From Liolophura sinensis (Eukaryota), in assembly GCF_032854445.1 (NCBI RefSeq), contig NC_088300.1, forward strand, positions 74,512,302 through 74,576,301: DNA of 64,000 bases. The letters run 5' to 3'. How positions within the stretch are numbered: the first letter of the stretch is position 1; the number at the start of each line of letters is the position of its first letter. The position numbers were made by a program, and so were the translations under genes. The notes below the pieces were generated by a model. It made no database searches. It had not been told where the DNA came from and worked only from the letters and a program-made list of their open reading frames with translations. Below are positions 1-64,000 of this stretch, one piece after another.

Positions 1-545
1 TGCACTACGGCGTTGTTCCATTCAACTTGCCTAAGCATATCCGATATTCTTTTCTGCGCTGTCTTTTTGTCACAAGTCAGGAAAAGACACATTGAGAACT
101 GGAGGTGGTACTTGTAGCATTATAAACATACTTAATTTAAGAGTCCAATTCGACCGTTTTATGTAATGTGCCAAAATACACCTTACAAAGTACATGTATC
201 AATTTGATTTACTTCTTCATATCAAACATCAAAGACTACCATCCAGCTGCTAAATCATTCTCTGAAAATCTAGTCCAGACAAAGAGAAATTACTTACCAA
301 TTATTTTTTAGCAGTGAGAAAAATTTTCTCTTCTGTGTAGGCCACCGGCCACGCAGCAGGGATCTGACTTCGGCAAATCATCATAGAAGTAATGAAGATC
401 CATGCTCACCGCATTTATTTGAGAAGGTCTTCATCGTATGATTACCTTTCTCACAAGCACTAATCGTAACAAGTCGCTCACCTTCTAGGGCACAGGTCGC
501 ACAACATCAAACGGTTCTGTGAGAGTGAGTAGAAAATCTCTAGCA

Positions 546-553
546 TATATAAA
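546..553 (+). promoter_or_regulatory. TATA box (TATATAAA) 87 bp upstream of the unit ATG. It recurs every 1891 bp (2437, 4328, ...). Predicted TSS is about 575-585.
   Basis: gcaTATATAAAtcc lies about 30 bp upstream of caggtaccatatcc and then the ATG at 640. The motif is conserved in every unit, with single-base variants such as cacatataa in a few. Confidence 0.5.
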
Positions 554-639
554 TCCTTTTTCAAACTTGCAGGTACCATATCCAATCTATCACACAGTCC
601 AAGCATAGTCGACAATAATTTCCATTGATTCAACTCAGA

Positions 640-1233
640 ATGGATGTAGAAAGAATGGCCGCACTGCTCAGAGAAAATTTACTTCTTCATGACGCCGCTC
701 TCCGCAAAATTCAATTGCTCGGTATGTTCCCTTACTAAACTTGTACTTGCGTTGCATGAGTTTGTTTTAGGAGAATGCGCATGTTGTCTTAGCATTAACT
801 GTATCTTATACCATTCTTTTATATTTTTTCAGAACAAAGACAAGAGGCTACTGAACGACGAATAAGAGCAGCAACATCCAACGGGCATACACCATGCCAC
901 GAACTGCTCCTTCTGCAAAAACACATTCTTGCCGATACCAAAGCCTTGTACCAGCATTACCGACAGGAGAAATGGGATGAAGTTCAACGCGTGGCAGCCA
1001 GAGTCTTACAAACCAGCCAGGAAGACAGCGACGATGAGGACATGGGGGAGGTATTAATAAGTGTCGATGATGATAATGATGATGATGATCAATATTTTGA
1101 TGAAGGTGACCACAATTCTGTTGACGACAGCCAATCTACCACTCATCCACAGGCCTTTGACAGCACCGCCATGCATAGTTTTTCCCGTTTTACACGAGAT
1201 TTTTACATATCTTCAACTCGACAAGATAACTAA
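640..1233 (+). CDS. Array gene copy 1. It has two exons (640-721, 833-1233) and a 111-nt GT-AG intron (722-832), and encodes a 160-aa coiled-coil protein with an acidic tail (E variant, DEGDH).
   Basis: ATG at 640. Exon 1 is 82 nt and ends ...CAATTGCTCG|gtatgt. The acceptor is ttttttcag|AACAAAG. Splicing keeps the frame (G+AA=Glu) and runs into listed ORF 946..1233. The stop is TAA at 1231. Protein: [160 protein letters not shown]. Confidence 0.6.
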
Positions 1234-1313
1234 ATTGTTATTTCACCAATGTCACGTTTTTCTTTCCATCATTCTTTCTCCATCGCACTGTGCTATGTAT
1301 GGTTTATTGGCCA

Positions 1314-1319
1314 AATAAA
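1314..1319 (+). terminator. AATAAA polyadenylation signal 81 bp downstream of the unit stop codon. It recurs every 1891 bp.
   Basis: ggccAAATAAAaaactattttatc follows the TAA at 1231-1233. It sits downstream of every copy. Confidence 0.5.
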
Positions 1320-2530
1320 AAACTATTTTATCACCTGAATACAGTCCATACCTTTGCCTCATGTCTGTATTATATTGAAAAGAAACATACATGCCAATTT
1401 CTCATAAAACAGTTCTACTTCTCGTATCCGAAAATATCGTTTTATATATGGATGTTTTAACAAATTAACAACAAAACCTTACATCTTGTCACAACTCTGT
1501 CTTAAGTAGCACTGGAAAACGCCCAGAAAGACTATGTAATACAAAATCCTATCTCGAACAAGCACAGTTTGGGCCTAAACAACTGCAAATCTTATCGCAC
1601 ACATGTGTTGTGCCTGTTACGCTTCATACTTATCAAATTTTCACTTTTGCAAATTTCATTTAGCCGTACTGACGAATATCTAAATCATATTGGCTGAAAA
1701 GAGTTAGCCTCTGTTTAGTTCACATTACAACAATTAACGGGTACAATTTTCAAGTACTAGTAAAACTTACATAACCGCACTTGAAATATACAAACTCTGC
1801 ATCACCATTATTGCGCACAGTGAAATGTACCTGCATGCCAAACCTCCCCAGTAAAAGCCTTAAAAATCTTCTCTCTTCAACTTAGTCTGGCTGCACTACG
1901 GCGTTGTTCCATTCAACTTGCCTAAGCATATCCGATATTCTTTTCTGCGCTGTCTTTTTGTCACAAGTCAGGAAAAGACACATTGAGAACTGGAGGTGGT
2001 ACTTGTAGCATTATAAACATACTTAATTTAAGAGTCCAATTCGACCGTTTTATGTAATGTGCCAAAATACACCTTACAAAGTACATGTATTAATCTGATT
2101 TACTTCTTCATATCAAACATCAGAGACTACCATCCAGCTGCTAAATCATTCTCTGAAAATCTAGTCCAGACAAAGAGAAATTACTTACCAATTATTTTTT
2201 AGCAATGAGAAAAATTTTCTCTTCTGTGTAGGCCACCGGCCACGCAGCAGGGATCTGACTTCGGCAAATCATCATAGAAGTAATGAAGATCCATGCTCAC
2301 CGCATTTATTTGAGAAGGTCTTCATCGTATGATTACCTTTCTCACAAGCACTAATCGTAACAAGTCGCTCACCTTCTAGGGCACAGGTCGCACAACATCA
2401 AACGGTTCTGTGAGAGTGAGTAGAAAATCTCTAGCACATATAATTCCTTTCTCAAACTTGCAGGTACCATATCCAATCTATCACACAGTCCAAGCATAGT
2501 CGACAATAATTTCCATTGATTCAACTCAGA

Positions 2531-3124
2531 ATGGATGTAGAAAGAATGGCCGCACTGCTCAGAGAAAATTTACTTCTTCATGACGCCGCTCTCCGCAAAA
2601 TTCAATTGCTCGGTATGTTCCCTTACTAAACTTGTACTTGCGTTCCATGAGTTTGTTTTAGGAGAATGCGCATGTTGTCTTAGCATTAACTGTATCTTAT
2701 ACCATTCTTTTATATTTTTTCAGAACAAAGACAAGAGGCTACTGAACGACGAATAAGAGCAGCAACATCCAACGGGCATACACCATGCCACGAACTGCTC
2801 CTTCTGCAGAAACACATTCTTGCCGATACCAAAGCCTTGTACCAGCATTACCGACAGGAGAAATGGGATGAAGTTCAACGCGTGGCAGCCAGAGTCTTAC
2901 AAACCAGCCAGGAAGACAGCGACGATGAGGACATGGGGGAGGTATTAATAAGTGTCGATGATGATAATGATGATGATGATCAATATTTTGATGAAGGTGA
3001 CCACAATTCTGTTGACGACAGCCAATCTACCACTCATCCACAGGCCTTTGACAGCACCGCCATGCATAGTTTTTCCCGTTTTACACGAGATTTTTACATA
3101 TCTTCAACTCGACAAGATAACTAA
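2531..3124 (+). CDS. Array gene copy 2 (exons 2531-2612, 2724-3124), intact, E variant.
   Basis: Same structure as copy 1, shifted by 1891 bp. ATG at 2531 was checked in the sequence. Confidence 0.6.
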
Positions 3125-4421
3125 ATTGTTATTTCACCAATGTCACGTTTTTCTTTCCATCATTCTTTCTCCATCGCACTGTGCTATGTATGGTTTATTG
3201 GCCAAATAAAAAACTATTTTACCACCTGAATACAGTCCATACCTTTGCCTCATGTCTGTATTATATTGAAAAGAAACATACATGCCAATTTCTCATAAAA
3301 CAGTTCTACTTCTCGTATCCGAAAATATCGTTTTATATATGGATGTTTTAACAAATTAACAACAAAACCTTACATCTTGTCACAACTCTGTCTTAAGTAG
3401 CACTGGAAAACGCCCAGAAAGACTATGTAATACAAAATCCTATCTCGAACAAGCACAGTTTGGGCCTAAACAACTGCAAATCTTATCGCACACATGTGTT
3501 GTGCCTGTTACGCTTCATACTTATCAAATTTTCACTTTTGCAAATTTCATTTAGCCGTACTGACGAATATCTAAATCATATTGGCTGAAAAGAGTTAGCC
3601 TCTGTTTAGTTCACATTACAACAATTAACGGGTACAATTTTCAAGTACTATTAAAACTTACATAACCGCACTTGAAATATACAAACTCTGCATCACCATT
3701 ATTGCGCACAGTGAAATGTACCTGCATGCCAAACCTCCCCAGTAAAAGCCTTAAAAATCTTCTCTCTTCAACTTAGTCTGGCTGCACTACGGCGTTGTTC
3801 CATTCAACTTGCCTAAGCATATCCGATATTCTTTTCTGCGCTGTCTTTTTGTCACAAGTCAGGAAAAGACACATTGAGAACTGGAGGTGGTACTTGTAGC
3901 ATTATAAACATACTTAATTTAAGAGTCCAATTCGACCGTTTTATGTAATGTGCCAAAATACACCTTACAAAGTACATGTATCAATTTGATTTACTTCTTC
4001 ATATCAAACATCAAAGACTACCATCCAGCTGCTAAATCATTCTCTGAAAATCTAGTCCAGACAAAGAGAAATTACTTACCAATTATTTTTTAGCAGTGAG
4101 AAAAATTTTCTCTTCTGTGTAGGCCACCGGCCACGCAGCAGGGATCTGACTTCGGCAAATCATCATAGAAGTAATGAAGATCCATGCTCACCGCATTTAT
4201 TTGAGAAGGTCTTCATCGTATGATTACCTTTCTCACAAGCACTAATCGTAACAAGTCGCTCACCTTCTAGGGCACAGGTCGCACAACATCAAACGGTTCT
4301 GTGAGAGTGAGTAGAAAATCTCTAGCATATATAAATCCTTTTTCAAACTTGCAGGTACCATATCCAATCTATCACACAGTCCAAGCATAGTCGACAATAA
4401 TTTCCATTGATTCAACTCAGA

Positions 4422-5015
4422 ATGGATGTAGAAAGAATGGCCGCACTGCTCAGAGAAAATTTACTTCTTCATGACGCCGCTCTCCGCAAAATTCAATTGC
4501 TCGGTATGTTCCCTTACTAAACTTGTACTTGCGTTGCATGAGTTTGTTTTAGGAGAATGCGCATGTTGTCTTAGCATTAACTGTATCTTATACCATTCTT
4601 TTATATTTTTTCAGAACAAAGACAAGAGGCTACTGAACGACGAATAAGAGCAGCAACATCCAACGGGCATACACCATGCCACGAACTGCTCCTTCTGCAA
4701 AAACACATTCTTGCCGATACCAAAGCCTTGTACCAGCATTACCGACAGGAGAAATGGGATGAAGTTCAACGCGTGGCAGCCAGAGTCTTACAAACCAGCC
4801 AGGAAGACAGCGACGATGAGGACATGGGGGAGGTATTAATAAGTGTCGATGATGATAATGATGATGATGATCAATATTTTGATGACGGTGACCACAATTC
4901 TGTTGACGACAGCCAATCTACCACTCATCCACAGGCCTTTGACAGCACCGCCATGCATAGTTTTTCCCGTTTTACACGAGATTTTTACATATCTTCGACT
5001 CGACAAGATAACTAA
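4422..5015 (+). CDS. Array gene copy 3 (exons 4422-4503, 4615-5015), intact, D variant (DDGDH).
   Basis: Same structure as copy 1 at +1891 spacing. GAA to GAC gives E to D in the acidic tail. Confidence 0.6.
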
Positions 5016-6312
5016 ATTGTTATTTCACCAATGTCACGTTTTTCTTTCCATCATTCTTTCTCCATCGCACTGTGCTATGTATGGTTTATTGGCCAAATAA
5101 AAAACTATTTTATCACCTGAATACAGTCCATACCTTTGCCTCATGTCTGTATTATATTGAAAAGAAACATACATGCCAATTTCTCACAAAACTGTTCTGC
5201 TTCTCGTATCCGAAAATATCGTTTTATATATGGATGTTTTAACAAATTAACAACAAAACCTTACATCTTGTCACAACTCTGTCTTAAGTAGCACTGGAAA
5301 ACGCCCAGAAAGACTATGTAATACAAAATCCTATCTCGAACAAGCACAGTTTGGGCCTAAACAACTGCAAATCTTATCGCACACATGTGTTGTGCCTGTT
5401 ACGCTTCATACTTATCAAATTTTCACTTTTGCAAATTTCATTTAGCCGTACTGACGAATATCTAAATCATATTGGCTGAAAAGAGTTAGCCTCTGTTTAG
5501 TTCACATTACAACAATTAACGGGTACAATTTTCAAGTACTAGTAAAACTTACATAACCGCACTTGAAATATACAAAATCTACATCACCATTTTTGCGCAC
5601 AGTGAAATGTACCTGCATGCCAAACCTCCCCAGTAAAAGCCTTAAAAATCTTCTCTCTTGAACTTAGTCTGGCTGCACTACGGCGTTGTTCCATTCAACT
5701 TGCCTAAGCATATCCGATATTCTTTTCTGCGCTGTCTTTTCGTCACAAGTCAGGCAAAGACACATTGAGAACTGGAGGTGGTACTTGTAGCATTATAAAC
5801 ATACTTAATTTAAGAGTCCAATTCGACCGTTTTATGTAATGTGCCAAAATACACCTTACAAAGTACATGTATTAATCTGATTTACTTCTTCATATCAAAC
5901 ATCAGAGACTACCATCCAGCTGCTAAATCATTCTCTGAAAATCTAGTCCAGACAAAGAGAAATTACTTACCAATTATTTTTTAGCAATGAGAAAAATTTT
6001 CTCTTCTGTGTAGGCCACCGGCCACGCAGCAGGGATCTGACTTCGGCAAATCATCATAGAAGTAATGAAGATCCATGCTCACCGCATTTATTTGAGAAGG
6101 TCTTCATCGTATGATTACCTTTCTCACAAGCACTAATCGTAACAAGTCGCTCACCTTCTAGGGCACAGGTCGCACAACATCAAACGGTTCTGTGAGAGTG
6201 AGTAGAAAATCTCTAGCATATATAAATCCTTTCTCAAACTTGCAGGTACCATATCCAATCTATCACACAGTCCAAGCATAGTCGACAATAATTTCCATTG
6301 ATTCAACTCAGA

Positions 6313-6906
6313 ATGGATGTAGAAAGAATGGCCGCACTGCTCAGAGAAAATTTACTTCTTCATGACGCCGCTCTCCGCAAAATTCAATTGCTCGGTATGT
6401 TCCCTTACTAAACTTGTACTTGCGTTCCATGAGTTTGTTTTAGGAGAATGCGCATGTTGTCTTAGCATTAACTGTATCTTATACCATTCGTTTATATTTT
6501 TTCAGAACAAAGACAAGAGGCTACTGAACGACGAATAAGAGCAGCAACATCCAACGGGCATACACCATGCCACGAACTGCTCCTTCTGCAGAAACACATT
6601 CTTGCCGATACCAAGGCCTTGTACCAGCATTACCGACAGGAGAAATGGGATGAAGTTCAACGCGTGGCAGCCAGAGTCTTACAAACCAGCCAGGAAGACA
6701 GCGACGATGAGGACATGGGGGAGGTATTAATAAGTGTCGATGATGATAATGATGATGATGATCAATATTTTGATGACGGTGACCACAATTCTGTTGACGA
6801 CAGCCAATCTACCACTCATCCACAGGCCTTTGACAGCACCGCCATGCATAGTTTTTCCCGTTTTACACGAGATTTTTACATATCTTCGACTCGACAAGAT
6901 AACTAA
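6313..6906 (+). CDS. Array gene copy 4 (exons 6313-6394, 6506-6906), intact, D variant.
   Basis: Periodic copy with ATG, intron and stop all conserved. Confidence 0.6.
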
Positions 6907-8203
6907 ATTGTTATTTCACCAATGTCACGTTTTTCTTTCCATCATTCTTTCTCCATCGCACTGTGCTATGTATGGTTTATTGGCCAAATAAAAAACTATT
7001 TTATCACCTGAATACAGTCCATACCTTTGCCTCATGTCTGTATTATATTGAAAAGAAACATACATGCCAATTTCTCATAAAACAGTTCTACTTCTCGTAT
7101 CCGAAAATATCGTTTTATATATGGATGTTTTAACAAATTAACAACAAAACCTTACATCTTGTCACAACTCTGTCTTAAGTAGCACTGGAAAACGCCCAGA
7201 AAGACTATGTAATACAAAATCCTATCTCGAACAAGCACAGTTTGGGCCTAAACAACTGCAAATCTTATCGCACACATGTGTTGTGCCTGTTACGCTTCAT
7301 ACTTATCAAATTTTCACTTTTGCAAATTTCATTTAGCCGTACTGACGAATATCTAAATCATATTGGCTGAAAAGAGTTAGCCTCTGTTTAGTTCACATTA
7401 CAACAATTAACGGGTACAATTTTCAAGTACTAGTAAAACTTACATAACCGCACTTGAAATATACAAACTCTGCATCACCATTATTGCGCACAGTGAAATG
7501 TACCTGCATGCCAAACCTCCCCAGTAAAAGCCTTAAAAATCTTCTCTCTTCAACTTAGTCTGGCTGCACTACGGCGTTGTTCCATTCAACTTGCCTAAGC
7601 ATATCCGATATTCTTTTCTGCGCTGTCTTTTTGTCACAAGTCAGGAAAAGACACATTGAGAACTGGAGGTGGTACTTGTAGCATTATAAACATACTTAAT
7701 TTAAGAGTCCAATTCGACCGTTTTATGTAATGTGCCAAAATACACCTTACAAAGTACATGTATTAATCTGATTTACTTCTTCATATCAAACATCAGAGAC
7801 TACCATCCAGCTGCTAAATCATTCTCTGAAAATCTAGTCCAGACAAAGAGAAATTACTTACCAATTATTTTTTAGCAATGAGAAAAATTTTCTCTTCTGT
7901 GTAGGCCACCGGCCACGCAGCAGGGATCTGACTTCGGCAAATCATCATAGAAGTAATGAAGATCCATGCTCACCGCATTTATTTGAGAAGGTCTTCATCG
8001 TATGATTACCTTTCTCACAAGCACTAATCGTAACAAGTCGCTCACCTTCTAGGGCACAGGTCGCACAACATCAAACGGTTCTGTGAGAGTGAGTAGAAAA
8101 TCTCTAGCATATATAAATCCTTTCTCAAACTTGCAGGTACCATATCCAATCTATCACACAGTCCAAGCATAGTCGACAATAATTTCCATTGATTCAACTC
8201 AGA

Positions 8204-8797
8204 ATGGATGTAGAAAGAATGGCCGCACTGCTCAGAGAAAATTTACTTCTTCATGACGCCGCTCTCCGCAAAATTCAATTGCTCGGTATGTTCCCTTACT
8301 AAACTTGTACTTGCGTTCCATGAGTTTGTTTTAGGAGAATGCGCATGTTGTCTTAGCATTAACTGTATCTTATACCATTCTTTTATATTTTTTCAGAACA
8401 AAGACAAGAGGCTACTGAACGACGAATAAGAGCAGCAACATCCAACGGGCATACACCATGCCACGAACTGCTCCTTCTGCAGAAACACATTCTTGCCGAT
8501 ACCAAAGCCTTGTACCAGCATTACCGACAGGAGAAATGGGATGAAGTTCAACGCGTGGCAGCCAGAGTCTTACAAACCAGCCAGGAAGACAGCGACGATG
8601 AGGACATGGGGGAGGTATTAATAAGTGTCGATGATGATAATGATGATGATGATCAATATTTTGATGAAGGTGACCACAATTCTGTTGACGACAGCCAATC
8701 TACCACTCATCCACAGGCCTTTGACAGCACCGCCATGCATAGTTTTTCCCGTTTTACACGAGATTTTTACATATCTTCAACTCGACAAGATAACTAA
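8204..8797 (+). CDS. Array gene copy 5 (exons 8204-8285, 8397-8797), intact, E variant.
   Basis: ATG at 8204 checked. Structure conserved. Confidence 0.6.
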
Positions 8798-10094
8798 ATT
8801 GTTATTTCACCAATGTCACGTTTTTCTTTCCATCATTCTTTCTCCATCGCACTGTGCTATGTATGGTTTATTGGCCAAATAAAAAACTATTTTATCACCT
8901 GAATACAGTCCATACCTTTGCCTCATGTCTGTATTATATTGAAAAGAAACATACATGCCAATTTCTCATAAAACAGTTCTACTTCTCGTATCCGAAAATA
9001 TCGTTTTATATATGGATGTTTTAACAAATTAACAACAAAACCTTACATCTTGTCACAACTCTGTCTTAAGTAGCACTGGAAAACGCCCAGAAAGACTATG
9101 TAATACAAAATCCTATCTCGAACAAGCACAGTTTGGGCCTAAACAACTGCAAATCTTATCGCACACATGTGTTGTGCCTGTTACGCTTCATACTTATCAA
9201 ATTTTCACTTTTGCAAATTTCATTTAGCCGTACTGACGAATATCTAAATCATATTGGCTGAAAAGAGTTAGCCTCTGTTTAGTTCACATTACAACAATTA
9301 ACGGGTACAATTTTCAAGTACTAGTAAAACTTACATAACCGCACTTGAAATATACAAAATCTGCATCACCATTTTTGCGCACAGTGAAATGTACCTGCAT
9401 GCCAAACCTCCCCAGTAAAAGCCTTAAAAATCTTCTCTCTTCAACTTAGTCTGGCTGCACTACGGCGTTGTTCCATTCAACTTGCCTAAGCATATCCGAT
9501 ATTCTTTTCTGTGCTGTCTTTTTGTCACAAGTCAGGCAAAGACACATTGAGAACTGGAGGTGGTACTTGTAGCATTATAAACATACTTAATTTAAGAGTC
9601 CAATTCGACCGTTTTATGTAATGTGCCAAAATACACCTTACAAAGTACATGTATTAATCTGATTTACTTCTTCATATCAAACATCAGAGACTACCATCCA
9701 GCTGCTAAATCATTCTCTGAAAATCTAGTCCAGACAAAGAGAAATTACTTACCAATTATTTTTTAGCAATGAGAAAAATTTTCTCTTCTGTGTAGGCCAC
9801 CGGCCACGCAGCAGGGATCTGACTTCGGCAAATCATCATAGAAGTAATGAAGATCCATGCTCACCGCATTTATTTGAGAAGGTCTTCATCGTATGATTAC
9901 CTTTCTCACAAGCACTAATCGTAACAAGTCGCTCACCTTCTAGGGCACAGGTCGCACAACATCAAACGGTTCTGTGAGAGTGAGTAGAAAATCTCTAGCA
10001 TATATAAATCCTTTCTCAAACTTGCAGGTACCATATCCAATCTATCACACAGTCCAAGCATAGTCGACAATAATTTCCATTGATTCAACTCAGA

Positions 10095-10688
10095 ATGGAT
10101 GTAGAAAGAATGGCCGCACTGCTCAGAGAAAATTTACTTCTTCATGACGCCGCTCTCCGCAAAATTCAATTGCTCGGTATGTTCCCTTACTAAACTTGTA
10201 CTTGCGTTCCATGAGTTTGTTTTAGGAGAATGCGCATGTTGTCTTAGCATTAACTGTATCTTATACCATTCTTTTATATTTTTTCAGAACAAAGACAAGA
10301 GGCTACTGAACGACGAATAAGAGCAGCAGCATCCAACGGGCATACACCATGCCACGAACTGCTCCTTCTGCAGAAACACATTCTTGCCGATACCAAGGCC
10401 TTGTACCAGCATTACCGACAGGAGAAATGGGATGAAGTTCAACGCGTGGCAGCCAGAGTCTTACAAACCAGCCAGGAAGACAGCGACGATGAGGACATGG
10501 GGGAGGTATTAATAAGTGTCGATGATGATAATGATGATGATGATCAATATTTTGATGAAGGTGACCACAATTCTGTTGACGACAGCCAATCTACCACTCA
10601 TCCACAGGCCTTTGACAGCACCGCCATGCATAGTTTTTCCCGTTTTACACGAGATTTTTACATATCTTCGACTCGACAAGATAACTAA
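10095..10688 (+). CDS. Array gene copy 6 (exons 10095-10176, 10288-10688), intact, E variant with T39A (GCAGCAGCATCC).
   Basis: Periodic copy. The ACA to GCA substitution is shared with copies 8, 10, 14, 15 and 18. Confidence 0.6.
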
Positions 10689-11985
10689 ATTGTTATTTCA
10701 CCAATGTCACGTTTTTCTTTCCATCATTCTTTCTCCATCGCACTGTGCTATGTATGGTTTATTGGCCAAATAAAAAACTATTTTATCACCTGAATACAGT
10801 CCATACCTTTGCCTCATGTCTGTATTATATTGAAAAGAAACATACATGCCAATTTCTCATAAAACAGTTCTACTTCTCGTATCCGAAAATATCGTTTTAT
10901 ATATGGATGTTTTAACAAATTAACAACAAAACCTTACATCTTGTCACAACTCTGTCTTAAGTAGCACTGGAAAACGCCCAGAAAGACTATGTAATACAAA
11001 ATCCTATCTCGAACAAGCACAGTTTGGGCCTAAACAACTGCAAATCTTATCGCACACATGTGTTGTGCCTGTTACGCTTCATACTTATCAAATTTTCACT
11101 TTTGCAAATTTCATTTAGCCGTACTGACGAATATCTAAATCATATTGGCTGAAAAGAGTTAGCCTCTGTTTAGTTCACATTACAACAATTAACGGGTACA
11201 ATTTTCAAGTACTAGTAAAACTTACATAACCGCACTTGAAATATACAAACTCTGCATCACCATTATTGCGCACAGTGAAATGTACCTGCATGCCAAACCT
11301 CCCCAGTAAAAGCCTTAAAAATCTTCTCTCTTCAACTTAGTCTGGCTGCACTACGGCGTTGTTCCATTCAACTTGCCTAAGCATATCCGATATTCTTTTC
11401 TGCGCTGTCTTTTTGTCACAAGTCAGGAAAAGACACATTGAGAACTGGAGGTGGTACTTGTAGCATTATAAACATACTTAATTTAAGAGTCCAATTCGAC
11501 CGTTTTATGTAATGTGCCAAAATACACCTTACAAAGTACATGTATTAATCTGATTTACTTCTTCATATCAAACATCAGAGACTACCATCCAGCTGCTAAA
11601 TCATTCTCTGAAAATCTAGTCCAGACAAAGAGAAATTACTTACCAATTATTTTTTAGCAATGAGAAAAATTTTCTCTTCTGTGTAGGCCACCGGCCACGC
11701 AGCAGGGATCTGACTTCGGCAAATCATCATAGAAGTAATGAAGATCCATGCTCACCGCATTTATTTGAGAAGGTCTTCATCGTATGATTACCTTTGTCAC
11801 AAGCACTAATCGTAACAAGTCGCTCACCTTCTAGGGCACAGGTCGCACAACATCAAACGGTTCTGTGAGAGTGAGTAGAAAATCTCTAGCATATATAAAT
11901 CCTTTCTCAAACTTGCAGGTACCATATCCAATCTATCACACAGTCCAAGCATAGTCGACAATAATTTCCATTGATTCAACTCAGA

Positions 11986-12579
11986 ATGGATGTAGAAAGA
12001 ATGGCCGCACTGCTCAGAGAAAATTTACTTCTTCATGACGCCGCTCTCCGCAAAATTCAATTGCTCGGTATGTTCCCTTACTAAACTTGTACTTGCGTTC
12101 CATGAGTTTGTTTTAGGAGAATGCGCATGTTGTCTTAGCATTAACTGTATCTTATACCATTCTTTTATATTTTTTCAGAACAAAGACAAGAGGCTACTGA
12201 ACGACGAATAAGAGCAGCAACATCCAACGGGCATACACCATGCCACGAACTGCTCCTTCTGCAGAAACACATTCTTGCCGATACCAAAGCCTTGTACCAG
12301 CATTACCGACAGGAGAAATGGGATGAAGTTCAACGCGTGGCAGCCAGAGTCTTACAAACCAGCCAGGAAGACAGCGACGATGAGGACATGGGGGAGGTAT
12401 TAATAAGTGTCGATGATGATAATGATGATGATGATCAATATTTTGATGAAGGTGACCACAATTCTGTTGACGACAGCCAATCTACCACTCATCCACAGGC
12501 CTTTGACAGCACCGCCATGCATAGTTTTTCCCGTTTTACACGAGATTTTTACATATCTTCAACTTGACAAGATAACTAA
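11986..12579 (+). CDS. Array gene copy 7. A CGA to TGA change at 12565-12567 removes the last 4 residues (R157 to stop). The copy is probably still functional.
   Basis: The ORF track shows 91 aa ending ...ISST at 12567 instead of 95 aa. The sequence reads tca act TGA caa gat aac taa. Confidence 0.5.
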
Positions 12580-13876
12580 ATTGTTATTTCACCAATGTCA
12601 CGTTTTTCTTTCCATCATTCTTTCTCCATCGCACTGTGCTATGTATGGTTTATTGGCCAAATAAAAAACTATTTTATCACCTGAATACAGTCCATACCTT
12701 TGCCTCATGTCTGTATTATATTGAAAAGAAACATACATGCCAATTTCTCATAAAACAGTTCTACTTCTCGTATCCGAAAATATCGTTTTATATATGGATG
12801 TTTTAACAAATTAACAACAAAACCTTACATCTTGTCACAACTCTGTCTTAAGTAGCACTGGAAAACGCCCAGAAAGACTATGTAATACAAAATCCTATCT
12901 CGAACAAGCACAGTTTGGGCCTAAACAACTGCAAATCTTATCGCACACATGTGTTGTGCCTGTTACGCTTCATACTTATCAAATTTTCACTTTTGCAAAT
13001 TTCATTTAGCCGTACTGACGAATATCTAAATCATATTGGCTGAAAAGAGTTAGCCTCTGTTTAGTTCACATTACAACAATTAACGGGTACAATTTTCAAG
13101 TACTAGTAAAACTTACATAACCGCACTTGAAATATACAAAATCTGCATCACCATTTTTGCGCACAGTGAAATGTACCTGCATGCCAAACCTCCCCAGTAA
13201 AAGCCTTAAAAATCTTCTCTCTTCAACTTAGTCTGGCTGCACTACGGCGTTGTTCCATTCAACTTGCCTAAGCATATCCGATATTCTTTTCTGTGCTGTC
13301 TTTTTGTCACAAGTCAGGCAAAGACACATTGAGAACTGGAGGTGGTACTTGTAGCATTATAAACATACTTAATTTAAGAGTCCAATTCGACCGTTTTATG
13401 TAATGTGCCAAAATACACCTTACAAAGTACATGTATTAATCTGATTTACTTCTTCATATCAAACATCAGAGACTACCATCCAGCTGCTAAATCATTCTCT
13501 GAAAATCTAGTCCAGACAAAGAGAAATTACTTACCAATTATTTTTTAGCAATGAGAAAAATTTTCTCTTCTGTGTAGGCCACCGGCCACGCAGCAGGGAT
13601 CTGACTTCGGCAAATCATCATAGAAGTAATGAAGATCCATGCTCACCGCATTTATTTGAGAAGGTCTTCATCGTATGATTACCTTTCTCACAAGCACTAA
13701 TCGTAACAAGTCGCTCACCTTCTAGGGCACAGGTCGCACAACATCAAACGGTTCTGTGAGAGTGAGTAGAAAATCTCTAGCATATATAAATCCTTTCTCA
13801 AACTTGCAGGTACCATATCCAATCTATCACACAGTCCAAGCATAGTCGACAATAATTTCCATTGATTCAACTCAGA

Positions 13877-14470
13877 ATGGATGTAGAAAGAATGGCCGCA
13901 CTGCTCAGAGAAAATTTACTTCTTCATGACGCCGCTCTCCGCAAAATTCAATTGCTCGGTATGTTCCCTTACTAAACTTGTACTTGCGTTCCATGAGTTT
14001 GTTTTAGGAGAATGCGCATGTTGTCTTAGCATTAACTGTATCTTATACCATTCTTTTATATTTTTTCAGAACAAAGACAAGAGGCTACTGAACGACGAAT
14101 AAGAGCAGCAGCATCCAACGGGCATACACCATGCCACGAACTGCTCCTTCTGCAGAAACACATTCTTGCCGATACCAAGGCCTTGTACCAGCATTACCGA
14201 CAGGAGAAATGGGATGAAGTTCAACGCGTGGCAGCCAGAGTCTTACAAACCAGCCAGGAAGACAGCGACGATGAGGACATGGGGGAGGTATTAATAAGTG
14301 TCGATGATGATAATGATGATGATGATCAATATTTTGATGAAGGTGACCACAATTCTGTTGACGACAGCCAATCTACCACTCATCCACAGGCCTTTGACAG
14401 CACCGCCATGCATAGTTTTTCCCGTTTTACACGAGATTTTTACATATCTTCGACTCGACAAGATAACTAA
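13877..14470 (+). CDS. Array gene copy 8 (exons 13877-13958, 14070-14470), intact, E variant with T39A.
   Basis: Periodic copy with conserved signals. Confidence 0.6.
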
Positions 14471-15767
14471 ATTGTTATTTCACCAATGTCACGTTTTTCT
14501 TTCCATCATTCTTTCTCCATCGCACTGTGCTATGTATGGTTTATTGGCCAAATAAAAAACTATTTTATCACCTGAATACAGTCCATACCTTTGCCTCATG
14601 TCTGTATTATATTGAAAAGAAACATACATGCCAATTTCTCATAAAACAGTTCTACTTCTCGTATCCGAAAATATCGTTTTATATATGGATGTTTTAACAA
14701 ATTAACAACAAAACCTTACATCTTGTCACAACTCTGTCTTAAGTAGCACTGGAAAACGCCCAGAAAGACTATGTAATACAAAATCCTATCTCGAACAAGC
14801 ACAGTTTGGGCCTAAACAACTGCAAATCTTATCGCACACATGTGTTGTGCCTGTTACGCTTCATACTTATCAAATTTTCACTTTTGCAAATTTCATTTAG
14901 CCGTACTGACGAATATCTAAATCATATTGGCTGAAAAGAGTTAGCCTCTGTTTAGTTCACATTACAACAATTAACGGGTACAATTTTCAAGTACTAGTAA
15001 AACTTACATAACCGCACTTGAAATATACAAAATCTACATCACCATTTTTGCGCACAGTGAAATGTACCTGCATGCCAAACCTCCCCAGTAAAAGCCTTAA
15101 AAATCTTCTCTCTTCAACTTAGTCTGGCTGCACTACGGCGTTGTTCCATTCAACTTGCCTAAGCATATCCGATATTCTTTTCTGCGCTGTCTTTTCGTCA
15201 CAAGTCAGGCAAAGACACATTGAGAACTGGAGGTGGTACTTGTAGCATTATAAACATACTTAATTTAAGAGTCCAATTCGACCGTTTTATGTAATGTGCC
15301 AAAATACACCTTACAAAGTACATGTATTAATCTGATTTACTTCTTCATATCAAACATCAGAGACTACCATCCAGCTGCTAAATCATTCTCTGAAAATCTA
15401 GTCCAGACAAAGAGAAATTACTTACCAATTATTTTTTAGCAATGAGAAAAATTTTCTCTTCTGTGTAGGCCACCGGCCACGCAGCAGGGATCTGACTTCG
15501 GCAAATCATCATAGAAGTAATGAAGATCCATGCTCACCGCATTTATTTGAGAAGGTCTTCATCGTATGATTACCTTTCTCACAAGCACTAATCGTAACAA
15601 GTCGCTCACCTTCTAGGGCACAGGTCGCACAACATCAAACGGTTCTGTGAGAGTGAGTAGAAAATCTCTAGCACATATAAATCCTTTCTCAAACTTGCAG
15701 GTACCATATCCAATCTATCACACAGTCCAAGCATAGTCGACAATAATTTCCATTGATTCAACTCAGA

Positions 15768-16361
15768 ATGGATGTAGAAAGAATGGCCGCACTGCTCAGA
15801 GAAAATTTACTTCTTCATGACGCCGCTCTCCGCAAAATTCAATTGCTCGGTATGTTCCCTTACTAAACTTGTACTTGCGTTGCATGAGTTTGTTTTAGGA
15901 GAATGCGCATGTTGTCTTAGCATTAACTGTATCTTATACCATTCTTTTATATTTTTTCAGAACAAAGACAAGAGGCTACTGAACGACGAATAAGAGCAGC
16001 AACATCCAACGGGCATACACCATGCCACGAACTGCTCCTTCTGCAGAAACACATTCTTGCCGATACCAAAGCCTTGTACCAGCATTACCGACAGGAGAAA
16101 TGGGATGAAGTTCAACGCGTGGCAGCCAGAGTCTTACAAACCAGCCAGGAAGACAGCGACGATGAGGACATGGGGGAGGTATTAATAAGTGTCGATGATG
16201 ATAATGATGATGATGATCAATATTTTGATGACGGTGACCACAATTCTGTTGACGACAGCCAATCTACCACTCATCCACAGGCCTTTGACAGCACCGCCAT
16301 GCATAGTTTTTCCCGTTTTACACGAGATTTTTACATATCTTCAACTCGACAAGATAACTAA
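15768..16361 (+). CDS. Array gene copy 9 (exons 15768-15849, 15961-16361), intact, D variant.
   Basis: Periodic copy with conserved signals. Confidence 0.6.
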
Positions 16362-17658
16362 ATTGTTATTTCACCAATGTCACGTTTTTCTTTCCATCAT
16401 TCTTTCTCCATCGCACTGTGCTATGTATGGTTTATTGGCCAAATAAAAAACTATTTTATCACCTGAATACAGTCCATACCTTTGCCTCATGTCTGTATTA
16501 TATTGAAAAGAAACATACATGCCAATTTCTCACAAAACTGTTCTGCTTCTCGTATCCGAAAATATCGTTTTATATATGGATGTTTTAACAAATTAACAAC
16601 AAAACCTTACATCTTGTCACAACTCTGTCTTAAGTAGCACTGGAAAACGCCCAGAAAGACTATGTAATACAAAATCCTATCTCGAACAAGCACAGTTTGG
16701 GCCTAAACAACTGCAAATCTTATCGCACACATGTGTTGTGCCTGTTACGCTTCATACTTATCAAATTTTCACTTTTGCAAATTTCATTTAGCCGTACTGA
16801 CGAATATCTAAATCATATTGGCTGAAAAGAGTTAGCCTCTGTTTAGTTCACATTACAACAATTAACGGGTACAATTTTCAAGTACTAGTAAAACTTACAT
16901 AACCGCACTTGAAATATACAAAATCTGCATCACCATTTTTGCGCACAGTGAAATGTACCTGCATGCCAAACCTCCCCAGTAAAAGCCTTAAAAATCTTCT
17001 CTCTTCAACTTAGTCTGGCTGCACTACGGCGTTGTTCCATTCAACTTGCCTAAGCATATCCGATATTCTTTTCTGCGCTGTCTTTTTGTCACAAGTCAGG
17101 AAAAGACACATTGAGAACTGGAGGTGGTACTTGTAGCATTATAAACATACTTCATTTAAGAGTCCAATTCGACCGTTTTATGTAATGTGCCAAAATACAC
17201 CTTACAAAGTACATGTATCAATTTGATTTACTTCTTCATATCAAACATCAAAGACTACCATCCAGCTGCTAAATCATTCTCTGAAAATCTAGTCCAGACA
17301 AAGAGAAATTACTTACCAATTATTTTTTAGCAGTGAGAAAAATTTTCTCTTCTGTGTAGGCCACCGGCCACGCAGCAGGGATCTGACTTCGGCAAATCAT
17401 CATAGAAGTAATGAACATCCATGCTCACCGCATTTATTTGAGAAGGTCTTCATCGTATGATTACCTTTCTCACAAGCACTAATCGTAACAAGTCGCTCAC
17501 CTTCTAGGGCACAGGTCGCACAACATCAAACGGTTCTGTGAGAGTGAGTAGAAAATCTCTAGCATATATAAATCCTTTTTCAAACTTGCAGGTACCATAT
17601 CCAATCTATCACACAGTCCAAGCATAGTCGACAATAATTTCCATTGATTCAACTCAGA

Positions 17659-18252
17659 ATGGATGTAGAAAGAATGGCCGCACTGCTCAGAGAAAATTTA
17701 CTTCTTCATGACGCCGCTCTCCGCAAAATTCAATTGCTCGGTATGTTCCCTTACTAAACTTGTACTTGCGTTGCATGAGTTTGTTTTAGGAGAATACGCA
17801 TGTTGTCTTAGCATTGACTGTATCTTATACCATTCTTTTATATTTTTTCAGAACAAAGACAAGAGGCTACTGAACGACGAATAAGAGCAGCAGCATCCAA
17901 CGGGCATACACCATGCCACGAACTGCTCCTTCTGCAGAAACACATTCTTGCCGATACCAAGGCCTTGTACCAGCATTACTGACAGGAGAAATGGGATGAA
18001 GTTCAACGCGTGGCAGCCAGAGTCTTACAAACCAGCCAGGAAGACAGCGACGATGAGGACATGGGGGAGGTATTAATAAGTGTCGATGATGATAATGATG
18101 ATGATGATCAATATTTTGATGAAGGTGACCACAATTCTGTTGACGACAGCCAATCTACCACTCATCCACAGGCCTTTGACAGCACCGCCATGCATAGTTT
18201 TTCCCGTTTTACACGAGATTTTTACATATCTTCAACTCGACAAGATAACTAA
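17659..18252 (+). pseudogene. Array gene copy 10. A nonsense mutation (R71 CGA to TGA at 17980-17982) truncates the protein to 70 aa.
   Basis: The sequence reads cag cat tac TGA cag gag. The ORF track shows only the 80-aa downstream fragment starting at 18010. Confidence 0.65.
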
Positions 18253-19549
18253 ATTGTTATTTCACCAATGTCACGTTTTTCTTTCCATCATTCTTTCTCC
18301 ATCGCACTGTGCTATGTATGGTTTATTGGCCAAATAAAAAACTATTTTATCACCTGAATACAGTCCATACCTTTGCCTCATGTCTGTATTATATTGAAAA
18401 GAAACATACATGCCAATTTCTCACAAAACTGTTCTGCTTCTCGTATCCGAAAATATCGTTTTATATATGGATGTTTTAACAAATTAACAACAAAACCTTA
18501 CATCTTGTCACAACTCTGTCTTAAGTAGCACTGGAAAACGCCCAGAAAGACTATGTAATACAAAATCCTATCTCGAACAAGCACAGTTTGGGCCTAAACA
18601 ACTGCAAATCTTATCGCACACATGTGTTGTGCCTGTTACGCTTCATACTTATCAAATTTTCACTTTTGCAAATTTCATTTAGCCGTACTGACGAATATCT
18701 AAATCATATTGGCTGAAAAGAGTTAGCCTCTGTTTAGTTCACATTACAACAATTAACGGGTACAATTTTCAAGTACTAGTAAAACTTACATAACCGCACT
18801 TGAAATATACAAAATCTGCATCACCATTTTTGCGCACAGTGAAATGTACCTGCATGCCAAACCTCCCCAGTAAAAGCCTTAAAAATCTTCTCTCTTCAAC
18901 TTAGTCTGGCTGCACTACGGCGTTGTTCCATTCAACTTGCCTAAGCATATCCGATATTCTTTTCTGCGCTGTCTTTTTGTCACAAGTCAGGCAAAGACAC
19001 ATTGAGAACTGGAGGTGGTACTTGTAGCATTATAAATATACTTAATTTAAGAGTCCAATTCGACCGTTTTATGTAATGTGCCAAAATACACCTTACAAAG
19101 TACATGTATTAATCTGATTTACTTCTTCATATCAAACATCAGAGACTACCATCCAGCTGCTAAATCATTCTCTGAAAATCTAGTCCAGACAAAGAGAAAT
19201 TACTTACCAATTATTTTTTAGCAATGAGAAAAATTTTCTCTTCTGTGTAGGCCACCGGCCACGCAGCAGGGATCTGACTTCGGCAAATCATCATAGAAGT
19301 AATGAAGATCCATGCTCACCGCATTTATTTGAGAAGGTCTTCATCGTATGATTACCTTTCTCACAAGCACTAATCGTAACAAGTCGCTCACCTTCTAGGG
19401 CACAGGTCGCACAACATCAAACGGTTCTGTGAGAGTGAGTAGAAAATCTCTAGCACATATAAATCCTTTCTCAAACTTGCAGGTACCATATCCAATCTAT
19501 CACACAGTCCAAGCATAGTCGACAATAATTTCCATTGATTCAACTCAGA

Positions 19550-20143
19550 ATGGATGTAGAAAGAATGGCCGCACTGCTCAGAGAAAATTTACTTCTTCAT
19601 GACGCCGCTCTCCGCAAAATTCAATTGCTCGGTATGTTCCCTTACTAAACTTGTACTTGCGTTGCATGAGTTTGTTTTAGGAGAATGCGCATGTTGTCTT
19701 AGCATTAACTGTATCTTATACCATTCTTTTATATTTTTTCAGAACAAAGACAAGAGGCTACTGAACGACGAATAAGAGCAGCAACATCCAACGGGCATAC
19801 ACCATGCCACGAACTGCTCCTTCTGCAGAAACACATTCTTGCCGATACCAAAGCCTTGTACCAGCATTACCGACAGGAGAAATGGGATGAAGTTCAACGC
19901 GTGGCAGCCAGAGTCTTACAAACCAGCCAGGAAGACAGCGACGATGAGGACATGGGGGAGGTATTAATAAGTGTCGATGATGATAATGATGATGATGATC
20001 AATATTTTGATGACGGTGACCACAATTCTGTTGACGACAGCCAATCTACCACTCATCCACAGGCCTTTGACAGCACCGCCATGCATAGTTTTTCCCGTTT
20101 TACACGAGATTTTTACATATCTTCAACTCGACAAGATAACTAA
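19550..20143 (+). CDS. Array gene copy 11 (exons 19550-19631, 19743-20143), intact, D variant.
   Basis: Periodic copy with conserved signals. Confidence 0.6.
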
Positions 20144-21440
20144 ATTGTTATTTCACCAATGTCACGTTTTTCTTTCCATCATTCTTTCTCCATCGCACTG
20201 TGCTATGTATGGTTTATTGGCCAAATAAAAAACTATTTTATCACCTGAATACAGTCCATACCTTTGCCTCATGTCTGTATTATATTGAAAAGAAACATAC
20301 ATGCCAATTTCTCACAAAACAGTTCTACTTCTCGTATCCGAAAATATCGTTTTATATATGGATGTTTTAACAAATTAACAACAAAACCTTACATCTTGTC
20401 ACAACTCTGTCTTAAGTAGCACTGGAAAACGCCCAGAAAGACTATGTAATACAAAATCCTATCTCGAACAAGCACAGTTTGGGCCTAAACAACTGCAAAT
20501 CTTATCGCACACATGTGTTGTGCCTGTTACGCTTCATACTTATCAAATTTTCACTTTTGCAAATTTCATTTAGCCGTACTGACGAATATCTAAATCATAT
20601 TGGCTGAAAAGAGTTAGCCTCTGTTTAGTTCACATTACAACAATTAACGGGTACAATTTTCAAGTACTAGTAAAACTTACATAACCGCACTTGAAATATA
20701 CAAAATATGCATCACCTTTATTGCGCACAGTGAAATGTACCTGCATGCCAAACCTCCCCAGTAAAAGCCTTAAAAATCTTCTCTCTTCAACTTAGTCTGG
20801 CTGCACTACGGCGTTGTTCCATTCAACTTGCCTAAGCATATCCGATATTCTTTTCTGCGCTGTCTTTTTGTCACAAGTCAGGCAAAGACACATTGAGAAC
20901 TGGAGGTGGTACTTGTAGCATTATAAACATACTTAATTTAAGAGTCCAATTCGACCGTTTTATGTAATGTGCCAAAATACACCTTACAAAGTACATGTAT
21001 CAATTTGATTTACTTCTTCATATCAAACATCAAAGACAACCATCCAACTGCTAAATCATTCTCTGAAAATCTAGTCCAGACAAAGAGAAATTACTTACCA
21101 ATTATTTTTTAGCAATGAGAAAAATTTTCTCTTCTGTGTAGGCCACCGGCCACGCAGCAGGGATCTGACTTCGGCAAATCATCATAGAAGTAATGAACAT
21201 CCATGCTCACCGCATTTATTTGAGAAGGTCTTCATCGTATGATTACCTTTCTCACAAGCACTAATCGTAACAAGTCGCTCACCTTCTAGGGCACAGGTCG
21301 CACAACATCAAACGGTTCTGTGAGAGTGAGTAGAAAATCTCTAGCATATATAAATCCTTTTTCAAACTTGCAGGTACCATATCCAATCTATCACACAGTC
21401 CAAGCATAGTCGACAATAATTTCCATTGATTCAACTCAGA

Positions 21441-22034
21441 ATGGATGTAGAAAGAATGGCCGCACTGCTCAGAGAAAATTTACTTCTTCATGACGCCGCT
21501 CTCCGCAAAATTCAATTGCTCGGTATGTTCCCTTACTAAACTTGTACTTGCGTTCCATGAGTTTGTTTTAGGAGAATGCGCATGTTGTCTTAGCATTAAC
21601 TGTATCTTATACCATTCTTTTATATTTTTTCAGAACAAAGACAAGAGGCTACTGAACGACGAATAAGAGCAGCAACATCCAACGGGCATACACCATGCCA
21701 CGAACTGCTCCTTCTGCAGAAACACATTCTTGCCGATACCAAAGCCTTGTACCAGCATTACCGACAGGAGAAATGGGATGAAGTTCAACGCGTGGCAGCC
21801 AGAGTCTTACAAACCAGCCAGGAAGACAGCGACGATGAGGACATGGGGGAGGTATTAATAAGTGTCGATGATGATAATGATGATGATGATCAATATTTTG
21901 ATGACGGTGACCACAATTCTGTTGACGACAGCCAATCTACCACTCATCCACAGGCCTTTGACAGCACCGCCATGCATAGTTTTTCCCGTTTTACACGAGA
22001 TTTTTACATATCTTCAACTCGACAAGATAACTAA
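21441..22034 (+). CDS. Array gene copy 12 (exons 21441-21522, 21634-22034), intact, D variant.
   Basis: Periodic copy with conserved signals. Confidence 0.6.
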
Positions 22035-23331
22035 ATTGTTATTTCACCAATGTCACGTTTTTCTTTCCATCATTCTTTCTCCATCGCACTGTGCTATGTA
22101 TGGTTTATTGGCCAAATAAAAAACTATTTTATCACCTGAATACAGTCCATACCTTTGCCTCATGTCTGTATTATAATGAAAAGAAACATACATGCCAATT
22201 TCTCACAAAACAGTTCTCCTTCTCGTATCCGAAAATATCGTTTTATATATGGATGTTTTAACAAATTAATAACAAAACCTTACATCTTGTCACAACTCTG
22301 TCTTAAGTAGCACTCAAAAAAGCCCAGAAAGACTATGTAATACAAAATCCTATCTCGAACAAGCACAGTTTGGGCCTAAACAACTGCAAATCTTATCGCA
22401 CACATGTGTTGTGCCTGTTACGCTTCATACTTATCAAATTTTCACTTTTGCAAATTTCATTTAGCCGTACTGACGAATATCTAAATCATATTGGCTGAAA
22501 AGAGTTAGCCTCTGTTTAGTTCACATTACAACAATTAACGGGTACAATTTTCAAGTACTAGTAAAACTTACATAACCGCACTTGAAATATACAAAATCTA
22601 CATCACCATTTTTGCGCACAGTGAAATGTACCTGCATGCCAAACCTCCCCAGTAAAAGCCTTAAAAATCTTCTCTCTTCAACTTAGTCTGGCTGCACTAC
22701 GGCGTTGTTCCATTCAACTTGCCTAAGCATATCCGATATTCTTTTCTGCGCTGTCTTTTCGTCACAAGTCAGGCAAAGACACATTGAGAACTGGAGGTGG
22801 TACTTGTAGCATTATAAACATACTTAATTTAAGAGTCCAATTCGACCGTTTTATGTAATGTGCCAAAATACACCTTACAAAGTACATGTATTAATCTGAT
22901 TTACTTCTTCATATCAAACATCAGAGACTACCATCCAGCTGCTAAATCATTCTCTGAAAATCTAGTCCAGACAAAGAGAAATTACTTACCAATTATTTTT
23001 TAGCAATGAGAAAAATTTTCTCTTCTGTGTAGGCCACCGGCCACGCAGCAGGGATCTGACTTCGGCAAATCATCATAGAAGTAATGAAGATCCATGCTCA
23101 CCGCATTTATTTGAGAAGGTCTTCATCGTATGATTACCTTTCTCACAAGCACTAATCGTAACAAGTCGCTCACCTTCTAGGGCACAGGTCGCACAACATC
23201 AAACGGTTCTGTGAGAGTGAGTAGAAAATCTCTAGCATATATAAATCCTTTCTCAAACTTGCAGGTACCATATCCAATCTATCACACAGTCCAAGCATAG
23301 TCGACAATAATTTCCATTGATTCAACTCAGA

Positions 23332-23925
23332 ATGGATGTAGAAAGAATGGCCGCACTGCTCAGAGAAAATTTACTTCTTCATGACGCCGCTCTCCGCAAA
23401 ATTCAATTGCTCGGTATGTTCCCTTACTAAACTTGTACTTGCGTTCCATGAGTTTGTTTTAGGAGAATGCGCATGTTGTCTTAGCATTAACTCTATCTTA
23501 TACCATTCTTATATATTTTTTCAGAACAAAGACAAGAGGCTACTGAACGACGAATAAGAGCAGCAACATCCAACGGGCATACACCATGCCACGAACTGCT
23601 CCTTCTGCAGAAACACATTCTTGCCGATACCAAAGCCTTGTACCAGCATTACCGACAGGAGAAATGGGATGAAGTTCAACGCGTGGCAGCCAGAGTCTTA
23701 CAAACCAGCCAGGAAGACAGCGACGATGAGGACATGGGGGAGGTATTAATAAGTGTCGATGATGATAATGATGATGATGATCGATATTTTGATGACGGTG
23801 ACCACAATTCTGTTGACGACAGCCAATCTACCACTCATCCACAGGCCTTTGACAGCACCGCCATGCATAGTTTTTCCCGTTTTACACGAGATTTTTACAT
23901 ATCTTCAACTCGACAAGATAACTAA
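23332..23925 (+). CDS. Array gene copy 13, intact, D variant with Q to R in the acidic tail (DDDDRYFDD).
   Basis: Periodic copy. CAA to CGA at about 23782. Confidence 0.6.
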
Positions 23926-25222
23926 ATTGTTATTTCACCAATGTCACGTTTTTCTTTCCATCATTCTTTCTCCATCGCACTGTGCTATGTATGGTTTATT
24001 GGCCAAATAAAAAACTATTTTATCACCTGAATACAGTCCATACCTTTGCCTCATGTCTGTATTATATTGAAAAGAAACATACATGCCAATTTCTCACAAA
24101 ACAGTTCTGCTTCTCGTATCCGAAAATATCGTTTTATATATGGATGTTTTAACAAATTAATAACAAAACCTTACATCTTGTCACAACTCTGTCTTAAGTA
24201 GCACTCAAAAAAGCCCAGAAAGACTATGTAATACAAAATCCTATCTCGAACAAGCACAGTTTGGGCCTAAACAACTGCAAATCTTATCGCACACATGTGT
24301 TGTGCCTGTTACGCTTCATACTTATCAAATTTTCACTTTTGCAAATTTCATTTAGCCGTACTGACGAATATCTAAATCATATTGGCTGAAAAGAGTTAGC
24401 CTCTGTTTAGTTCACATTACAACAATTAACGGGTACAATTTTCAAGTACTAGTAAAACTTACATAACCGCACTTGAAATATACAAACTCTGCATCACCAT
24501 TATTGCGCACAGTGAAATGTACCTGCATGCCAAACCTCCCCAGTAAAAGCCTTAAAAATCTTCTCTCTTCAACTTAGTCTGGCTGCACTACGGCGTTGTT
24601 CCATTCAACTTGCCTAAGCATATCCGATATTCTTTTCTGCGCTGTCTTTTTGTCACAAGTCAGGAAAAGACACATTGAGAACTGGAGGTGGTACTTGTAG
24701 CATTATAAACATACTTAATTTAAGAGTCCAATTCGACCGTTTTATGTAATGTGCCAAAATACACCTTACAAAGTACATGTATCAATTTGATTTACTTCTT
24801 CATATCAAACATCAAAGACTACCATCCAGCTGCTAAATCATTCTCTGAAAATCTAGTCCAGACAAAGAGAAATTACTTACCAATTATTTTTTAGCAGTGA
24901 GAAAAATTTTCTCTTCTGTGTAGGCCACCGGCCACGCAGCAGGGATCTGACTTCGGCAAATCATCATAGAAGTAATGAAGATCCATGCTCACCGCATTTA
25001 TTTGAGAAGGTCTTCATCGTATGATTACCTTTCTCACAAGCACTAATCGTAACAAGTCGCTCACCTTCTAGGGCACAGGTCGCACAACATCAAACGGTTC
25101 TGTGAGAGTGAGTAGAAAATCTCTAGCATATATAAATCCTTTTTCAAACTTGCAGGTACCATATCCAATCTATCACACAGTCCAAGCATAGTCGACAATA
25201 ATTTCCATTGATTCAACTCAGA

Positions 25223-25816
25223 ATGGATGTAGAAAGAATGGCCGCACTGCTCAGAGAAAATTTACTTCTTCATGACGCCGCTCTCCGCAAAATTCAATTG
25301 CTCGGTATGTTCCCTTACTAAACTTGTACTTGCGTTCCATGAGTTTGTTTTAGGAGAATGCGCATGTTGTCTTAGCATTAACTGTATCTTATACCATTCT
25401 TTTATATTTTTTCAGAACAAAGACAAGAGGCTACTGAACGACGAATAAGAGCAGCAGCATCCAACGGGCATACACCATGCCACGAACTGCTCCTTCTGCA
25501 GAAACACATTCTTGCCGATACCAAGGCCTTGTACCAGCATTACCGACAGGAGAAATGGGATGAAGTTCAACGCGTGGCAGCCAGAGTCTTACAAACCAGC
25601 CAGGAAGACAGCGACGATGAGGACATGGGGGAGGTATTAATAAGTGTCGATGATGATAATGATGATGATGATCAATATTTTGATGAAGGTGACCACAATT
25701 CTGTTGACGACAGCCAATCTACCACTCATCCACAGGCCTTTGACAGCACCGCCATGCATAGTTTTTCCCGTTTTACACGAGATTTTTACATATCTTCGAC
25801 TCGACAAGATAACTAA
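25223..25816 (+). CDS. Array gene copy 14, intact, E variant with T39A.
   Basis: Periodic copy with conserved signals. Confidence 0.6.
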
Positions 25817-27113
25817 ATTGTTATTTCACCAATGTCACGTTTTTCTTTCCATCATTCTTTCTCCATCGCACTGTGCTATGTATGGTTTATTGGCCAAATA
25901 AAAAACTATTTTATCACCTGAATACAGTCCATACCTTTGCCTCATGTCTGTATTATATTGAAAAGAAACATACATGCCAATTTCTCACAAAACTGTTCTG
26001 CTTCTCGTATCCGAAAATATCGTTTTATATATGGATGTTTTAACAAATTAACAACAAAACCTTACATCTTGTCACAACTCTGTCTTAAGTAGCACTGGAA
26101 AACGCCCAGAAAGACTATGTAATACAAAATCCTATCTCGAACAAGCACAGTTTGGGCCTAAACAACTGCAAATCTTATCGCACACATGTGTTGTGCCTGT
26201 TACGCTTCATACTTATCAAATTTTCACTTTTGCAAATTTCATTTAGCCGTACTGACGAATATCTAAATCATATTGGCTGAAAAGAGTTAGCCTCTGTTTA
26301 GTTCACATTACAACAATTAACGGGTACAATTTTCAAGTACTAGTAAAACTTACATAACCGCACTTGAAATATACAAAATCTGCATCACCATTTTTGCGCA
26401 CAGTGAAATGTACCTGCATGCCAAACCTCCCCAGTAAAAGCCTTAAAAATCTTCTCTCTTCAACTTAGTCTGGCTGCACTACGGCGTTGTTCCATTCAAC
26501 TTGCCTAAGCATATCCGATATTCTTTTCTGCGCTGTCTTTTTGTCACAAGTCAGGAAAAGACACATTGAGAACTGGAGGTGGTACTTGTAGCATTATAAA
26601 CATACTTCATTTAAGAGTCCAATTCGACCGTTTTATGTAATGTGCCAAAATACACCTTACAAAGTACATGTATCAATTTGATTTACTTCTTCATATCAAA
26701 CATCAAAGACTACCATCCAGCTGCTAAATCATTCTCTGAAAATCTAGTCCAGACAAAGAGAAATTACTTACCAATTATTTTTTAGCAGTGAGAAAAATTT
26801 TCTCTTCTGTGTAGGCCACCGGCCACGCAGCAGGGATCTGACTTCGGCAAATCATCATAGAAGTAATGAACATCCATGCTCACCGCATTTATTTGAGAAG
26901 GTCTTCATCGTATGATTACCTTTCTCACAAGCACTAATCGTAACAAGTCGCTCACCTTCTAGGGCACAGGTCGCACAACATCAAACGGTTCTGTGAGAGT
27001 GAGTAGAAAATCTCTAGCATATATAAATCCTTTTTCAAACTTGCAGGTACCATATCCAATCTATCACACAGTCCAAGCATAGTCGACAATAATTTCCATT
27101 GATTCAACTCAGA

Positions 27114-27707
27114 ATGGATGTAGAAAGAATGGCCGCACTGCTCAGAGAAAATTTACTTCTTCATGACGCCGCTCTCCGCAAAATTCAATTGCTCGGTATG
27201 TTCCCTTACTAAACTTGTACTTGCGTTGCATGAGTTTGTTTTAGGAGAATACGCATGTTGTCTTAGCATTGACTGTATCTTATACCATTCTTTTATATTT
27301 TTTCAGAACAAAGACAAGAGGCTACTGAACGACGAATAAGAGCAGCAGCATCCAACGGGCATACACCATGCCACGAACTGCTCCTTCTGCAGAAACACAT
27401 TCTTGCCGATACCAAGGCCTTGTACCAGCATTACTGACAGGAGAAATGGGATGAAGTTCAACGCGTGGCAGCCAGAGTCTTACAAACCAGCCAGGAAGAC
27501 AGCGACGATGAGGACATGGGGGAGGTATTAATAAGTGTCGATGATGATAATGATGATGATGATCAATATTTTGATGAAGGTGACCACAATTCTGTTGACG
27601 ACAGCCAATCTACCACTCATCCACAGGCCTTTGACAGCACCGCCATGCATAGTTTTTCCCGTTTTACACGAGATTTTTACATATCTTCAACTCGACAAGA
27701 TAACTAA
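27114..27707 (+). pseudogene. Array gene copy 15. It carries the same R71 nonsense (TGA at 27435-27437) as copies 10 and 18.
   Basis: The sequence reads cattacTGAcagg. The ORF track shows the 80-aa fragment from 27465. Its diagnostic intron and spacer variants (gagaatacgcatg, cattgactg, gaacatccatg) match copy 10. Confidence 0.65.
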
Positions 27708-29004
27708 ATTGTTATTTCACCAATGTCACGTTTTTCTTTCCATCATTCTTTCTCCATCGCACTGTGCTATGTATGGTTTATTGGCCAAATAAAAAACTAT
27801 TTTATCACCTGAATACAGTCCATACCTTTGCCTCATGTCTGTATTATATTGAAAAGAAACATACATGCCAATTTCTCACAAAACTGTTCTGCTTCTCGTA
27901 TCCGAAAATATCGTTTTATATATGGATGTTTTAACAAATTAACAACAAAACCTTACATCTTGTCACAACTCTGTCTTAAGTAGCACTGGAAAACGCCCAG
28001 AAAGACTATGTAATACAAAATCCTATCTCGAACAAGCACAGTTTGGGCCTAAACAACTGCAAATCTTATCGCACACATGTGTTGTGCCTGTTACGCTTCA
28101 TACTTATCAAATTTTCACTTTTGCAAATTTCATTTAGCCGTACTGACGAATATCTAAATCATATTGGCTGAAAAGAGTTAGCCTCTGTTTAGTTCACATT
28201 ACAACAATTAACGGGTACAATTTTCAAGTACTAGTAAAACTTACATAACCGCACTTGAAATATACAAAATCTGCATCACCATTTTTGCGCACAGTGAAAT
28301 GTACCTGCATGCCAAACCTCCCCAGTAAAAGCCTTAAAAATCTTCTCTCTTCAACTTAGTCTGGCTGCACTACGGCGTTGTTCCATTCAACTTGCCTAAG
28401 CATATCCGATATTCTTTTCTGCGCTGTCTTTTTGTCACAAGTCAGGCAAAGACACATTGAGAACTGGAGGTGGTACTTGTAGCATTATAAACATACTTAA
28501 TTTAAGAGTCCAATTCGACCGTTTTATGTAATGTGCCAAAATACACCTTACAAAGTACATGTATTAATCTGATTTACTTCTTCATATCAAACATCAGAGA
28601 CTACCATCCAGCTGCTAAATCATTCTCTGAAAATCTAGTCCAGACAAAGAGAAATTACTTACCAATTATTTTTTAGCAATGAGAAAAATTTTCTCTTCTG
28701 TGTAGGCCACCGGCCACGCAGCAGGGATCTGACTTCGGCAAATCATCATAGAAGTAATGAAGATCCATGCTCACCGCATTTATTTGAGAAGGTCTTCATC
28801 GTATGATTACCTTTCTCACAAGCACTAATCGTAACAAGTCGCTCACCTTCTAGGGCACAGGTCGCACAACATCAAACGGTTCTGTGAGAGTGAGTAGAAA
28901 ATCTCTAGCACATATAAATCCTTTCTCAAACTTGCAGGTACCATATCCAATCTATCACACAGTCCAAGCATAGTCGACAATAATTTCCATTGATTCAACT
29001 CAGA

Positions 29005-29598
29005 ATGGATGTAGAAAGAATGGCCGCACTGCTCAGAGAAAATTTACTTCTTCATGACGCCGCTCTCCGCAAAATTCAATTGCTCGGTATGTTCCCTTAC
29101 TAAACTTGTACTTGCGTTGCATGAGTTTGTTTTAGGAGAATGCGCATGTTGTCTTAGCATTAACTGTATCTTATACCATTCTTTTATATTTTTTCAGAAC
29201 AAAGACAAGAGGCTACTGAACGACGAATAAGAGCAGCAACATCCAACGGGCATACACCATGCCACGAACTGCTCCTTCTGCAGAAACACATTCTTGCCGA
29301 TACCAAAGCCTTGTACCAGCATTACCGACAGGAGAAATGGGATGAAGTTCAACGCGTGGCAGCCAGAGTCTTACAAACCAGCCAGGAAGACAGCGACGAT
29401 GAGGACATGGGGGAGGTATTAATAAGTGTCGATGATGATAATGATGATGATGATCAATATTTTGATGACGGTGACCACAATTCTGTTGACGACAGCCAAT
29501 CTACCACTCATCCACAGGCCTTTGACAGCACCGCCATGCATAGTTTTTCCCGTTTTACACGAGATTTTTACATATCTTCAACTCGACAAGATAACTAA
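29005..29598 (+). CDS. Array gene copy 16, intact, D variant.
   Basis: Periodic copy with conserved signals. Confidence 0.6.
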
Positions 29599-30895
29599 AT
29601 TGTTATTTCACCAATGTCACGTTTTTCTTTCCATCATTCTTTCTCCATCGCACTGTGCTATGTATGGTTTATTGGCCAAATAAAAAACTATTTTATCACC
29701 TGAATACAGTCCATACCTTTGCCTCATGTCTGTATTATATTGAAAAGAAACATACATGCCAATTTCTCACAAAACAGTTCTACTTCTCGTATCCGAAAAT
29801 ATCGTTTTATATATGGATGTTTTAACAAATTAACAACAAAACCTTACATCTTGTCACAACTCTGTCTTAAGTAGCACTGGAAAACGCCCAGAAAGACTAT
29901 GTAATACAAAATCCTATCTCGAACAAGCACAGTTTGGGCCTAAACAACTGCAAATCTTATCGCACACATGTGTTGTGCCTGTTACGCTTCATACTTATCA
30001 AATTTTCACTTTTGCAAATTTCATTTAGCCGTACTGACGAATATCTAAATCATATTGGCTGAAAAGAGTTAGCCTCTGTTTAGTTCACATTACAACAATT
30101 AACGGGTACAATTTTCAAGTACTAGTAAAACTTACATAACCGCACTTGAAATATACAAAATATGCATCACCTTTATTGCGCACAGTGAAATGTACCTGCA
30201 TGCCAAACCTCCCCAGTAAAAGCCTTAAAAATCTTCTCTCTTCAACTTAGTCTGGCTGCACTACGGCGTTGTTCCATTCAACTTGCCTAAGCATATCCGA
30301 TATTCTTTTCTGCGCTGTCTTTTTGTCACAAGTCAGGCAAAGACACATTGAGAACTGGAGGTGGTACTTGTAGCATTATAAACATACTTAATTTAAGAGT
30401 CCAATTCGACCGTTTTATGTAATGTGCCAAAATACACCTTACAAAGTACATGTATCAATTTGATTTACTTCTTCATATCAAACATCAAAGACAACCATCC
30501 AACTGCTAAATCATTCTCTGAAAATCTAGTCCAGACAAAGAGAAATTACTTACCAATTATTTTTTAGCAATGAGAAAAATTTTCTCTTCTGTGTAGGCCA
30601 CCGGCCACGCAGCAGGGATCTGACTTCGGCAAATCATCATAGAAGTAATGAACATCCATGCTCACCGCATTTATTTGAGAAGGTCTTCATCGTATGATTA
30701 CCTTTCTCACAAGCACTAATCGTAACAAGTCGCTCACCTTCTAGGGCACAGGTCGCACAACATCAAACGGTTCTGTGAGAGTGAGTAGAAAATCTCTAGC
30801 ATATATAAATCCTTTTTCAAACTTGCAGGTACCATATCCAATCTATCACACAGTCCAAGCATAGTCGACAATAATTTCCATTGATTCAACTCAGA

Positions 30896-31489
30896 ATGGA
30901 TGTAGAAAGAATGGCCGCACTGCTCAGAGAAAATTTACTTCTTCATGACGCCGCTCTCCGCAAAATTCAATTGCTCGGTATGTTCCCTTACTAAACTTGT
31001 ACTTGCGTTCCATGAGTTTGTTTTAGGAGAATGCGCATGTTGTCTTAGCATTAACTGTATCTTATACCATTCTTTTATATTTTTTCAGAACAAAGACAAG
31101 AGGCTACTGAACGACGAATAAGAGCAGCAACATCCAACGGGCATACACCATGCCACGAACTGCTCCTTCTGCAGAAACACATTCTTGCCGATACCAAAGC
31201 CTTGTACCAGCATTACCGACAGGAGAAATGGGATGAAGTTCAACGCGTGGCAGCCAGAGTCTTACAAACCAGCCAGGAAGACAGCGACGATGAGGACATG
31301 GGGGAGGTATTAATAAGTGTCGATGATGATAATGATGATGATGATCAATATTTTGATGACGGTGACCACAATTCTGTTGACGACAGCCAATCTACCACTC
31401 ATCCACAGGCCTTTGACAGCACCGCCATGCATAGTTTTTCCCGTTTTACACGAGATTTTTACATATCTTCAACTCGACAAGATAACTAA
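30896..31489 (+). CDS. Array gene copy 17, intact, D variant.
   Basis: Periodic copy with conserved signals. Confidence 0.6.
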
Positions 31490-32786
31490 ATTGTTATTTC
31501 ACCAATGTCACGTTTTTCTTTCCATCATTCTTTCTCCATCGCACTGTGCTATGTATGGTTTATTGGCCAAATAAAAAACTATTTTATCACCTGAATACAG
31601 TCCATACCTTTGCCTCATGTCTGTATTATATTGAAAAGAAACATACATGCCAATTTCTCACAAAACAGTTCTCCTTCTCGTATCCGAAAATATCGTTTTA
31701 TATATGGATGTTTTAACAAATTAATAACAAAACCTTACATCTTGTCACAACTCTGTCTTAAGTAGCACTCAAAAAAGCCCAGAAAGACTATGTAATACAA
31801 AATCCTATCTCGAACAAGCACAGTTTGGGCCTAAACAACTGCAAATCTTATCGCACACATGTGTTGTGCCTGTTACGCTTCATACTTATCAAATTTTCAC
31901 TTTTGCAAATTTCATTTAGCCGTACTGACGAATATCTAAATCATATTGGCTGAAAAGAGTTAGCCTCTGTTTAGTTCACATTACAACAATTAACGGGTAC
32001 AATTTTCAAGTACTAGTAAAACTTACATAACCGCACTTGAAATATACAAAATCTGCATCACCATTTTTGCGCACAGTGAAATGTACCTGCATGCCAAACC
32101 TCCCCAGTAAAAGCCTTAAAAATCTTCTCTCTTCAACTTAGTCTGGCTGCACTACGGCGTTGTTCCATTCAACTTGCCTAAGCATATCCGATATTCTTTT
32201 CTGCGCTGTCTTTTTGTCACAAGTCAGGAAAAGACACATTGAGAACTGGAGGTGGTACTTGTAGCATTATAAACATACTTAATTTAAGAGTCCAATTCGA
32301 CCGTTTTATGTAATGTGCCAAAATACACCTTACAAAGTACATGTATCAATTTGATTTACTTCTTCATATCAAACATCAAAGACTACCATCCAGCTGCTAA
32401 ATCATTCTCTGAAAATCTAGTCCAGACAAAGAGAAATTACTTACCAATTATTTTTTAGCAGTGAGAAAAATTTTCTCTTCTGTGTAGGCCACCGGCCACG
32501 CAGCAGGGATCTGACTTCGGCAAATCATCATAGAAGTAATGAACATCCATGCTCACCGCATTTATTTGAGAAGGTCTTCATCGTATGATTACCTTTCTCA
32601 CAAGCACTAATCGTAACAAGTCGCTCACCTTCTAGGGCACAGGTCGCACAACATCAAACGGTTCTGTGAGAGTGAGTAGAAAATCTCTAGCATATATAAA
32701 TCCTTTTTCAAACTTGCAGGTACCATATCCAATCTATCACACAGTCCAAGCATAGTCGACAATAATTTCCATTGATTCAACTCAGA

Positions 32787-33380
32787 ATGGATGTAGAAAG
32801 AATGGCCGCACTGCTCAGAGAAAATTTACTTCTTCATGACGCCGCTCTCCGCAAAATTCAATTGCTCGGTATGTTCCCTTACTAAACTTGTACTTGCGTT
32901 GCATGAGTTTGTTTTAGGAGAATGCGCATGTTGTCTTAGCATTGACTGTATCTTATACCATTCTTTTATATTTTTTCAGAACAAAGACAAGAGGCTACTG
33001 AACGACGAATAAGAGCAGCAGCATCCAACGGGCATACACCATGCCACGAACTGCTCCTTCTGCAGAAACACATTCTTGCCGATACCAAGGCCTTGTACCA
33101 GCATTACTGACAGGAGAAATGGGATGAAGTTCAACGCGTGGCAGCCAGAGTCTTACAAACCAGCCAGGAAGACAGCGACGATGAGGACATGGGGGAGGTA
33201 TTAATAAGTGTCGATGATGATAATGATGATGATGATCAATATTTTGATGAAGGTGACCACAATTCTGTTGACGACAGCCAATCTACCACTCATCCACAGG
33301 CCTTTGACAGCACCGCCATGCATAGTTTTTCCCGTTTTACACGAGATTTTTACATATCTTCAACTCGACAAGATAACTAA
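32787..33380 (+). pseudogene. Array gene copy 18. Same R71 nonsense (TGA at 33108-33110).
   Basis: The sequence reads gcattacTGAcagg. The ORF track shows the 80-aa fragment from 33138. Confidence 0.65.
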
Positions 33381-34677
33381 ATTGTTATTTCACCAATGTC
33401 ACGTTTTTCTTTCCATCATTCTTTCTCCATCGCACTGTGCTATGTATGGTTTATTGGCCAAATAAAAAACTATTTTATCACCTGAATACAGTCCATACCT
33501 TTGCCTCATGTCTGTATTATATTGAAAAGAAACATACATGCCAATTTCTCACAAAACTGTTCTGCTTCTCGTATCCGAAAATATCGTTTTATATATGGAT
33601 GTTTTAACAAATTAACAACAAAACCTTACATCTTGTCACAACTCTGTCTTAAGTAGCACTGGAAAACGCCCAGAAAGACTATGTAATACAAAATCCTATC
33701 TCGAACAAGCACAGTTTGGGCCTAAACAACTGCAAATCTTATCGCACACATGTGTTGTGCCTGTTACGCTTCATACTTATCAAATTTTCACTTTTGCAAA
33801 TTTCATTTAGCCGTACTGACGAATATCTAAATCATATTGGCTGAAAAGAGTTAGCCTCTGTTTAGTTCACATTACAACAATTAACGGGTACAATTTTCAA
33901 GTACTATTAAAACTTACATAACCGCACTTGAAATATACAAAATCTGCATCACCATTTTTGCGCACAGTGAAATGTACCTGCATGCCAAACCTCCCCAGTA
34001 AAAGCCTTAAAAATCTTCTCTCTTCAACTTAGTCTGGCTGCACTACGGCGTTGTTCCATTCAACTTGCCTAAGCATATCCGATATTCTTTTCTGCGCTGT
34101 CTTTTTGTCACAAGTCAGGCAAAGACACATTGAGAACTGGAGGTGGTACTTGTAGCATTATAAACATACTTAATTTAAGAGTCCAATTCGACCGTTTTAT
34201 GTAATGTGCCAAAATACACCTTACAAAGTACATGTATTAATCTGATTTACTTCTTCATATCAAACATCAGAGACTACCATCCAGCTGCTAAATCATTCTC
34301 TGAAAATCTAGTCCAGACAAAGAGAAATTACTTACCAATTATTTTTTAGCAATGAGAAAAATTTTCTCTTCTGTGTAGGCCACCGGCCACGCAGCAGGGA
34401 TCTGACTTCGGCAAATCATCATAGAAGTAATGAAGATCCATGCTCACCGCATTTATTTGAGAAGGTCTTCATCGTATGATTACCTTTCTCACAAGCACTA
34501 ATCGTAACAAGTCGCTCACCTTCTAGGGCACAGGTCGCACAACATCAAACGGTTCTGTGAGAGTGAGTAGAAAATCTCTAGCATATATAAATCCTTTCTC
34601 AAACTTGCAGGTACCATATCCAATCTATCACACAGTCCAAGCATAGTCGACAATAATTTCCATTGATTCAACTCAGA

Positions 34678-35271
34678 ATGGATGTAGAAAGAATGGCCGC
34701 ACTGCTCAGAGAAAATTTACTTCTTCATGACGCCGCTCTCCGCAAAATTCAATTGCTCGGTATGTTCCCTTACTAAACTTGTACTTGCGTTGCATGAGTT
34801 TGTTTTAGGAGAATGCGCATGTTGTCTTAGCATTAACTGTATCTTATACCATTCTTTTATATTTTTTCAGAACAAAGACAAGAGGCTACTGAACGACGAA
34901 TAAGAGCAGCAACATCCAACGGGCATACACCATGCCACGAACTGCTCCTTCTGCAGAAACACATTCTTGCCGATACCAAAGCCTTGTACCAGCATTACCG
35001 ACAGGAGAAATGGGATGAAGTTCAACGCGTGGCAGCCAGAGTCTTACAAACCAGCCAGGAAGACAGCGACGATGAGGACATGGGGGAGGTATTAATAAGT
35101 GTCGATGATGATAATGATGATGATGATCAATATTTTGATGACGGTGACCACAATTCTGTTGACGACAGCCAATCTACTACTCATCCACAGGCCTTTGACA
35201 GCACCGCCATGCATAGTTTTTCCCGTTTTACACGAGATTTTTACATATCTTCAACTCGACAAGATAACTAA
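34678..35271 (+). CDS. Array gene copy 19, intact, D variant.
   Basis: Periodic copy with conserved signals. Confidence 0.6.
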
Positions 35272-36568
35272 ATTGTTATTTCACCAATGTCACGTTTTTC
35301 TTTCCATCATTCTTTCTCCATCGCACTGTGCTATGTATGGTTTATTGGCCAAATAAAAAACTATTTTATCACCTGAATACAGTCCATACCTTTGCCTCAT
35401 GTCTGTATTATATTGAAAAGAAACATACATGCCAATTTCTCACAAAACAGTTCTCCTTCTCGTATCCGAAAATATCGTTTTATATATGGATGTTTTAACA
35501 AATTAACAACAAAACCTTACATCTTGTCACAACTCTGTCTTAAGTAGCACTGGAAAACGCCCAGAAAGACTATGTAATACAAAATCCTATCTCGAACAAG
35601 CACAGTTTGGGCCTAAACAACTGCAAATCTTATCGCACACATGTGTTGTGCCTGTTACGCTTCATACTTATCAAATTTTCACTTTTGCAAATTTCATTTA
35701 GCCGTACTGACGAATATCTAAATCATATTGGCTGAAAAGAGTTAGCCTCTGTTTAGTTCACATTACAACAATTAACGGGTACAATTTTCAAGTACTAGTA
35801 AAACTTACATAACCGCACTTGAAATATACAAAATATGCATCACCTTTATTGCGCACAGTGAAATGTACCTGCATGCCAAACCTCCCCAGTAAAAGCCTTA
35901 AAAATCTTCTCTCTTCAACTTAGTCTGGCTGCACTACGGCGTTGTTCCATTCAACTTGCCTAAGCATATCCGATATTCTTTTCTGCGCTGTCTTTTTGTC
36001 ACAAGTCAGGCAAAGACACATTGAGAACTGGAGGTGGTACTTGTAGCATTATAAACATACTTAATTTAAGAGTCCAATTCGACCGTTTTATGTAATGTGC
36101 CAAAATACACCTTACAAAGTACATGTATTAATCTGATTTACTTCTTCATATCAAACATCAGAGACTACCATCCAGCTGCTAAATCATTCTCTGAAAATCT
36201 AGTCCAGACAAAGAGAAATTACTTACCAATTATTTTTTAGCAATGAGAAAAATTTTCTCTTCTGTGTAGGCCACCGGCCACGCAGCAGGGATCTGACTTC
36301 GGCAAATCATCATAGAAGTAATGAAGATCCATGCTCACCGCATTTATTTGAGAAGGTCTTCATCGTATGATTACCTTTCTCACAAGCACTAATCGTAACA
36401 AGTCGCTCACCTTCTAGGGCACAGGTCGCACAACATCAAACGGTTCTGTGAGAGTGAGTAGAAAATCTCTAGCATATATAAATCCTTTCTCAAACTTGCA
36501 GGTACCATATCCAATCTATCACACAGTCCAAGCATAGTCGACAATAATTTCCATTGATTCAACTCAGA

Positions 36569-37162
36569 ATGGATGTAGAAAGAATGGCCGCACTGCTCAG
36601 AGAAAATTTACTTCTTCATGACGCCGCTCTCCGCAAAATTCAATTGCTCGGTATGTTCCCTTACTAAACTTGTACTTGCGTTCCATGAGTTTGTTTTAGG
36701 AGAATGCGCATGTTGTCTTAGCATTAACTGTATCTTATACCATTCTTTTATATTTTTCCACAACAAAGACAAGAGGCTACTGAACGACGAATAAGAGCAG
36801 CAACATCCAACGGGCATACACCATGCCACGAACTGCTCCTTCTGCAGAAACACATTCTTGCCGATACCAAGGCCTTGTACCAGCATTACCGACAGGAGAA
36901 ATGGGATGAAGTTCAACGCGTGGCAGCCAGAGTCTTACAAACCAGCCAGGAAAACAGCGACGATGAGGACATGGGGGAGGTATTAATAAGTGTCGATGAT
37001 GATAATGATGATGATGATCAATATTTTGATGAAGGTGACCACAATTCTGTTGACGACAGCCAATCTACTACTCATCCACAGGCCTTTGACAGCACCGCCA
37101 TGCATAGTTTTTCCCGTTTTACACGAGATTTTTACATATCTTCAACTCGACAAGATAACTAA
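36569..37162 (+). pseudogene. Array gene copy 20. The intron acceptor is destroyed (AG to AC at 36760-36761; ttttttcagAAC becomes tttttccacAAC). It also has a D to N substitution.
   Basis: Aligning it to unit 1 at 824-835 shows the AG is lost. No in-frame AG lies nearby. Exon 2 is otherwise open, so the ORF track still lists it. Confidence 0.5.
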
Positions 37163-38459
37163 ATTGTTATTTCACCAATGTCACGTTTTTCTTTCCATCA
37201 TTCTTTCTCCATCGCACTGTGCTATGTATGGTTTATTGGCCAAATAAAAAACTATTTTATCACCTGAATACAGTCCATACCTTTGCCTCATGTCTGTATT
37301 ATATTGAAAAGAAACATACATGCCAATTTCTCACAAAACAGTTCTGCTTCTCGTATCCGAAAATATCGTTTTATATATGGATGTTTTAACAAATTAATAA
37401 CAAAACCTTACATCTTGTCACAACTCTGTCTTAAGTAGCACTCAAAAAAGCCCAGAAAGACTATGTAATACAAAATCCTATCTCGAACAAGCACAGTTTG
37501 GGCCTAAACAACTGCAAATCTTATCGCACACATGTGGTGTGCCTGTTACGCTTCATACTTATCAAATTTTCACTTTTGCAAATTTCATTTAGCCGTACTG
37601 ACGAATATCTAAATCATATTGGCTGAAAAGAGTTAGCCTCTGTTTAGTTCACATTACAACAATTAACGGGTACAATTTTCAAGTACTATTAAAACTTACA
37701 TAACCGCACTTGAAATATACAAAATCTGCATCACCATTTTTGCGCACAGTGAAATGTACCTGCATGCCAAACCTCCCCAGTAAAAGCCTTAAAAATCTTC
37801 TCTCTTCAACTTAGTCTGGCTGCACTACGGCGTTGTTCCATTCAACTTGCCTAAGCATATCCGATATTCTTTTCTGCGCTGTCTTTTTGTCACAAGTCAG
37901 GAAAAGACACATTGAGAACTGGAGGTGGTACTTGTAGCATTATAAACATACTTAATTTAAGAGTCCAATTCGACCGTTTTATGTAATGTGCCAAAATACA
38001 CCTTACAAAGTACATGTATCAATTTGATTTACTTCTTCATATCAAACATCAAAGACAACCATCCAGCTGCTAAATCATTCTCTGAAAATCTAGTCCAGAC
38101 AAAGAGAAATTACTTACCAATTGTTTTTTAGCAATGAGAAAAATTTTCTCTTCTGTGTAGGCCACCGGCCACGCAGCAGGGATCTGACTTCGGCAAATCA
38201 TCATAGAAGTAATGAACATCCATGCTCACCGCATTTATTTGAGAAGGTCTTCATCGTATGATTACCTTTCTCACAAGCACTAATCGTAACAAGTCGCTCA
38301 CCTTCTAGGGCACAGGTCGCACAACATCAAACGGTTCTGTGAGAGTGAGTAGAAAATCTCTAGCATATATAAATCCTTTCTCAAACTTGCAGGTACCATA
38401 TCCAATCTATCACACAGTCCAAGCATAGTCGACAATAATTTCCATTGATTCAACTCAGA

Positions 38460-39053
38460 ATGGATGTAGAAAGAATGGCCGCACTGCTCAGAGAAAATTT
38501 ACTTCTTCATGACGCCGCTCTCCGCAAAATTCAATTGCTCGGTATGTTCCCTTACTAAACTTGTACTTGCGTTCCATGAGTTTGTTTTAGGAGAATGCGC
38601 ATGTTGTCTTAGCATTAACTGTATCTTATACCATTCTTTTATATTTTTTCAGAACAAAGACAAGAGGCTACTGAACGACGAATAAGAGCAGCAACATCCA
38701 ACGGGCATACACCATGCCACGAACTGCTCCTTCTGCAGAAACACATTCTTGCCGATACCAAGGCCTTGTACCAGCATTACCGACAGGAGAAATGGGACGA
38801 AGTTCAACGCGTGGCAGCCAGAGTCTTACAAACCAGCCAGGAAGACAGCGACGATGAGGACATGGGGGAGGTATTAATAAGTGTCGATGATGATAATGAT
38901 GATGATGATCAATATTTTGATGACGGTGACCACAATTCTGTTGACGACAGCCAATCTACCACTCATCCACAGGCCTTTGACAGCACCGCCATGCATAGTT
39001 TTTCCCGTTTTACACGAGATTTTTACATATCTTCAACTCGACAAGATAACTAA
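38460..39053 (+). CDS. Array gene copy 21, intact, D variant.
   Basis: Periodic copy. Silent GAT to GAC at about 38796. Confidence 0.6.
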
Positions 39054-40350
39054 ATTGTTATTTCACCAATGTCACGTTTTTCTTTCCATCATTCTTTCTC
39101 CATCGCACTGTGCTATGTATGGTTTATTGGCCAAATAAAAAACTATTTTATCACCTGAATACAGTCCATACCTTTGCCTCATGTCTGTATTATATTGAAA
39201 AGAAACATACATGCCAATTTCTCACAAAACAGTTCTACTTCTCGTATCCGAAAATATCGTTTTATATATGGATGTTTTAACAAATTAACAACAAAACCTT
39301 ACATCTTGTCACAACTCTGTCTTAAGTAGCACTGGAAAACGCCCAGAAAGACTATGTAATACAAAATCCTATCTCGAACAAGCACAGTTTGGGCCTAAAC
39401 AACTGCAAATCTTATCGCACACATGTGTTGTGCCGGTTACGCTTCATACTTATCAAATTTTCACTTTTGCAAATTTCATTTAGCCGTACTGACGAATATC
39501 TAAATCATATTGGCTGAAAAGAGTTAGCCTCTGTTTAGTTCACATTACAACAATTAACGGGTACAATTTTCAAGTACTAGTAAAACTTACATAACCGCAC
39601 TTGAAATATACAAAATCTGCATCACCATTTTTGCACACAGTGAAATGTACCTGCATGCCAAACCTCCCCAGTAAAAGCCTTAAAAATCTTCTCTCTTCAA
39701 CTGAGTCTGGCTGCACTACGGCGTTGTTCCATTCAACTTGCCTAAGCATATCCGATATTCTTTTCTGCGCTGTCTTTTTGTCACAAGTCAGGAAAAGACA
39801 CATTGAGAACTGGAGGTGGTACTTGTAGCATTATAAACATACTTAATTTAAGAGTCCAATTCGACCGTTTTATGTAATGTGCCAAAATACACCTTACAAA
39901 GTACATGTATCAATTTGTTTTACTTCTTCATATCAAACATCAAAGACTACCATCCAGCTGCTAAATCATTCTCTGAAAATCTAGTCCAGACAAAGAGAAA
40001 TTACTTACCAATTATTTTTTAGCAGTGAGAAAAATTTTCTCTTCTGTGTAGGCCACCGGCCACGCGGCAGGGATCTGACTTCGGCAAATCATCATAGAAG
40101 TAATGAACATCCATGCTCACCGCATTTATTTGAGAAGGTCTTCATCGTATGATTACCTTTCTCACAAGCACTAATCGTAACAAGTCGCTCACCTTCTAGG
40201 GCACAGGTCGCACAACATCAAACGGTTCTGTGAGAGTGAGTAGAAAATCTCTAGCATATATAAATCCTTTTTCAAACTTGCAGGTACCATATCCAATCTA
40301 TCACACAGTCCAAGCATAGTCGACAATAATTTCCATTGATTCAACTCAGA

Positions 40351-40944
40351 ATGGATGTAGAAAGAATGGCCGCACTGCTCAGAGAAAATTTACTTCTTCA
40401 TGACGCCGCTCTCCGCAAAATTCAATTGCTCGGTATGTTCCCTTACTAAACTTGTACTTGCGTTCCATGAGTTTGTTTTAGGAGAATGCGCATGTTGTCT
40501 TAGCATTAACTGTATCTTATACCATTCTTTTATATTTTTTCAGAACAAAGACAAGAGGCTACTGAACGACGAATAAGAGCAGCAACATCCAACGGGCATA
40601 CACCATGCCACGAACTGCTCCTTCTGCAGAAACACATTCTTGCCGATACCAAGGCCTTGTACCAGCATTACCGACAGGAGAAATGGGATGAAGTTCAACG
40701 CGTGGCAGCCAGAGTCTTACAAACCAGCCAGGAAGACAGTGACGATGAGGACATGGGGGAGGTATTAATAAGTGTCGATGATGATAATGATGATGATGAT
40801 CAATATTTTGATGACGGTGACCACAATTCTGTTGACGACAGCCAATCTACCACTCATCCACAGGCCTTTGACAGCACCGCCATGCATAGTTTTTCCCGTT
40901 TTACACGAGATTTTTACATATCTTCAACTCGACAAGATAACTAA
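40351..40944 (+). CDS. Array gene copy 22, intact, D variant.
   Basis: Periodic copy with conserved signals. Confidence 0.6.
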
Positions 40945-42242
40945 ATTGTTATTTCACCAATGTCACGTTTTTCTTTCCATCATTCTTTCTCCATCGCACT
41001 GTGCTATGTATGGTTTATTGGCCAAATAAAAAACTATTTTATCACCTGAATACAGTCCATACCTTTGCCTCATGTCTGTATTATATTGAAAACAAACATA
41101 CATGCCAATTTCTCACAAAACAGTTCTACTTCTCGTATCCGAAAATATCGTTTTATATATGGATGTTTTAACAAATTAACAACAAAACCTTACATCTTGT
41201 CACAACTCTGTCTTAAGTAGCACTGGAAAACGCCCAGAAAGACTATGTAATACAAAATTCTATCTCGAACAAGCACAGTTTGGGCCTAAACAACTGCAAA
41301 TCTTATCGCACACATGTGTTGTGCCTGTTACGCTTCATACTTATCAAATTTTCACTTTTGCAAATTTCATTTAGCCGTACTGACGAATATCTAAATCATA
41401 TTGGCTGAAAAGAGTTAGCCTCTGTTTAGTTCACATTACAACAATTAACGGGTACAATTTTCAAGTACTAGTAAAAACTTACATAACCGCACTTGAAATA
41501 TACAAAATCTGCATCACCATTTTTGCGCACAGTGAAATGTACCTGCATGCCAAACCTCCCCAGTTAAAGCCTTAAAAATCTTCTCTCTTCAACTGAGTCT
41601 GGCTGCACTACGGCGTTGTTCCATTCAACTTGCCTAAGCATATCCGATATTCTTTTCTGCGCTGTCTTTTTGTCACAAGTCAGGAAAAGACACATTGAGA
41701 ACTGGAGGTGGTACTTGTAGCATTATAAACATACTTAATTTAAGAGTCCAATTCGACCGTTTTATGTAATGTGCCAAAATACACCTTACAAAGTACATGT
41801 ATCAATTTGATTTACTTCTTCATATCAAACATCAAAGACTACCATCCAGCTGCTAAATCATTCTCTGAAAATCTAGTCCAGACAAAGAGAAATTACTTAC
41901 CAATTATTTTTTAGCAGTGAGAAAAATTTTCTCTTCTGTGTAGGCCACCGGCCACGCAGCAGGGATCTGACTTCGGCAAATCATCATAGAAGTAATGAAC
42001 ATCCATGCTCACCGCATTTATTTGAGAAGGTCTTCATCGTATGATTACCTTTCTCACAAGCACTAATCGTAACAAGTCGCTCACCTTCTAGGGCACAGGT
42101 CGCACAACATCAAACGGTTCTGTGAGAGTGAGTAGAAAATCTCTAGCATATATAAATCCTTTCTCAAACTTGCAGGTACCATATCCAATCTATCACACAG
42201 TCCAAGCATAGTCGACAATAATTTCCATTGATTCAACTCAGA

Positions 42243-42836
42243 ATGGATGTAGAAAGAATGGCCGCACTGCTCAGAGAAAATTTACTTCTTCATGACGCCG
42301 CTCTCCGCAAAATTCAATTGCTCGGTATGTTCCCTTACTAAACTTGTACTTGCGTTCCATGAGTTTGTTTTAGGAGAATGCGCATGTTGTCTTAGCATTA
42401 ACTGTATCTTATACCATTCTTTTATATTTTTTCAGAACAAAGACAAGAGGCTACTGAACGACGAATAAGAGCAGCAACATCCAACGGGCATACACCATGC
42501 CACGAACTGCTCCTTCTGCAGAAACACATTCTTGCCGATACCAAGGCCTTGTACCAGCATTACCGACAGGAGAAATGGGATGAAGTTCAACGCGTGGCAG
42601 CCAGAGTCTTACAAACCAGCCAGGAAGACAGCGACGATGAGGACATGGGGGAGGTATTAATAAGTGTCGATGATGATAATGATGATGATGATCAATATTT
42701 TGATGACGGTGACCACAATTCTGTTGACGACAGCCAATCTACCACTCATCCACAGGCCTTTGACAGCACCGCCATGCATAGTTTTTCCCGTTTTACACGA
42801 GATTTTTACATATCTTCAACTCGACAAGATAACTAA
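42243..42836 (+). CDS. Array gene copy 23, intact, D variant. It lies in the 1892-bp unit.
   Basis: ATG at 42243 checked. A spacer insertion (agtaaaaactt) near 41471 shifts the phase by +1. Confidence 0.6.
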
Positions 42837-44133
42837 ATTGTTATTTCACCAATGTCACGTTTTTCTTTCCATCATTCTTTCTCCATCGCACTGTGCTATG
42901 TATGGTTTATTGGCCAAATAAAAAACTATTTTATCACCTGAATACAGTCCATACCTTTGCCTCATGTCTGTATTATATTGAAAAGAAACATACATGCCAA
43001 TTTCTCACAAAACAGTTCTACTTCTCGTATCCGAAAATATCGTTTTATATATGGATGTTTTAACAAATTAACAACAAAACCTTACATCTTGTCACAACTC
43101 TGTCTTAAGTAGCACTGGAAAACGCCCAGAAAGACTATGTAATACAAAATCCTATCTCGAACAAGCACAGTTTGGGCCTAAACAACTGCAAATCTTATCG
43201 CACACATGTGTTGTGCCTGTTACGCTTCATACTTATCAAATTTTCACTTTTGCAAATTTCATTTAGCCGTACTGACGAATATCTAAATCATATTGGCTGA
43301 AAAGAGTTAGCCTCTGTTTAGTTCACATTACAACAATTAACGGGTACAATTTTCAAGTACTAGTAAAACTTACATAACCGCACTTGAAATATACAAAATC
43401 TGCATCACCATTTTTGCACACAGTGAAATGTACCTGCATGCCAAACCTCCCCAGTAAAAGCCTTAAAAATCTTCTCTCTTCAACTGAGTCTGGCTGCACT
43501 ACGGCGTTGTTCCATTCAACTTGCCTAAGCATATCCGATATTCTTTTCTGCGCTGTCTTTTTGTCACAAGTCAGGAAAAGACACATTGAGAACTGGAGGT
43601 GGTACTTGTAGCATTATAAACATACTTAATTTAAGAGTCCAATTCGACCGTTTTATGTAATGTGCCAAAATACACCTTACAAAGTACATGTATCAATTTG
43701 ATTTACTTCTTCATATCAAACATCAAAGACTACCATCCAGCTGCTAAATCATTCTCTGAAAATCTAGTCCAGACAAAGAGAAATTACTTACCAATTATTT
43801 TTTAGCAGTGAGAAAAATTTTCTCTTCTGTGTAGGCCACCGGCCACGCAGCAGGGATCTGACTTCGGCAAATCATCATAGAAGTAATGAAGATCCATGCT
43901 CACCGCATTTATTTGAGAAGGTCTTCATCGTATGATTACCTTTCTCACAAGCACTAATCGTAACAAGTCGCTCACCTTCTAGGGCACAGGTCGCACAACA
44001 TCAAACGGTTCTGTGAGAGTGAGTAGAAAATCTCTAGCATATATAAATCCTTTTTCAAACTTGCAGGTACCATATCCAATCTATCACACAGTCCAAGCAT
44101 AGTCGACAATAATTTCCATTGATTCAACTCAGA

Positions 44134-44727
44134 ATGGATGTAGAAAGAATGGCCGCACTGCTCAGAGAAAATTTACTTCTTCATGACGCCGCTCTCCGCA
44201 AAATTCAATTGCTCGGTATGTTCCCTTACTAAACTTGTACTTGCGTTCCATGAGTTTGTTTTAGGAGAATGCGCATGTTGTCTTAGCATTAACTGTATCT
44301 TATACCATTCTTTTATATTTTTTCAGAACAAAGACAAGAGGCTACTGAACGACGAATAAGAGCAGCAACATCCAACGGGCATACACCATGCCACGAACTG
44401 CTCCTTCTGCAGAAACACATTCTTGCCGATACCAAGGCCTTGTACCAGCATTACCGACAGGAGAAATGGGATGAAGTTCAACGCGTGGCAGCCAGAGTCT
44501 TACAAACCAGCCAGGAAGACAGCGACGATGAGGACATGGGGGAGGTATTAATAAGTGTCGATGATGATAATGATGATGATGATCAATATTTTGATGACGG
44601 TGACCACAATTCTGTTGACGACAGCCAATCTACCACTCATCCACAGGCCTTTGACAGCACCGCCATGCATAGTTTTTCCCGTTTTACACGAGATTTTTAC
44701 ATATCTTCAACTCGACAAGATAACTAA
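44134..44727 (+). CDS. Array gene copy 24, intact, D variant.
   Basis: Periodic copy with conserved signals. Confidence 0.6.
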
Positions 44728-46024
44728 ATTGTTATTTCACCAATGTCACGTTTTTCTTTCCATCATTCTTTCTCCATCGCACTGTGCTATGTATGGTTTA
44801 TTGGCCAAATAAAAAACTATTTTATCACCTGAATACAGTCCATACCTTTGCCTCATGTCTGTATTATATTGAAAAGAAACATACATGCCAATTTCTCACA
44901 AAACAGTTCTACTTCTCGTATCCGAAAATATCGTTTTATATATGGATGTTTTAACAAATTAACAACAAAACCTTACATCTTGTCACAACTCTGTCTTAAG
45001 TAGCACTGGAAAACGCCCAGAAAGACTATGTAATACAAAATCCTATCTCGGACAAGCACAGTTTGGGCCTAAACAACTGCAAATCTTATCGCACACATGT
45101 GTTGTGCCTGTTACGCTTCATACTTATCAAATTTTCACTTTTGCAAATTTCATTTAGCCGTACTGACGAATATCTAAATCATATTGGCTGAAAAGGGTTA
45201 GCCTCTGTTTAGTTCACATTACAACAATTAACGGGTACAATTTTCAAGTACTAGTAAAACTTACATAACCGCACTTGAAATATACAAAATCTGCATCACA
45301 ATTTTTGCACACAGTGAAATGTACCTGCATGCCAAACCTCCCCAGTAAAAGCCTTAAAAATCTTCTCTCTTCAACTTAGTCTGGCTGCACTACGGCGTTG
45401 TTCCATTCAACTTGCCTAAGCATATCCGATATTCTTTTCTGCGCTGTCTTTTTGTCACAAGTCAGGAAAAGACACATTGAGAACTGGAGGTGGTACTTGT
45501 AGCATTATAAACATACTTAATTTAAGAGTCCAATTCGACCGTTTTATGTAATGTGCCAAAATACACCTTACAAAGTACATGTATCAATTTGATTTACTTC
45601 TTCATATCAAACATCAAAGACTACCATCCAGCTGCTAAATCATTCTCTGAAAATCTAGTCCAGACAAAGAGAAATTACTTACCAATTATTTTTTAGAAGT
45701 GAGAAAAATTTTCTCTTCTGTGTAGGCCACCGGCCACGCAGCAGGGATCTGACTTCGGCAAATCATCATAGAAATAATGAAGATCCATGTTCACCGCATT
45801 TTTTTGAGAAGGTCTTCATCGTATGATTACCTTTCTCACAAGCACTAATCGTAACAAGTCGCTCACCTTCTAGGGCACAGGTCGCACAACATCAAACGGT
45901 TCTGTGAGAGTGAGTAGAAAATCTCTAGCATATATAAATCCTTTTTCAAACTTGCAGGTACCATATCCAATCTATCACACAGTCCAAGCATAGTCGACAA
46001 TAATTTCCATTGATTCAACTCAGA

Positions 46025-46618
46025 ATGGATGTAGAAAGAATGGCCGCACTGCTCAGAGAAAATTTACTTCTTCATGACGCCGCTCTCCGCAAAATTCAAT
46101 TGCTCGGTATGTTCCCTTACTAAACTTGTACTTGCGTTCCATAAGTTTGTTTTAGGAGAATGCGCATGTTGTCTTAGCATTAACTGTATCTTATACCATT
46201 CTTTTATATTTTTTCAGAACAAAGACAAGAGGCTACTGAACGACGAATAAGAGCAGCAACATCCAACGGGCATACACCATGCCACGAACTGCTCCTTCTG
46301 CAGAAACACATTCTTGCCGATACCAAGGCCTTGTACCAGCATTACCGACAGGAGAAATGGGACGAAGTTCAACGCGTGGCAGCCAGAGTCTTACAAACCA
46401 GCCAGGAAGACAGCGACGATGAGGACATGGGGGAGGTATTAATAAGTGTCGATGATGATAATGATGATGATGATCAATATTTTGATGACGGTGACCACAA
46501 TTCTGTTGACGACAGCCAATCTACCACTCATCCACAGGCCTTTGACAGCACCGCCATGCATAGTTTTTCCCGTTTTACACGAGATTTTTACATATCTTCA
46601 ACTCGACAAGATAACTAA
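46025..46618 (+). CDS. Array gene copy 25, intact, D variant. It is the last complete copy.
   Basis: ATG at 46025 checked. Stop at 46616-46618. AATAAA follows. Confidence 0.6.
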
Positions 46619-47442
46619 ATTGTTATTTCACCAATGTCACGTTTTTCTTTCCATCATTCTTTCTCCATCGCACTGTGCTATGTATGGTTTATTGGCCAAA
46701 TAAAAAACTATTTTATCACCTGAATACAGTCCATACCTTTGCCTCATGTCTGTATTATATTGAAAAGAAACATACATGCCAATTTCTCACAAAACAGTTC
46801 TGCTTCTCGTATCCGAAAATGTCGTTTTATATATGGATGTTTTAACAAATTAACAACAAAACCTTACATCTTGTCACAACTCTGTCTTAAGTAGCACTGG
46901 AAAACGCCCAGAAAGACTATGTAATACAAAATCCTATCTCGAACAAGCACAGTTTGGGCCTAAACAACTGCAAATCTTATCGCACACATGTGTTGTGCCG
47001 GTTACGCTTCATACTTATCAAATTTTCACTTTTGCAAATTTCATTTAGCCGTACTGACGAATATCTAAATCATATTGGCTGAAAAGAGTTAGCCTCTGTT
47101 TAGTTCACATTACAACAATTAACGGGTACAATTTTCAAGTACTAGTAAAACTTACATAACCGCACTTGAAATATACAAAATCTGCATCACCATTTTTGCA
47201 CACAGTGAAATGTACCTGCATGCCAAACCTCCCTAGTAAAAGCCTTAGAGATCTTCTCTCTTTAACTCAATCTGTCTGCACTACGGCGTTGTTCCATTCA
47301 ACTTGCCTAAGCATATCCGATGTTCTTTTCTGTGGTGTCTTTTTGTCACAAGTCAGGAAAAGACACATTGAGAACTGGAGGTGGTACTTGTAGCATTATA
47401 AACATACTTCATTTAAGAGTCCATTTCGACCGTTTTATGTAA

Positions 47443-47868
47443 CTATTTTATCACCTGAATACAGTCCATACCTTTGCCTCATGTCTGTATTATATTGAAA
47501 AGAAACATACATGCCAATTTCTCATAAAACAGTTCTGCTTCTCGTATCCGAAAATATCGTTTTATATATGGATGTTTTAACAAATTAACAACAAAACCTT
47601 ACATAATCTGCATCACCATTTTTGCGCACAGTGGAATGTACCTGCATGCCAAACCTCCCCAGTAAAAGCCTTAGAGATCTTCTCTCTTCAACTCAATCTG
47701 TCTGCACTACGGCGTTGTTCCATTCAACTTGCCTAAGCATATCCGATGTTCTTTTCTGTGCTGTCTTTTTGTCACAAGTCAGGAAAAGACACATTGAGAA
47801 CTGGAGGTGGTACTTGTAGCATTATAAACATACTTCATTTAAGAGTCCAATTCGACCGTTTTATGTAA
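47443..47868 (+). repeat. Rearranged partial-unit insertion of 426 bp near the array edge. A post-polyA segment is fused to a second copy of the spacer segment.
   Basis: Junctions are ttttatgtaa|ctattttatcacc at about 47440 and aaccttacat|aatctgcatcacc at about 47605. The final ATG at 48342 is 426 bp beyond the expected 47916. Confidence 0.6.
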
Positions 47869-48341
47869 TGTGCCAAAATACACCTTACAAAGTACATGTA
47901 TCAATTTGATTTACTTCTTCATATCAAACATCAAAGACTACCATCCAACTGCTAAATCATTCTCTGAAAATCTAGTCCAGACAAAGAGAAATTACTTACC
48001 AATTATTTTTTAGCAATCAGAAGAATTCTCTCTTCTGTGTAGGCCACCGGCCACGCAGCAGGGATTTGACTTTGGCAAAATATCATAGAAGTAATGAAGA
48101 TCCATGCTCACCGCATTTATTTGAGAAGGTCTTCATCGTATGATTACCTTTCTCACAAGCACTAATCGTAACAAGTCGCTCACCTTCTAGGGCACAGGTC
48201 GCACAACATCAAACGGTTCTGTGAGAGTGAGTAGAAAATCTCTAGCATATATAAATCCTTTTTCAAACTTGCAGGTACCATATCCAATCTATCACACAGT
48301 CCAAGCATAGTCGACAATAATTTCCATTGATTCAACTCAGA

Positions 48342-48642
48342 ATGGATGTAGAAAGAATGGCCGCACTGCTCAGAGAAAATTTACTTCTTCATGACGCCGC
48401 TCTCCGCAAAATTCAATTGCTCGGTATGTTCCCTTACTAAACTTGTACTTGCGTTCCATGAGTTTGTTTTAGGAGAATGCGCATGTTGTCTTAGCATTAA
48501 CCGTATCTTATATCATTCTTTTATATTTTTTCAGAACAAAGACAAGAGGCTACTGAACGACGAATAAGAGCAGCAACATCCAACGGGCATACACCATGCC
48601 ACGAACTGCTCCTTCTGCAGAAACACATTCTTGCCGATACCA
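48342..48642 (+). pseudogene. Truncated 26th copy. Exon 1 (48342-48423), the intron (48424-48534) and the first 108 nt of exon 2 are present. The copy is cut at ...GCCGATACCA by the (TA)n palindrome.
   Basis: Homology to the unit ends at 48642. The unit is more diverged than internal ones (ccgtatcttatatcattc). No stop or polyA signal belongs to the unit. Confidence 0.7.
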
Positions 48643-48777
<135 letters not shown>

Positions 48778-48805
48778 AAGAATCTGTACAATAGTAAACG
48801 TAAAA

Positions 48806-49934
48806 TGGAAACAAAATGAGAGATTAATAGAACTTAAATCATCTCTATGCAACAGGGGTTATCCGGAAGGATTAATTGACAAAGAAATTAGGACCGCTCA
48901 GAGTCATTCATTGGCCCTCTGAGAAAAAAACCTGACGAGAAAGTAATTCCATTTGTTTCAACACATAATCCCAATAATAACAACATCTTCCCAATCATTG
49001 TGAATACCTTACCAATTCTAAAAAACAGTGACAGGATGAAAGATGTTCTAGCCAAATCTAAGGTCAATAATAGCAAACGACAGGCTCCAAGCCTCAAAAA
49101 AAAATTTTAACTCGCGCTCACTTTTCACAAAAATCTGTGACTCCAACGGTCTCTAAATGCAATAAACCTAGATGTGGAGCATGCATACACATGTTAGAGT
49201 GAGTGAGTGCTTGGGGTTTAACGTCGTACTCAACAATTTTTCAGTCATATGACGACGAAGGAATCATTAGGGTGCATGCACGTGTAATTGTGCCTCCTTG
49301 TTGCAGGACGGATTTCCACCGCTCTTTTATTTAGTGCTGCATCACTGAGACGACTTACCGAAGGCAAGTAAGCCGCCCCGCCCGAGCCATTATACTGATA
49401 CGGGTCAACCAGTATTTGCACTATCCCCTTCATGCTGAACGCCAAGCGAGGAAGTTACAACTTCCTCTTTTAAAGTCTTAGGTGTGACTCGACCAAGGAT
49501 TGATCCTGGATCTACCGGTCCCGAAGCGGACGCTCTACCAACTGTGCTATCCGGGCCGGTTACACATGTTAGAAGGTTCAAACTTTCAGTTTGAGAGAGA
49601 AGATTCTTTGTTTAATGTAAAATTTGACATGTGCTGAACTGTAAAAAATGTTGTAAATGCACTTGTTTGCATGAGATGTGGCAAACAATATACTAGCCAG
49701 ACCTCAGATCTCCGCTCCAGAATGACGCTGCATCGAGAACATATCAACAACGAGGAATATTGTCATCTTCTAGTCAGCAAGCACATACGCCCATGCGCAC
49801 TGTCATTGAGTTCCTCCTTTAAAGTCTTTCAATTTTATAAAGTATTAGATGGAAATCAAGCCACCTTAGATGTAAAAGAAACTTTCTTCATAAATAAATA
49901 CAACCCATGTCTCAATGGTAGTCATCAGCCCTAA
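48806..49934 (+). mobile_element. Decayed GIY-YIG endonuclease-type ORF of the kind found in Penelope-like elements, possibly from a stand-alone GIY-YIG element. It has frameshifts and stops, is 5'-truncated at the palindrome, and is split by a SINE.
   Basis: Pieces read, with frameshifts between them, ...[27 protein letters not shown], then ...VIPFVSTHNPNN...SDRMKDVLAKSKV, then ...CNKPRCGACIHMLE (a Cys motif that precedes GIY-YIG in Penelope-like endonucleases). After the SINE it continues NVVNALVCMRCGKQYTSQTSDLRSRMTLHREH...LLVSKH...ETFFINKYNPCLNG. That matches the GIY-YIG consensus (V-Y..-C..C...YIGqT..l..R...H ... E.f.I.k..P.LN). Confidence 0.55.
49199..49560 (-). mobile_element. tRNA-derived SINE of about 362 bp inserted into the GIY-YIG remnant, flanked by 13-bp target-site duplications (TACACATGTTAGA at 49186-49198 and 49561-49573).
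   Basis: On the minus strand the 5' end reads GGCCCGGATAGCACAGTTGGTAGAGCGTCCGCTTCGGGACCGGTAGATCCAGGATCAATCCTTGGTCGAG. This is tRNA-like, with an A-box-like TAGCACAGTTGG and a B-box-like GGATCAATCC. The 3' tail is a short CTCA-type simple repeat. The direct repeats immediately flank the insert. Confidence 0.7.
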
Positions 49935-50393
49935 TATCGTATCTCATAATATCATGATATACCACATGCTTGTATAATTATGTTGATTATTTTTGTCAAG
50001 CCAGTCCACTTTTATTACTCATTGTATGTATATTACTCATTGTATTTGTACAAATATTATGTCACAGATTATCCACAGGGTCATCCATTCGATGCCAATA
50101 AAGACGCATCGTCACTAGTCGCCCTGCGGATAGACACTCTTAGGTACTTATTAATCTATTGTTCGCTACTTAACAGCTTTATACACGTACGACCTTGTTC
50201 CCAGCAACAATTTATCTATGTATTATGCCATGTAACTAAACCACTGCCTGTTTTGACATGTACATAACATGTTCCTTAGTTACACATATCCTATATAAAG
50301 ACCTCGGTGGACATTCATATTCATATTCCTTGAAAATAACATGAAGTTTGAAACTGCAGTTGGAATATAACAGAATGTAGAAAGTTAAGAAGG

Positions 50394-50459
50394 CGTTTTA
50401 TTATTTTTTTGCTATATATATATATATATATATATATATAGCAAAAAAATAATAAAACG
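50394..50459. repeat. Perfect 66-bp palindrome. The arm cgttttattatttttttgc is followed by (TA)14 and then the arm gcaaaaaaataataaaacg.
   Basis: The 19-bp arms are exact reverse complements around a 28-bp TA core. This could be a foldback or hairpin element, or a MITE end. Confidence 0.85.
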
Positions 50460-50486
50460 ATTAATAGAATTTAAATAATTTTATAT

Positions 50487-50575
50487 GCGTATAGCAGCTT
50501 GTAGAAGAGTAATTCAACACAGCAGTAAACACTGGTTTCACAATACCATGTGCGTAGCACAAAGCATTTCCCCTT
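50487..50575 (+). repeat. Dispersed repeat, copy A (unknown family).
   Basis: atagcagcttgtagaagagtaattcaacacagcagta...caataccatgtgcgtagcacaaag is about 85 percent identical to 52486-52660, which carries a roughly 90-bp insertion. Both minus-strand ORFs share ..LLNYSSTSCY.. Confidence 0.5.
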
Positions 50576-50737
50576 CTCTTAAAGGACATGGTATCAACGG
50601 GTGAATAACAAAATAACTTGTAACTTCTAATAAAGCAATACACATAAAAAACTTTCAAGCAAAGAGAAAATCGCTGACTGACTAGTACATAACTAAGTCC
50701 TTGTTCCATATTGGAGGCACCCAACTAATGGCTAAAT

Positions 50738-52020
50738 CTATCGATCTCCACTCCGCTTTGACAGAAGTGGAGTGGAATGAAAGGATGACAAATATTTTAC
50801 ATTCCACTTTTGTCCGTTTTCAGGAATATATGTATTCTGAACTATTCGTTTGCTTAGCCGGATTGGATCAGAAAACTTGCTCTGACCTTTTGGTACTCTC
50901 CATGGCCTTTTAAGACAACAACGAAAATCGCGAGTAGACACTCCTCTTCTCGCATCATAGTACTTCTTGCTTTTGGACTGACACGATTTTGCGCGCGTGT
51001 TACTAGCTTCTGCGAAGTGTAGAGTTGGCGGTGTAGTAATTATGTCTCGTATGTCAAGCACTGTGCGCATGTTTCAACCGTGGACATAATATGATGAATG
51101 GAGACTCGCGGGTGGGAGTATGGCGAGTAGCTCTGTACGAACATAAAAACTGGGTGACGGCAATTTTAACATTCAGTTTTGAAATCGAGCTGACTGAATA
51201 GCCTCTTTCAAAATCCGGATTTGTCATTCATTCGACAAGTTAGACGGTGCTTTACAGCTTTTTTGACATGAGTATCCATTTTCGGCCAACAATACAATCT
51301 CTGTTTAGTTTTGACAATGCCTTGGTGACTGGTATGGGCCAATTGCAGCACTTTTGGGTGTTGTTCGGCGGGAACGACAACTCGAATACGTCGGAAAATT
51401 ACATTGTTGTAACCTGACAGTTCGTCGAGTATCGGAAAGTAAGACAGTAGATGTACATTAACTTGTTTCTTTGTCTGAGGCCAACCGTCATGGATGTTGG
51501 AAATGAGTTTGCGACATGTCTCGTCGGATACCGCAGCATAACGGAATTCAGAAGCGGAAATGAACAATTTCTCAAACAGAGTCACAATCATCCTCATTGG
51601 GATGGGTAGAGGTATTTTGGGGTAGGCGCCATAACGCGTCAGCCACCTAATTCTGTGTACCCGGCTTGTGCGATACTGAATAATTATAATGCGTCAAACG
51701 GGAATTCCATCTGGCAGACGTATGGATCTGTGACCGTGACCTCTTGACGCAGCCATACCTAGTCAAAATCGGCATTGGTCCTTATTTCCTGGAACAGGTG
51801 CGTCGGTGATTGCTTGTACTAGTTCAGGGTTAGGGTCAATTCCCTGTGAATCTATCACATACTTCAGAATACCAAGTCGATCAGTATTGAACTGGCATTT
51901 CTCATTCAAGGTAACATTCGCATTCTTCAAACGCTGTAGTACTGCGCGCAAGTTGCGGTCATGCTCGGCTTGTGTTTTACCGTATACTATTATGTCAATG
52001 AACACCTTAACTCCCGGCAA
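50738..52020 (-). mobile_element. Ty3/gypsy-type LTR-retrotransposon pol remnant. It comprises an RT C-terminal segment (52020-51763), an integrase N-terminal HHCC zinc-finger region (51597-51208) and an integrase C-terminal region (51070-50738). RNase H and the DDE core are deleted.
   Basis: Minus-strand ORFs give three matches. The RT reads FIDIIVYGKTQAEHDRNLRAVLQRLKNANVTLNEKCQF...GILKYVIDSQGIDPNPELVQAI..PVPGNKDQCRF (YxDD-like ... KC.F motif). The integrase N-terminus reads DGWP...ELS...RRIRVVVP...HTSHQGIVKTKQRLYCWPKMDTHVKKAV..C (classic H-H-C-C integrase zinc finger). The C-terminus reads KKYYDARRGVSTRDF...KRPWRVPKGQSKFSDPIRLSKRIVQNTYIP (integrase C-terminus-like). The gaps between segments are too short for the missing domains. 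Confidence 0.6.
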
Positions 52021-52030
52021 ATATAATATA

Positions 52031-52140
52031 ATGGCTCGGGCAGGGCGCTTTACTTGCCTTCGGTAAGGCGGCTCAGTGAAGCAGCACTAGATAAAAGAGC
52101 GGTGGAAATCCGTCCTGCAAGAAGGAGGCACATTACATGC
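52031..52140 (+). mobile_element. Fragment of the same SINE family as 49199-49560, in opposite orientation and covering the central domain only.
   Basis: ggctcgggcagggcgctttacttgccttcggtaaggcggctcagtgaagcagcactagataaaagagcggtggaaatccgtcctgcaagaaggaggcacattacatgc matches the reverse complement of 49275-49390 at about 90 percent. Confidence 0.6.
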
Positions 52141-52485
52141 TGGCAAACCAAAGCAAACTGGCCTTTTCCTCCACAAGCTGCGCATTTCCTATGAAGAGCT
52201 GGGGATTTGGAGAAATTGGCAAGGTTTTTTGAGTGAGCCACATTTATAACACTTTCTGTCGGAGACATCGGGTTTCTTTGAATCCATAGATTTGGCATCG
52301 GTTGTGGACTATTTCTGTTTCAACTGACGTTTAGGTTTGAAGTTAACCTTGGCATATGTAGATTCTTTTTTACTGGCCGGTGAATGCTTCTGCCCGGAGA
52401 TGCAATCGATGATGCAACGGACAAAATGGTAGCCATCCACTATGAAAAACTGTCCAACAAGGTAATCGGGAATCCTCGTCGCCAA

Positions 52486-52660
52486 ATTATAGCAGCTTGT
52501 AGAAGAGTAATTCAACAAAGCAGTATATATTGGTTCCCAATACATGTACTGTATTGTTATCACGTCGTACGTCATAAAAAGGCGTATTCAGTGCCATACA
52601 CAATGACGTCATACTACATTGTTAACACAATACCATGTGCGTAGGACACAATAACCGGCA
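52486..52660 (+). repeat. Dispersed repeat, copy B (same family as 50487-50575).
   Basis: The shared blocks are atagcagcttgtagaagagtaattcaaca and caataccatgtgcgtag. Confidence 0.5.
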
Positions 52661-54582
52661 TTAAATATTTTTTTAAATTTGTTTTTTCAAGCCAATAAAG
52701 TTAAGTGAAACTTCGTCTTGACCCAGCTTCAGCACATCTCCATTATGGACAGAGAGATGGCTTCACGTTCACTCTAGCTTTCTAACGTCAAAAGTATTTT
52801 CCGTGTAATAGTTTAAGCAGTAGTCTATGGCAGATAAAAGTTGTGGACTTCGGCGATGAAGGCCCAAGTGATAAAAATAGTTTTCTCGGAACTGGACGTA
52901 CCGGGTAGTGGAAGAATATTTCTTCCAGTGCTTGAACTGTTGACAGGCGCTACAGTAGGCCTACTCTATAATTTACCCTGTTTAAATGGCTTAGCTACAG
53001 ATACACGGCCTGGTTCAGGTCGTATCCTCCGGAGGGGTGGTGCTGGTGACCCCAATTAAATGTTTACAAAACTACAATAGGATTGTTGTGCAACTAACTT
53101 CATGCTTAATTCTGAAACAAATGGAAATAAATCTAATCACCACTGAAGCTGATCTAGGCATTCGTCTGTCACTAGATTGTATGCTTAAGTTTTTTAACGG
53201 CGGCTTCTAAGATGAAAGCATTACTGAGCCAGATATCGAAGACGTCCGAGAAAAGCACGAGCCTCGGCCTGAACAGGGCGTTTCAATAATTTTACTGTAT
53301 TTTATAATAAAAAAAACATATTGCAAGAAAGAGGAAGGAGCAAACTTTAAATTCTTAAGCTGTAATAAATTCAGAGAGAAAAAAAAATAAATCATGAGAT
53401 TTAATTAATTTAAACGTGGTTCGGTGAGGTACCGTCTTCTCATTCCCATAATTTAGGTATCCCTAATGAATATTTGTTATTTAGAAACTGCTGACTAAAT
53501 GCTAAAATGAACGACAAAACATGCATTTGAGGAGATTAATGCGGTTTGTCAGAGACGGTGGTTGAATATTACACGGCTTGTAAATCGACCCATTTTACGT
53601 CTGTGGTGGTCCGTAAATGATGCAGACCTGCTCCACAAGACTTTGTGAAATGGTCCTTCACGTAACACGTGAATGCACGTAAATAAATAGTTGTAAACGA
53701 TCCCAAAATGCTGTTTTATGCGGTACTTCTGTGTTATCATATGTCATTTCATGGAGGGAATGGGTTAAGACGACGTCACAGGTTATACCAAGCGATCTGA
53801 TAGAAACGTATTTGATCTGATAAAATTCTCAAGATGGTTGCCTCGCGTCTTATCAGTCATTTGTGCAGTATTTTCATTTTGGTCAACATGTTGTTCCGTG
53901 AACTCTCAGGAAAATAATACAATATGATACTTTTTAGAAAGAGTATTCTGCTGTCGATTGAATTATGTTTTAGTCAGGTGGTCTTGTCCTTTAACACAGG
54001 CAATGCTAAGTGGTCTAGGCCTAAAACCGGGGCAGAGCTGCATATGAAGATCCGTAATTTCCCATTCACATCCAAATGTGCCACACAAACACAAACACAC
54101 GCTGACTGCTCTATAGAACCTACAAGGCATCGGCATTCATCTATGTTCTCGTCAACAACCAGCAGCTAGGCAGACGTGAAAATCGTGAGCTGTTTCATGC
54201 ATTTGGTAACGTACCGGTATGAAATCAAAGTACATCACGCGTGAAGATTTCACCTTATTTCCCCAACTTCAACTGTCACCCAATCTGAATGCAAACAATC
54301 ACTGAAAACATGTAGTCTTGAATTAGGGTACGGCTGCCAACCTCAGATTCGAACACGCAGCCTGCGAGCCTGACATTCTTTGATGAGAAGATTGTGGTTT
54401 CAAGCGACAGTTATATACATTACGCCCTATTAGCAGCAAGCTGCAGACTGTTTTGCTTTCTAAATGTCACAGTAAGTGCCGTACATGCCACTGGACCATT
54501 GTGGATTTGTAGTTTACAGCAAGTCCGTTTTCGTATTTCACAGCGTAGGTTTTTAATGAACCCGCAAGGTCACTTCAGGAAA

Positions 54583-56855
54583 ATGGCGTCATTGGGAAGC
54601 TCAAAGAATGACATGACGAACGGTCATTTTTCTAAAGATTCTGAGGTAAAATTGACATATATGTGTAAAATATCATTGTATTAAATACAAACACATTGTG
54701 TTTAACAATATTGCGGACATTAATTCTGGAAGTTACCACTTGTTTCATCAAACTATCTTGTATTTGTTTGGCGCGGGTTATGGATGTTGTTGTTGCATTG
54801 AACACGCGCATGTTGCATCCCCGGATAGAAAATGACTGACGTTAAGATGGCTTTGAGGAAATAATTTACACTTGTGGAAAGTGGATTTTTTAAAGTGCCA
54901 AACCCTTATATGTATACTATATCTTAATTCACTCGTTTCTCCTTTCTCCGTAACAACGATTTCCTCAAAAAAGACCCAGACGACGCATGATACTGATAGT
55001 GATAGGCGTAACTGAAATTTATATAAATTTTAGTTTTGACGGAGGAAGATTGTTTTAAAAGTTGAGTTTACAGGATACCTAGATTAGATGGTGTTTCAAA
55101 GGTTTGCTTTATTGAGGAACATCATATTCTAATAAAAGCTGCATTACGATTATACGTGGAATGCAGACGTATAAATTTTAGGTGTTACAGAGGGTAATTC
55201 TGATTTAAAGGATGGTTTTAGGACGCATATTACAAACCTTTTTGTTATGTTTTTTTTTTTACTCTTAAGTGATATCTAATAAAAGTTTAGTTATGGAGGA
55301 TGTATGAGCTGAGCATTATTTCAGGAGAAAGCTGTGTTTTTGCTGGCATTTTGCATGCATCTTGACAATTTGTTAGAACAATCCTGCAGAACCACGGTAC
55401 CATTAGTGATAAAAACTGATAACGGAGAATAGTTTATTAAAGATATAATGTGAATTATAACAAATCAGTGTCTTGTTAATGTGTAGAGAATAATTGGTAT
55501 CATGTACTACTAAAATTAAGATGGCAAACATTTTGATATAGCCACAAGAGGCACACAGTTGCAAATCGGCAACAGTGTTGTTCTCAAATAAGATCCATTT
55601 AAATATAGCCTGTCTCAAAAAGAAGAAGATTAAACTTTTAGGTTTCCTTCTTCTTTTGTTTTGTAGACTGGGGTCCCTGTGGCAAAGATGATGAGGACAG
55701 AAGCTGGTTCTGGTGGTAAGATTGTATCAGCAACTAATGCAGTGGCTGTTTTCACAACTGGCTAAGCTCAGATCTTTGACAAGTCATTTATGACCAATTG
55801 TCACATGTTTTGTTGTCTCTCGTTTTCTTCTTTCAGTTCAGGTGCAGAGAAAGGATGATGGATCTCTCCATTTTAGCTCTTCCTGCAGGTGACCCTTCGG
55901 CGAAACTCGAGGCAGAGAACCAGATATGTGAAAAAATAAACAGCATGACTTTCCTGTTAGGCCATGAATAGTACCATGTAATCACAGAGTGTATATCTTC
56001 GCTGAGTTGAGCCACCCCTAATCGAAACCAAATGAATGTTGAACAGTTTTGTGTCTTATCCTTTTTTGTTTATTTTTTTATATATATCGTTGTGCTTCAT
56101 CATGCAGACTTTATGCCACCTGATGTCAGTAAGGGTGCATGAAGGTCTTTCCAGATTTATTTTGCAGGTTCGAAACTAAAGCCAACATGGTCATTTCCCT
56201 GCATCTTGACCCAGACCTTCCAGACCTCAGTCAAGGGTACACAATCCTTACTATTACGCATTTTTCATGATCTTGTATACTTTAACAAGGCATAGCCTAG
56301 AGAGACAAAGATGGTTAGGAAATATTAGGGTAAAGAAGTAATGTCACCAAAAAAAAAAAATTGCATTGGTATAGATCTGTGTGATGTGTTGTAATGGATG
56401 TTACAACATATAAACATAAGTGTGCAGATTTAACGATTTTTGAAAAATTTAGAGAGGTTTGATGGCTGTGTTTTTCACTCCTAAAAGATATGTTAGGTGA
56501 TAATAAATTCCATGTAGTAAGGCTTGTGCTGTGGAATCTGTTAAATGTCATGGTACTAATCGGCTATTAAATTCTAAGGGAGGGTGAAGTAACTACGCTT
56601 ATTTTAAAAAAAAAAAGAGGTAGTTTAAAGTAGGTACTTTTGTGTGTATATAATTTCGTGCTGTTCATGTTTTATTTGAGGTCTTGTACCAAAACTTATG
56701 TGTATGTAGCAAAACTTTTGTTCCTGGGTTTGGAAGCACATACTCAACATTTTGAACAGGATGTGAGATAAGACATTCACTTCATGATGTGTTTTTGTCT
56801 TTTTCTCTCTACTCTTTGTGTGGTGTTTAGGTCAGAGTTACCCACCCTTGACTGA
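54583..56855 (+). CDS. Candidate small five-exon gene of 85 aa with no recognised family. Exons: 54583-54645, 55667-55715, 55837-55888, 56168-56236, 56831-56855.
   Basis: ATG sits in a good context (aaaATGG). Every exon is bounded by AG...GT (donors gtaaaa, gtaaga, gtgacc, gtacac; acceptors ttttgtag, ctttcag, ttttgcag, gtgtttag). The phases (0, 1, 2, 2) chain into one ORF ending at TGA 56853-56855. Protein: MASLGSSKNDMTNGHFSKDSETGVPVAKMMRTEAGSGVQVQRKDDGSLHFSSSCRFETKANMVISLHLDPDLPDLSQGSELPTLD. There is no homology support. Confidence 0.3.
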
Positions 56856-58275
56856 CTCGAGCTGAATCAAGACTAGGCAGCAGAAGTCCATTGCACAGCT
56901 TCACAGTATTTCCGTGGATCCTGCATTTCATTTACATAACAATACACAGTTTTAAAAATTGAAAAAAAACTTTAACGTCTTTATTACCATTTCAAAAAAA
57001 AAAGTGAGTAACAAGAATTGAATGTGAAATGTCTTGAGCAAATTGTGGCCTCTGCCCTGTCCTGTTGGCCAGAGTGTTATGCTTGTGACAAGATTTCGCT
57101 CATGGTCACTCAGTACAAGTGTTCTCTGATGGTAGTTATCATTTTGCAATTTCATAAATTCCTGGGGAAAAACTTAAAAGTGATTCAAAATCATGTTTTG
57201 TTTTCTGTTTGGGATTTTTGTGTAAAAACACACTAAAAGAAATTTTTAAGAAGACAGCGCTGTGCTTACTTGTTTTGCAGAAATTATTTTGTCACACTTT
57301 CATTTAAACTGGCATGGCCCCATTCATGCATTTCTTTTTTCTTCTCTTCTCCTATTTTTCAGAATGTGTGGGGTGCTCAGTCGACCATCATGAGAGATTT
57401 CCATCTCAATTTGAATAGCAACTTGGGGGTTAGCTTAGCCCAGTTGCAGGTTGATCACTGGTCACGAGCAGATGGCTGCTTCAGTCTGTCATTTTGTGTA
57501 CTCTGGGATTCAGTCTGGCCAATTGATATCCGCTAGTTTACTGGGACACATTTCAACATTTGGCGATATGTCACAACTTTCTGCTGTGTTACAAGAGAGA
57601 CTAATTGTGTTAGCCAAATACTAGACTGACACAATCTATTAATATGTTTAATCTGTTAACACATGTTTTACGCTAAGTATGAAGTTAAGCTAAAGTGCAT
57701 TTCTTAACATGTAACTGCAGCTATACATGTATATCGGTTAATATTCTGCTTTGTTATCTTTTTTGTGCTTCCAGATATTGTTGATGATAAACTATGAAAT
57801 GGCCTGAATTCAGACACCCAAATCAAATACTTTGCTTCAAACTTTGAACAGCTAGTAATGCATGTTATTGTGTAAATAGTGAATCAGACTTGCACAATAC
57901 CACTTGCTAATAAAAGTGTACTTCGATTTCTGGACTAAACTGCTCTGTTAACCAGAGAACTGTTCCATGAAGCATTTCACCATGAGTGTTGTGCCTGACC
58001 GTATATGACTTCTGTCTCCACTATCACTCATGCTCTCACTAGAGTGTGGGCTTTAGTGCAAGCTTTATGCAGTCATAGCAAGGATCTACGTCACATGACA
58101 CATGGTTCGCTGTAGTTATTCTTGTCCAACTCCATTTTGTGGATGTGGTTTACAGCTTGAAGGTATCAGATCCCAGTAGATGACTGCGGAGATAATTTGT
58201 AGTGGGAAAAGAACAGGATATTATATAATTTAGGTACCAGAATGGACTATAACTGTAGGCAATGCTTGGCATTTT

Positions 58276-58308
58276 GGGGCAGAGGTTGGGGGGAGGGGGT
58301 TTGGAGGG
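58276..58308 (+). other. G-rich tract with G-quadruplex potential (GGGGCAGAGGTTGGGGGGAGGGGGTTTGGAGGG).
   Basis: There are four or more G runs of at least 3 G within 33 bp, in an otherwise AT-rich intergenic region. Confidence 0.4.
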
Positions 58309-58818
58309 TCATTGCATTTTTGATAGACTTCATTTTTCCAAGTTGTAATGATCTTTAAATATAAATACTTTCCATCTTCGTCTTTTTCAAGCAGCTGATG
58401 TGTGTTTGGCTCTTATAAGTTTAGTTTTCTTTCATGTCTACTGTATCATGAATAAATTAGGGGCATTATTAATAGGGGGCATAGCAGAAATATTTTTGCG
58501 CCACTTTCTCTACATTTCAAGATTTTTTGATAATTAGTGGTTGAGAACAATTCTTCCTGTCTTCAGTGCGTTGCTGTCAGCTGCGTTTTGAAATATGTAG
58601 GATTAAAGAGCTACTTCAGTGTCAAAACCTCTGTCTTAATAACAATGTTAAATGATGAGAATCAAGAAAGTATAAACCTGCCGCAAATACAGTGGAGTCA
58701 GAGTTTCCTTCGCCTGCCATGACCTCGTACAAGGATACGTGCTGTTGCTCATTGCTGACACATAGTCATAAATATGGCTGTACTTTCAACTGCACTTGAT
58801 GTCATTCCAGCATAACTT

Positions 58819-58918
58819 CCTTACTTGACGCCATATCTGCCTTACTTGACGTCATGTCTGCCTTACACTATGTAATATCGGCCTTGCTCGACGTCATATC
58901 TGCCTGACTATTATAAGG
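58819..58918. repeat. 21-bp minisatellite (about 4.8 copies of ccttacttgacgycatrtctg) containing the CRE-like palindromes TGACGTCA (58847-58854) and CGACGTCA (58889-58896).
   Basis: The tandem units read ccttacttgacgccatatctg / ccttacttgacgtcatgtctg / ccttacactatgtaatatcgg / ccttgctcgacgtcatatctg / cctgactattataagg. Confidence 0.7.
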
Positions 58919-60378
58919 AATACTATAACGTAACAATCAGGAAAATTCTATGCAACAGTGTAACTCATCATAAATATTTTTGAACCGTGATGTTAGCTCT
59001 GTTGCAGAGGATTGCCTCCATATTGTAATATTTCGACCTGGTTTTTCATGAAACTGAAGTAGCACTTTAAGGTCTTCTACATAGATATGGGAACACCCAA
59101 AGATTTGATTAGGTTTTTTTTTTTTACTTTCCAAAAAAATGCCTACAGGTACAATTACCTGTCAAGCAGTATATCTTGTGACTAATTTGTGCAGCTTTAG
59201 GTGTTCAGCTGGTTGCTAAGGATGTGATTTTTGTCTCTCCAACACTTATTCATGTTGAAGTGTGTTACATCTCCATAGCCAGTATCATTGTCTATGACAC
59301 GCTCGTGTCTGACGGAGCACGGTTTTTGATCTATTATCTGCACTACTGTGTTGATATCCTTGTGCTTAGCACACCAGTCTTATGACATTGTTACCGTTAC
59401 AGGTAAATACTAGCTGTATGACAAGGAAAAGGGAAGAGAGTCTTTGCATGTGGCACAACTTTAACTATATTGCCAAGTATGTACGTGCTTTGATTGGTTT
59501 CCACGTCGTCACATAGTCTTCATGAAATGTGAATTTCTTGCGAGTAAAATTTCCTGACATTTGGTCAGCGTAATCAGAAAGTATTCTGAGCCACAAAGAT
59601 TCCTGCGACAAGATTCCCTTTTCTGTGTCCACAGCTGCCTTTGGCTTTGGCAATTGACAGGGTGTTACAGTGTGATGACTTTCTTCAGATGATAAGCTAC
59701 AGTATATAGGGACTTACCCCGGTGTACATGATTACGTGTTCAATCTCTCGTCTCCTGATGTCAGGCTCAAGGCTGTGGTTTCTGTGGCAAATTAAGCTTT
59801 GTCTAAAGCGACTATTAAAAAAACTTCTCTTTCTGTTTCTTCTCTGTGTTTGAAGTAAGCGTATATCTGAGGTGCTAAGCAATGGCAGCCCCATAAGAGC
59901 GGTCAGGTAGTAGAGCGAGAAATGTACCCCAGGGCTGGGGATAGCCAGCTGTTGCCCTATCGAGGGCGGCACCCCAACCCTGTCGTGACTATAGCGGTAA
60001 AGATCCTACAACTGTTAAAATCACTGCTTCTTTTTCATTTGTCGGTTGACCATATATGTACTTCCTTGATTAGTTTCAAGGGAGAAGGGTTTTTTTTTTT
60101 TTTGTTTTTTTTTGTCCATTATGTGTGGACTTAGTTAAAACACCGTTTTCTCTTAGCAAATCTAAGTGTGTGCTTTTATAGGGCTAGATAAATATGCTCT
60201 TCTCAGGTAAATGTATGTACTTGTGTTCAGAATAATCGTAATATTATTAGGTAATAGTCCTAATCAGATTTTTGTGGCCGATTTTTTAGCAAAATGGTGC
60301 AGATGAACTTTATGCTTTGGGAGGGAGAATTCAAAGTTTAATCCTCTTTCAATGTGAGTGTGTGTGTGTGTGTTTCAG

Positions 60379-60581
60379 ACGCAATGGAAAGCATGTCTCC
60401 CCAGGCACAGCAACATGGGCCAATTATTGAAGGGCCAGGTGCCAAGAAGGAGAAAAAGCCATTTTCTTTACCAAAGCTGAGTTCTTCACAGCAGGAAACT
60501 ATTCAGAGGGCCAAGAAGTATGCCCTGGAACAAAGCATTAAGAGTGTTCTTGTTCGGCAGACCATTGCTCACCAACAACAG
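60379..60581 (+). CDS. PUF60: PUF60 exon containing the start codon (ATG at 60384). The acceptor is tgtttcag|ACG and the donor is CAACAG|gttaga.
   Basis: The (TG)n-tttcag acceptor at 60377-60378 suggests an upstream 5'UTR exon. The exon is open through to the donor and lies inside listed ORF 60354..60593. Confidence 0.8.
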
Positions 60582-63469
60582 GTTAGAACCTGACACAGCT
60601 GCACTCACCTTGCGTTCCACTTAGTAATGACTTCTGATGTTCCTTTCCTTCTGCCCCCTTTTTAATCCTGTTTCGAGTCGTATCAGATGTTAACTTTAGT
60701 ACCGCTTGCACACCTGTACTTCAAAGTATTATTGCACACCTGTACTTCTATTATTGTAAAATCTGGCCACTGGGTCACAAAACTGTCTTAAATAGAGCAT
60801 GGAATATGTCAGGTTGGAAGTTTACTTAGTGCTCTTGGATAAGACATCTGTTCTGTCAGTCGAGGTAGAGGTATGGGGAAGTTTATGTCTACCTAAACCA
60901 GCTGAGTGAAGTACATGTGAACAATATCAGCAGCAAAATGCAGGTATTTCCACCTAACACTGGTTTTTCTGTTGTATTAGCTTTGTTGTAGTTGTAAGAG
61001 GCCTAATTGAGTCTCAGTTATACAAGGTTCTCGTTGATCATTTTCAGCAAATGCAAAACTTCCAGAACACAGTGCAGCGACAACAAGCACTGGCATTGAT
61101 GTGCAGGTATGCAAAAGGCAATTTAAACAATTTGTTAATCCTTGTTGTCACAGTTGATAGTCTATATCCTACATAAACTCAATAAAGCAGTAAATTCTTT
61201 CGTGATATTGAAAGTGCAATACACAATTTAATGCTGTTAGGTTACAAGATAATTCTATTATACCTGACAACTGATTTTACAGTATTTGTTGTAAAAGTCT
61301 CACCTGACAAACTCCCTAGAAATCCATGCCTTCGTCCTTGCTGCCATAGTGTACACATAAGTGCAAGGCATTGGATAAGACAAATATTCACATAATGTGA
61401 AAAGTGGACTAGTTATGTTTTAAGGAATTGATGGGAGTTATGTTTTATTCATAGGATCTATGTTGGAAGCATCAACTTTGAAATCAAGGAGGACACGATC
61501 AAACAAGCGTTCCTTCCGTTCGGCCCAATCAAGAGCGTAAATCTGTCCTGGGACCCAGTCACAAATAAACACAAAGGTTTTGCTTTTATCGAATATGAGG
61601 TGCCCGAGGCAGCTCAGCTAGCCTTAGAACAAATGAATGGGGTGATGATTGGAGGCCGCAACATAAAGGTAGTATGTTGATACAGATAAAATCTGTTTTT
61701 TACCCTCTCTTACCACTATCAGCCTGTTTGATGTCCCTTCTGGTGATTACCCAGATACTGGTCAAAGCATTGGTCACTTTGACGTCATGATTGAACACAT
61801 AAAAACCTTTGGCTAACTAATAACTTGTCCCAGCAGTCAGTCCAGAAGTGTCTGTCTCTTGATGACAGCTTATGTGTCGCCAGTACCCTTATTTAATATT
61901 CATATCTGCGTAGGGCATGAAGAAGAACGATCTCATGTAGGAATGGACTTGTTAACTGAATCTAGGTGTTGATTTTCATCACCACTGCGTGTGTCTGGAA
62001 AATTGCCTTAAGGTGTATCAACAGGTTATGAAACAATAATTGATTTAAGTCATTCTTTGACAATGATCAGTTATTGTTGCTATTAAGATCTGAATGTTTC
62101 CAATCTTGTACTGTTGTTAACCCCTGATCTGTCAGTATCGCACCACATGTAATGATTCTGGCCAAATGTGTGTTGAAGGTAAAGCTGCCAGGTCGCAGTA
62201 AACGAGACATGGGACACCATTCTCTCAACTTGGGATGATGGACGATGGAGAGAAAAGTGGCAACGCTCGCTTTTGATCAGTGCGGATTTAGAAAGAGAAA
62301 AACTGGACTGTTTAGTTAAATAACTAGTGCTGCATTCACATTTTAGTGATCTGTAACAGTAACAAGAACCCAGTAATTGCTAGACTGTTCGATAAGAGTT
62401 GGAATTTCCAAGGGCAGTCACGTCTGTTCTTGTTGCGGTGTCCTGTTGTACAATTTATCCAAGATCACATTTTCAAACTCATATCCGCAACGTACAAACT
62501 TACCAGCGTTTTGGCTTTTGTGAGTTGGCTCTGAAAGTGCAACCCTTTTTATCTGCACTAATGATTAAACCAAAGTCCAGTTGGGAGATGAAAGTAGGCT
62601 GACAAAATAACATGTACAGTGTACATCTCCTCAAGGAGTTCTATCAAACTATGGTGGGATGGGATTTTGGTTTGGTTCATATTCTTGGTATAAAGGGCAA
62701 TACTGATTTGACCTAGAAAACATTTCCAAAGTCAGAAGATTATTTTTCTGTGGGGACTACATCAAACATTTCCATCCAAAGGATGGGATGTCACTGGGAA
62801 TGGAATGCATGGATTTTTCCTGATTGTAGGTGGGCCGGCCAAGTAACATGCCCCAAGCTCAACCCATCATAGAACAGTTAGCGGAAGAGGCCACTCATTA
62901 CAACCGGTGTTATGTAGCGTCCATACACAGTGATTTGACAGAAAACGACATGAAAAGGTAGGATATTGTATCACAAAACATCCCGAGAACTGGTGTCCAA
63001 TTTAACTGAGCTTATTGAAACAACCTTCAGCAAATTTTGATACACACTTATGCATATGCTTCCTCCGACAGAAACTGATGTTAAGTATTGATAGATTTGA
63101 TAATGAGGATCTTCGTAAAACCAGCATCATTGGGAGATTCACGGTATTATGGCCTCAGACATAGCAGGTTTAGGAAGATAAAGTGTACAGTCTAATAAGA
63201 TTTGTGGTAATGTCATATATGTAGTTAAGAAATGCAGTTGTGAATGAATAGCTGTAGTTTGTTGTTTGATCTCAGAGTAAATTTGTCTATTGTAGGTTTG
63301 CAGTTAAATGTTTTATTAATATTCCAGTTATCACTTATTTTTTTGAAATTTAATAGCGTGGTGACAATTTAGAATACTTTTGGGTCTGATATTGCAGTGT
63401 ATTTGAAGCATTTGGAACTATTAAGACCTGTCGGCTGGCGCCAGATTCAACAAAACCCGGTAAACACAA
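60384..63469 (+). CDS. PUF60: PUF60 (poly-U-binding splicing factor 60 / FIR / Drosophila half pint) ortholog. The first five coding exons are present and the gene continues beyond the window.
   Basis: The spliced translation is [66 protein letters not shown] | [19 protein letters not shown] | [72 protein letters not shown] | [42 protein letters not shown] | [25 protein letters not shown]. It aligns closely with human PUF60 (…[27 protein letters not shown]…[62 protein letters not shown]…[24 protein letters not shown]…[22 protein letters not shown]). All junctions are GT-AG and keep the frame. Confidence 0.9.
61048..61106 (+). CDS. PUF60: PUF60 exon ([19 protein letters not shown] + AG).
   Basis: Bounded by ttttcag|CAAATG and GTGCAG|gtatgc. 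Phase carries 2 nt. Confidence 0.8.
61455..61668 (+). CDS. PUF60: PUF60 exon encoding the N-terminal part of RRM1 ([20 protein letters not shown]...GGRNIK).
   Basis: Bounded by ttcatag|GATCTATG and ATAAAG|gtagta. RNP-2 reads IYVGSI and RNP-1 reads KGFAFIEY. Confidence 0.9.
62830..62957 (+). CDS. PUF60: PUF60 exon ([42 protein letters not shown]).
   Basis: Bounded by attgtag|GTGGGCCGG and GAAAAG|gtagga. Confidence 0.9.
63398..63469 (+). CDS. PUF60: PUF60 exon, start of RRM2 ([25 protein letters not shown]).
   Basis: Bounded by atattgcag|TGTATTTG and CACAA|gtgagt. The next exon (GYGFIEYE...) is expected beyond 64000. Confidence 0.85.
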
Positions 63470-64000
63470 GTGAGTGCTCAATTGCTGTCTTTCTATTGTA
63501 CGTGTACTTTCTTGTGTGAACAGGTGTTGTTTCTCAGATATGTCCGCCATCATTAAATGTGTGTTGTGTTGATAAATACTTAATGGCTCTGGTTGGTTTC
63601 ACTTTGATTTGAAGAGAAATTCTTTGTAATTGGGTATTAACTTGGTGTAGTAAGGGATGTCCTAATTGCCCAGTATGTTTTCCTCACATAGGCACATTTG
63701 ATTGCCTTTGTGTACTTCAATAATTTCATCTTGGAAACCAAGCTACTTTTGGGTTTGTCTGTTTAGGGCATCACCAACAGCATCATTTTACTTTTGGGTT
63801 TGTCTGTCTAGGGCGTCACAGACAGCATCATTTTTTCAGGAAACAACAAGCTGTTGAATTTGATAGTTGTCACATTCAAGAAAAAGTTTTCCATTTTATT
63901 TAGTTCAGTAAATGCTCTGACATTTACCACAATATGAATAATGTACAGCACTCAGAGATTGATTAATTACATGTGTGTTCGCCTTTATGAGATAAAATAT

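Follow-up and report, generated by a model that had tools for sequence, protein, structure and literature searches.

A tandem array of a two-exon gene encoding a predicted helical-hairpin protein in Liolophura sinensis

What is repeated every 1.9 kb along a stretch of Liolophura sinensis DNA, and why is it kept there in so many nearly identical copies? Apart from the histones and some families that are linked to sex chromosomes or driven by conflict, tandem arrays of complete intron-containing protein genes are uncommon. The window (the whole 64,000-nucleotide stretch that was analysed) had been described in an initial annotation as carrying just such an array, with at least 25 copies of a small gene at a 1,891-bp period, open at the 5′ end and reaching position 48642. 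We used the spacing of a 30-mer anchor to count the units. The anchor recurs every 1,891 bp (1,892 bp once) from position 1 to position 47277, giving 25 full head-to-tail units of 1,891 bp each, with the exception of unit 22 (1,892 bp). This agrees with the copy number and period first given, and because the array leaves the window at its 5′ end, 25 units is a lower bound. Tandem Repeats Finder (TRF), run with a longest period of 500, missed the array solely because of that limit.

The extent of the array needs some correction. Full units stop at position 47276, and the last 1,366 bp consist of an internally deleted unit that has no gene and a truncated unit that keeps the promoter, exon 1 and the intron but breaks off 108 nt into exon 2 (Table 1). 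The truncated unit adjoins unique flanking sequence, and the array end abuts an (AT)50 palindrome. Much retroelement debris and one SINE are found in the flank.

Table 1 Features of the array and of its individual units, in window coordinates
Feature	Position	Strand	Detail or basis
Full units (n = 25)	1–47276	+	Anchor spacing; consensus and differences; array continues past the 5′ end of the window
Promoter and 5′ UTR, unit 1	413–639	+	blastn; upstream comparison of 9 loci; offsets constant across units
TATATAAA box, unit 1	546–553	+	87–94 nt upstream of ATG
Exon 1, coding part, unit 1	640–721	+	82 nt (MDVERMAALLRENLLLHDAALRKIQLL + 1 nt); ATG at 640
Phase-1 GT-AG intron, unit 1	722–832	+	111 nt; consensus GTATGT...TTTTTCAG
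Exon 2, coding part, unit 1	833–1233	+	401 nt, including TAA at 1231–1233
AATAAA, unit 1	1314–1319	+	81 nt past the stop; intact in 25/25 copies
R157* (CGA>TGA), copy 7	12565–12567	+	
R71* (CGA>TGA), copy 10	17980–17982	+	
R71* (CGA>TGA), copy 15	27435–27437	+	
R71* (CGA>TGA), copy 18	33108–33110	+	
Acceptor change TTCAG to CCAC, copy 20	36758–36761	+	AG to AC; AG lost
Internally deleted unit	47277–47702	+	426 bp; unit positions 1–166, 1321–1484 and 1789–1889; blastn of consensus against array end
Truncated terminal unit	47703–48642	+	Unit positions 1–940; blastn of consensus against array end
Near-perfect palindrome	48643–48776	.	134 nt; GGCAAGGGAATATGG-(AT)50-CCATATTCCCTTGCC; 3′ array boundary

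Gene model and variation among the copies

The consensus unit has the proposed architecture, in which a TATA box and ATG are followed by two coding exons separated by a GT-AG intron, a stop codon and AATAAA. Joining the exons at the predicted junction, where CAAAATTCAATTGCTCG meets AACAAAGACAAGAGGC, yields a 483-nt coding sequence that specifies 160 amino acids and a TAA stop, and unspliced read-through of the consensus unit encounters stops. The 5′ and 3′ untranslated regions would be approximately 60 and 85 nt long. The TATA element takes the variant form CACATATAA in copies 2, 9, 11 and 16. The sequence supports interpretation of the unit as a protein gene of RNA-polymerase-II type that contains an intron and has been amplified in tandem.

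A complete open reading frame, splice sites, TATA box and AATAAA are present in 20 of the 25 copies, and the remaining five are disabled. The claim that every unit carries a complete gene thus holds for the consensus and for these 20 copies, but is overstated as a description of all units because one-fifth of them are disabled. Specifically, units 10, 15 and 18, which all derive from one duplicated block, carry the R71* change, R157* is found in copy 7, and the splice acceptor of copy 20 is lost. Both types of nonsense change are CpG transitions, one of which spread through block duplication.

Mean pairwise identity among the 25 units is 99.16%, and even the worst pair (33 differences in 1,891 positions) is 98.25% identical, in line with the earlier figure of more than 98 percent. 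Individual units depart from the consensus at 4–21 sites, and unit 25 forms a divergent edge with 18–33 differences from the other full units. The 70 variable sites of the array are shared between units in a structured, non-random manner that includes block duplications of two or three adjacent units, wherein unit 10 equals unit 15 and close similarity links units 11 and 16, 12 and 17, 10 and 18, and 11 and 19. Both this degree of identity and the duplication of blocks of several units fit concerted evolution, as had been suggested.

Exon 1 is invariant across all 25 copies, and the intron is the most variable part of the unit (9 of 111 sites, 8%). Coding-sequence variants within the array comprise six synonymous and six non-synonymous changes, two of the latter being nonsense, and the lower density of variants in coding than in non-coding positions within the array is not significant (Fisher p = 0.07). 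Given these counts, the within-array data alone do not prove current constraint.

Homologues and the predicted protein

An exhaustive HMMER search and a profile search located homologues in Mytilus and in several marine lineages represented by metagenomes or SRA data. The initial annotation had stated that the product is not a known family. This is correct in that the 160-residue protein matches nothing in Pfam or PDB and no informative fold, but homologues exist, including two in M. galloprovincialis annotated as ‘uncharacterized protein’ (LOC143045536 and LOC143073461) and another in M. edulis. Aligned by hhalign, the window subfamily and the Mytilus subfamily match over 84 ungapped columns with a probability of 97.3% and an E value of 1.9e-11. 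A collection of 15 billion proteins does not contain the exact spliced product. Homologues of the gene are known, yet the family has no name, domain or known function.

Cross-species comparison also supports the predicted two-exon model. In three metagenome or SRA homologues (L004, L005 and L007), exon 1 is likewise 82 nt long, the donor reads GTAAGT, and an intron of 112–123 nt interrupts the same codon in the same phase; LOC143073461, as annotated by NCBI, is split at the same junction, between ..NLL and E. The intron position is kept in L004, L005, L007 and L012, and other homologues lack exactly this intron and are colinear with the spliced product. All homologous loci have a TATA-like box 75–105 nt before the ATG (nine loci compared upstream). 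For the closest homologue (L009), positions 413–639 are the sole alignable non-coding stretch (68% identity, blastn), wherein the best-conserved shared block is GTGAGTAGAAAA..AGCATATATAAA. Conservation between species is limited to the coding sequence, and spacers are unalignable.

In the AF2 model a hairpin of two helices is accompanied by one short helix, with pLDDT above 90 for residues 1–90, helices at residues 3–44 and 47–95, and a disordered tail. The antiparallel hairpin, predicted with confidence, covers 95 residues (pI 9) and is followed by a disordered tail rich in D, E and S (pI 4). No signal peptide or transmembrane segment is predicted in the 160-residue protein, which has no hydrophobic segment and would be soluble. 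In family alignments the tail evolves fast and the hairpin is conserved. Hairpin codons show pN values of 0.22–0.42 against pS values of 0.57–0.89, which are saturated, and dN/dS is 0.13–0.30 where estimable. As judged from these codon comparisons, the hairpin is the conserved, selectively constrained part of the protein.

Two short elements of the tail are shared between species. The motif E-(V/M)-L-I-S-V-D-D occurs in six of seven non-Mytilus members, inside the acidic tract of low pLDDT, whereas the Mytilus subfamily lacks both the motif and the tract. A C-terminal patch, [ST]-x-D-F-x-x-x-S-R, is kept across the family. SUMO-interacting motifs have a hydrophobic core of the form psi-psi-x-psi with acidic or phospho-serine flanks, and lie in disordered regions. 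By resemblance to this consensus, the E-V-L-I-S-V-D-D motif looks SUMO-interaction-like.

Relatives of the gene include both arrayed and low-copy cases. At least two other lineages carry the gene in head-to-tail units of about 1.68 kb: a 146-nt overlap at 95.9% identity between L001 and L002 gives a period of 1,687 bp, and a 30-nt terminal overlap in L007 gives 1,680 bp. L003 has a perfect terminal overlap of 127 nt, indicating a tandem unit. A Mytilus locus (L010) holds three copies within 9.5 kb. The large array is therefore not universal in the family, as copy number in Mytilus is low (1–3 per locus). Homologues share the intron position and often lie in tandem as well, which marks the gene as part of a genuine multicopy family and not as a junk satellite.

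Comparison with known repeated genes

The units were compared with several established classes of repeat. As had been claimed, they are not satellite, rRNA, snRNA or histone units, and Pfam shows no histone or other domain in the product. For structured RNAs (5S rRNA, snRNA, SL RNA and tRNA), cmscan against Rfam at the permissive threshold of E ≤ 1 over positions 43000–48642 found no match inside units 23–26, and ARAGORN found no tRNA. A non-coding satellite is rejected by the conserved spliced open reading frame of 160 codons with homologues.

Histone repeats encode histone-fold or H1 proteins from intronless genes that end in a 3′ stem-loop instead of a poly(A) signal. The units carry neither a Pfam histone domain nor an Rfam histone 3′ element, and have an intron and AATAAA. 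The organization nevertheless resembles that of tandem histone units such as the sea-urchin early histone repeats and the Drosophila histone locus, in that each short head-to-tail unit combines a promoter and an entire gene, tens of near-identical copies evolve in concert, the arrayed state recurs across species, and bulk supply in a short time is presumed. The present protein differs in lacking a histone fold and in being acidic rather than basic, and each unit holds one gene rather than a quintet.

A second comparison is with coding macrosatellites and ampliconic arrays, which include TSPY (20-kb units), DUX4 in D4Z4 (3.3 kb) and Stellate/Su(Ste) in Drosophila (about 1.2–2.8 kb), and which typically have germline or early-embryo roles. 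Like these, the array has tens of ORF-bearing units, higher-order block structure and intact copies alongside disabled ones, and it shows the constant unit length, high identity, complete open reading frame (20 of 25 copies) and protein under selection expected of a coding macrosatellite. It bears no sequence relation to them, as its protein has no CK2-beta, homeobox or NAP domain in Pfam, and it is not known to lie in a sex-chromosome or conflict setting. Conservation of its hairpin also reaches across far deeper divergence than such families usually show. Stellate encodes a CK2-beta-like protein and is paired with an antisense or piRNA-producing array. Identity with this system is rejected, given that no CK_II_beta match and no inverted or antisense copies are found in the window. 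The Su(Ste) array is a topic of one preprint (bioRxiv 10.64898/2026.06.30.735624).

The Mytilus genes share the homologous hairpin, intron position and phase, TATA spacing, the C-terminal ..DF...SRD motif and local tandem duplication. In contrast, identity to them is only 22–25%, their tail is rich in S, T and P rather than poly-acidic, and they are few and dispersed on different chromosomes inside the introns of other genes. ESCRT-III/Snf7 proteins are built on four or five core helices. Membership in this family (PF03357) is rejected, as there is no Pfam match or other sequence signal, the best PDB profile match (Vps24) has an E value of 5.5, and helices alpha 3–5 of ESCRT-III are absent. 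No sequence signal links the protein to Vipp1 either, and any helical hairpin would show the likeness seen to ESCRT-III, Vipp1, prefoldin beta or the ING N-terminal domain.

Explanations for the array

The most likely reading, which we hold to be probable, is that of a dosage array homogenized by unequal exchange. Many identical promoters would fire in parallel to produce a burst of one small mRNA, and selection would act on how many copies work rather than on individual ones. We propose that the five disabled copies are tolerated for this reason. Unequal crossing-over and gene conversion would keep identity high, leaving as traces the block duplications and the decayed, truncated edge. The protein might be an intracellular, probably nuclear, adaptor that the germ line or cleavage-stage embryos require in large amounts, a role we put forward tentatively and with low confidence. 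Its hairpin would oligomerize or dock onto a partner, and its acidic tail, rich in CK2 sites, would use the SIM-like VLISVDD to bind SUMO or else bind basic chromatin proteins.

Repeat maskers treat near-identical 1.9-kb units as satellite, so annotations will probably miss the gene. If expressed, the array offers a tractable case for the origin and homogeneity of non-histone dosage arrays, and a route to the role of a previously unseen protein with a helical hairpin and acidic tail in molluscs. If not expressed, it documents a gene turning into a satellite.

A more specific proposition, which we regard as rather unlikely, is that the family is anciently molluscan or even more widely lophotrochozoan, a long-lived, histone-like dosage array whose units of about 1.7–1.9 kb were kept across lineages with saturated synonymous sites. 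Embryos or germ cells would need large amounts of the product, for instance if it were a chromatin factor that binds SUMO or histones and serves the onset of zygotic transcription or sperm chromatin remodelling. Repeat masking, by hiding such genes from annotation, would then explain why the family has been overlooked so far.

An ampliconic conflict locus, amplified independently in several lineages in a genetic conflict such as meiotic drive or its suppression and acting through the protein, small RNAs or both, is unlikely in our estimation. Examples of such loci are Stellate/Su(Ste), Dox and Slx/Sly. Copy number does vary sharply, from at least 25 here to the arrays in two other lineages and the few copies per Mytilus locus, and the unalignable spacers are compatible with independent amplifications; tolerance of disabled copies and a fast-evolving tail beside a conserved hairpin also suit this account. 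However, hairpin dN/dS at saturated synonymous divergence is unlike that of typical fast-evolving drive genes, the 25 units show no antisense promoter, inverted copy or transposable-element insertion from which hairpin or antisense RNA might arise, and three lineages have units of similar length (1,891, 1,687 and 1,680 bp).

We consider it improbable that the array is a decaying satellite derived from a once-functional gene, with copies that are now passengers and similar through recent amplification only. The disabled fifth of the copies, the 6:6 ratio of coding changes and the non-significant difference in variant density would be expected of such decay. Against this, 20 copies keep every gene signal, exon 1 is invariant while 8% of intron sites vary, the nonsense changes are CpG transitions of which one was spread by block duplication, and arrays in other species encode full-length proteins under purifying selection. 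Moreover, random changes in coding sequence should be synonymous in roughly one quarter of cases, a share exceeded by the 6 of 12 found.

Expansion of a single or low-copy gene through long-read mis-assembly is highly improbable. Mis-joined reads could give identical units 10 and 15 and the near identity of units 10–12 to 15–17, but not readily the 70 variable sites with structured sharing, the unit with a 1-bp indel, or the progressively more divergent edge at unit 25 and the deleted and truncated units abutting unique flank; homologues in independent short-read assemblies also close on themselves as repeats of about 1.68 kb. Least credible is a gene of a mobile element or virus present as concatenated element copies: despite the retroelement-rich flank and homologues in many environmental assemblies, the unit has no terminal repeats, transposase, RT, Rep or other conserved ORF and no relatives in IMG/VR, INPHARED phage records or BFVD, and the Mytilus copies are ordinary chromosomal genes.

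Organization of the tandem array

The period and units of the array were measured by script, and the results demonstrate a real array of gene-bearing units that is homogenised by block exchange and whose tandem arrangement recurs elsewhere in the gene family. A 30-nt anchor taken from window position 1 is found again at 1892, 3783 ... 45386 and 47277, with a step of 1891 bp and a single exception of 1892 bp, and an additional match occurs at 47703. This spacing delimits 25 full units and places the start of the window within the array, which bears out the initial annotation's count of at least 25 units with an open 5′ end. TRF reported only an (AT)50 run in the window and missed the array because its period limit is 500. 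Both GC content (0.38–0.40) and skew (about −0.16) are uniform throughout the array and shift at its boundary.

Each unit differs from the majority consensus at 4–21 positions, with 70 variable positions altogether. Pairwise identity averages 99.16% and the farthest pair has 33 differences in 1891 sites, so the proposed identity of more than 98% holds. A difference matrix reveals unit pairs that are nearly or entirely identical: units 10 and 15 (no differences), 11 and 16 (one), 12 and 17 (two), 10 and 18 (three) and 11 and 19 (four). These pairs indicate that neighbouring units were duplicated in blocks of two to three, to sites at a distance of 5 and 8 units (17020–35929, units 10–19), and the nonsense mutation R71*, found in three units, was carried along by this block duplication.

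Two main variant types (200/232 versus 204/314/560) are intermixed along the array, and differences grow slightly with distance, from 14.7 at lag 1 to about 17 at lag 10. The most divergent full unit is the last one (18–33 differences), beyond which lie deleted and then truncated units. Such a pattern is classically left by unequal exchange and conversion, with homogenisation weakening at the edges, a behaviour established for rDNA and satellites. Thus, the block duplications, interspersed variants and less homogenised edge sustain the earlier proposal of concerted evolution.

The array had also been described as reaching position 48642, which is accurate except for the last stretch, where a mini-unit that has lost the entire gene shows decay at the array edge and is followed by a truncated unit. 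An almost perfect palindrome adjoins the exact point of truncation inside exon 2, and could mark a breakpoint prone to hairpin formation or else a small insertion of the foldback or MITE-like kind.

Features of the array and its right flank (window coordinates)
Feature	Position	Strand	Details
Full units (25)	1-47276		
R71*, copies 10, 15 and 18	17980, 27435, 33108		CGA>TGA
R157*, copy 7	12565		CGA>TGA
Acceptor AG lost, copy 20			
Mini-unit	47277-47702		426 bp; two internal deletions; pieces are unit positions 1-166, 1321-1484, 1789-1889
Terminal unit	47703-48642		cut at unit position 940, within exon 2
Palindrome	48643-48776		134 nt, almost perfect; GGCAAGGGAATATGG-(AT)50-CCATATTCCCTTGCC; right arm also given as CCATATTCCCTTGCC
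tRNA-derived SINE-like element	about 49197-49560	-	tRNA-like head 49485-49556, Rfam tRNA 29.2 bits; (GAGT)n tail
Ty3/gypsy-type pol fragments	51208-52020	-	stop-broken; Integrase_H2C2 E 4.5e-9; RVT_1 E 1e-3, below cutoff
Partial inverted copy of SINE-like element	52027-52132	+	106 nt, 92% complementary, 2.6 kb away
'skipping-rope' sRNA match, sub-threshold Rfam	57304-57414	-	31.3 bits versus gathering 36.7; E 8e-4
45-nt unit, two tandem copies	63744-63833		91% identity

A two-exon gene encoding a constrained protein

The consensus unit carries an ATG at unit position 640, an 82-nt exon 1, a 111-nt intron (GTATGT...TTTTTCAG) and a 401-nt exon 2 that ends in TAA. Joining the exons at the predicted junction (CAAAATTCAATTGCTCG/AACAAAGACAAGAGGC) gives a coding sequence (CDS) of 483 nt for a protein of 160 amino acids, and the unspliced frame meets stops at once. 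A TATA box (TATATAAA) lies 87–94 nt 5′ of the ATG and an AATAAA lies 81 nt 3′ of the stop codon. This layout agrees with the initial annotation, but the assertion that it is complete in every unit does not stand, as copy-by-copy inspection finds 20 of the 25 copies fully intact. AATAAA is unbroken in all copies, and the TATA variant CACATATAA is present in four.

Variable sites number 0 of 82 in exon 1, 9 of 111 in the intron, 11 of 401 in exon 2, 21 of 639 upstream and 29 of 658 downstream. Within the CDS, six variants are synonymous and six non-synonymous, and there are two nonsense types, each a CpG transition. Together with the CpG observed/expected ratio (0.78 for the unit versus 0.62 for the flank), these nonsense changes hint that the array undergoes some methylation in the germline, with CpG depletion below that of neighbouring repeats. 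No second gene or RNA was detected in the 1.1-kb spacer by checks for long open reading frames (ORFs) with homologues, tRNAs, Rfam families and internal repeats; the unit contains no Rfam family or tRNA, in line with its exclusion as an rRNA or snRNA unit.

A word-indexed search for homologues of the single protein returned no match, and the three protein variants that occur most often have no exact counterpart in a 15-billion-sequence collection. Homologues with E values from 9e-29 to 8e-4 emerged from an exhaustive HMMER search across 1.84 billion representatives, and a profile search added two Mytilus galloprovincialis 'uncharacterized proteins' (LOC143045536 and LOC143073461) and one Mytilus edulis protein. 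These named relatives suggest a molluscan origin for the window. Profile–profile comparison aligns the window and Mytilus subfamilies over 84 ungapped columns (probability 97.3%, E 1.9e-11). The product had been called no known family, which remains correct in that there is no accepted Pfam match but overlooks these homologues, including the annotated Mytilus proteins. Sub-threshold matches to Pfam DUF7529 (E 0.0035), DUF3686 and MVB12, each in one of eight members, were dismissed as acid-tract noise. Scans of JGI metagenome contigs and IMG/VR gave no confirmed relatives, a search of phage DNA gave none, and we found no account of the gene family or array in the searchable literature.

Homologue DNA was retrieved for comparison of gene structures. 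In three metagenome or SRA loci (L004, L005 and L007), the first coding exon measures 82 nt and is followed by an intron of 112–123 nt with a GTAAGT donor and a pyrimidine-rich CAG acceptor; this intron matches that of the array gene in codon and phase. One homologue, P0001, is given as 208 amino acids by the gene caller, which simply translated through the same intron in frame. The NCBI-annotated M. galloprovincialis gene LOC143073461 in L012 is split at the identical NLL/E junction; its exon 1 is longer by three codons, at 91 nt, and its intron measures 277 nt. Four further proteins (P0002, P0004, P0009 and P0012) have no intron and are colinear with the spliced array product, as precise loss of this intron predicts. 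On the strength of these comparisons, a two-exon protein gene is well supported.

Intron presence differs between members of the gene family (L009 792–1134; L001–L003; L010; L013). Retrocopying was rejected as a general origin of the intronless homologues, since L009, L010 and L013 retain an upstream TATA box and promoter similarity; intron loss in promoter-bearing copies fits better. A TATA-like box is located 75–105 nt 5′ of the ATG in nine of nine loci. L009, the closest relative, shares about 230 nt of promoter with the array at 68% identity, the strongest block being GTGAGTAGAAAA..AGCATATATAAA; it also has an internal deletion and a frameshift, and its KWDEVQR segment is gone.

Interspecies alignment by blastn and tblastx is confined to the CDS, and tblastx reveals no conservation outside it. 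For the 90 codons of the hairpin, the predicted N-terminal helical part of the protein, pN is 0.22–0.42 versus a saturated pS of 0.57–0.89, and dN/dS is 0.13–0.30 where estimable. At the level of aligned codons, the protein family is conserved and constrained.

The protein (18.6 kDa, pI 4.6) has a maximum Kyte–Doolittle 19-residue mean of 0.52 and, having no hydrophobic segment, should be neither secreted nor membrane-bound. AlphaFold2, given a 15-sequence family alignment, predicts an antiparallel hairpin of helices 3–44 and 47–95 that turns at a conserved N-G-H, with pLDDT values of 87–98 per 10-residue block over residues 1–90. The hairpin has a pI of 9.0 and carries the most conserved positions of the family, including K74-W75 in Y-R-Q-x-K-W-D/N-E/Q-V-Q. 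Residues 96–160 are predicted to form a tail that is disordered except for a single weak helix. This tail (pI 4.05, D/E at 22 of 70 residues) is variable but retains two islands, E-(V/M)-L-I-S-V-D-D in non-Mytilus members and, at the C terminus of nearly all members, the patch [ST]-x-D-F-x-x-x-S-R. Its psi-psi-x-psi core amid acidic and serine residues looks similar to the SUMO-interaction motifs of proteins such as PML or Daxx and may be a candidate motif of this kind.

Arrayed relatives and the proposed dosage reading

Homologue-bearing contigs are suspiciously unit-sized. The Tara Oceans contig L003 (PRJEB4352) is 1814 bp long and has a perfect terminal direct overlap of 127 nt. L001 and L002, from independent assemblies, are 1833 bp long with a terminal overlap of 146 nt at 95.9% identity, and this imperfect overlap points to two adjacent, slightly different copies, and thus to tandem repetition every 1687 bp, not to a circular molecule. 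For L007 (Logan, k = 31), the two ends overlap by 30 nt, so that the contig closes into a repeat with a 1680-bp period. In another Logan contig, L008, the Nextera transposase adapter occurs at 1–19 and 1229–1250 (AGATGTGTATAAGAGACAG, CTGTCTCTTATACACATCT), an untrimmed-read artefact.

In M. galloprovincialis, positions 10001–19537 of L010 (OZ263153.1) hold three intronless copies in 9.5 kb, with a distance of 2.6 kb between two of these copies. All three lie within an intron of a Sec7-domain gene, on the strand opposite to it. The other paralogues of this species are single and reside on different chromosomes, and the M. edulis homologue, at L013, likewise lies within a gene, in this case a Pecanex gene. 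Satellite arrays of 168–169 bp, which are typical of bivalves, occur near the L010 copies (2954–3770 and 5733–6415).

Local tandem repetition therefore recurs in the gene family, with large arrays in at least three lineages and similar unit lengths (1.68–1.89 kb). Because the spacers are unalignable between lineages, common descent of the arrays and repeated amplification are indistinguishable. Histones, TSPY, DUX4/D4Z4 and Stellate are likewise protein-coding genes in tandem arrays; set apart here are the unnamed gene family, the intron and the arrayed state across several lineages.

We infer that the array is a dosage device because its promoters are identical and parallel, about 20% dead copies are tolerated and arrays exist in several lineages. 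As a guess, the hairpin may dock or oligomerise, the acidic tail might bind SUMO or basic chromatin proteins, and the protein would be a nuclear adaptor demanded in bulk by germ cells or early embryos. It is unlikely that the array is instead an amplicon driven by conflict, whether or not small RNAs are involved, and decidedly improbable that it is a gene-derived satellite in decay. Mis-assembly has very little to recommend it, as the block duplications and the divergent, deleted and truncated edge units count against an artefact, and carriage as mobile-element cargo is more doubtful still. Expression evidence for histone-like bulk supply, or for a part in genetic conflict, would make the array of greater interest.

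DNA to the right of the array

Beyond the 3′ boundary of the array, the remaining 15 kb of the window consists of ordinary eukaryotic DNA that is rich in repeats, with no further copy of the gene. ARAGORN called no true tRNA at the SINE-like element. The integrase ORF of the pol fragments has no relatives by protein search of a 5.8-billion-cluster database, and the 'skipping-rope' match is probably due to chance.

Follow-up and report, generated by a model that had tools for sequence, protein, structure and literature searches.

Gene structure and expression signals

The reading frame at positions 640-1233 of the window (the whole 64,000-nucleotide stretch of Liolophura sinensis DNA analysed here) raises the question of whether it belongs to a real gene and, if so, what kind of protein is encoded and why it stands in a tandem array. 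A real gene, and not an artefact, was shown to lie at positions 640-1233, which hold one of its copies; it has two exons and is of RNA-polymerase-II type. Removal of a 111-nt GT..AG intron leaves a 483-nt CDS for a protein of 160 aa and 18.6 kDa, identical at every residue to the spliced protein proposed in an earlier sequence-only reading, and the ORF with its intron is repeated in 25 further units (coordinates in Table 1). The ATG lies in a strong Kozak context, with A at -3 and G at +4, and was fixed as the start because relatives open with MDVE, MDME or MEY. TATA-like boxes are likewise found about 90-100 nt from the ATG in the related loci L007, L008 and L009, all three of which also carry AATAAA-type signals 3' of the stop. 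Comparison by blastn aligned the unit at 413-710 with L008 at 571-862 (67.6% over 302 nt, E=1e-19) and gave zero cross-species match for the spacer beyond 413-710.

The overlapping ORF at 1061-1318 (MSMMIMMMM...), already dismissed as a second gene in the sequence-only reading, is not preserved: the same frame in the orthologues holds 6-8 stops, with a longest open stretch of 46-76 codons, which agrees with its arising incidentally from runs of GAT/GAN codons. For the exon-2 ORF, no record was returned by an exact look-up. Peptide stretches of the 160-aa protein include ALYQHYR and VAARVLQTSQEDSDDEDMGEVLISVDDDNDDDDQYFDEGDHNSVDDSQSTTHPQAFDSTAMHSFSR.

Table 1. Features of the gene, its product and the tandem array, in window coordinates.
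Feature	Position	Strand	Details or basis
Promoter and 5' region conserved with L008	413..639	+	blastn
TATA box (TATATAAA)	546..553	+	94 nt 5' of ATG, read from sequence
Exon 1, coding part	640..721	+	82 nt, codons 1-27 and first base of codon 28
Intron	722..832	+	111 nt, GTATGT...TTTTTCAG, GT..AG, phase 1
Exon 2, coding part	833..1233	+	ends in TAA stop
AATAAA polyadenylation signal	1314..1319	+	81 nt 3' of stop, read from sequence
Predicted antiparallel two-helix hairpin, residues 3-93	646..1029 minus intron 722-832	+	AlphaFold2
Acidic disordered segment, residues 88-131	1012..1143	+	composition; pLDDT 36-55
EVLISVDDD block, residues 100-108	1048..1074	+	conserved inside acidic segment
C-terminal motif, residues 142-160 (...RDFYISSTRQDN)	1174..1230	+	alignments
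Head-to-tail array, 26 units of 1,891 bp	1..~48642	+	continues past the window on the 5' side
R71* (CGA>TGA)	17980 (unit 10), 27435 (unit 15), 33108 (unit 18)	+	unit comparison
R157* (CGA>TGA), unit 7	12565	+	last four residues lost
Splice acceptor AG>AC, unit 20	36761	+	unit position 832 differs; intron pattern not found there
26th copy, cut in exon 2 by palindromic (AT)50 insertion	48342..48642	+	3' end of array

An unnamed protein family conserved in molluscs

The protein had been described as an orphan that could not be assigned to any known family. As a strict statement the first part of this fails, since an exhaustive phmmer (HMMER) search with the single sequence against 1.84 billion representatives gave nine matches at E<=1e-3, of which four reached E<=1e-10 (P0001 at 3e-28, P0002 at 3e-20, P0003 at 6e-19 and P0004 at 4e-18), and its relatives include the Mytilus protein XP_076074232.1 (P0009). 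All of these relatives had escaped a word-indexed homology search: queried with the 160-aa protein it returned no match, a false negative in the light of the phmmer result. A profile search added proteins of M. edulis and M. galloprovincialis at E-values of 1e-46 to 2e-28, the Mytilus relatives being annotated as 'uncharacterized'. The second part of the description stands, with no identification by Pfam, PDB or fold. The top-scoring Pfam-A family, DUF7529, reached 17.4 bits where the cutoff is 27, and no family was matched by more than one of ten members at E<=1; DUF7529, DUF3686, DUF2464 and others were sub-threshold single-member matches, judged compositional. Sequence and profile searches of the PDB gave no match. 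Two of the phmmer matches, P0007 (1,752 aa) and P0008 (ankyrin-like repeats, NGHTxCVELL), were regarded as spurious or due to low complexity and left out of the alignments. Two pattern scans of metagenome contigs returned no relatives (the first pattern excluded the KWEEVQ of L007), and a literature search found nothing relevant on these motifs or loci, on mollusc tandem arrays or on macrosatellites.

By sequence similarity, the window protein is shown to be the founding member of a small protein family that has no name and is conserved in molluscs; metagenome and Logan contigs show relatives in several other marine animals. The members (window protein, P0001-P0006, P0009 and P0011-P0018) have in common, in alignments A1-A3, the HDxA motif, the NG loop, R-x-x-K-W-[DN]-x-[VI]-Q and the C-terminal (D/E)F..R. 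The window gene, L007, L009, L006 and the Mytilus locus L011 have a single phase-1 intron, which follows the 'LL' codons (codon 27/28), and TATA and AATAAA signals occur in these loci as well; the intron has lengths of 123 nt in L007, 112 nt in L009 and 277 nt in L011; exon 1 is 82 nt long in L007 and L009 and 91 nt long in L011, which has three extra N-terminal codons. Intronless relatives occur in three lineages (L001, L004 and L008), a recurrence that points to the presence of spliced mRNA in cells of the germ line. The contigs of P0002, of which P0010 is a one-residue variant, are rotations of a 1,687-bp head-to-tail unit whose terminal overlap is non-identical (95.9%).

The Mytilus relatives (M. 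galloprovincialis LOC143045536, which encodes XP_076074232.1, and LOC143073461, and the M. edulis protein) have the hairpin and the C-terminal (D/E)F-x-V-x-SR-D of the window protein and share with it H-D-x-A, the NG(H) loop and R-x-x-KW-N/D-x-V/I-Q; the phase-1 intron of LOC143073461 lies at the same position as in the window gene. Their genes are also locally multicopy, with three paralogues within 10 kb. The Mytilus proteins are, however, only 23-26% identical to the window protein, and their tail is Ser/Thr/Pro-rich, not poly-acidic, and contains no LISVDD. Unlike the window array, one Mytilus cluster is intronless and lies inside an intron of a Sec7-type gene, and the Mytilus copies are irregularly spaced and 83-89% identical whereas the window array is homogenised.

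Organisation of the tandem array

The first 30 nt of the CDS gave 26 exact matches at 1,891-bp spacing (chance expectation 0), a copy number that is a minimum, since the array extends beyond the window on the 5' side. Unit 22 (1,892 bp), unit 25 (2,317 bp) and the truncated unit 26 depart from the period. The mean pairwise identity of the units is 99.16%, and this homogenisation comes from very recent block duplication. ORF, splice sites, TATA box and AATAAA signal are all kept in 20 of the 26 copies, the other 6 being disabled. The nonsense change R71* represents a single mutation spread by block duplication, because units 10 and 15 do not differ at all and unit 18 is 3 nt away from both. The head-to-tail units are of high identity and mostly intact, and every one has a promoter, a complete CDS and a poly(A) signal of its own, as is typical of an ampliconic protein-coding gene.

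No match was obtained for the unit with Rfam, at the gathering threshold or at permissive settings, or with ARAGORN, and therefore the array is not built around an RNA gene. No sign of a virus- or transposon-borne gene was seen: a scan of viral contigs found no relatives, and the unit was found to have no other long ORF, no TE hallmarks, no transposase and no significant inverted or direct terminal repeats. A scan for bacterial promoters and terminators, irrelevant to a eukaryotic gene, stayed at background level. The array adjoins transposon debris. An ORF at 49671-49934, tentatively taken for a GIY-YIG or Penelope-like domain, was without Pfam support, and the neighbouring PUF60 is closest to gastropod PUF60 (79%).

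High-copy arrays of protein-coding genes are known from sea-urchin early histone repeats, Drosophila Stellate, human TSPY and D4Z4/DUX4. Like the window array, they consist of head-to-tail units of a few kb that are each a complete transcription unit, kept nearly identical by concerted evolution and block duplication, with intact and disabled copies mixed; their proteins are unrelated to the window protein, and the comparison is one of genome organisation only.

Selection on the protein

Within the array, variable sites amount to 6 of 381 nonsynonymous, 6 of 99 synonymous and 64 of 1,408 non-coding positions, that is, a pN/pS of about 0.26 (Fisher p=0.02, a test resting on 12 coding variable sites only) and a difference between nonsynonymous and non-coding variability with p=0.007. 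Nonsynonymous sites are about 4-fold depleted relative to both other classes. Exon 1 has 0 variable sites among 25 units, and no part of the unit varies more than the intron, with 9 variable positions in its 111 nt. Between species, pS is saturated at 0.76-0.92 against a pN of 0.30-0.45, with values of pN of 0.25-0.41 in the hairpin and 0.36-0.57 in the tail. This comparison of nonsynonymous with synonymous change, proposed in the sequence-only reading for array copies and orthologues, thus gave an excess of synonymous change at both levels. To judge from these site counts, selection acts on the protein and nonsynonymous variants are disfavoured.

These data bear on whether the array is a decaying macrosatellite, that is, repetitive DNA holding a once-functional gene whose copies are now neutral. 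The nonsense, splice-site or truncating lesions of 6 of the 26 copies, the transposon debris adjoining an array that ends in a truncated copy, and the marginal difference between whole-CDS and non-coding variability (p=0.059) would be expected of such decay. The depletion of nonsynonymous sites, the contrast between an invariant exon 1 and the most variable intron, the 20 copies with complete signals and the counting of the three R71* copies as one event nevertheless make this explanation very improbable.

The same array could have been grown by intragenomic conflict, through meiotic drive or its suppression, and not by an organismal need for dosage; Stellate/Su(Ste), Slx/Sly and Dox are precedents of this type. 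Several observations are consistent with a selfish ampliconic gene of this kind: the very recent origin and high identity of the array, ongoing block duplication by which a nonsense allele is spread as well, a high copy number reached in two or more lineages whose spacer DNA is unrelated, a family that is confined to certain lineages and has a tail that evolves fast, and the existence of intronless copies derived from the germ line. A conserved cellular role, however, fits better with a hairpin long under purifying selection and an intron position kept between the window gene and Mytilus, and no sex linkage, antagonist family or inverted copy producing small RNAs was seen in the window, so that conflict appears an unlikely origin of the array.

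Predicted protein architecture

The helical N-terminus suggested by the sequence-only reading has the support of AlphaFold2, which predicts helices at residues 3-43 and 48-93 with pLDDT of about 90-97; taking the single-sequence and alignment A3 runs together, the helices span 3-43 and 48/50-91/93 at pLDDT 84-97. They are joined by the loop SNGHTP (residues 43-48). The strongest conserved motifs of the hairpin in the alignments are LLRExLLxHDAAxR and RQxKW(D/N)EVQRxAAxVL, with K74 and W75 invariant. The N-terminus (MDVERMAALLRENLLLHDAALRK) is charged at positions 2, 4, 5, 11, 12, 18, 22 and 23 and has no hydrophobic run of seven residues or more, and no signal peptide was found by direct reading of the sequence. 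The lack of a signal peptide on this reading and the predicted position of the N-terminus within a long hairpin helix do not fit an acidic shell-matrix protein of the Aspein/Asprich type.

Antiparallel coiled-coil hairpins are also formed by prefoldin, the ING N-terminal dimerisation domain, the CHMP4B hairpin and PspA, a likeness of fold class only, at 5-17% identity with no profile-level similarity, and shared with more than 1,200 chains that match just as well. If CHMP proteins are taken as the model, the basic N-terminal hairpin, a C-terminal half that is acidic and autoinhibitory, and an interaction motif at the C-terminus could describe an ESCRT-III-like or other hairpin polymer. The Snf7 domain of ESCRT-III (PF03357), with its four-helix core of a hairpin plus alpha3 and alpha4, was not found in the protein, and this possibility is considered extremely remote.

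Residues 1-87 have a pI of 8.98 and the acidic segment 88-131 a pI of 4.05. The D/E-rich tail noted earlier is confirmed in composition, this 44-residue segment containing 19 D/E and 0 K/R for a net charge of -19. Within it, E[VM]LISVD[DS] is found in the window protein, L007, L009, L006/P0006, P0005 and a remnant in L008, the version in P0002 being FMLSVDGDD. In the C-terminal motif, F151 is invariant in alignment A3 and R157 in A2, and the pattern (D/E)F-x-[VI]-x-SR-x-(D/E) is common to the window protein and the Mytilus subgroup. A low-confidence helix is predicted by AlphaFold2 at 138-156, and neither AlphaFold model, including the shallow-alignment run, confidently docks the C-terminal motif on the hairpin.

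In FACT, ANP32E, nucleoplasmin and the like, histones are bound by acidic regions that are disordered, and the acidic-aromatic patches that come after EVLISVDD in the window protein (DDDDQYFDEGD) and their equivalents could likewise bind histones or protamine-like proteins in the manner of a chaperone. The net charge of the segment, the recurrence of an aromatic inside acidic runs across the acidic subgroup (QYFDE, QEYQD, EDFSE, SDFEEF, EEFWIE) and a gene dosage resembling that of histone gene arrays are consistent with this role. On the other hand, the aromatic positions are not strictly aligned, the tail of the Mytilus members is Ser/Thr/Pro-rich and non-acidic, and Pfam showed no nucleoplasmin, NAP/SET, ANP32 or other chaperone domain in 10 members, in line with the blank PDB searches. 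Neither Pfam nor the model, which consists of the hairpin only, gave a folded chaperone core of the nucleoplasmin pentamer, NAP domain, LRR cap or TPR type. A histone or basic-protein chaperone, in line with the chromatin-related role raised as a speculative possibility in the sequence-only reading, is an improbable assignment. Overall, the interpretation given in that reading finds partial support.

Proposed function

The gene may encode a small oligomerising adaptor that acts inside the cell and is produced in large amounts. The antiparallel coiled-coil hairpin would act as an oligomerisation or docking module and the acidic tail as a linear-motif platform for a basic or SUMO-type partner, while the C-terminal motif would bind a second partner or fold back onto the hairpin; the array would allow a large output within a brief period, with the germ line or the early embryo as the most plausible setting. 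Taken whole, this explanation, which combines the gene family, the array, partner binding by hairpin, tail and C-terminus, and dosage, is judged rather probable.

A SUMO-type partner is proposed because EVLISVDD, with its flanking CK2-type Ser/Asp/Glu residues, fits the consensus of SUMO-interaction motifs (SIMs). Residues 100-108 (EVLISVDDD) match the psi-psi-x-psi/psi-x-psi-psi core with acidic or phosphorylatable flanks, as a consensus match only, and we take this block to be a putative SIM on the published consensus. Phospho-acidic SIMs are found in PML (VVVISSSEDSD), Daxx (IIVLSDSD) and PIAS. The L-I-S-V core of the window protein is similarly flanked on both sides by Asp/Glu/Ser runs and is conserved within an otherwise fast-evolving disordered region, but there is no homology with these proteins and the motif match is short, putative and missing in the Mytilus subgroup. 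Because that subgroup is devoid of both the acidic tail and the LISVD block, binding of SUMO or of a basic partner cannot be the ancestral function of the family.

What appeared to be an orphan ORF is now a defined family with a domain plan, a conserved intron, purifying selection and short motifs that can be tested. The family tends to be multicopy, with the array of at least 26 copies described here, a 1.7-kb repeat elsewhere and a three-copy cluster in Mytilus, and such arrays are often collapsed or masked in assemblies and skipped by annotation. If expression is germ-line or early-embryonic, the array offers a handle on dosage-driven gene amplification in spiralians; if it is otherwise, the gene is one more lineage-restricted, functionally uncharacterised gene.

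A bolder reading, which we hold to be decidedly doubtful, is that the family consists of small, mollusc-specific hairpin regulators and that their genes are maintained time and again in homogenised tandem arrays of high copy number because they are fired in a burst during very short cell cycles. If true, the stage would be, for example, the onset of zygotic transcription or late gametogenesis, and the regulators would be the spiralian equivalent of early factors encoded by arrays, such as DUX4/Dux or miR-430, and would work through partners that are SUMO-dependent or associated with chromatin. Independent units of 1.9 kb and 1.7 kb in two lineages are cited for this reading.

Gene model at 640-1233

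The start codon at 640 has a strong Kozak context (A at -3, G at +4), and the spliced CDS of 483 nt translates into a protein identical to the 160 residues quoted by the sequence-only reading, so that exons, intron and translation all reproduce the gene proposed there. The stretch 640-1233 is a real two-exon Pol II gene. An overlapping ORF (MSMMIMMMM...) is present at 1061-1318; in orthologues the same relative frame is broken by 6-8 stops, with a longest open stretch of anywhere from 46 to 76 codons. This ORF is therefore an expected by-product of GAT/GAN codon runs and, as already suspected, not a second gene.

Features of the gene, of the array end and of the sequence beyond it (window positions)
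Feature	Position	Strand	Remarks
TATATAAA box	546-553	+	94 nt upstream of ATG
Coding exon 1	640-721	+	82 nt, read from sequence
Intron	722-832	+	111 nt, GT..AG
Coding exon 2	833-1233	+	401 nt, TAA at end
AATAAA	1314-1319	+	81 nt past stop
Perfect palindrome, array end	48643-48776		inverted arms GGCAAGGGAATATGGGA / TCCATATTCCCTTGCC around (AT)50 tract 48660-48759
tRNA-derived SINE-like element	49190-49556	-	tRNA-like head 49485-49556, (CACT)n-type tail about 49190-49205
87-aa ORF (MRCGKQYTSQTSDLRSRMTLHREHINNEEY...)	49671-49934	+	
Second palindrome	about 50395-50460		(TA)14 with long inverted arms
Degenerate LTR-retrotransposon remnants	50738-52300	-	Integrase_H2C2 and RVT_1 fragments
PUF60 orthologue, four exons	about 60384-60581, 61080-61140, 61453-61671, 62830-62958	+	by homology

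Relatives of the protein

A word-indexed search with the 160-aa protein returned nothing, and an exhaustive phmmer search of 1.84 billion representatives gave nine matches, seven of them accepted as relatives: P0001 (E=3e-28, 51% identity), the full-length P0002 (E=3e-20, 156 aa), P0003 (E=6e-19, 50% identity), P0004 (E=4e-18, 62% over 74 aa), the fragments P0005 (E=2e-6, 86 aa) and P0006 (E=5e-6, 83 aa), and P0009 (E=7e-4, 132 aa), which is Mytilus galloprovincialis XP_076074232.1, 'uncharacterized protein LOC143045536'. P0007 (1,752 aa) and P0008 (ankyrin-like repeats) appear to be spurious matches and do not enter the alignments. Searching with a profile extended the set by another M. galloprovincialis locus, an M. 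edulis protein and several fragments from metagenomes. Consequently, the protein can no longer be called an orphan, as it had been at first, and the gene is a member of a conserved, unnamed mollusc family. No relative from the phmmer or profile search bears a functional name, no curated family covers these proteins, the closest annotated relatives being automatic 'uncharacterized protein' predictions, and a literature search found no paper on these loci or motifs.

The family falls into an acidic-tail branch (the window gene, contigs L007 and L009, P0002, P0005 and P0006/P0011) and a Mytilus-type branch, whose tail is Ser/Thr/Pro-rich and non-acidic. Both carry the hairpin motifs L-x-x-x-L-x-x-HD-x-A, an NG(H) loop and R-x-x-KW-[DN]-x-[VI]-Q, with K74 and W75 invariant, and a C-terminal motif (D/E)F-x-[VI]-x-SR-x-(D/E), in which F151 is invariant in family alignment A3 and R157 in alignment A2.

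An ancestral intron

Exon 1 measures 82 nt in contig L007 (JGI Botany Bay sample), followed by a 123-nt intron (GTAAGT...CAG) whose length is a multiple of three, so that P0001 is an intron read-through product. It is also 82 nt in L009 and L010 (Logan runs), with an intron of 112 nt; contig L006 has the same exon split as the window gene, and in Mytilus LOC143073461 (L011) the homologous phase-1 position is occupied by a 277-nt intron, exon 1 there reaching 91 nt because of three extra N-terminal codons. The intron position is common to the window, L007, L009/L010, L006 and L011 and is therefore ancestral to the family, while the intronless versions are derived. A homologue of different exon structure would have contradicted the sequence-only reading, and the relatives do not provide one.

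Intronless forms are the P0002 gene on marine contigs L001-L003, three copies in M. galloprovincialis OZ263153.1 (L004) and the gene of L008. The Mytilus copies (L004 region 10001-19537, 88-89% protein identity, one of the three among called genes) are located in an intron of a Sec7-type gene that runs on the opposite strand. In the L008 copy (1005-1140) an internal deletion takes out the codons for KWDEVQR...SQEDSD and is followed by a frameshift. Its promoter region is 67.6% identical to unit positions 413-710, GCATATATAAA (TATA) box included, and the retention of this homologous promoter and box suggests that the intron was lost in situ, through recombination with cDNA, and that retroposition was not involved.

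Selection on the protein

Among the 25 alignable units, 76 variable sites were found, with none in exon 1 (82 nt), 12 in exon 2 (401 nt), 9 in the intron (111 nt) and 64 in all non-coding sequence (1,408 nt). The coding variants comprise 6 nonsynonymous (about 381 sites) and 6 synonymous changes (about 99 sites), giving a pN/pS of about 0.26 (Fisher p = 0.02); compared with non-coding sequence, nonsynonymous variants are one third as dense (p = 0.007) and synonymous ones equally dense (p = 0.46). Small as these numbers are, they show the pattern of purifying selection on a protein, and the comparison of rates across array copies, proposed beforehand as a check, thus speaks for protein-level constraint.

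Between species, spliced CDS pairs of the window, L007, L009, L001, L006 and Mytilus are saturated at synonymous positions (proportion 0.70-0.97), with nonsynonymous proportions of 0.25-0.41 for the hairpin and 0.36-0.57 for the tail. Units of different species share no similar DNA outside the CDS and the L008 promoter; with all else erased, the protein has therefore been maintained over long divergence.

The tandem array

The 30 nt that open the CDS are found 26 times, head-to-tail and spaced by exactly 1,891 bp (chance expectation, none), a copy number that is a minimum, as the window begins within the array. Mean pairwise identity of the units is 99.16%. Within units 10-19 (17020-35929), units 10 and 15 are identical, 11/16 differ by 1 nt, 12/17 by 2 nt, and 10/18 and 16/19 by 3 nt each; the near-identity of spaced units (10/15, 11/16, 12/17) therefore indicates very recent duplications of multi-unit blocks. 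Unit 22 has a 1-bp insertion, and unit 25 (45386-47702), the most divergent (18-33 differences versus the others), measures 2,317 bp versus 1,891 bp, the extra ~426 bp being rearranged unit fragments, a patchwork of unit start, part of the 3' spacer and unit end.

Intact copies number 20 of 26. R71* (CGA>TGA), common to units 10, 15 and 18, is a single event propagated by block duplication; unit 7 carries R157*, unit 20 a splice acceptor changed from AG to AC, and in unit 26 a palindromic (AT)50 insertion cuts exon 2 short at about 48,642. A decaying macrosatellite, the rival ranked third, would be read from these six damaged copies, to be set beside the intact majority and the low pN/pS. The array that amplification produced is young and homogenised, with at least 26 copies of the gene, the majority intact. 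Even permissive Rfam settings produced no match in one unit, which also lacks tRNAs, notable terminal or inverted repeats and any further long ORF; the protein gene is its sole recognisable content. A viral or transposon gene was rejected, there being no viral relatives and no TE hallmarks.

On its coding strand the array (1-47702) has a GC skew that stays constantly negative (about -0.16); CpG observed/expected is 0.77 in the array versus 0.62 in the flank. CpG-associated transitions make up 10 of 79 array variants, both nonsense mutations (CGA>TGA) among them.

Multicopy organisation elsewhere

L001, L002 and L003 (ENA marine metagenome contigs) are circular permutations of one 1,687-bp unit carrying P0002, L001 and L003 being rotations of each other from different assemblies, one Tara Oceans sample included. 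Their terminal self-overlaps are 127 nt (100% identical) and, in L001, 146 nt (95.9% identical). This imperfect overlap, with the coexistence of the one-residue variant P0010, points to a second tandem array with variant units, a circle being less probable. The spacer of this unit has no similarity to that of the window. In Mytilus, three copies lie within 10 kb on segments of about 1 kb whose DNA is 83-85% identical. The multicopy state is thus shared by the window, the 1,687-bp unit and Mytilus, and amplification either is old and has been kept, or has arisen more than once. Small lineage-restricted proteins are familiar, as are tandemly amplified genes; the present case is an ampliconic, lineage-specific gene family. 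A conflict-driven ampliconic gene, the rival ranked first, would draw on this multicopy state and is to be set against the long-term purifying selection on the hairpin.

Protein architecture and tail motifs

AlphaFold2 predicts helices at 3-43 and 48/50-91/93 forming an antiparallel hairpin (pLDDT about 90 for the single sequence and about 95 when the family alignment is used), in agreement with the helical N-terminus read earlier; residues 97-137 are disordered (pLDDT 36-55) and a helix at 138-156 is of low confidence and undocked. The hairpin is slightly basic (pI 8.98), and the acidic tail likewise holds, residues 88-131 containing 19 Asp/Glu and no Lys/Arg (pI 4.05). The architecture is thus a hairpin, a disordered tail and a C-terminal motif. 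Foldseek gave no match below E = 0.3, fold searches returning generic hairpins only, none of the Pfam families matched more than a single one of ten members, and the profile search against PDB was empty. The fold class, as modelled, is established, yet yields no family assignment. An ESCRT-III-like hairpin polymer, ranked fourth among the rivals, would make use of the predicted hairpin. Because reading the sequence reveals neither a signal peptide nor a hydrophobic segment, an intracellular location is expected; a secreted acidic shell-matrix protein was rejected for want of an evident signal peptide.

Inside the otherwise fast-evolving acidic region, an E-[VM]-L-I-S-V-D-[DS] block is near-invariant in the acidic branch (window residues 100-108, L007, L009, L006, P0005 and the L008 remnant; P0002 has FMLSVDGDD). 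Phospho-acidic SUMO-interaction motifs have a psi-psi-x-psi hydrophobic core within Asp/Glu/Ser runs, and the block, which fits this consensus, is a candidate for such a motif. Downstream, aromatics recur within acidic runs (QYFDE, QEYQD, EDFSE, SDFEEF, EEFWIE). Disordered chaperone tails carry histone-binding acidic-aromatic patches, which these runs appear to resemble, and a histone- or basic-protein-binding acidic protein is the rival ranked second. The Mytilus branch is without the whole acidic region, so neither the SUMO nor the histone-binding reading describes the ancestral core function, which must lie in the hairpin and C-terminal motif.

Taken together, the gene, its family, purifying selection, the architecture and the array jointly carry high confidence.

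Proposed function

The hairpin may act as an oligomerisation or docking module and the tail as a platform of linear motifs that engages a SUMO-type or basic partner, while the array would supply dosage for an expression burst, probably in the germ line or early embryo. The three independent intronless derivatives imply that germ-line cells contained spliced mRNA. As a whole, this mechanism is put forward tentatively and with rather low confidence. If expression data placed the gene at zygotic genome activation or gametogenesis, its interest would rise substantially.

Sequence beyond the array

The head of the SINE-like element scores 29.2 bits as an Rfam tRNA, just at threshold, and ARAGORN calls none. 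The 87-aa ORF may be a GIY-YIG or Penelope-type endonuclease remnant, and a Pfam search of it gave no match. In the LTR-retrotransposon remnants the Integrase_H2C2 zinc-binding domain lies at 51208-51597 (E=4.5e-9), and the RVT_1 fragment (51763-52020) is weak. The best named match of PUF60 (poly(U)-binding splicing factor) is in the gastropod Elysia marginata (79% identity, E=1.5e-99), and this gene is the sole pointer to taxonomy in the window, which is chromosomal DNA of a metazoan, most probably a mollusc. The order 3' of the array is transposon remnants, then PUF60 from about 60.4 kb.

Follow-up and report, generated by a model that had tools for sequence, protein, structure and literature searches.

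A shared nonsense codon marks multi-unit duplications within a tandem array of two-exon genes in Liolophura sinensis

The tandem array

The analysed window, a 64,000-nucleotide stretch of the Liolophura sinensis genome (NC_088300.1, positions 74,512,302 to 74,576,301), contains a head-to-tail array of an 1891-bp unit (Table 1). As the left edge of the array lies outside the window, only the right edge is visible and the array holds at least 26 copies, read from one assembled haplotype. Unit n starts at 1+1891(n-1), a rule valid to unit 22, which measures 1892 bp and carries the lone 1-bp indel among the 25 full units. The 1891-bp period was found from k-mer distances; Tandem Repeats Finder with a period limit of 500 detected (AT)50 alone and missed the array. 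No RNA gene was found in the unit by Rfam, neither at gathering scores nor at E<=1, and no tRNA by ARAGORN. For PUF60, the best match with a named source was that of Elysia marginata, at 78%.

Over all 300 unit pairs, both the mean and the median number of differences per 1891 bp were 16, and within-array identity between units was 99.2%, spacers included. Units at the edge have diverged furthest, to 97-98%; of the full units, unit 25 stands apart most, at 18-33 differences from other units, and the terminal units are rearranged and 95-98% identical to unit 25. Diverged edges of this kind are expected if exchange keeps the inner units of an array alike. By its unit length, coding constraint, within-array homogeneity and diverged edge, the locus is a tandem protein-coding gene array under concerted evolution.

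Table 1. Features of the array, in coordinates of the window
Feature	Position	Strand	Description
Tandem array, 1891-bp unit	1..48646	+	head-to-tail; units 1-25 full, then rump, then terminal truncated unit
Independent two-unit duplication	6778..15031	+	6778-11249 vs 10560-15031, 2 mismatches/4472 bp, offset 3782 bp
Copy 7, independent CGA>TGA, codon 157	12565..12567	+	last 4 residues removed
Younger block, copy a	16344..22759	+	unit 9 tail, units 10, 11 and 12, first 67 bp of unit 13
Copy 10, TATA box TATATAAA	17565-17572	+	upstream of gene copy 10
Gene copy 10	17659..18252	+	exon 1 17659-17740, GT..AG intron 17741-17851, exon 2 17852-18252
Copy 10, premature TGA, codon 71	17980-17982	+	
Copy 10, AATAAA signal	18333-18338	+	downstream of gene copy 10
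Younger block, copy b	25799..32214	+	unit 14 tail, units 15, 16 and 17, first 67 bp of unit 18
Older block, copy a	26104..30455	+	unit 14 position 1521 to unit 17 position 199
Gene copy 15	27114..27707	+	TGA at 27435-27437; unit identical to unit 10 across 1891 bp
Older block, copy b	31777..36128	+	unit 17 position 1521 to unit 20 position 199; includes units 18 and 19
Gene copy 18	32787..33380	+	TGA at 33108-33110; unit 3 sites different from units 10 and 15
Copy 20, splice acceptor lost	36759..36761	+	CAG>CAC, plus T>C at 36758
Rump unit, 426 bp, internally deleted	47277-47702	+	between unit 25 and terminal truncated unit
Terminal truncated unit (unit 26)	47703-48646	+	array's right end
Palindrome TGGCAAGGGAATATGG-(AT)50-CCATATTCCCTTGCCA	48642..48775	.	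right end of array; severs last gene copy at about codon 63

The gene in each unit

Each full unit contains a compact two-exon gene of 160 codons, with a TATA box, an ATG, a GT-AG intron, a stop codon and an AATAAA signal. A first word-indexed protein search with the array protein gave no match, and homologues of the 160-residue protein, at about 40-61% identity, required an exhaustive representative search (E = 2.5e-28, 4e-20 and 5e-19); annotated Mytilus relatives (NCBI) were retrieved by profile search. The phase-1 intron after codon 27 occurs at the identical position in two homologues. Between species, DNA could be aligned in the exons only (66-84%), the spacers being not alignable. Among the variable coding sites, 6 are synonymous and 6 non-synonymous (pN/pS 0.26, P = 0.023), and 8.1% of intron sites vary compared with 2.5% of exon sites (P = 0.008). 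Taken together, the homologues, the common intron position, the Mytilus annotation and the pN/pS of about 0.26 indicate that the reading frame is a genuine gene.

The protein consists of a predicted helical hairpin of about 95 residues and, beyond it, an acidic, disordered tail that carries the motif L-I-S-V-D-D. The hairpin is predicted with confidence (pLDDT > 90 over residues 1-90, structure predicted on alignment A2). No Pfam family reached the gathering threshold, DUF7529 coming closest with 17.4 bits where 27 are required; no match at E<=1 came from a PDB profile search, and Foldseek against the PDB gave none at E<=0.001, returning generic helical hairpins only (iSH2, ESCRT-III/Vipp1, ING4). 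R71 is nearly invariant in the family and is the first residue of its most conserved motif, R-Q-x-K-W-[DN]-E-V-Q. According to the model, a stop at codon 71 would interrupt the second helix of the hairpin.

Defective copies

Spliced translations of all 26 copies revealed TGA at codon 71 in units 10, 15 and 18 only, every other unit having CGA, which confirms the R71 to TGA change that the sequence-only reading had assigned to these copies. Its copy numbering and coordinates were exact as well, 17659 being the ATG of copy 10 and 33380 the last base of the stop codon of copy 18. Its list of at least five non-functional copies held for the three with the stop, for copy 20 with the lost splice acceptor and for the truncated copy 26, and omitted unit 7, in which an independent stop shortens the protein. 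Annotation of the array should accordingly mark 5-6 of its 26 gene copies as defective.

Common origin of the three stops

The 25 full units were placed in a neighbour-joining tree with the TGA column left out. The earlier proposal that the three stops go back to duplication had been tied to a unit phylogeny, recurrent mutation being the reading if these copies were not each other's closest relatives. Units 10, 15 and 18 formed a clade with 98% bootstrap, and the proposal stands; as the clade is recovered without the stop site, the codon-71 stop arose once and was then copied. In the same tree the neighbours formed clades of their own, with 99% bootstrap for units 11 and 16, 100% for units 12 and 17, and 86% for units 11, 16 and 19. 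Per 1891 bp, units 10 and 15 show 0 differences and units 10 and 18 show 3, while 1 difference separates units 11 and 16, 2 separate units 12 and 17, and 3 separate units 16 and 19. The three units with the stop also have the linked variant 797G in common. The stops in units 10, 15 and 18 are thus identical by descent, carried with their neighbours in multi-unit copies.

Exact searches for the intron and spacer variants that had been listed as common to copies 10, 15 and 18 gave a mixed picture. The variant cattgactg is present in all three units; gagaatacgcatg and cttcatttaag link units 10 and 15 and are absent from unit 18, the latter also occurring twice in the terminal units, and gaacatccatg is unspecific, being found in 8 units. 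The variants named for the neighbouring units were all recovered by the same kind of search: acaaaatatgcatcacctttattgcg is common to units 11 and 16 and also lies in unit 19, gacaaccatccaactgc occurs in units 12 and 17, and ttaataacaaaacc and gcactcaaaaaagccc are common to units 12 and 17 and also found in units 13 and 20.

Duplicated blocks

Multi-unit duplication at offsets of 5 and 3 units, as proposed from the letters, was borne out by matched neighbour blocks. The two copies of the first block, 6.4 kb or about 3.4 units long, differ by 3 mismatches in 6416 bp (at 19037, 22176 and 22600) at a displacement of 9455 bp, equal to 5 units; diagnostic sites bound the copied tract to 5.2-6.4 kb. 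The copies of the second block, about 2.3 units long, differ by 6 mismatches in 4352 bp at a displacement of 5673 bp, equal to 3 units. The blocks had been described as roughly 9.5 kb, which is the displacement of 9455 bp, the near-identical blocks themselves being 6.4 kb and 4.35 kb. They are termed younger and older from 3 versus 6 mismatches, counts that are not statistically distinct, so their relative age is put forward as probable only. At least three consecutive units matching at one offset, with no more than 2 differences each, arose in 64 of 200,000 shuffles of unit order. An independent two-unit duplication elsewhere in the array would be explained by one simple unequal exchange.

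In a scan over offsets from 1 to 20 units, no regular n-mer period was detected, the mean mismatch being 0.69-0.99% at every offset, and the three local blocks alone stood out against this flat background. Hence the notion of a higher-order duplication is correct in that multi-unit blocks were copied, and fails in that the array is not a regular higher-order repeat in the satellite sense. Nor is the array a non-coding satellite, as a conserved protein family is present.

Proposed history and alternative explanations

The reading that we favour, with a probability of roughly 0.85, is a single origin of the stop followed by its spread through multi-unit out-of-register recombination in the two-exon gene array. 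A single C>T change at the codon-71 CpG (CGA>TGA) would have occurred once, in a unit of the A type, to which unit 14 is the nearest among the intact units, and out-of-register homologous recombination would have copied the TGA unit plus its neighbours at least twice. In the presumed older event, a tract of A+B units (3.4-4.35 kb) would have produced the likeness of units 10-11, now also seen in units 15-16, to units 18-19. In the presumed younger event, a tract of A+B+C units (5.2-6.4 kb) would have been copied from units 10-12 to make units 15-17, or in the opposite direction, with a net gain of 3 units. The null copies would thereby have increased from 1 to 2 and then to 3. Next to about 20 intact copies, an extra null copy would barely alter dosage, so that null copies may drift and not be removed. 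The order of the two events, the mechanism of recombination and the weakness of selection are the inferred parts of this history.

Three independent CGA to TGA mutations at a hypermutable CpG would give the same codon, and the change is indeed a transition at a CpG, another CGA, codon 157 of unit 7, has independently become TGA, and the CpG observed/expected ratios (array 0.77, flank 0.62) suggest some methylation. An excess of CpG hypermutation was tested for, however, and not seen, CpG transitions making up 5 of 79 variants, at 5.7% of sites, and the 98% clade recovered without the stop site, the linked 797G and the matching neighbours effectively refute recurrence. It would also be meaningless to speak of a null allele if the reading frame were a chance frame in a non-coding satellite, as the sub-threshold Pfam score (17.4 versus 27 bits) and the empty word-indexed search might hint. 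Homologues at 41-61% identity, two of them with the same intron position and phase, the NCBI annotation of the related Mytilus genes, between-species conservation in exons only, the pN/pS of 0.26 and the confidently predicted fold make this very improbable. Somewhat less remote, and still improbable, is an assembler that placed the same 5-6 kb stretch twice, in which case the extra null copies would be absent from the genome. Units of 1.9 kb with 99.2% identity are difficult to assemble, no site of the 1891 bp separates unit 10 from unit 15, and the two copies of the younger block differ by 3 mismatches in 6.4 kb. On the other hand, the block copies sit in different flanks (units 13-14 versus units 18-20) and differ by three substitutions, not by homopolymer indels, the older block, which has diverged further, and the independent duplication of two units are similarly built, and multi-unit periodicity also appears in a related array from an unrelated long-read assembly.

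The out-of-register recombination could have taken the form of unequal crossing-over, with a sister or a homologue as partner, or else of gene conversion or misaligned repair of a break. For the 5-unit and 3-unit events, one simple unequal crossover between sister chromatids was weighed and rejected, both blocks being shorter than their displacement. Since this is the opposite of what a simple sister crossover leaves, an additional step is needed, which might be repair synthesis, a deletion or an exchange between homologues of different structure. Non-reciprocal gene conversion or repair synthesis (SDSA or BIR) in place of reciprocal crossing-over is therefore a serious candidate, rated a little short of even odds and differing from the favoured reading in mechanism only. 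A tract of 6.4 kb at 9.5 kb and one of 4.35 kb at 5.7 kb would each follow directly from one misaligned repair event, and an exactly three-unit tract is compatible with the diagnostic sites. Yet crossing-over between homologues whose arrays differ in structure, or a duplication after which two units were deleted, would do equally well, and the two-unit block at 6778-15031 is consistent with simple unequal exchange.

Related arrays and comparison with known systems

Arrays of the family occur elsewhere, and related ones from other marine samples likewise have a periodicity of several units. One related array, in the long-read assembly of another sample, has its own 3-unit and 9-unit periodicity; Tara Oceans and other marine contigs hold 1687-bp arrays, circularly permuted, and a long-read contig holds 14 copies of about 1.6 kb. 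In Mytilus the family gene is single-copy, and a scan of metagenome loci for the family gave no confirmed locus. It is conceivable, though we lean against it, that a previously undescribed family is kept as high-copy arrays of 1.6-1.9-kb units by several marine invertebrate lineages, with the array organisation itself maintained. If so, the upkeep of arrays might serve dosage, as for histone genes, or reflect germline conflict, as for ampliconic sex-linked genes, and the null copies and multi-unit turnover would be by-products. The uncharacterised array-borne family is the sole mildly novel part of these results and may deserve an expression study.

In centromeric alpha satellite, blocks of several monomers resemble one another more closely than neighbouring monomers do, and the monomers diverge by 20-40%. 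Here too multi-unit blocks outmatch adjacent units, but there is no array-wide n-mer period, the monomers are genes, and divergence is 0.8% instead of 20-40%.

In Arabidopsis, chromosome 1 bears a tRNA triplet array of 27 units that grew by multi-unit unequal crossing-over (Kane, Freeling & Lyons 2010, PMC2886086). Both arrays are head-to-tail, and in both the unit phylogeny laid on physical order gives intercalated clades, which imply duplication of sets of at least two units; within-species concerted evolution and a little constrained copy number are common to the two as well (PMC2886086). Unlike the triplets, the units here hold a spliced protein-coding gene, the revealing marker is a nonsense mutation, and two of the three blocks lie at a distance from their copies instead of side by side with them.

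For the human TSPY array, an ampliconic protein-coding array, unequal crossing-over has been invoked and copy number is polymorphic (T2T-Y preprint, doi 10.1101/2022.12.01.518724). The likeness extends to one gene per unit, dozens of near-identical copies and pseudogenes inside and beside the array, whereas the unit here is 1.9 kb against 20 kb and lacks transposable elements.

According to the theory of molecular drive and concerted evolution (Smith 1976; Dover 1982; Ohta), unequal exchange and conversion spread even defective variants if the effect per copy is small. The present array is an instance of this, with no difference in principle. That the array spreads a null allele rather than purging it, as the sequence-only reading put it, is a fair description and no anomaly, theory expecting it of a weakly selected null among at least 20 intact copies. 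The spread of the stop is textbook out-of-register recombination, ordinary for tandem gene arrays. The general understanding of such arrays is unchanged by it; the array illustrates known dynamics, in which exchange or conversion moves variants whatever their effect, and the nonsense codon serves as a handy natural tag by which two nested copying events, in their probable order, can be traced at base-pair resolution.

Repeat array and its gene

A single dominant period of 1891 bp was found by k-mer spacing in the window, and the array is head-to-tail because an anchor 20-mer recurs along it (at 1, 1892, ... 45386, 47277 and 47703). The full units number 25, with unit 22 one base longer.

Judged from its sequence, the array ORF is a real gene, as it has homologues, a shared intron position, exon-only conservation, lower exon variability and a pN/pS of 0.26 (6 synonymous and 6 non-synonymous exonic variants, binomial P = 0.023). 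In an exhaustive HMMER search, short contigs of marine metagenomes and sequencing-run assemblies yielded relatives sharing 41-61% identity (E from 2.5e-28 to 1.8e-17); a profile search extended the set to genes that NCBI annotates as "uncharacterized protein" in Mytilus galloprovincialis and M. edulis. The homologous loci L001 and L005 carry a GT-AG intron in the identical place and phase, one base past codon 27. Between species, the two exons are the only part that is similar at the DNA level, and variable sites within the array amount to 12 of 483 exonic nt versus 9 of 111 intronic nt (P = 0.008). In unit 10, a TATATAAA box precedes the ATG by 94 nt, the first 82 nt of the reading frame lead up to a GTATGT donor and a 111-nt intron ending in TTTTTTCAG, and an AATAAA signal is located 81 nt past the stop. 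AlphaFold2 predicted a helical hairpin (helices 3-44 and 47-95, pLDDT >90) followed by a disordered acidic tail, and no significant match to the protein was obtained among Pfam families, PDB sequences or PDB folds.

Features of the array and its right flank (window coordinates)
Feature	Position	Strand	Remarks
Head-to-tail array	1-48646		continues past the window's left edge
Unit 10 reading frame	17659 to TAA 18250-52		160 codons once spliced
Unit 7 CGA>TGA, codon 157	12565-12567		own event; last four residues lost
5-unit-offset block (9455 bp)	16344-22759 vs 25799-32214		3 mismatches in 6416 bp
3-unit-offset block (5673 bp)	26104-30455 vs 31777-36128		6 mismatches in 4352 bp
2-unit-offset block, units 4-8	6778-11249 vs 10560-15031		2 mismatches in 4472 bp; unrelated to the other two
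426-bp rump unit	47277-47702		after unit 25; internally deleted, without gene; unit positions 1-166 + 1321-1484 + 1789-1891
Terminal unit	starts 47703		cut at unit position 944
Perfect palindrome TGGCAAGGGAATATGG-(AT)50-CCATATTCCCTTGCCA	to 48775		~134 bp; junction of array end and unique DNA
tRNA-like stretch	49200-49560	-	Rfam tRNA 29.2 bits at 49485-49556, slightly over gathering score
Transposon debris	49671-52300		between array and PUF60 homologue
GIY-YIG-like ORF	49671-49934	+	resembles Penelope-type endonuclease
Retroelement pol or integrase-like ORFs	51208-52298	-	
PUF60 (poly(U)-binding splicing factor) homologue exons	60354-63470	+	begin ~11.7 kb downstream of array

Shared stop codon and copied blocks

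Spliced translation of the 26 copies confirmed the observation of the sequence-only reading that copies 10, 15 and 18 share an identical CGA>TGA change at R71; all other copies have CGA. R71 hardly varies across the family, being the first residue of its most conserved motif, R-Q-x-K-W-[DN]-E-V-Q, and in the predicted structure the stop would delete half of helix 2 and the entire tail, so that "null" is a reasonable label for the three units. The earlier list of defective copies leaves out unit 7, which has its own TGA at codon 157, an Arg invariant among closer homologues (alignment A3).

CGA>TGA thus arises again at other codons, as unit 7 is an independent case, and CpG transitions (5 of 79 array variants) are not over-represented. 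Recurrent CpG mutation at codon 71 itself was rejected by the test that the sequence-only reading had proposed: a neighbour-joining analysis of all 25 full units, from which the TGA column had been dropped, still joined units 10, 15 and 18 in one clade (bootstrap 98%). Units 10 and 15 (99%) show no difference in their 1891 bp and unit 18 has 3 differences from both, against a mean of 16 differences over all 300 unit pairs. The neighbours were also said to match, and they do: units 11 and 16 (99%) show 1 difference, units 12 and 17 (100%) show 2, and unit 19, 3 differences from unit 16, joins units 11 and 16 at 86%. The marker strings cited for the null copies are real, though some are absent from one of the three and some occur in other units too.

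The proposed multi-unit duplication is supported by the near-identical 6416-bp and 4352-bp blocks, with corrections to block size and regularity. The "about 9.5 kb" assigned to the blocks is the distance between copies, whereas diagnostic sites bound the younger tract to 5.2-6.4 kb and the older to 3.4-4.35 kb. On either side of the 5-unit-offset block a mismatch occurs about every 100-150 bp, and when the order of the units was shuffled, only 64 of 200,000 permutations gave a run of three near-identical pairs along a single diagonal. A regular higher-order repeat was rejected because the array-wide mismatch rate is flat (0.69-0.99%) at each offset of 1-20 units; the blocks are local segmental copies.

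Likely history and possible mechanisms of copying

From the block comparison, the unit tree and the diagnostic sites we infer that the stop and a linked intron variant, 797G, would have had a single origin on an A-type unit (the type of units 10, 15 and 18), to which, among intact units, unit 14 is the nearest, with 6-7 differences. An older event, seen in the relationship of units 10-11 to 18-19 (~0.15% divergence), may have copied such a unit with its B-type neighbour, yielding two null copies. A younger one, relating units 10-12 to 15-17 (~0.05%), would have copied A, B and C types together, with a gain of three units and the third null copy.

One simple sister-chromatid unequal crossover predicts a block as long as its displacement, and is insufficient because both TGA-carrying blocks are shorter. 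A crossover between homologues with differently structured arrays, a duplication from which two units were later deleted, or one misaligned repair-synthesis or gene-conversion event each fits these blocks, and the two-unit block in units 4-8 is compatible with simple unequal exchange. The block and null-copy findings rest on one assembled haplotype, and in an array whose units are 99.2% identical, misassembly is a possible though unlikely source of the duplicates; against it, the block copies sit in differing flanks and differ from each other by substitutions, there is a second block that is older and more diverged, and a similar multi-unit pattern is present in an unrelated assembly.

Array edge and flanking DNA

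Units at the right edge are more diverged and rearranged than others in the array, the classical signature of interior homogenisation by exchange. Long AT palindromes are known to be fragile or recombinogenic, and the one at the array end may mark how this edge formed. GC skew is uniform and strongly negative over the array (~-0.16, window 1-47276), merely the composition of the repeat unit (C > G on the coding strand), and turns positive in the unique flank. Beyond the array, the tRNA-like stretch, in which ARAGORN called no tRNA, is probably a tRNA-derived SINE within a transposon remnant. The top named match of the PUF60 homologue is from the sea slug Elysia marginata (78%), which makes a mollusc the probable source of this animal DNA.

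Related arrays and known systems

The arrayed state is recurrent and not universal, since arrays occur in other marine samples and Mytilus has a single ORF. The contigs encoding the homologue P0002 (L002, L003 and L004, one from a Tara Oceans sample) are mutual circular permutations, and an overlap of 127 bp between the ends of one of them implies that the tandem unit measures 1687 bp. The long-read contig that bears the homologue P0016 (ENA ERZ25069786 ctg47258, 22311 bp; L007 and L008) has 14 tandem copies of ~1.6 kb each and the intron position of the window gene. This array likewise has a multi-unit structure, with 3-unit and 9-unit higher-order periodicity: self-identity is 99.2% at the 3-unit (4791 bp) and 99.5% at the 9-unit offset (14543 bp), above the 98.3-98.5% of adjacent units. 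In M. galloprovincialis the distant homologue, LOC143045536, encodes 132 aa in one ORF that has no intron and is not arrayed (L009, 10001-10399); it is situated inside a large Sec7-domain (ARF-GEF-like) gene, on the strand opposite to it.

Theory (Smith in 1976, Dover in 1982, Ohta) predicts that defective variants can be carried through an array by exchange. Multi-unit copying of a null allele is a clean new example of an already known phenomenon, and the only parts that might reward more work are the gene family, which is uncharacterised, and its recurrence as arrays. Human TSPY is a well-documented ampliconic protein-coding array with embedded pseudogenes (doi 10.1101/2022.12.01.518724). 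In the Arabidopsis tRNA triplet array, multi-unit duplication was inferred from unit phylogeny on physical order and ascribed to unequal crossing-over (PMC2886086); that array and the present one both contain multi-unit duplication inside a tandem gene array.
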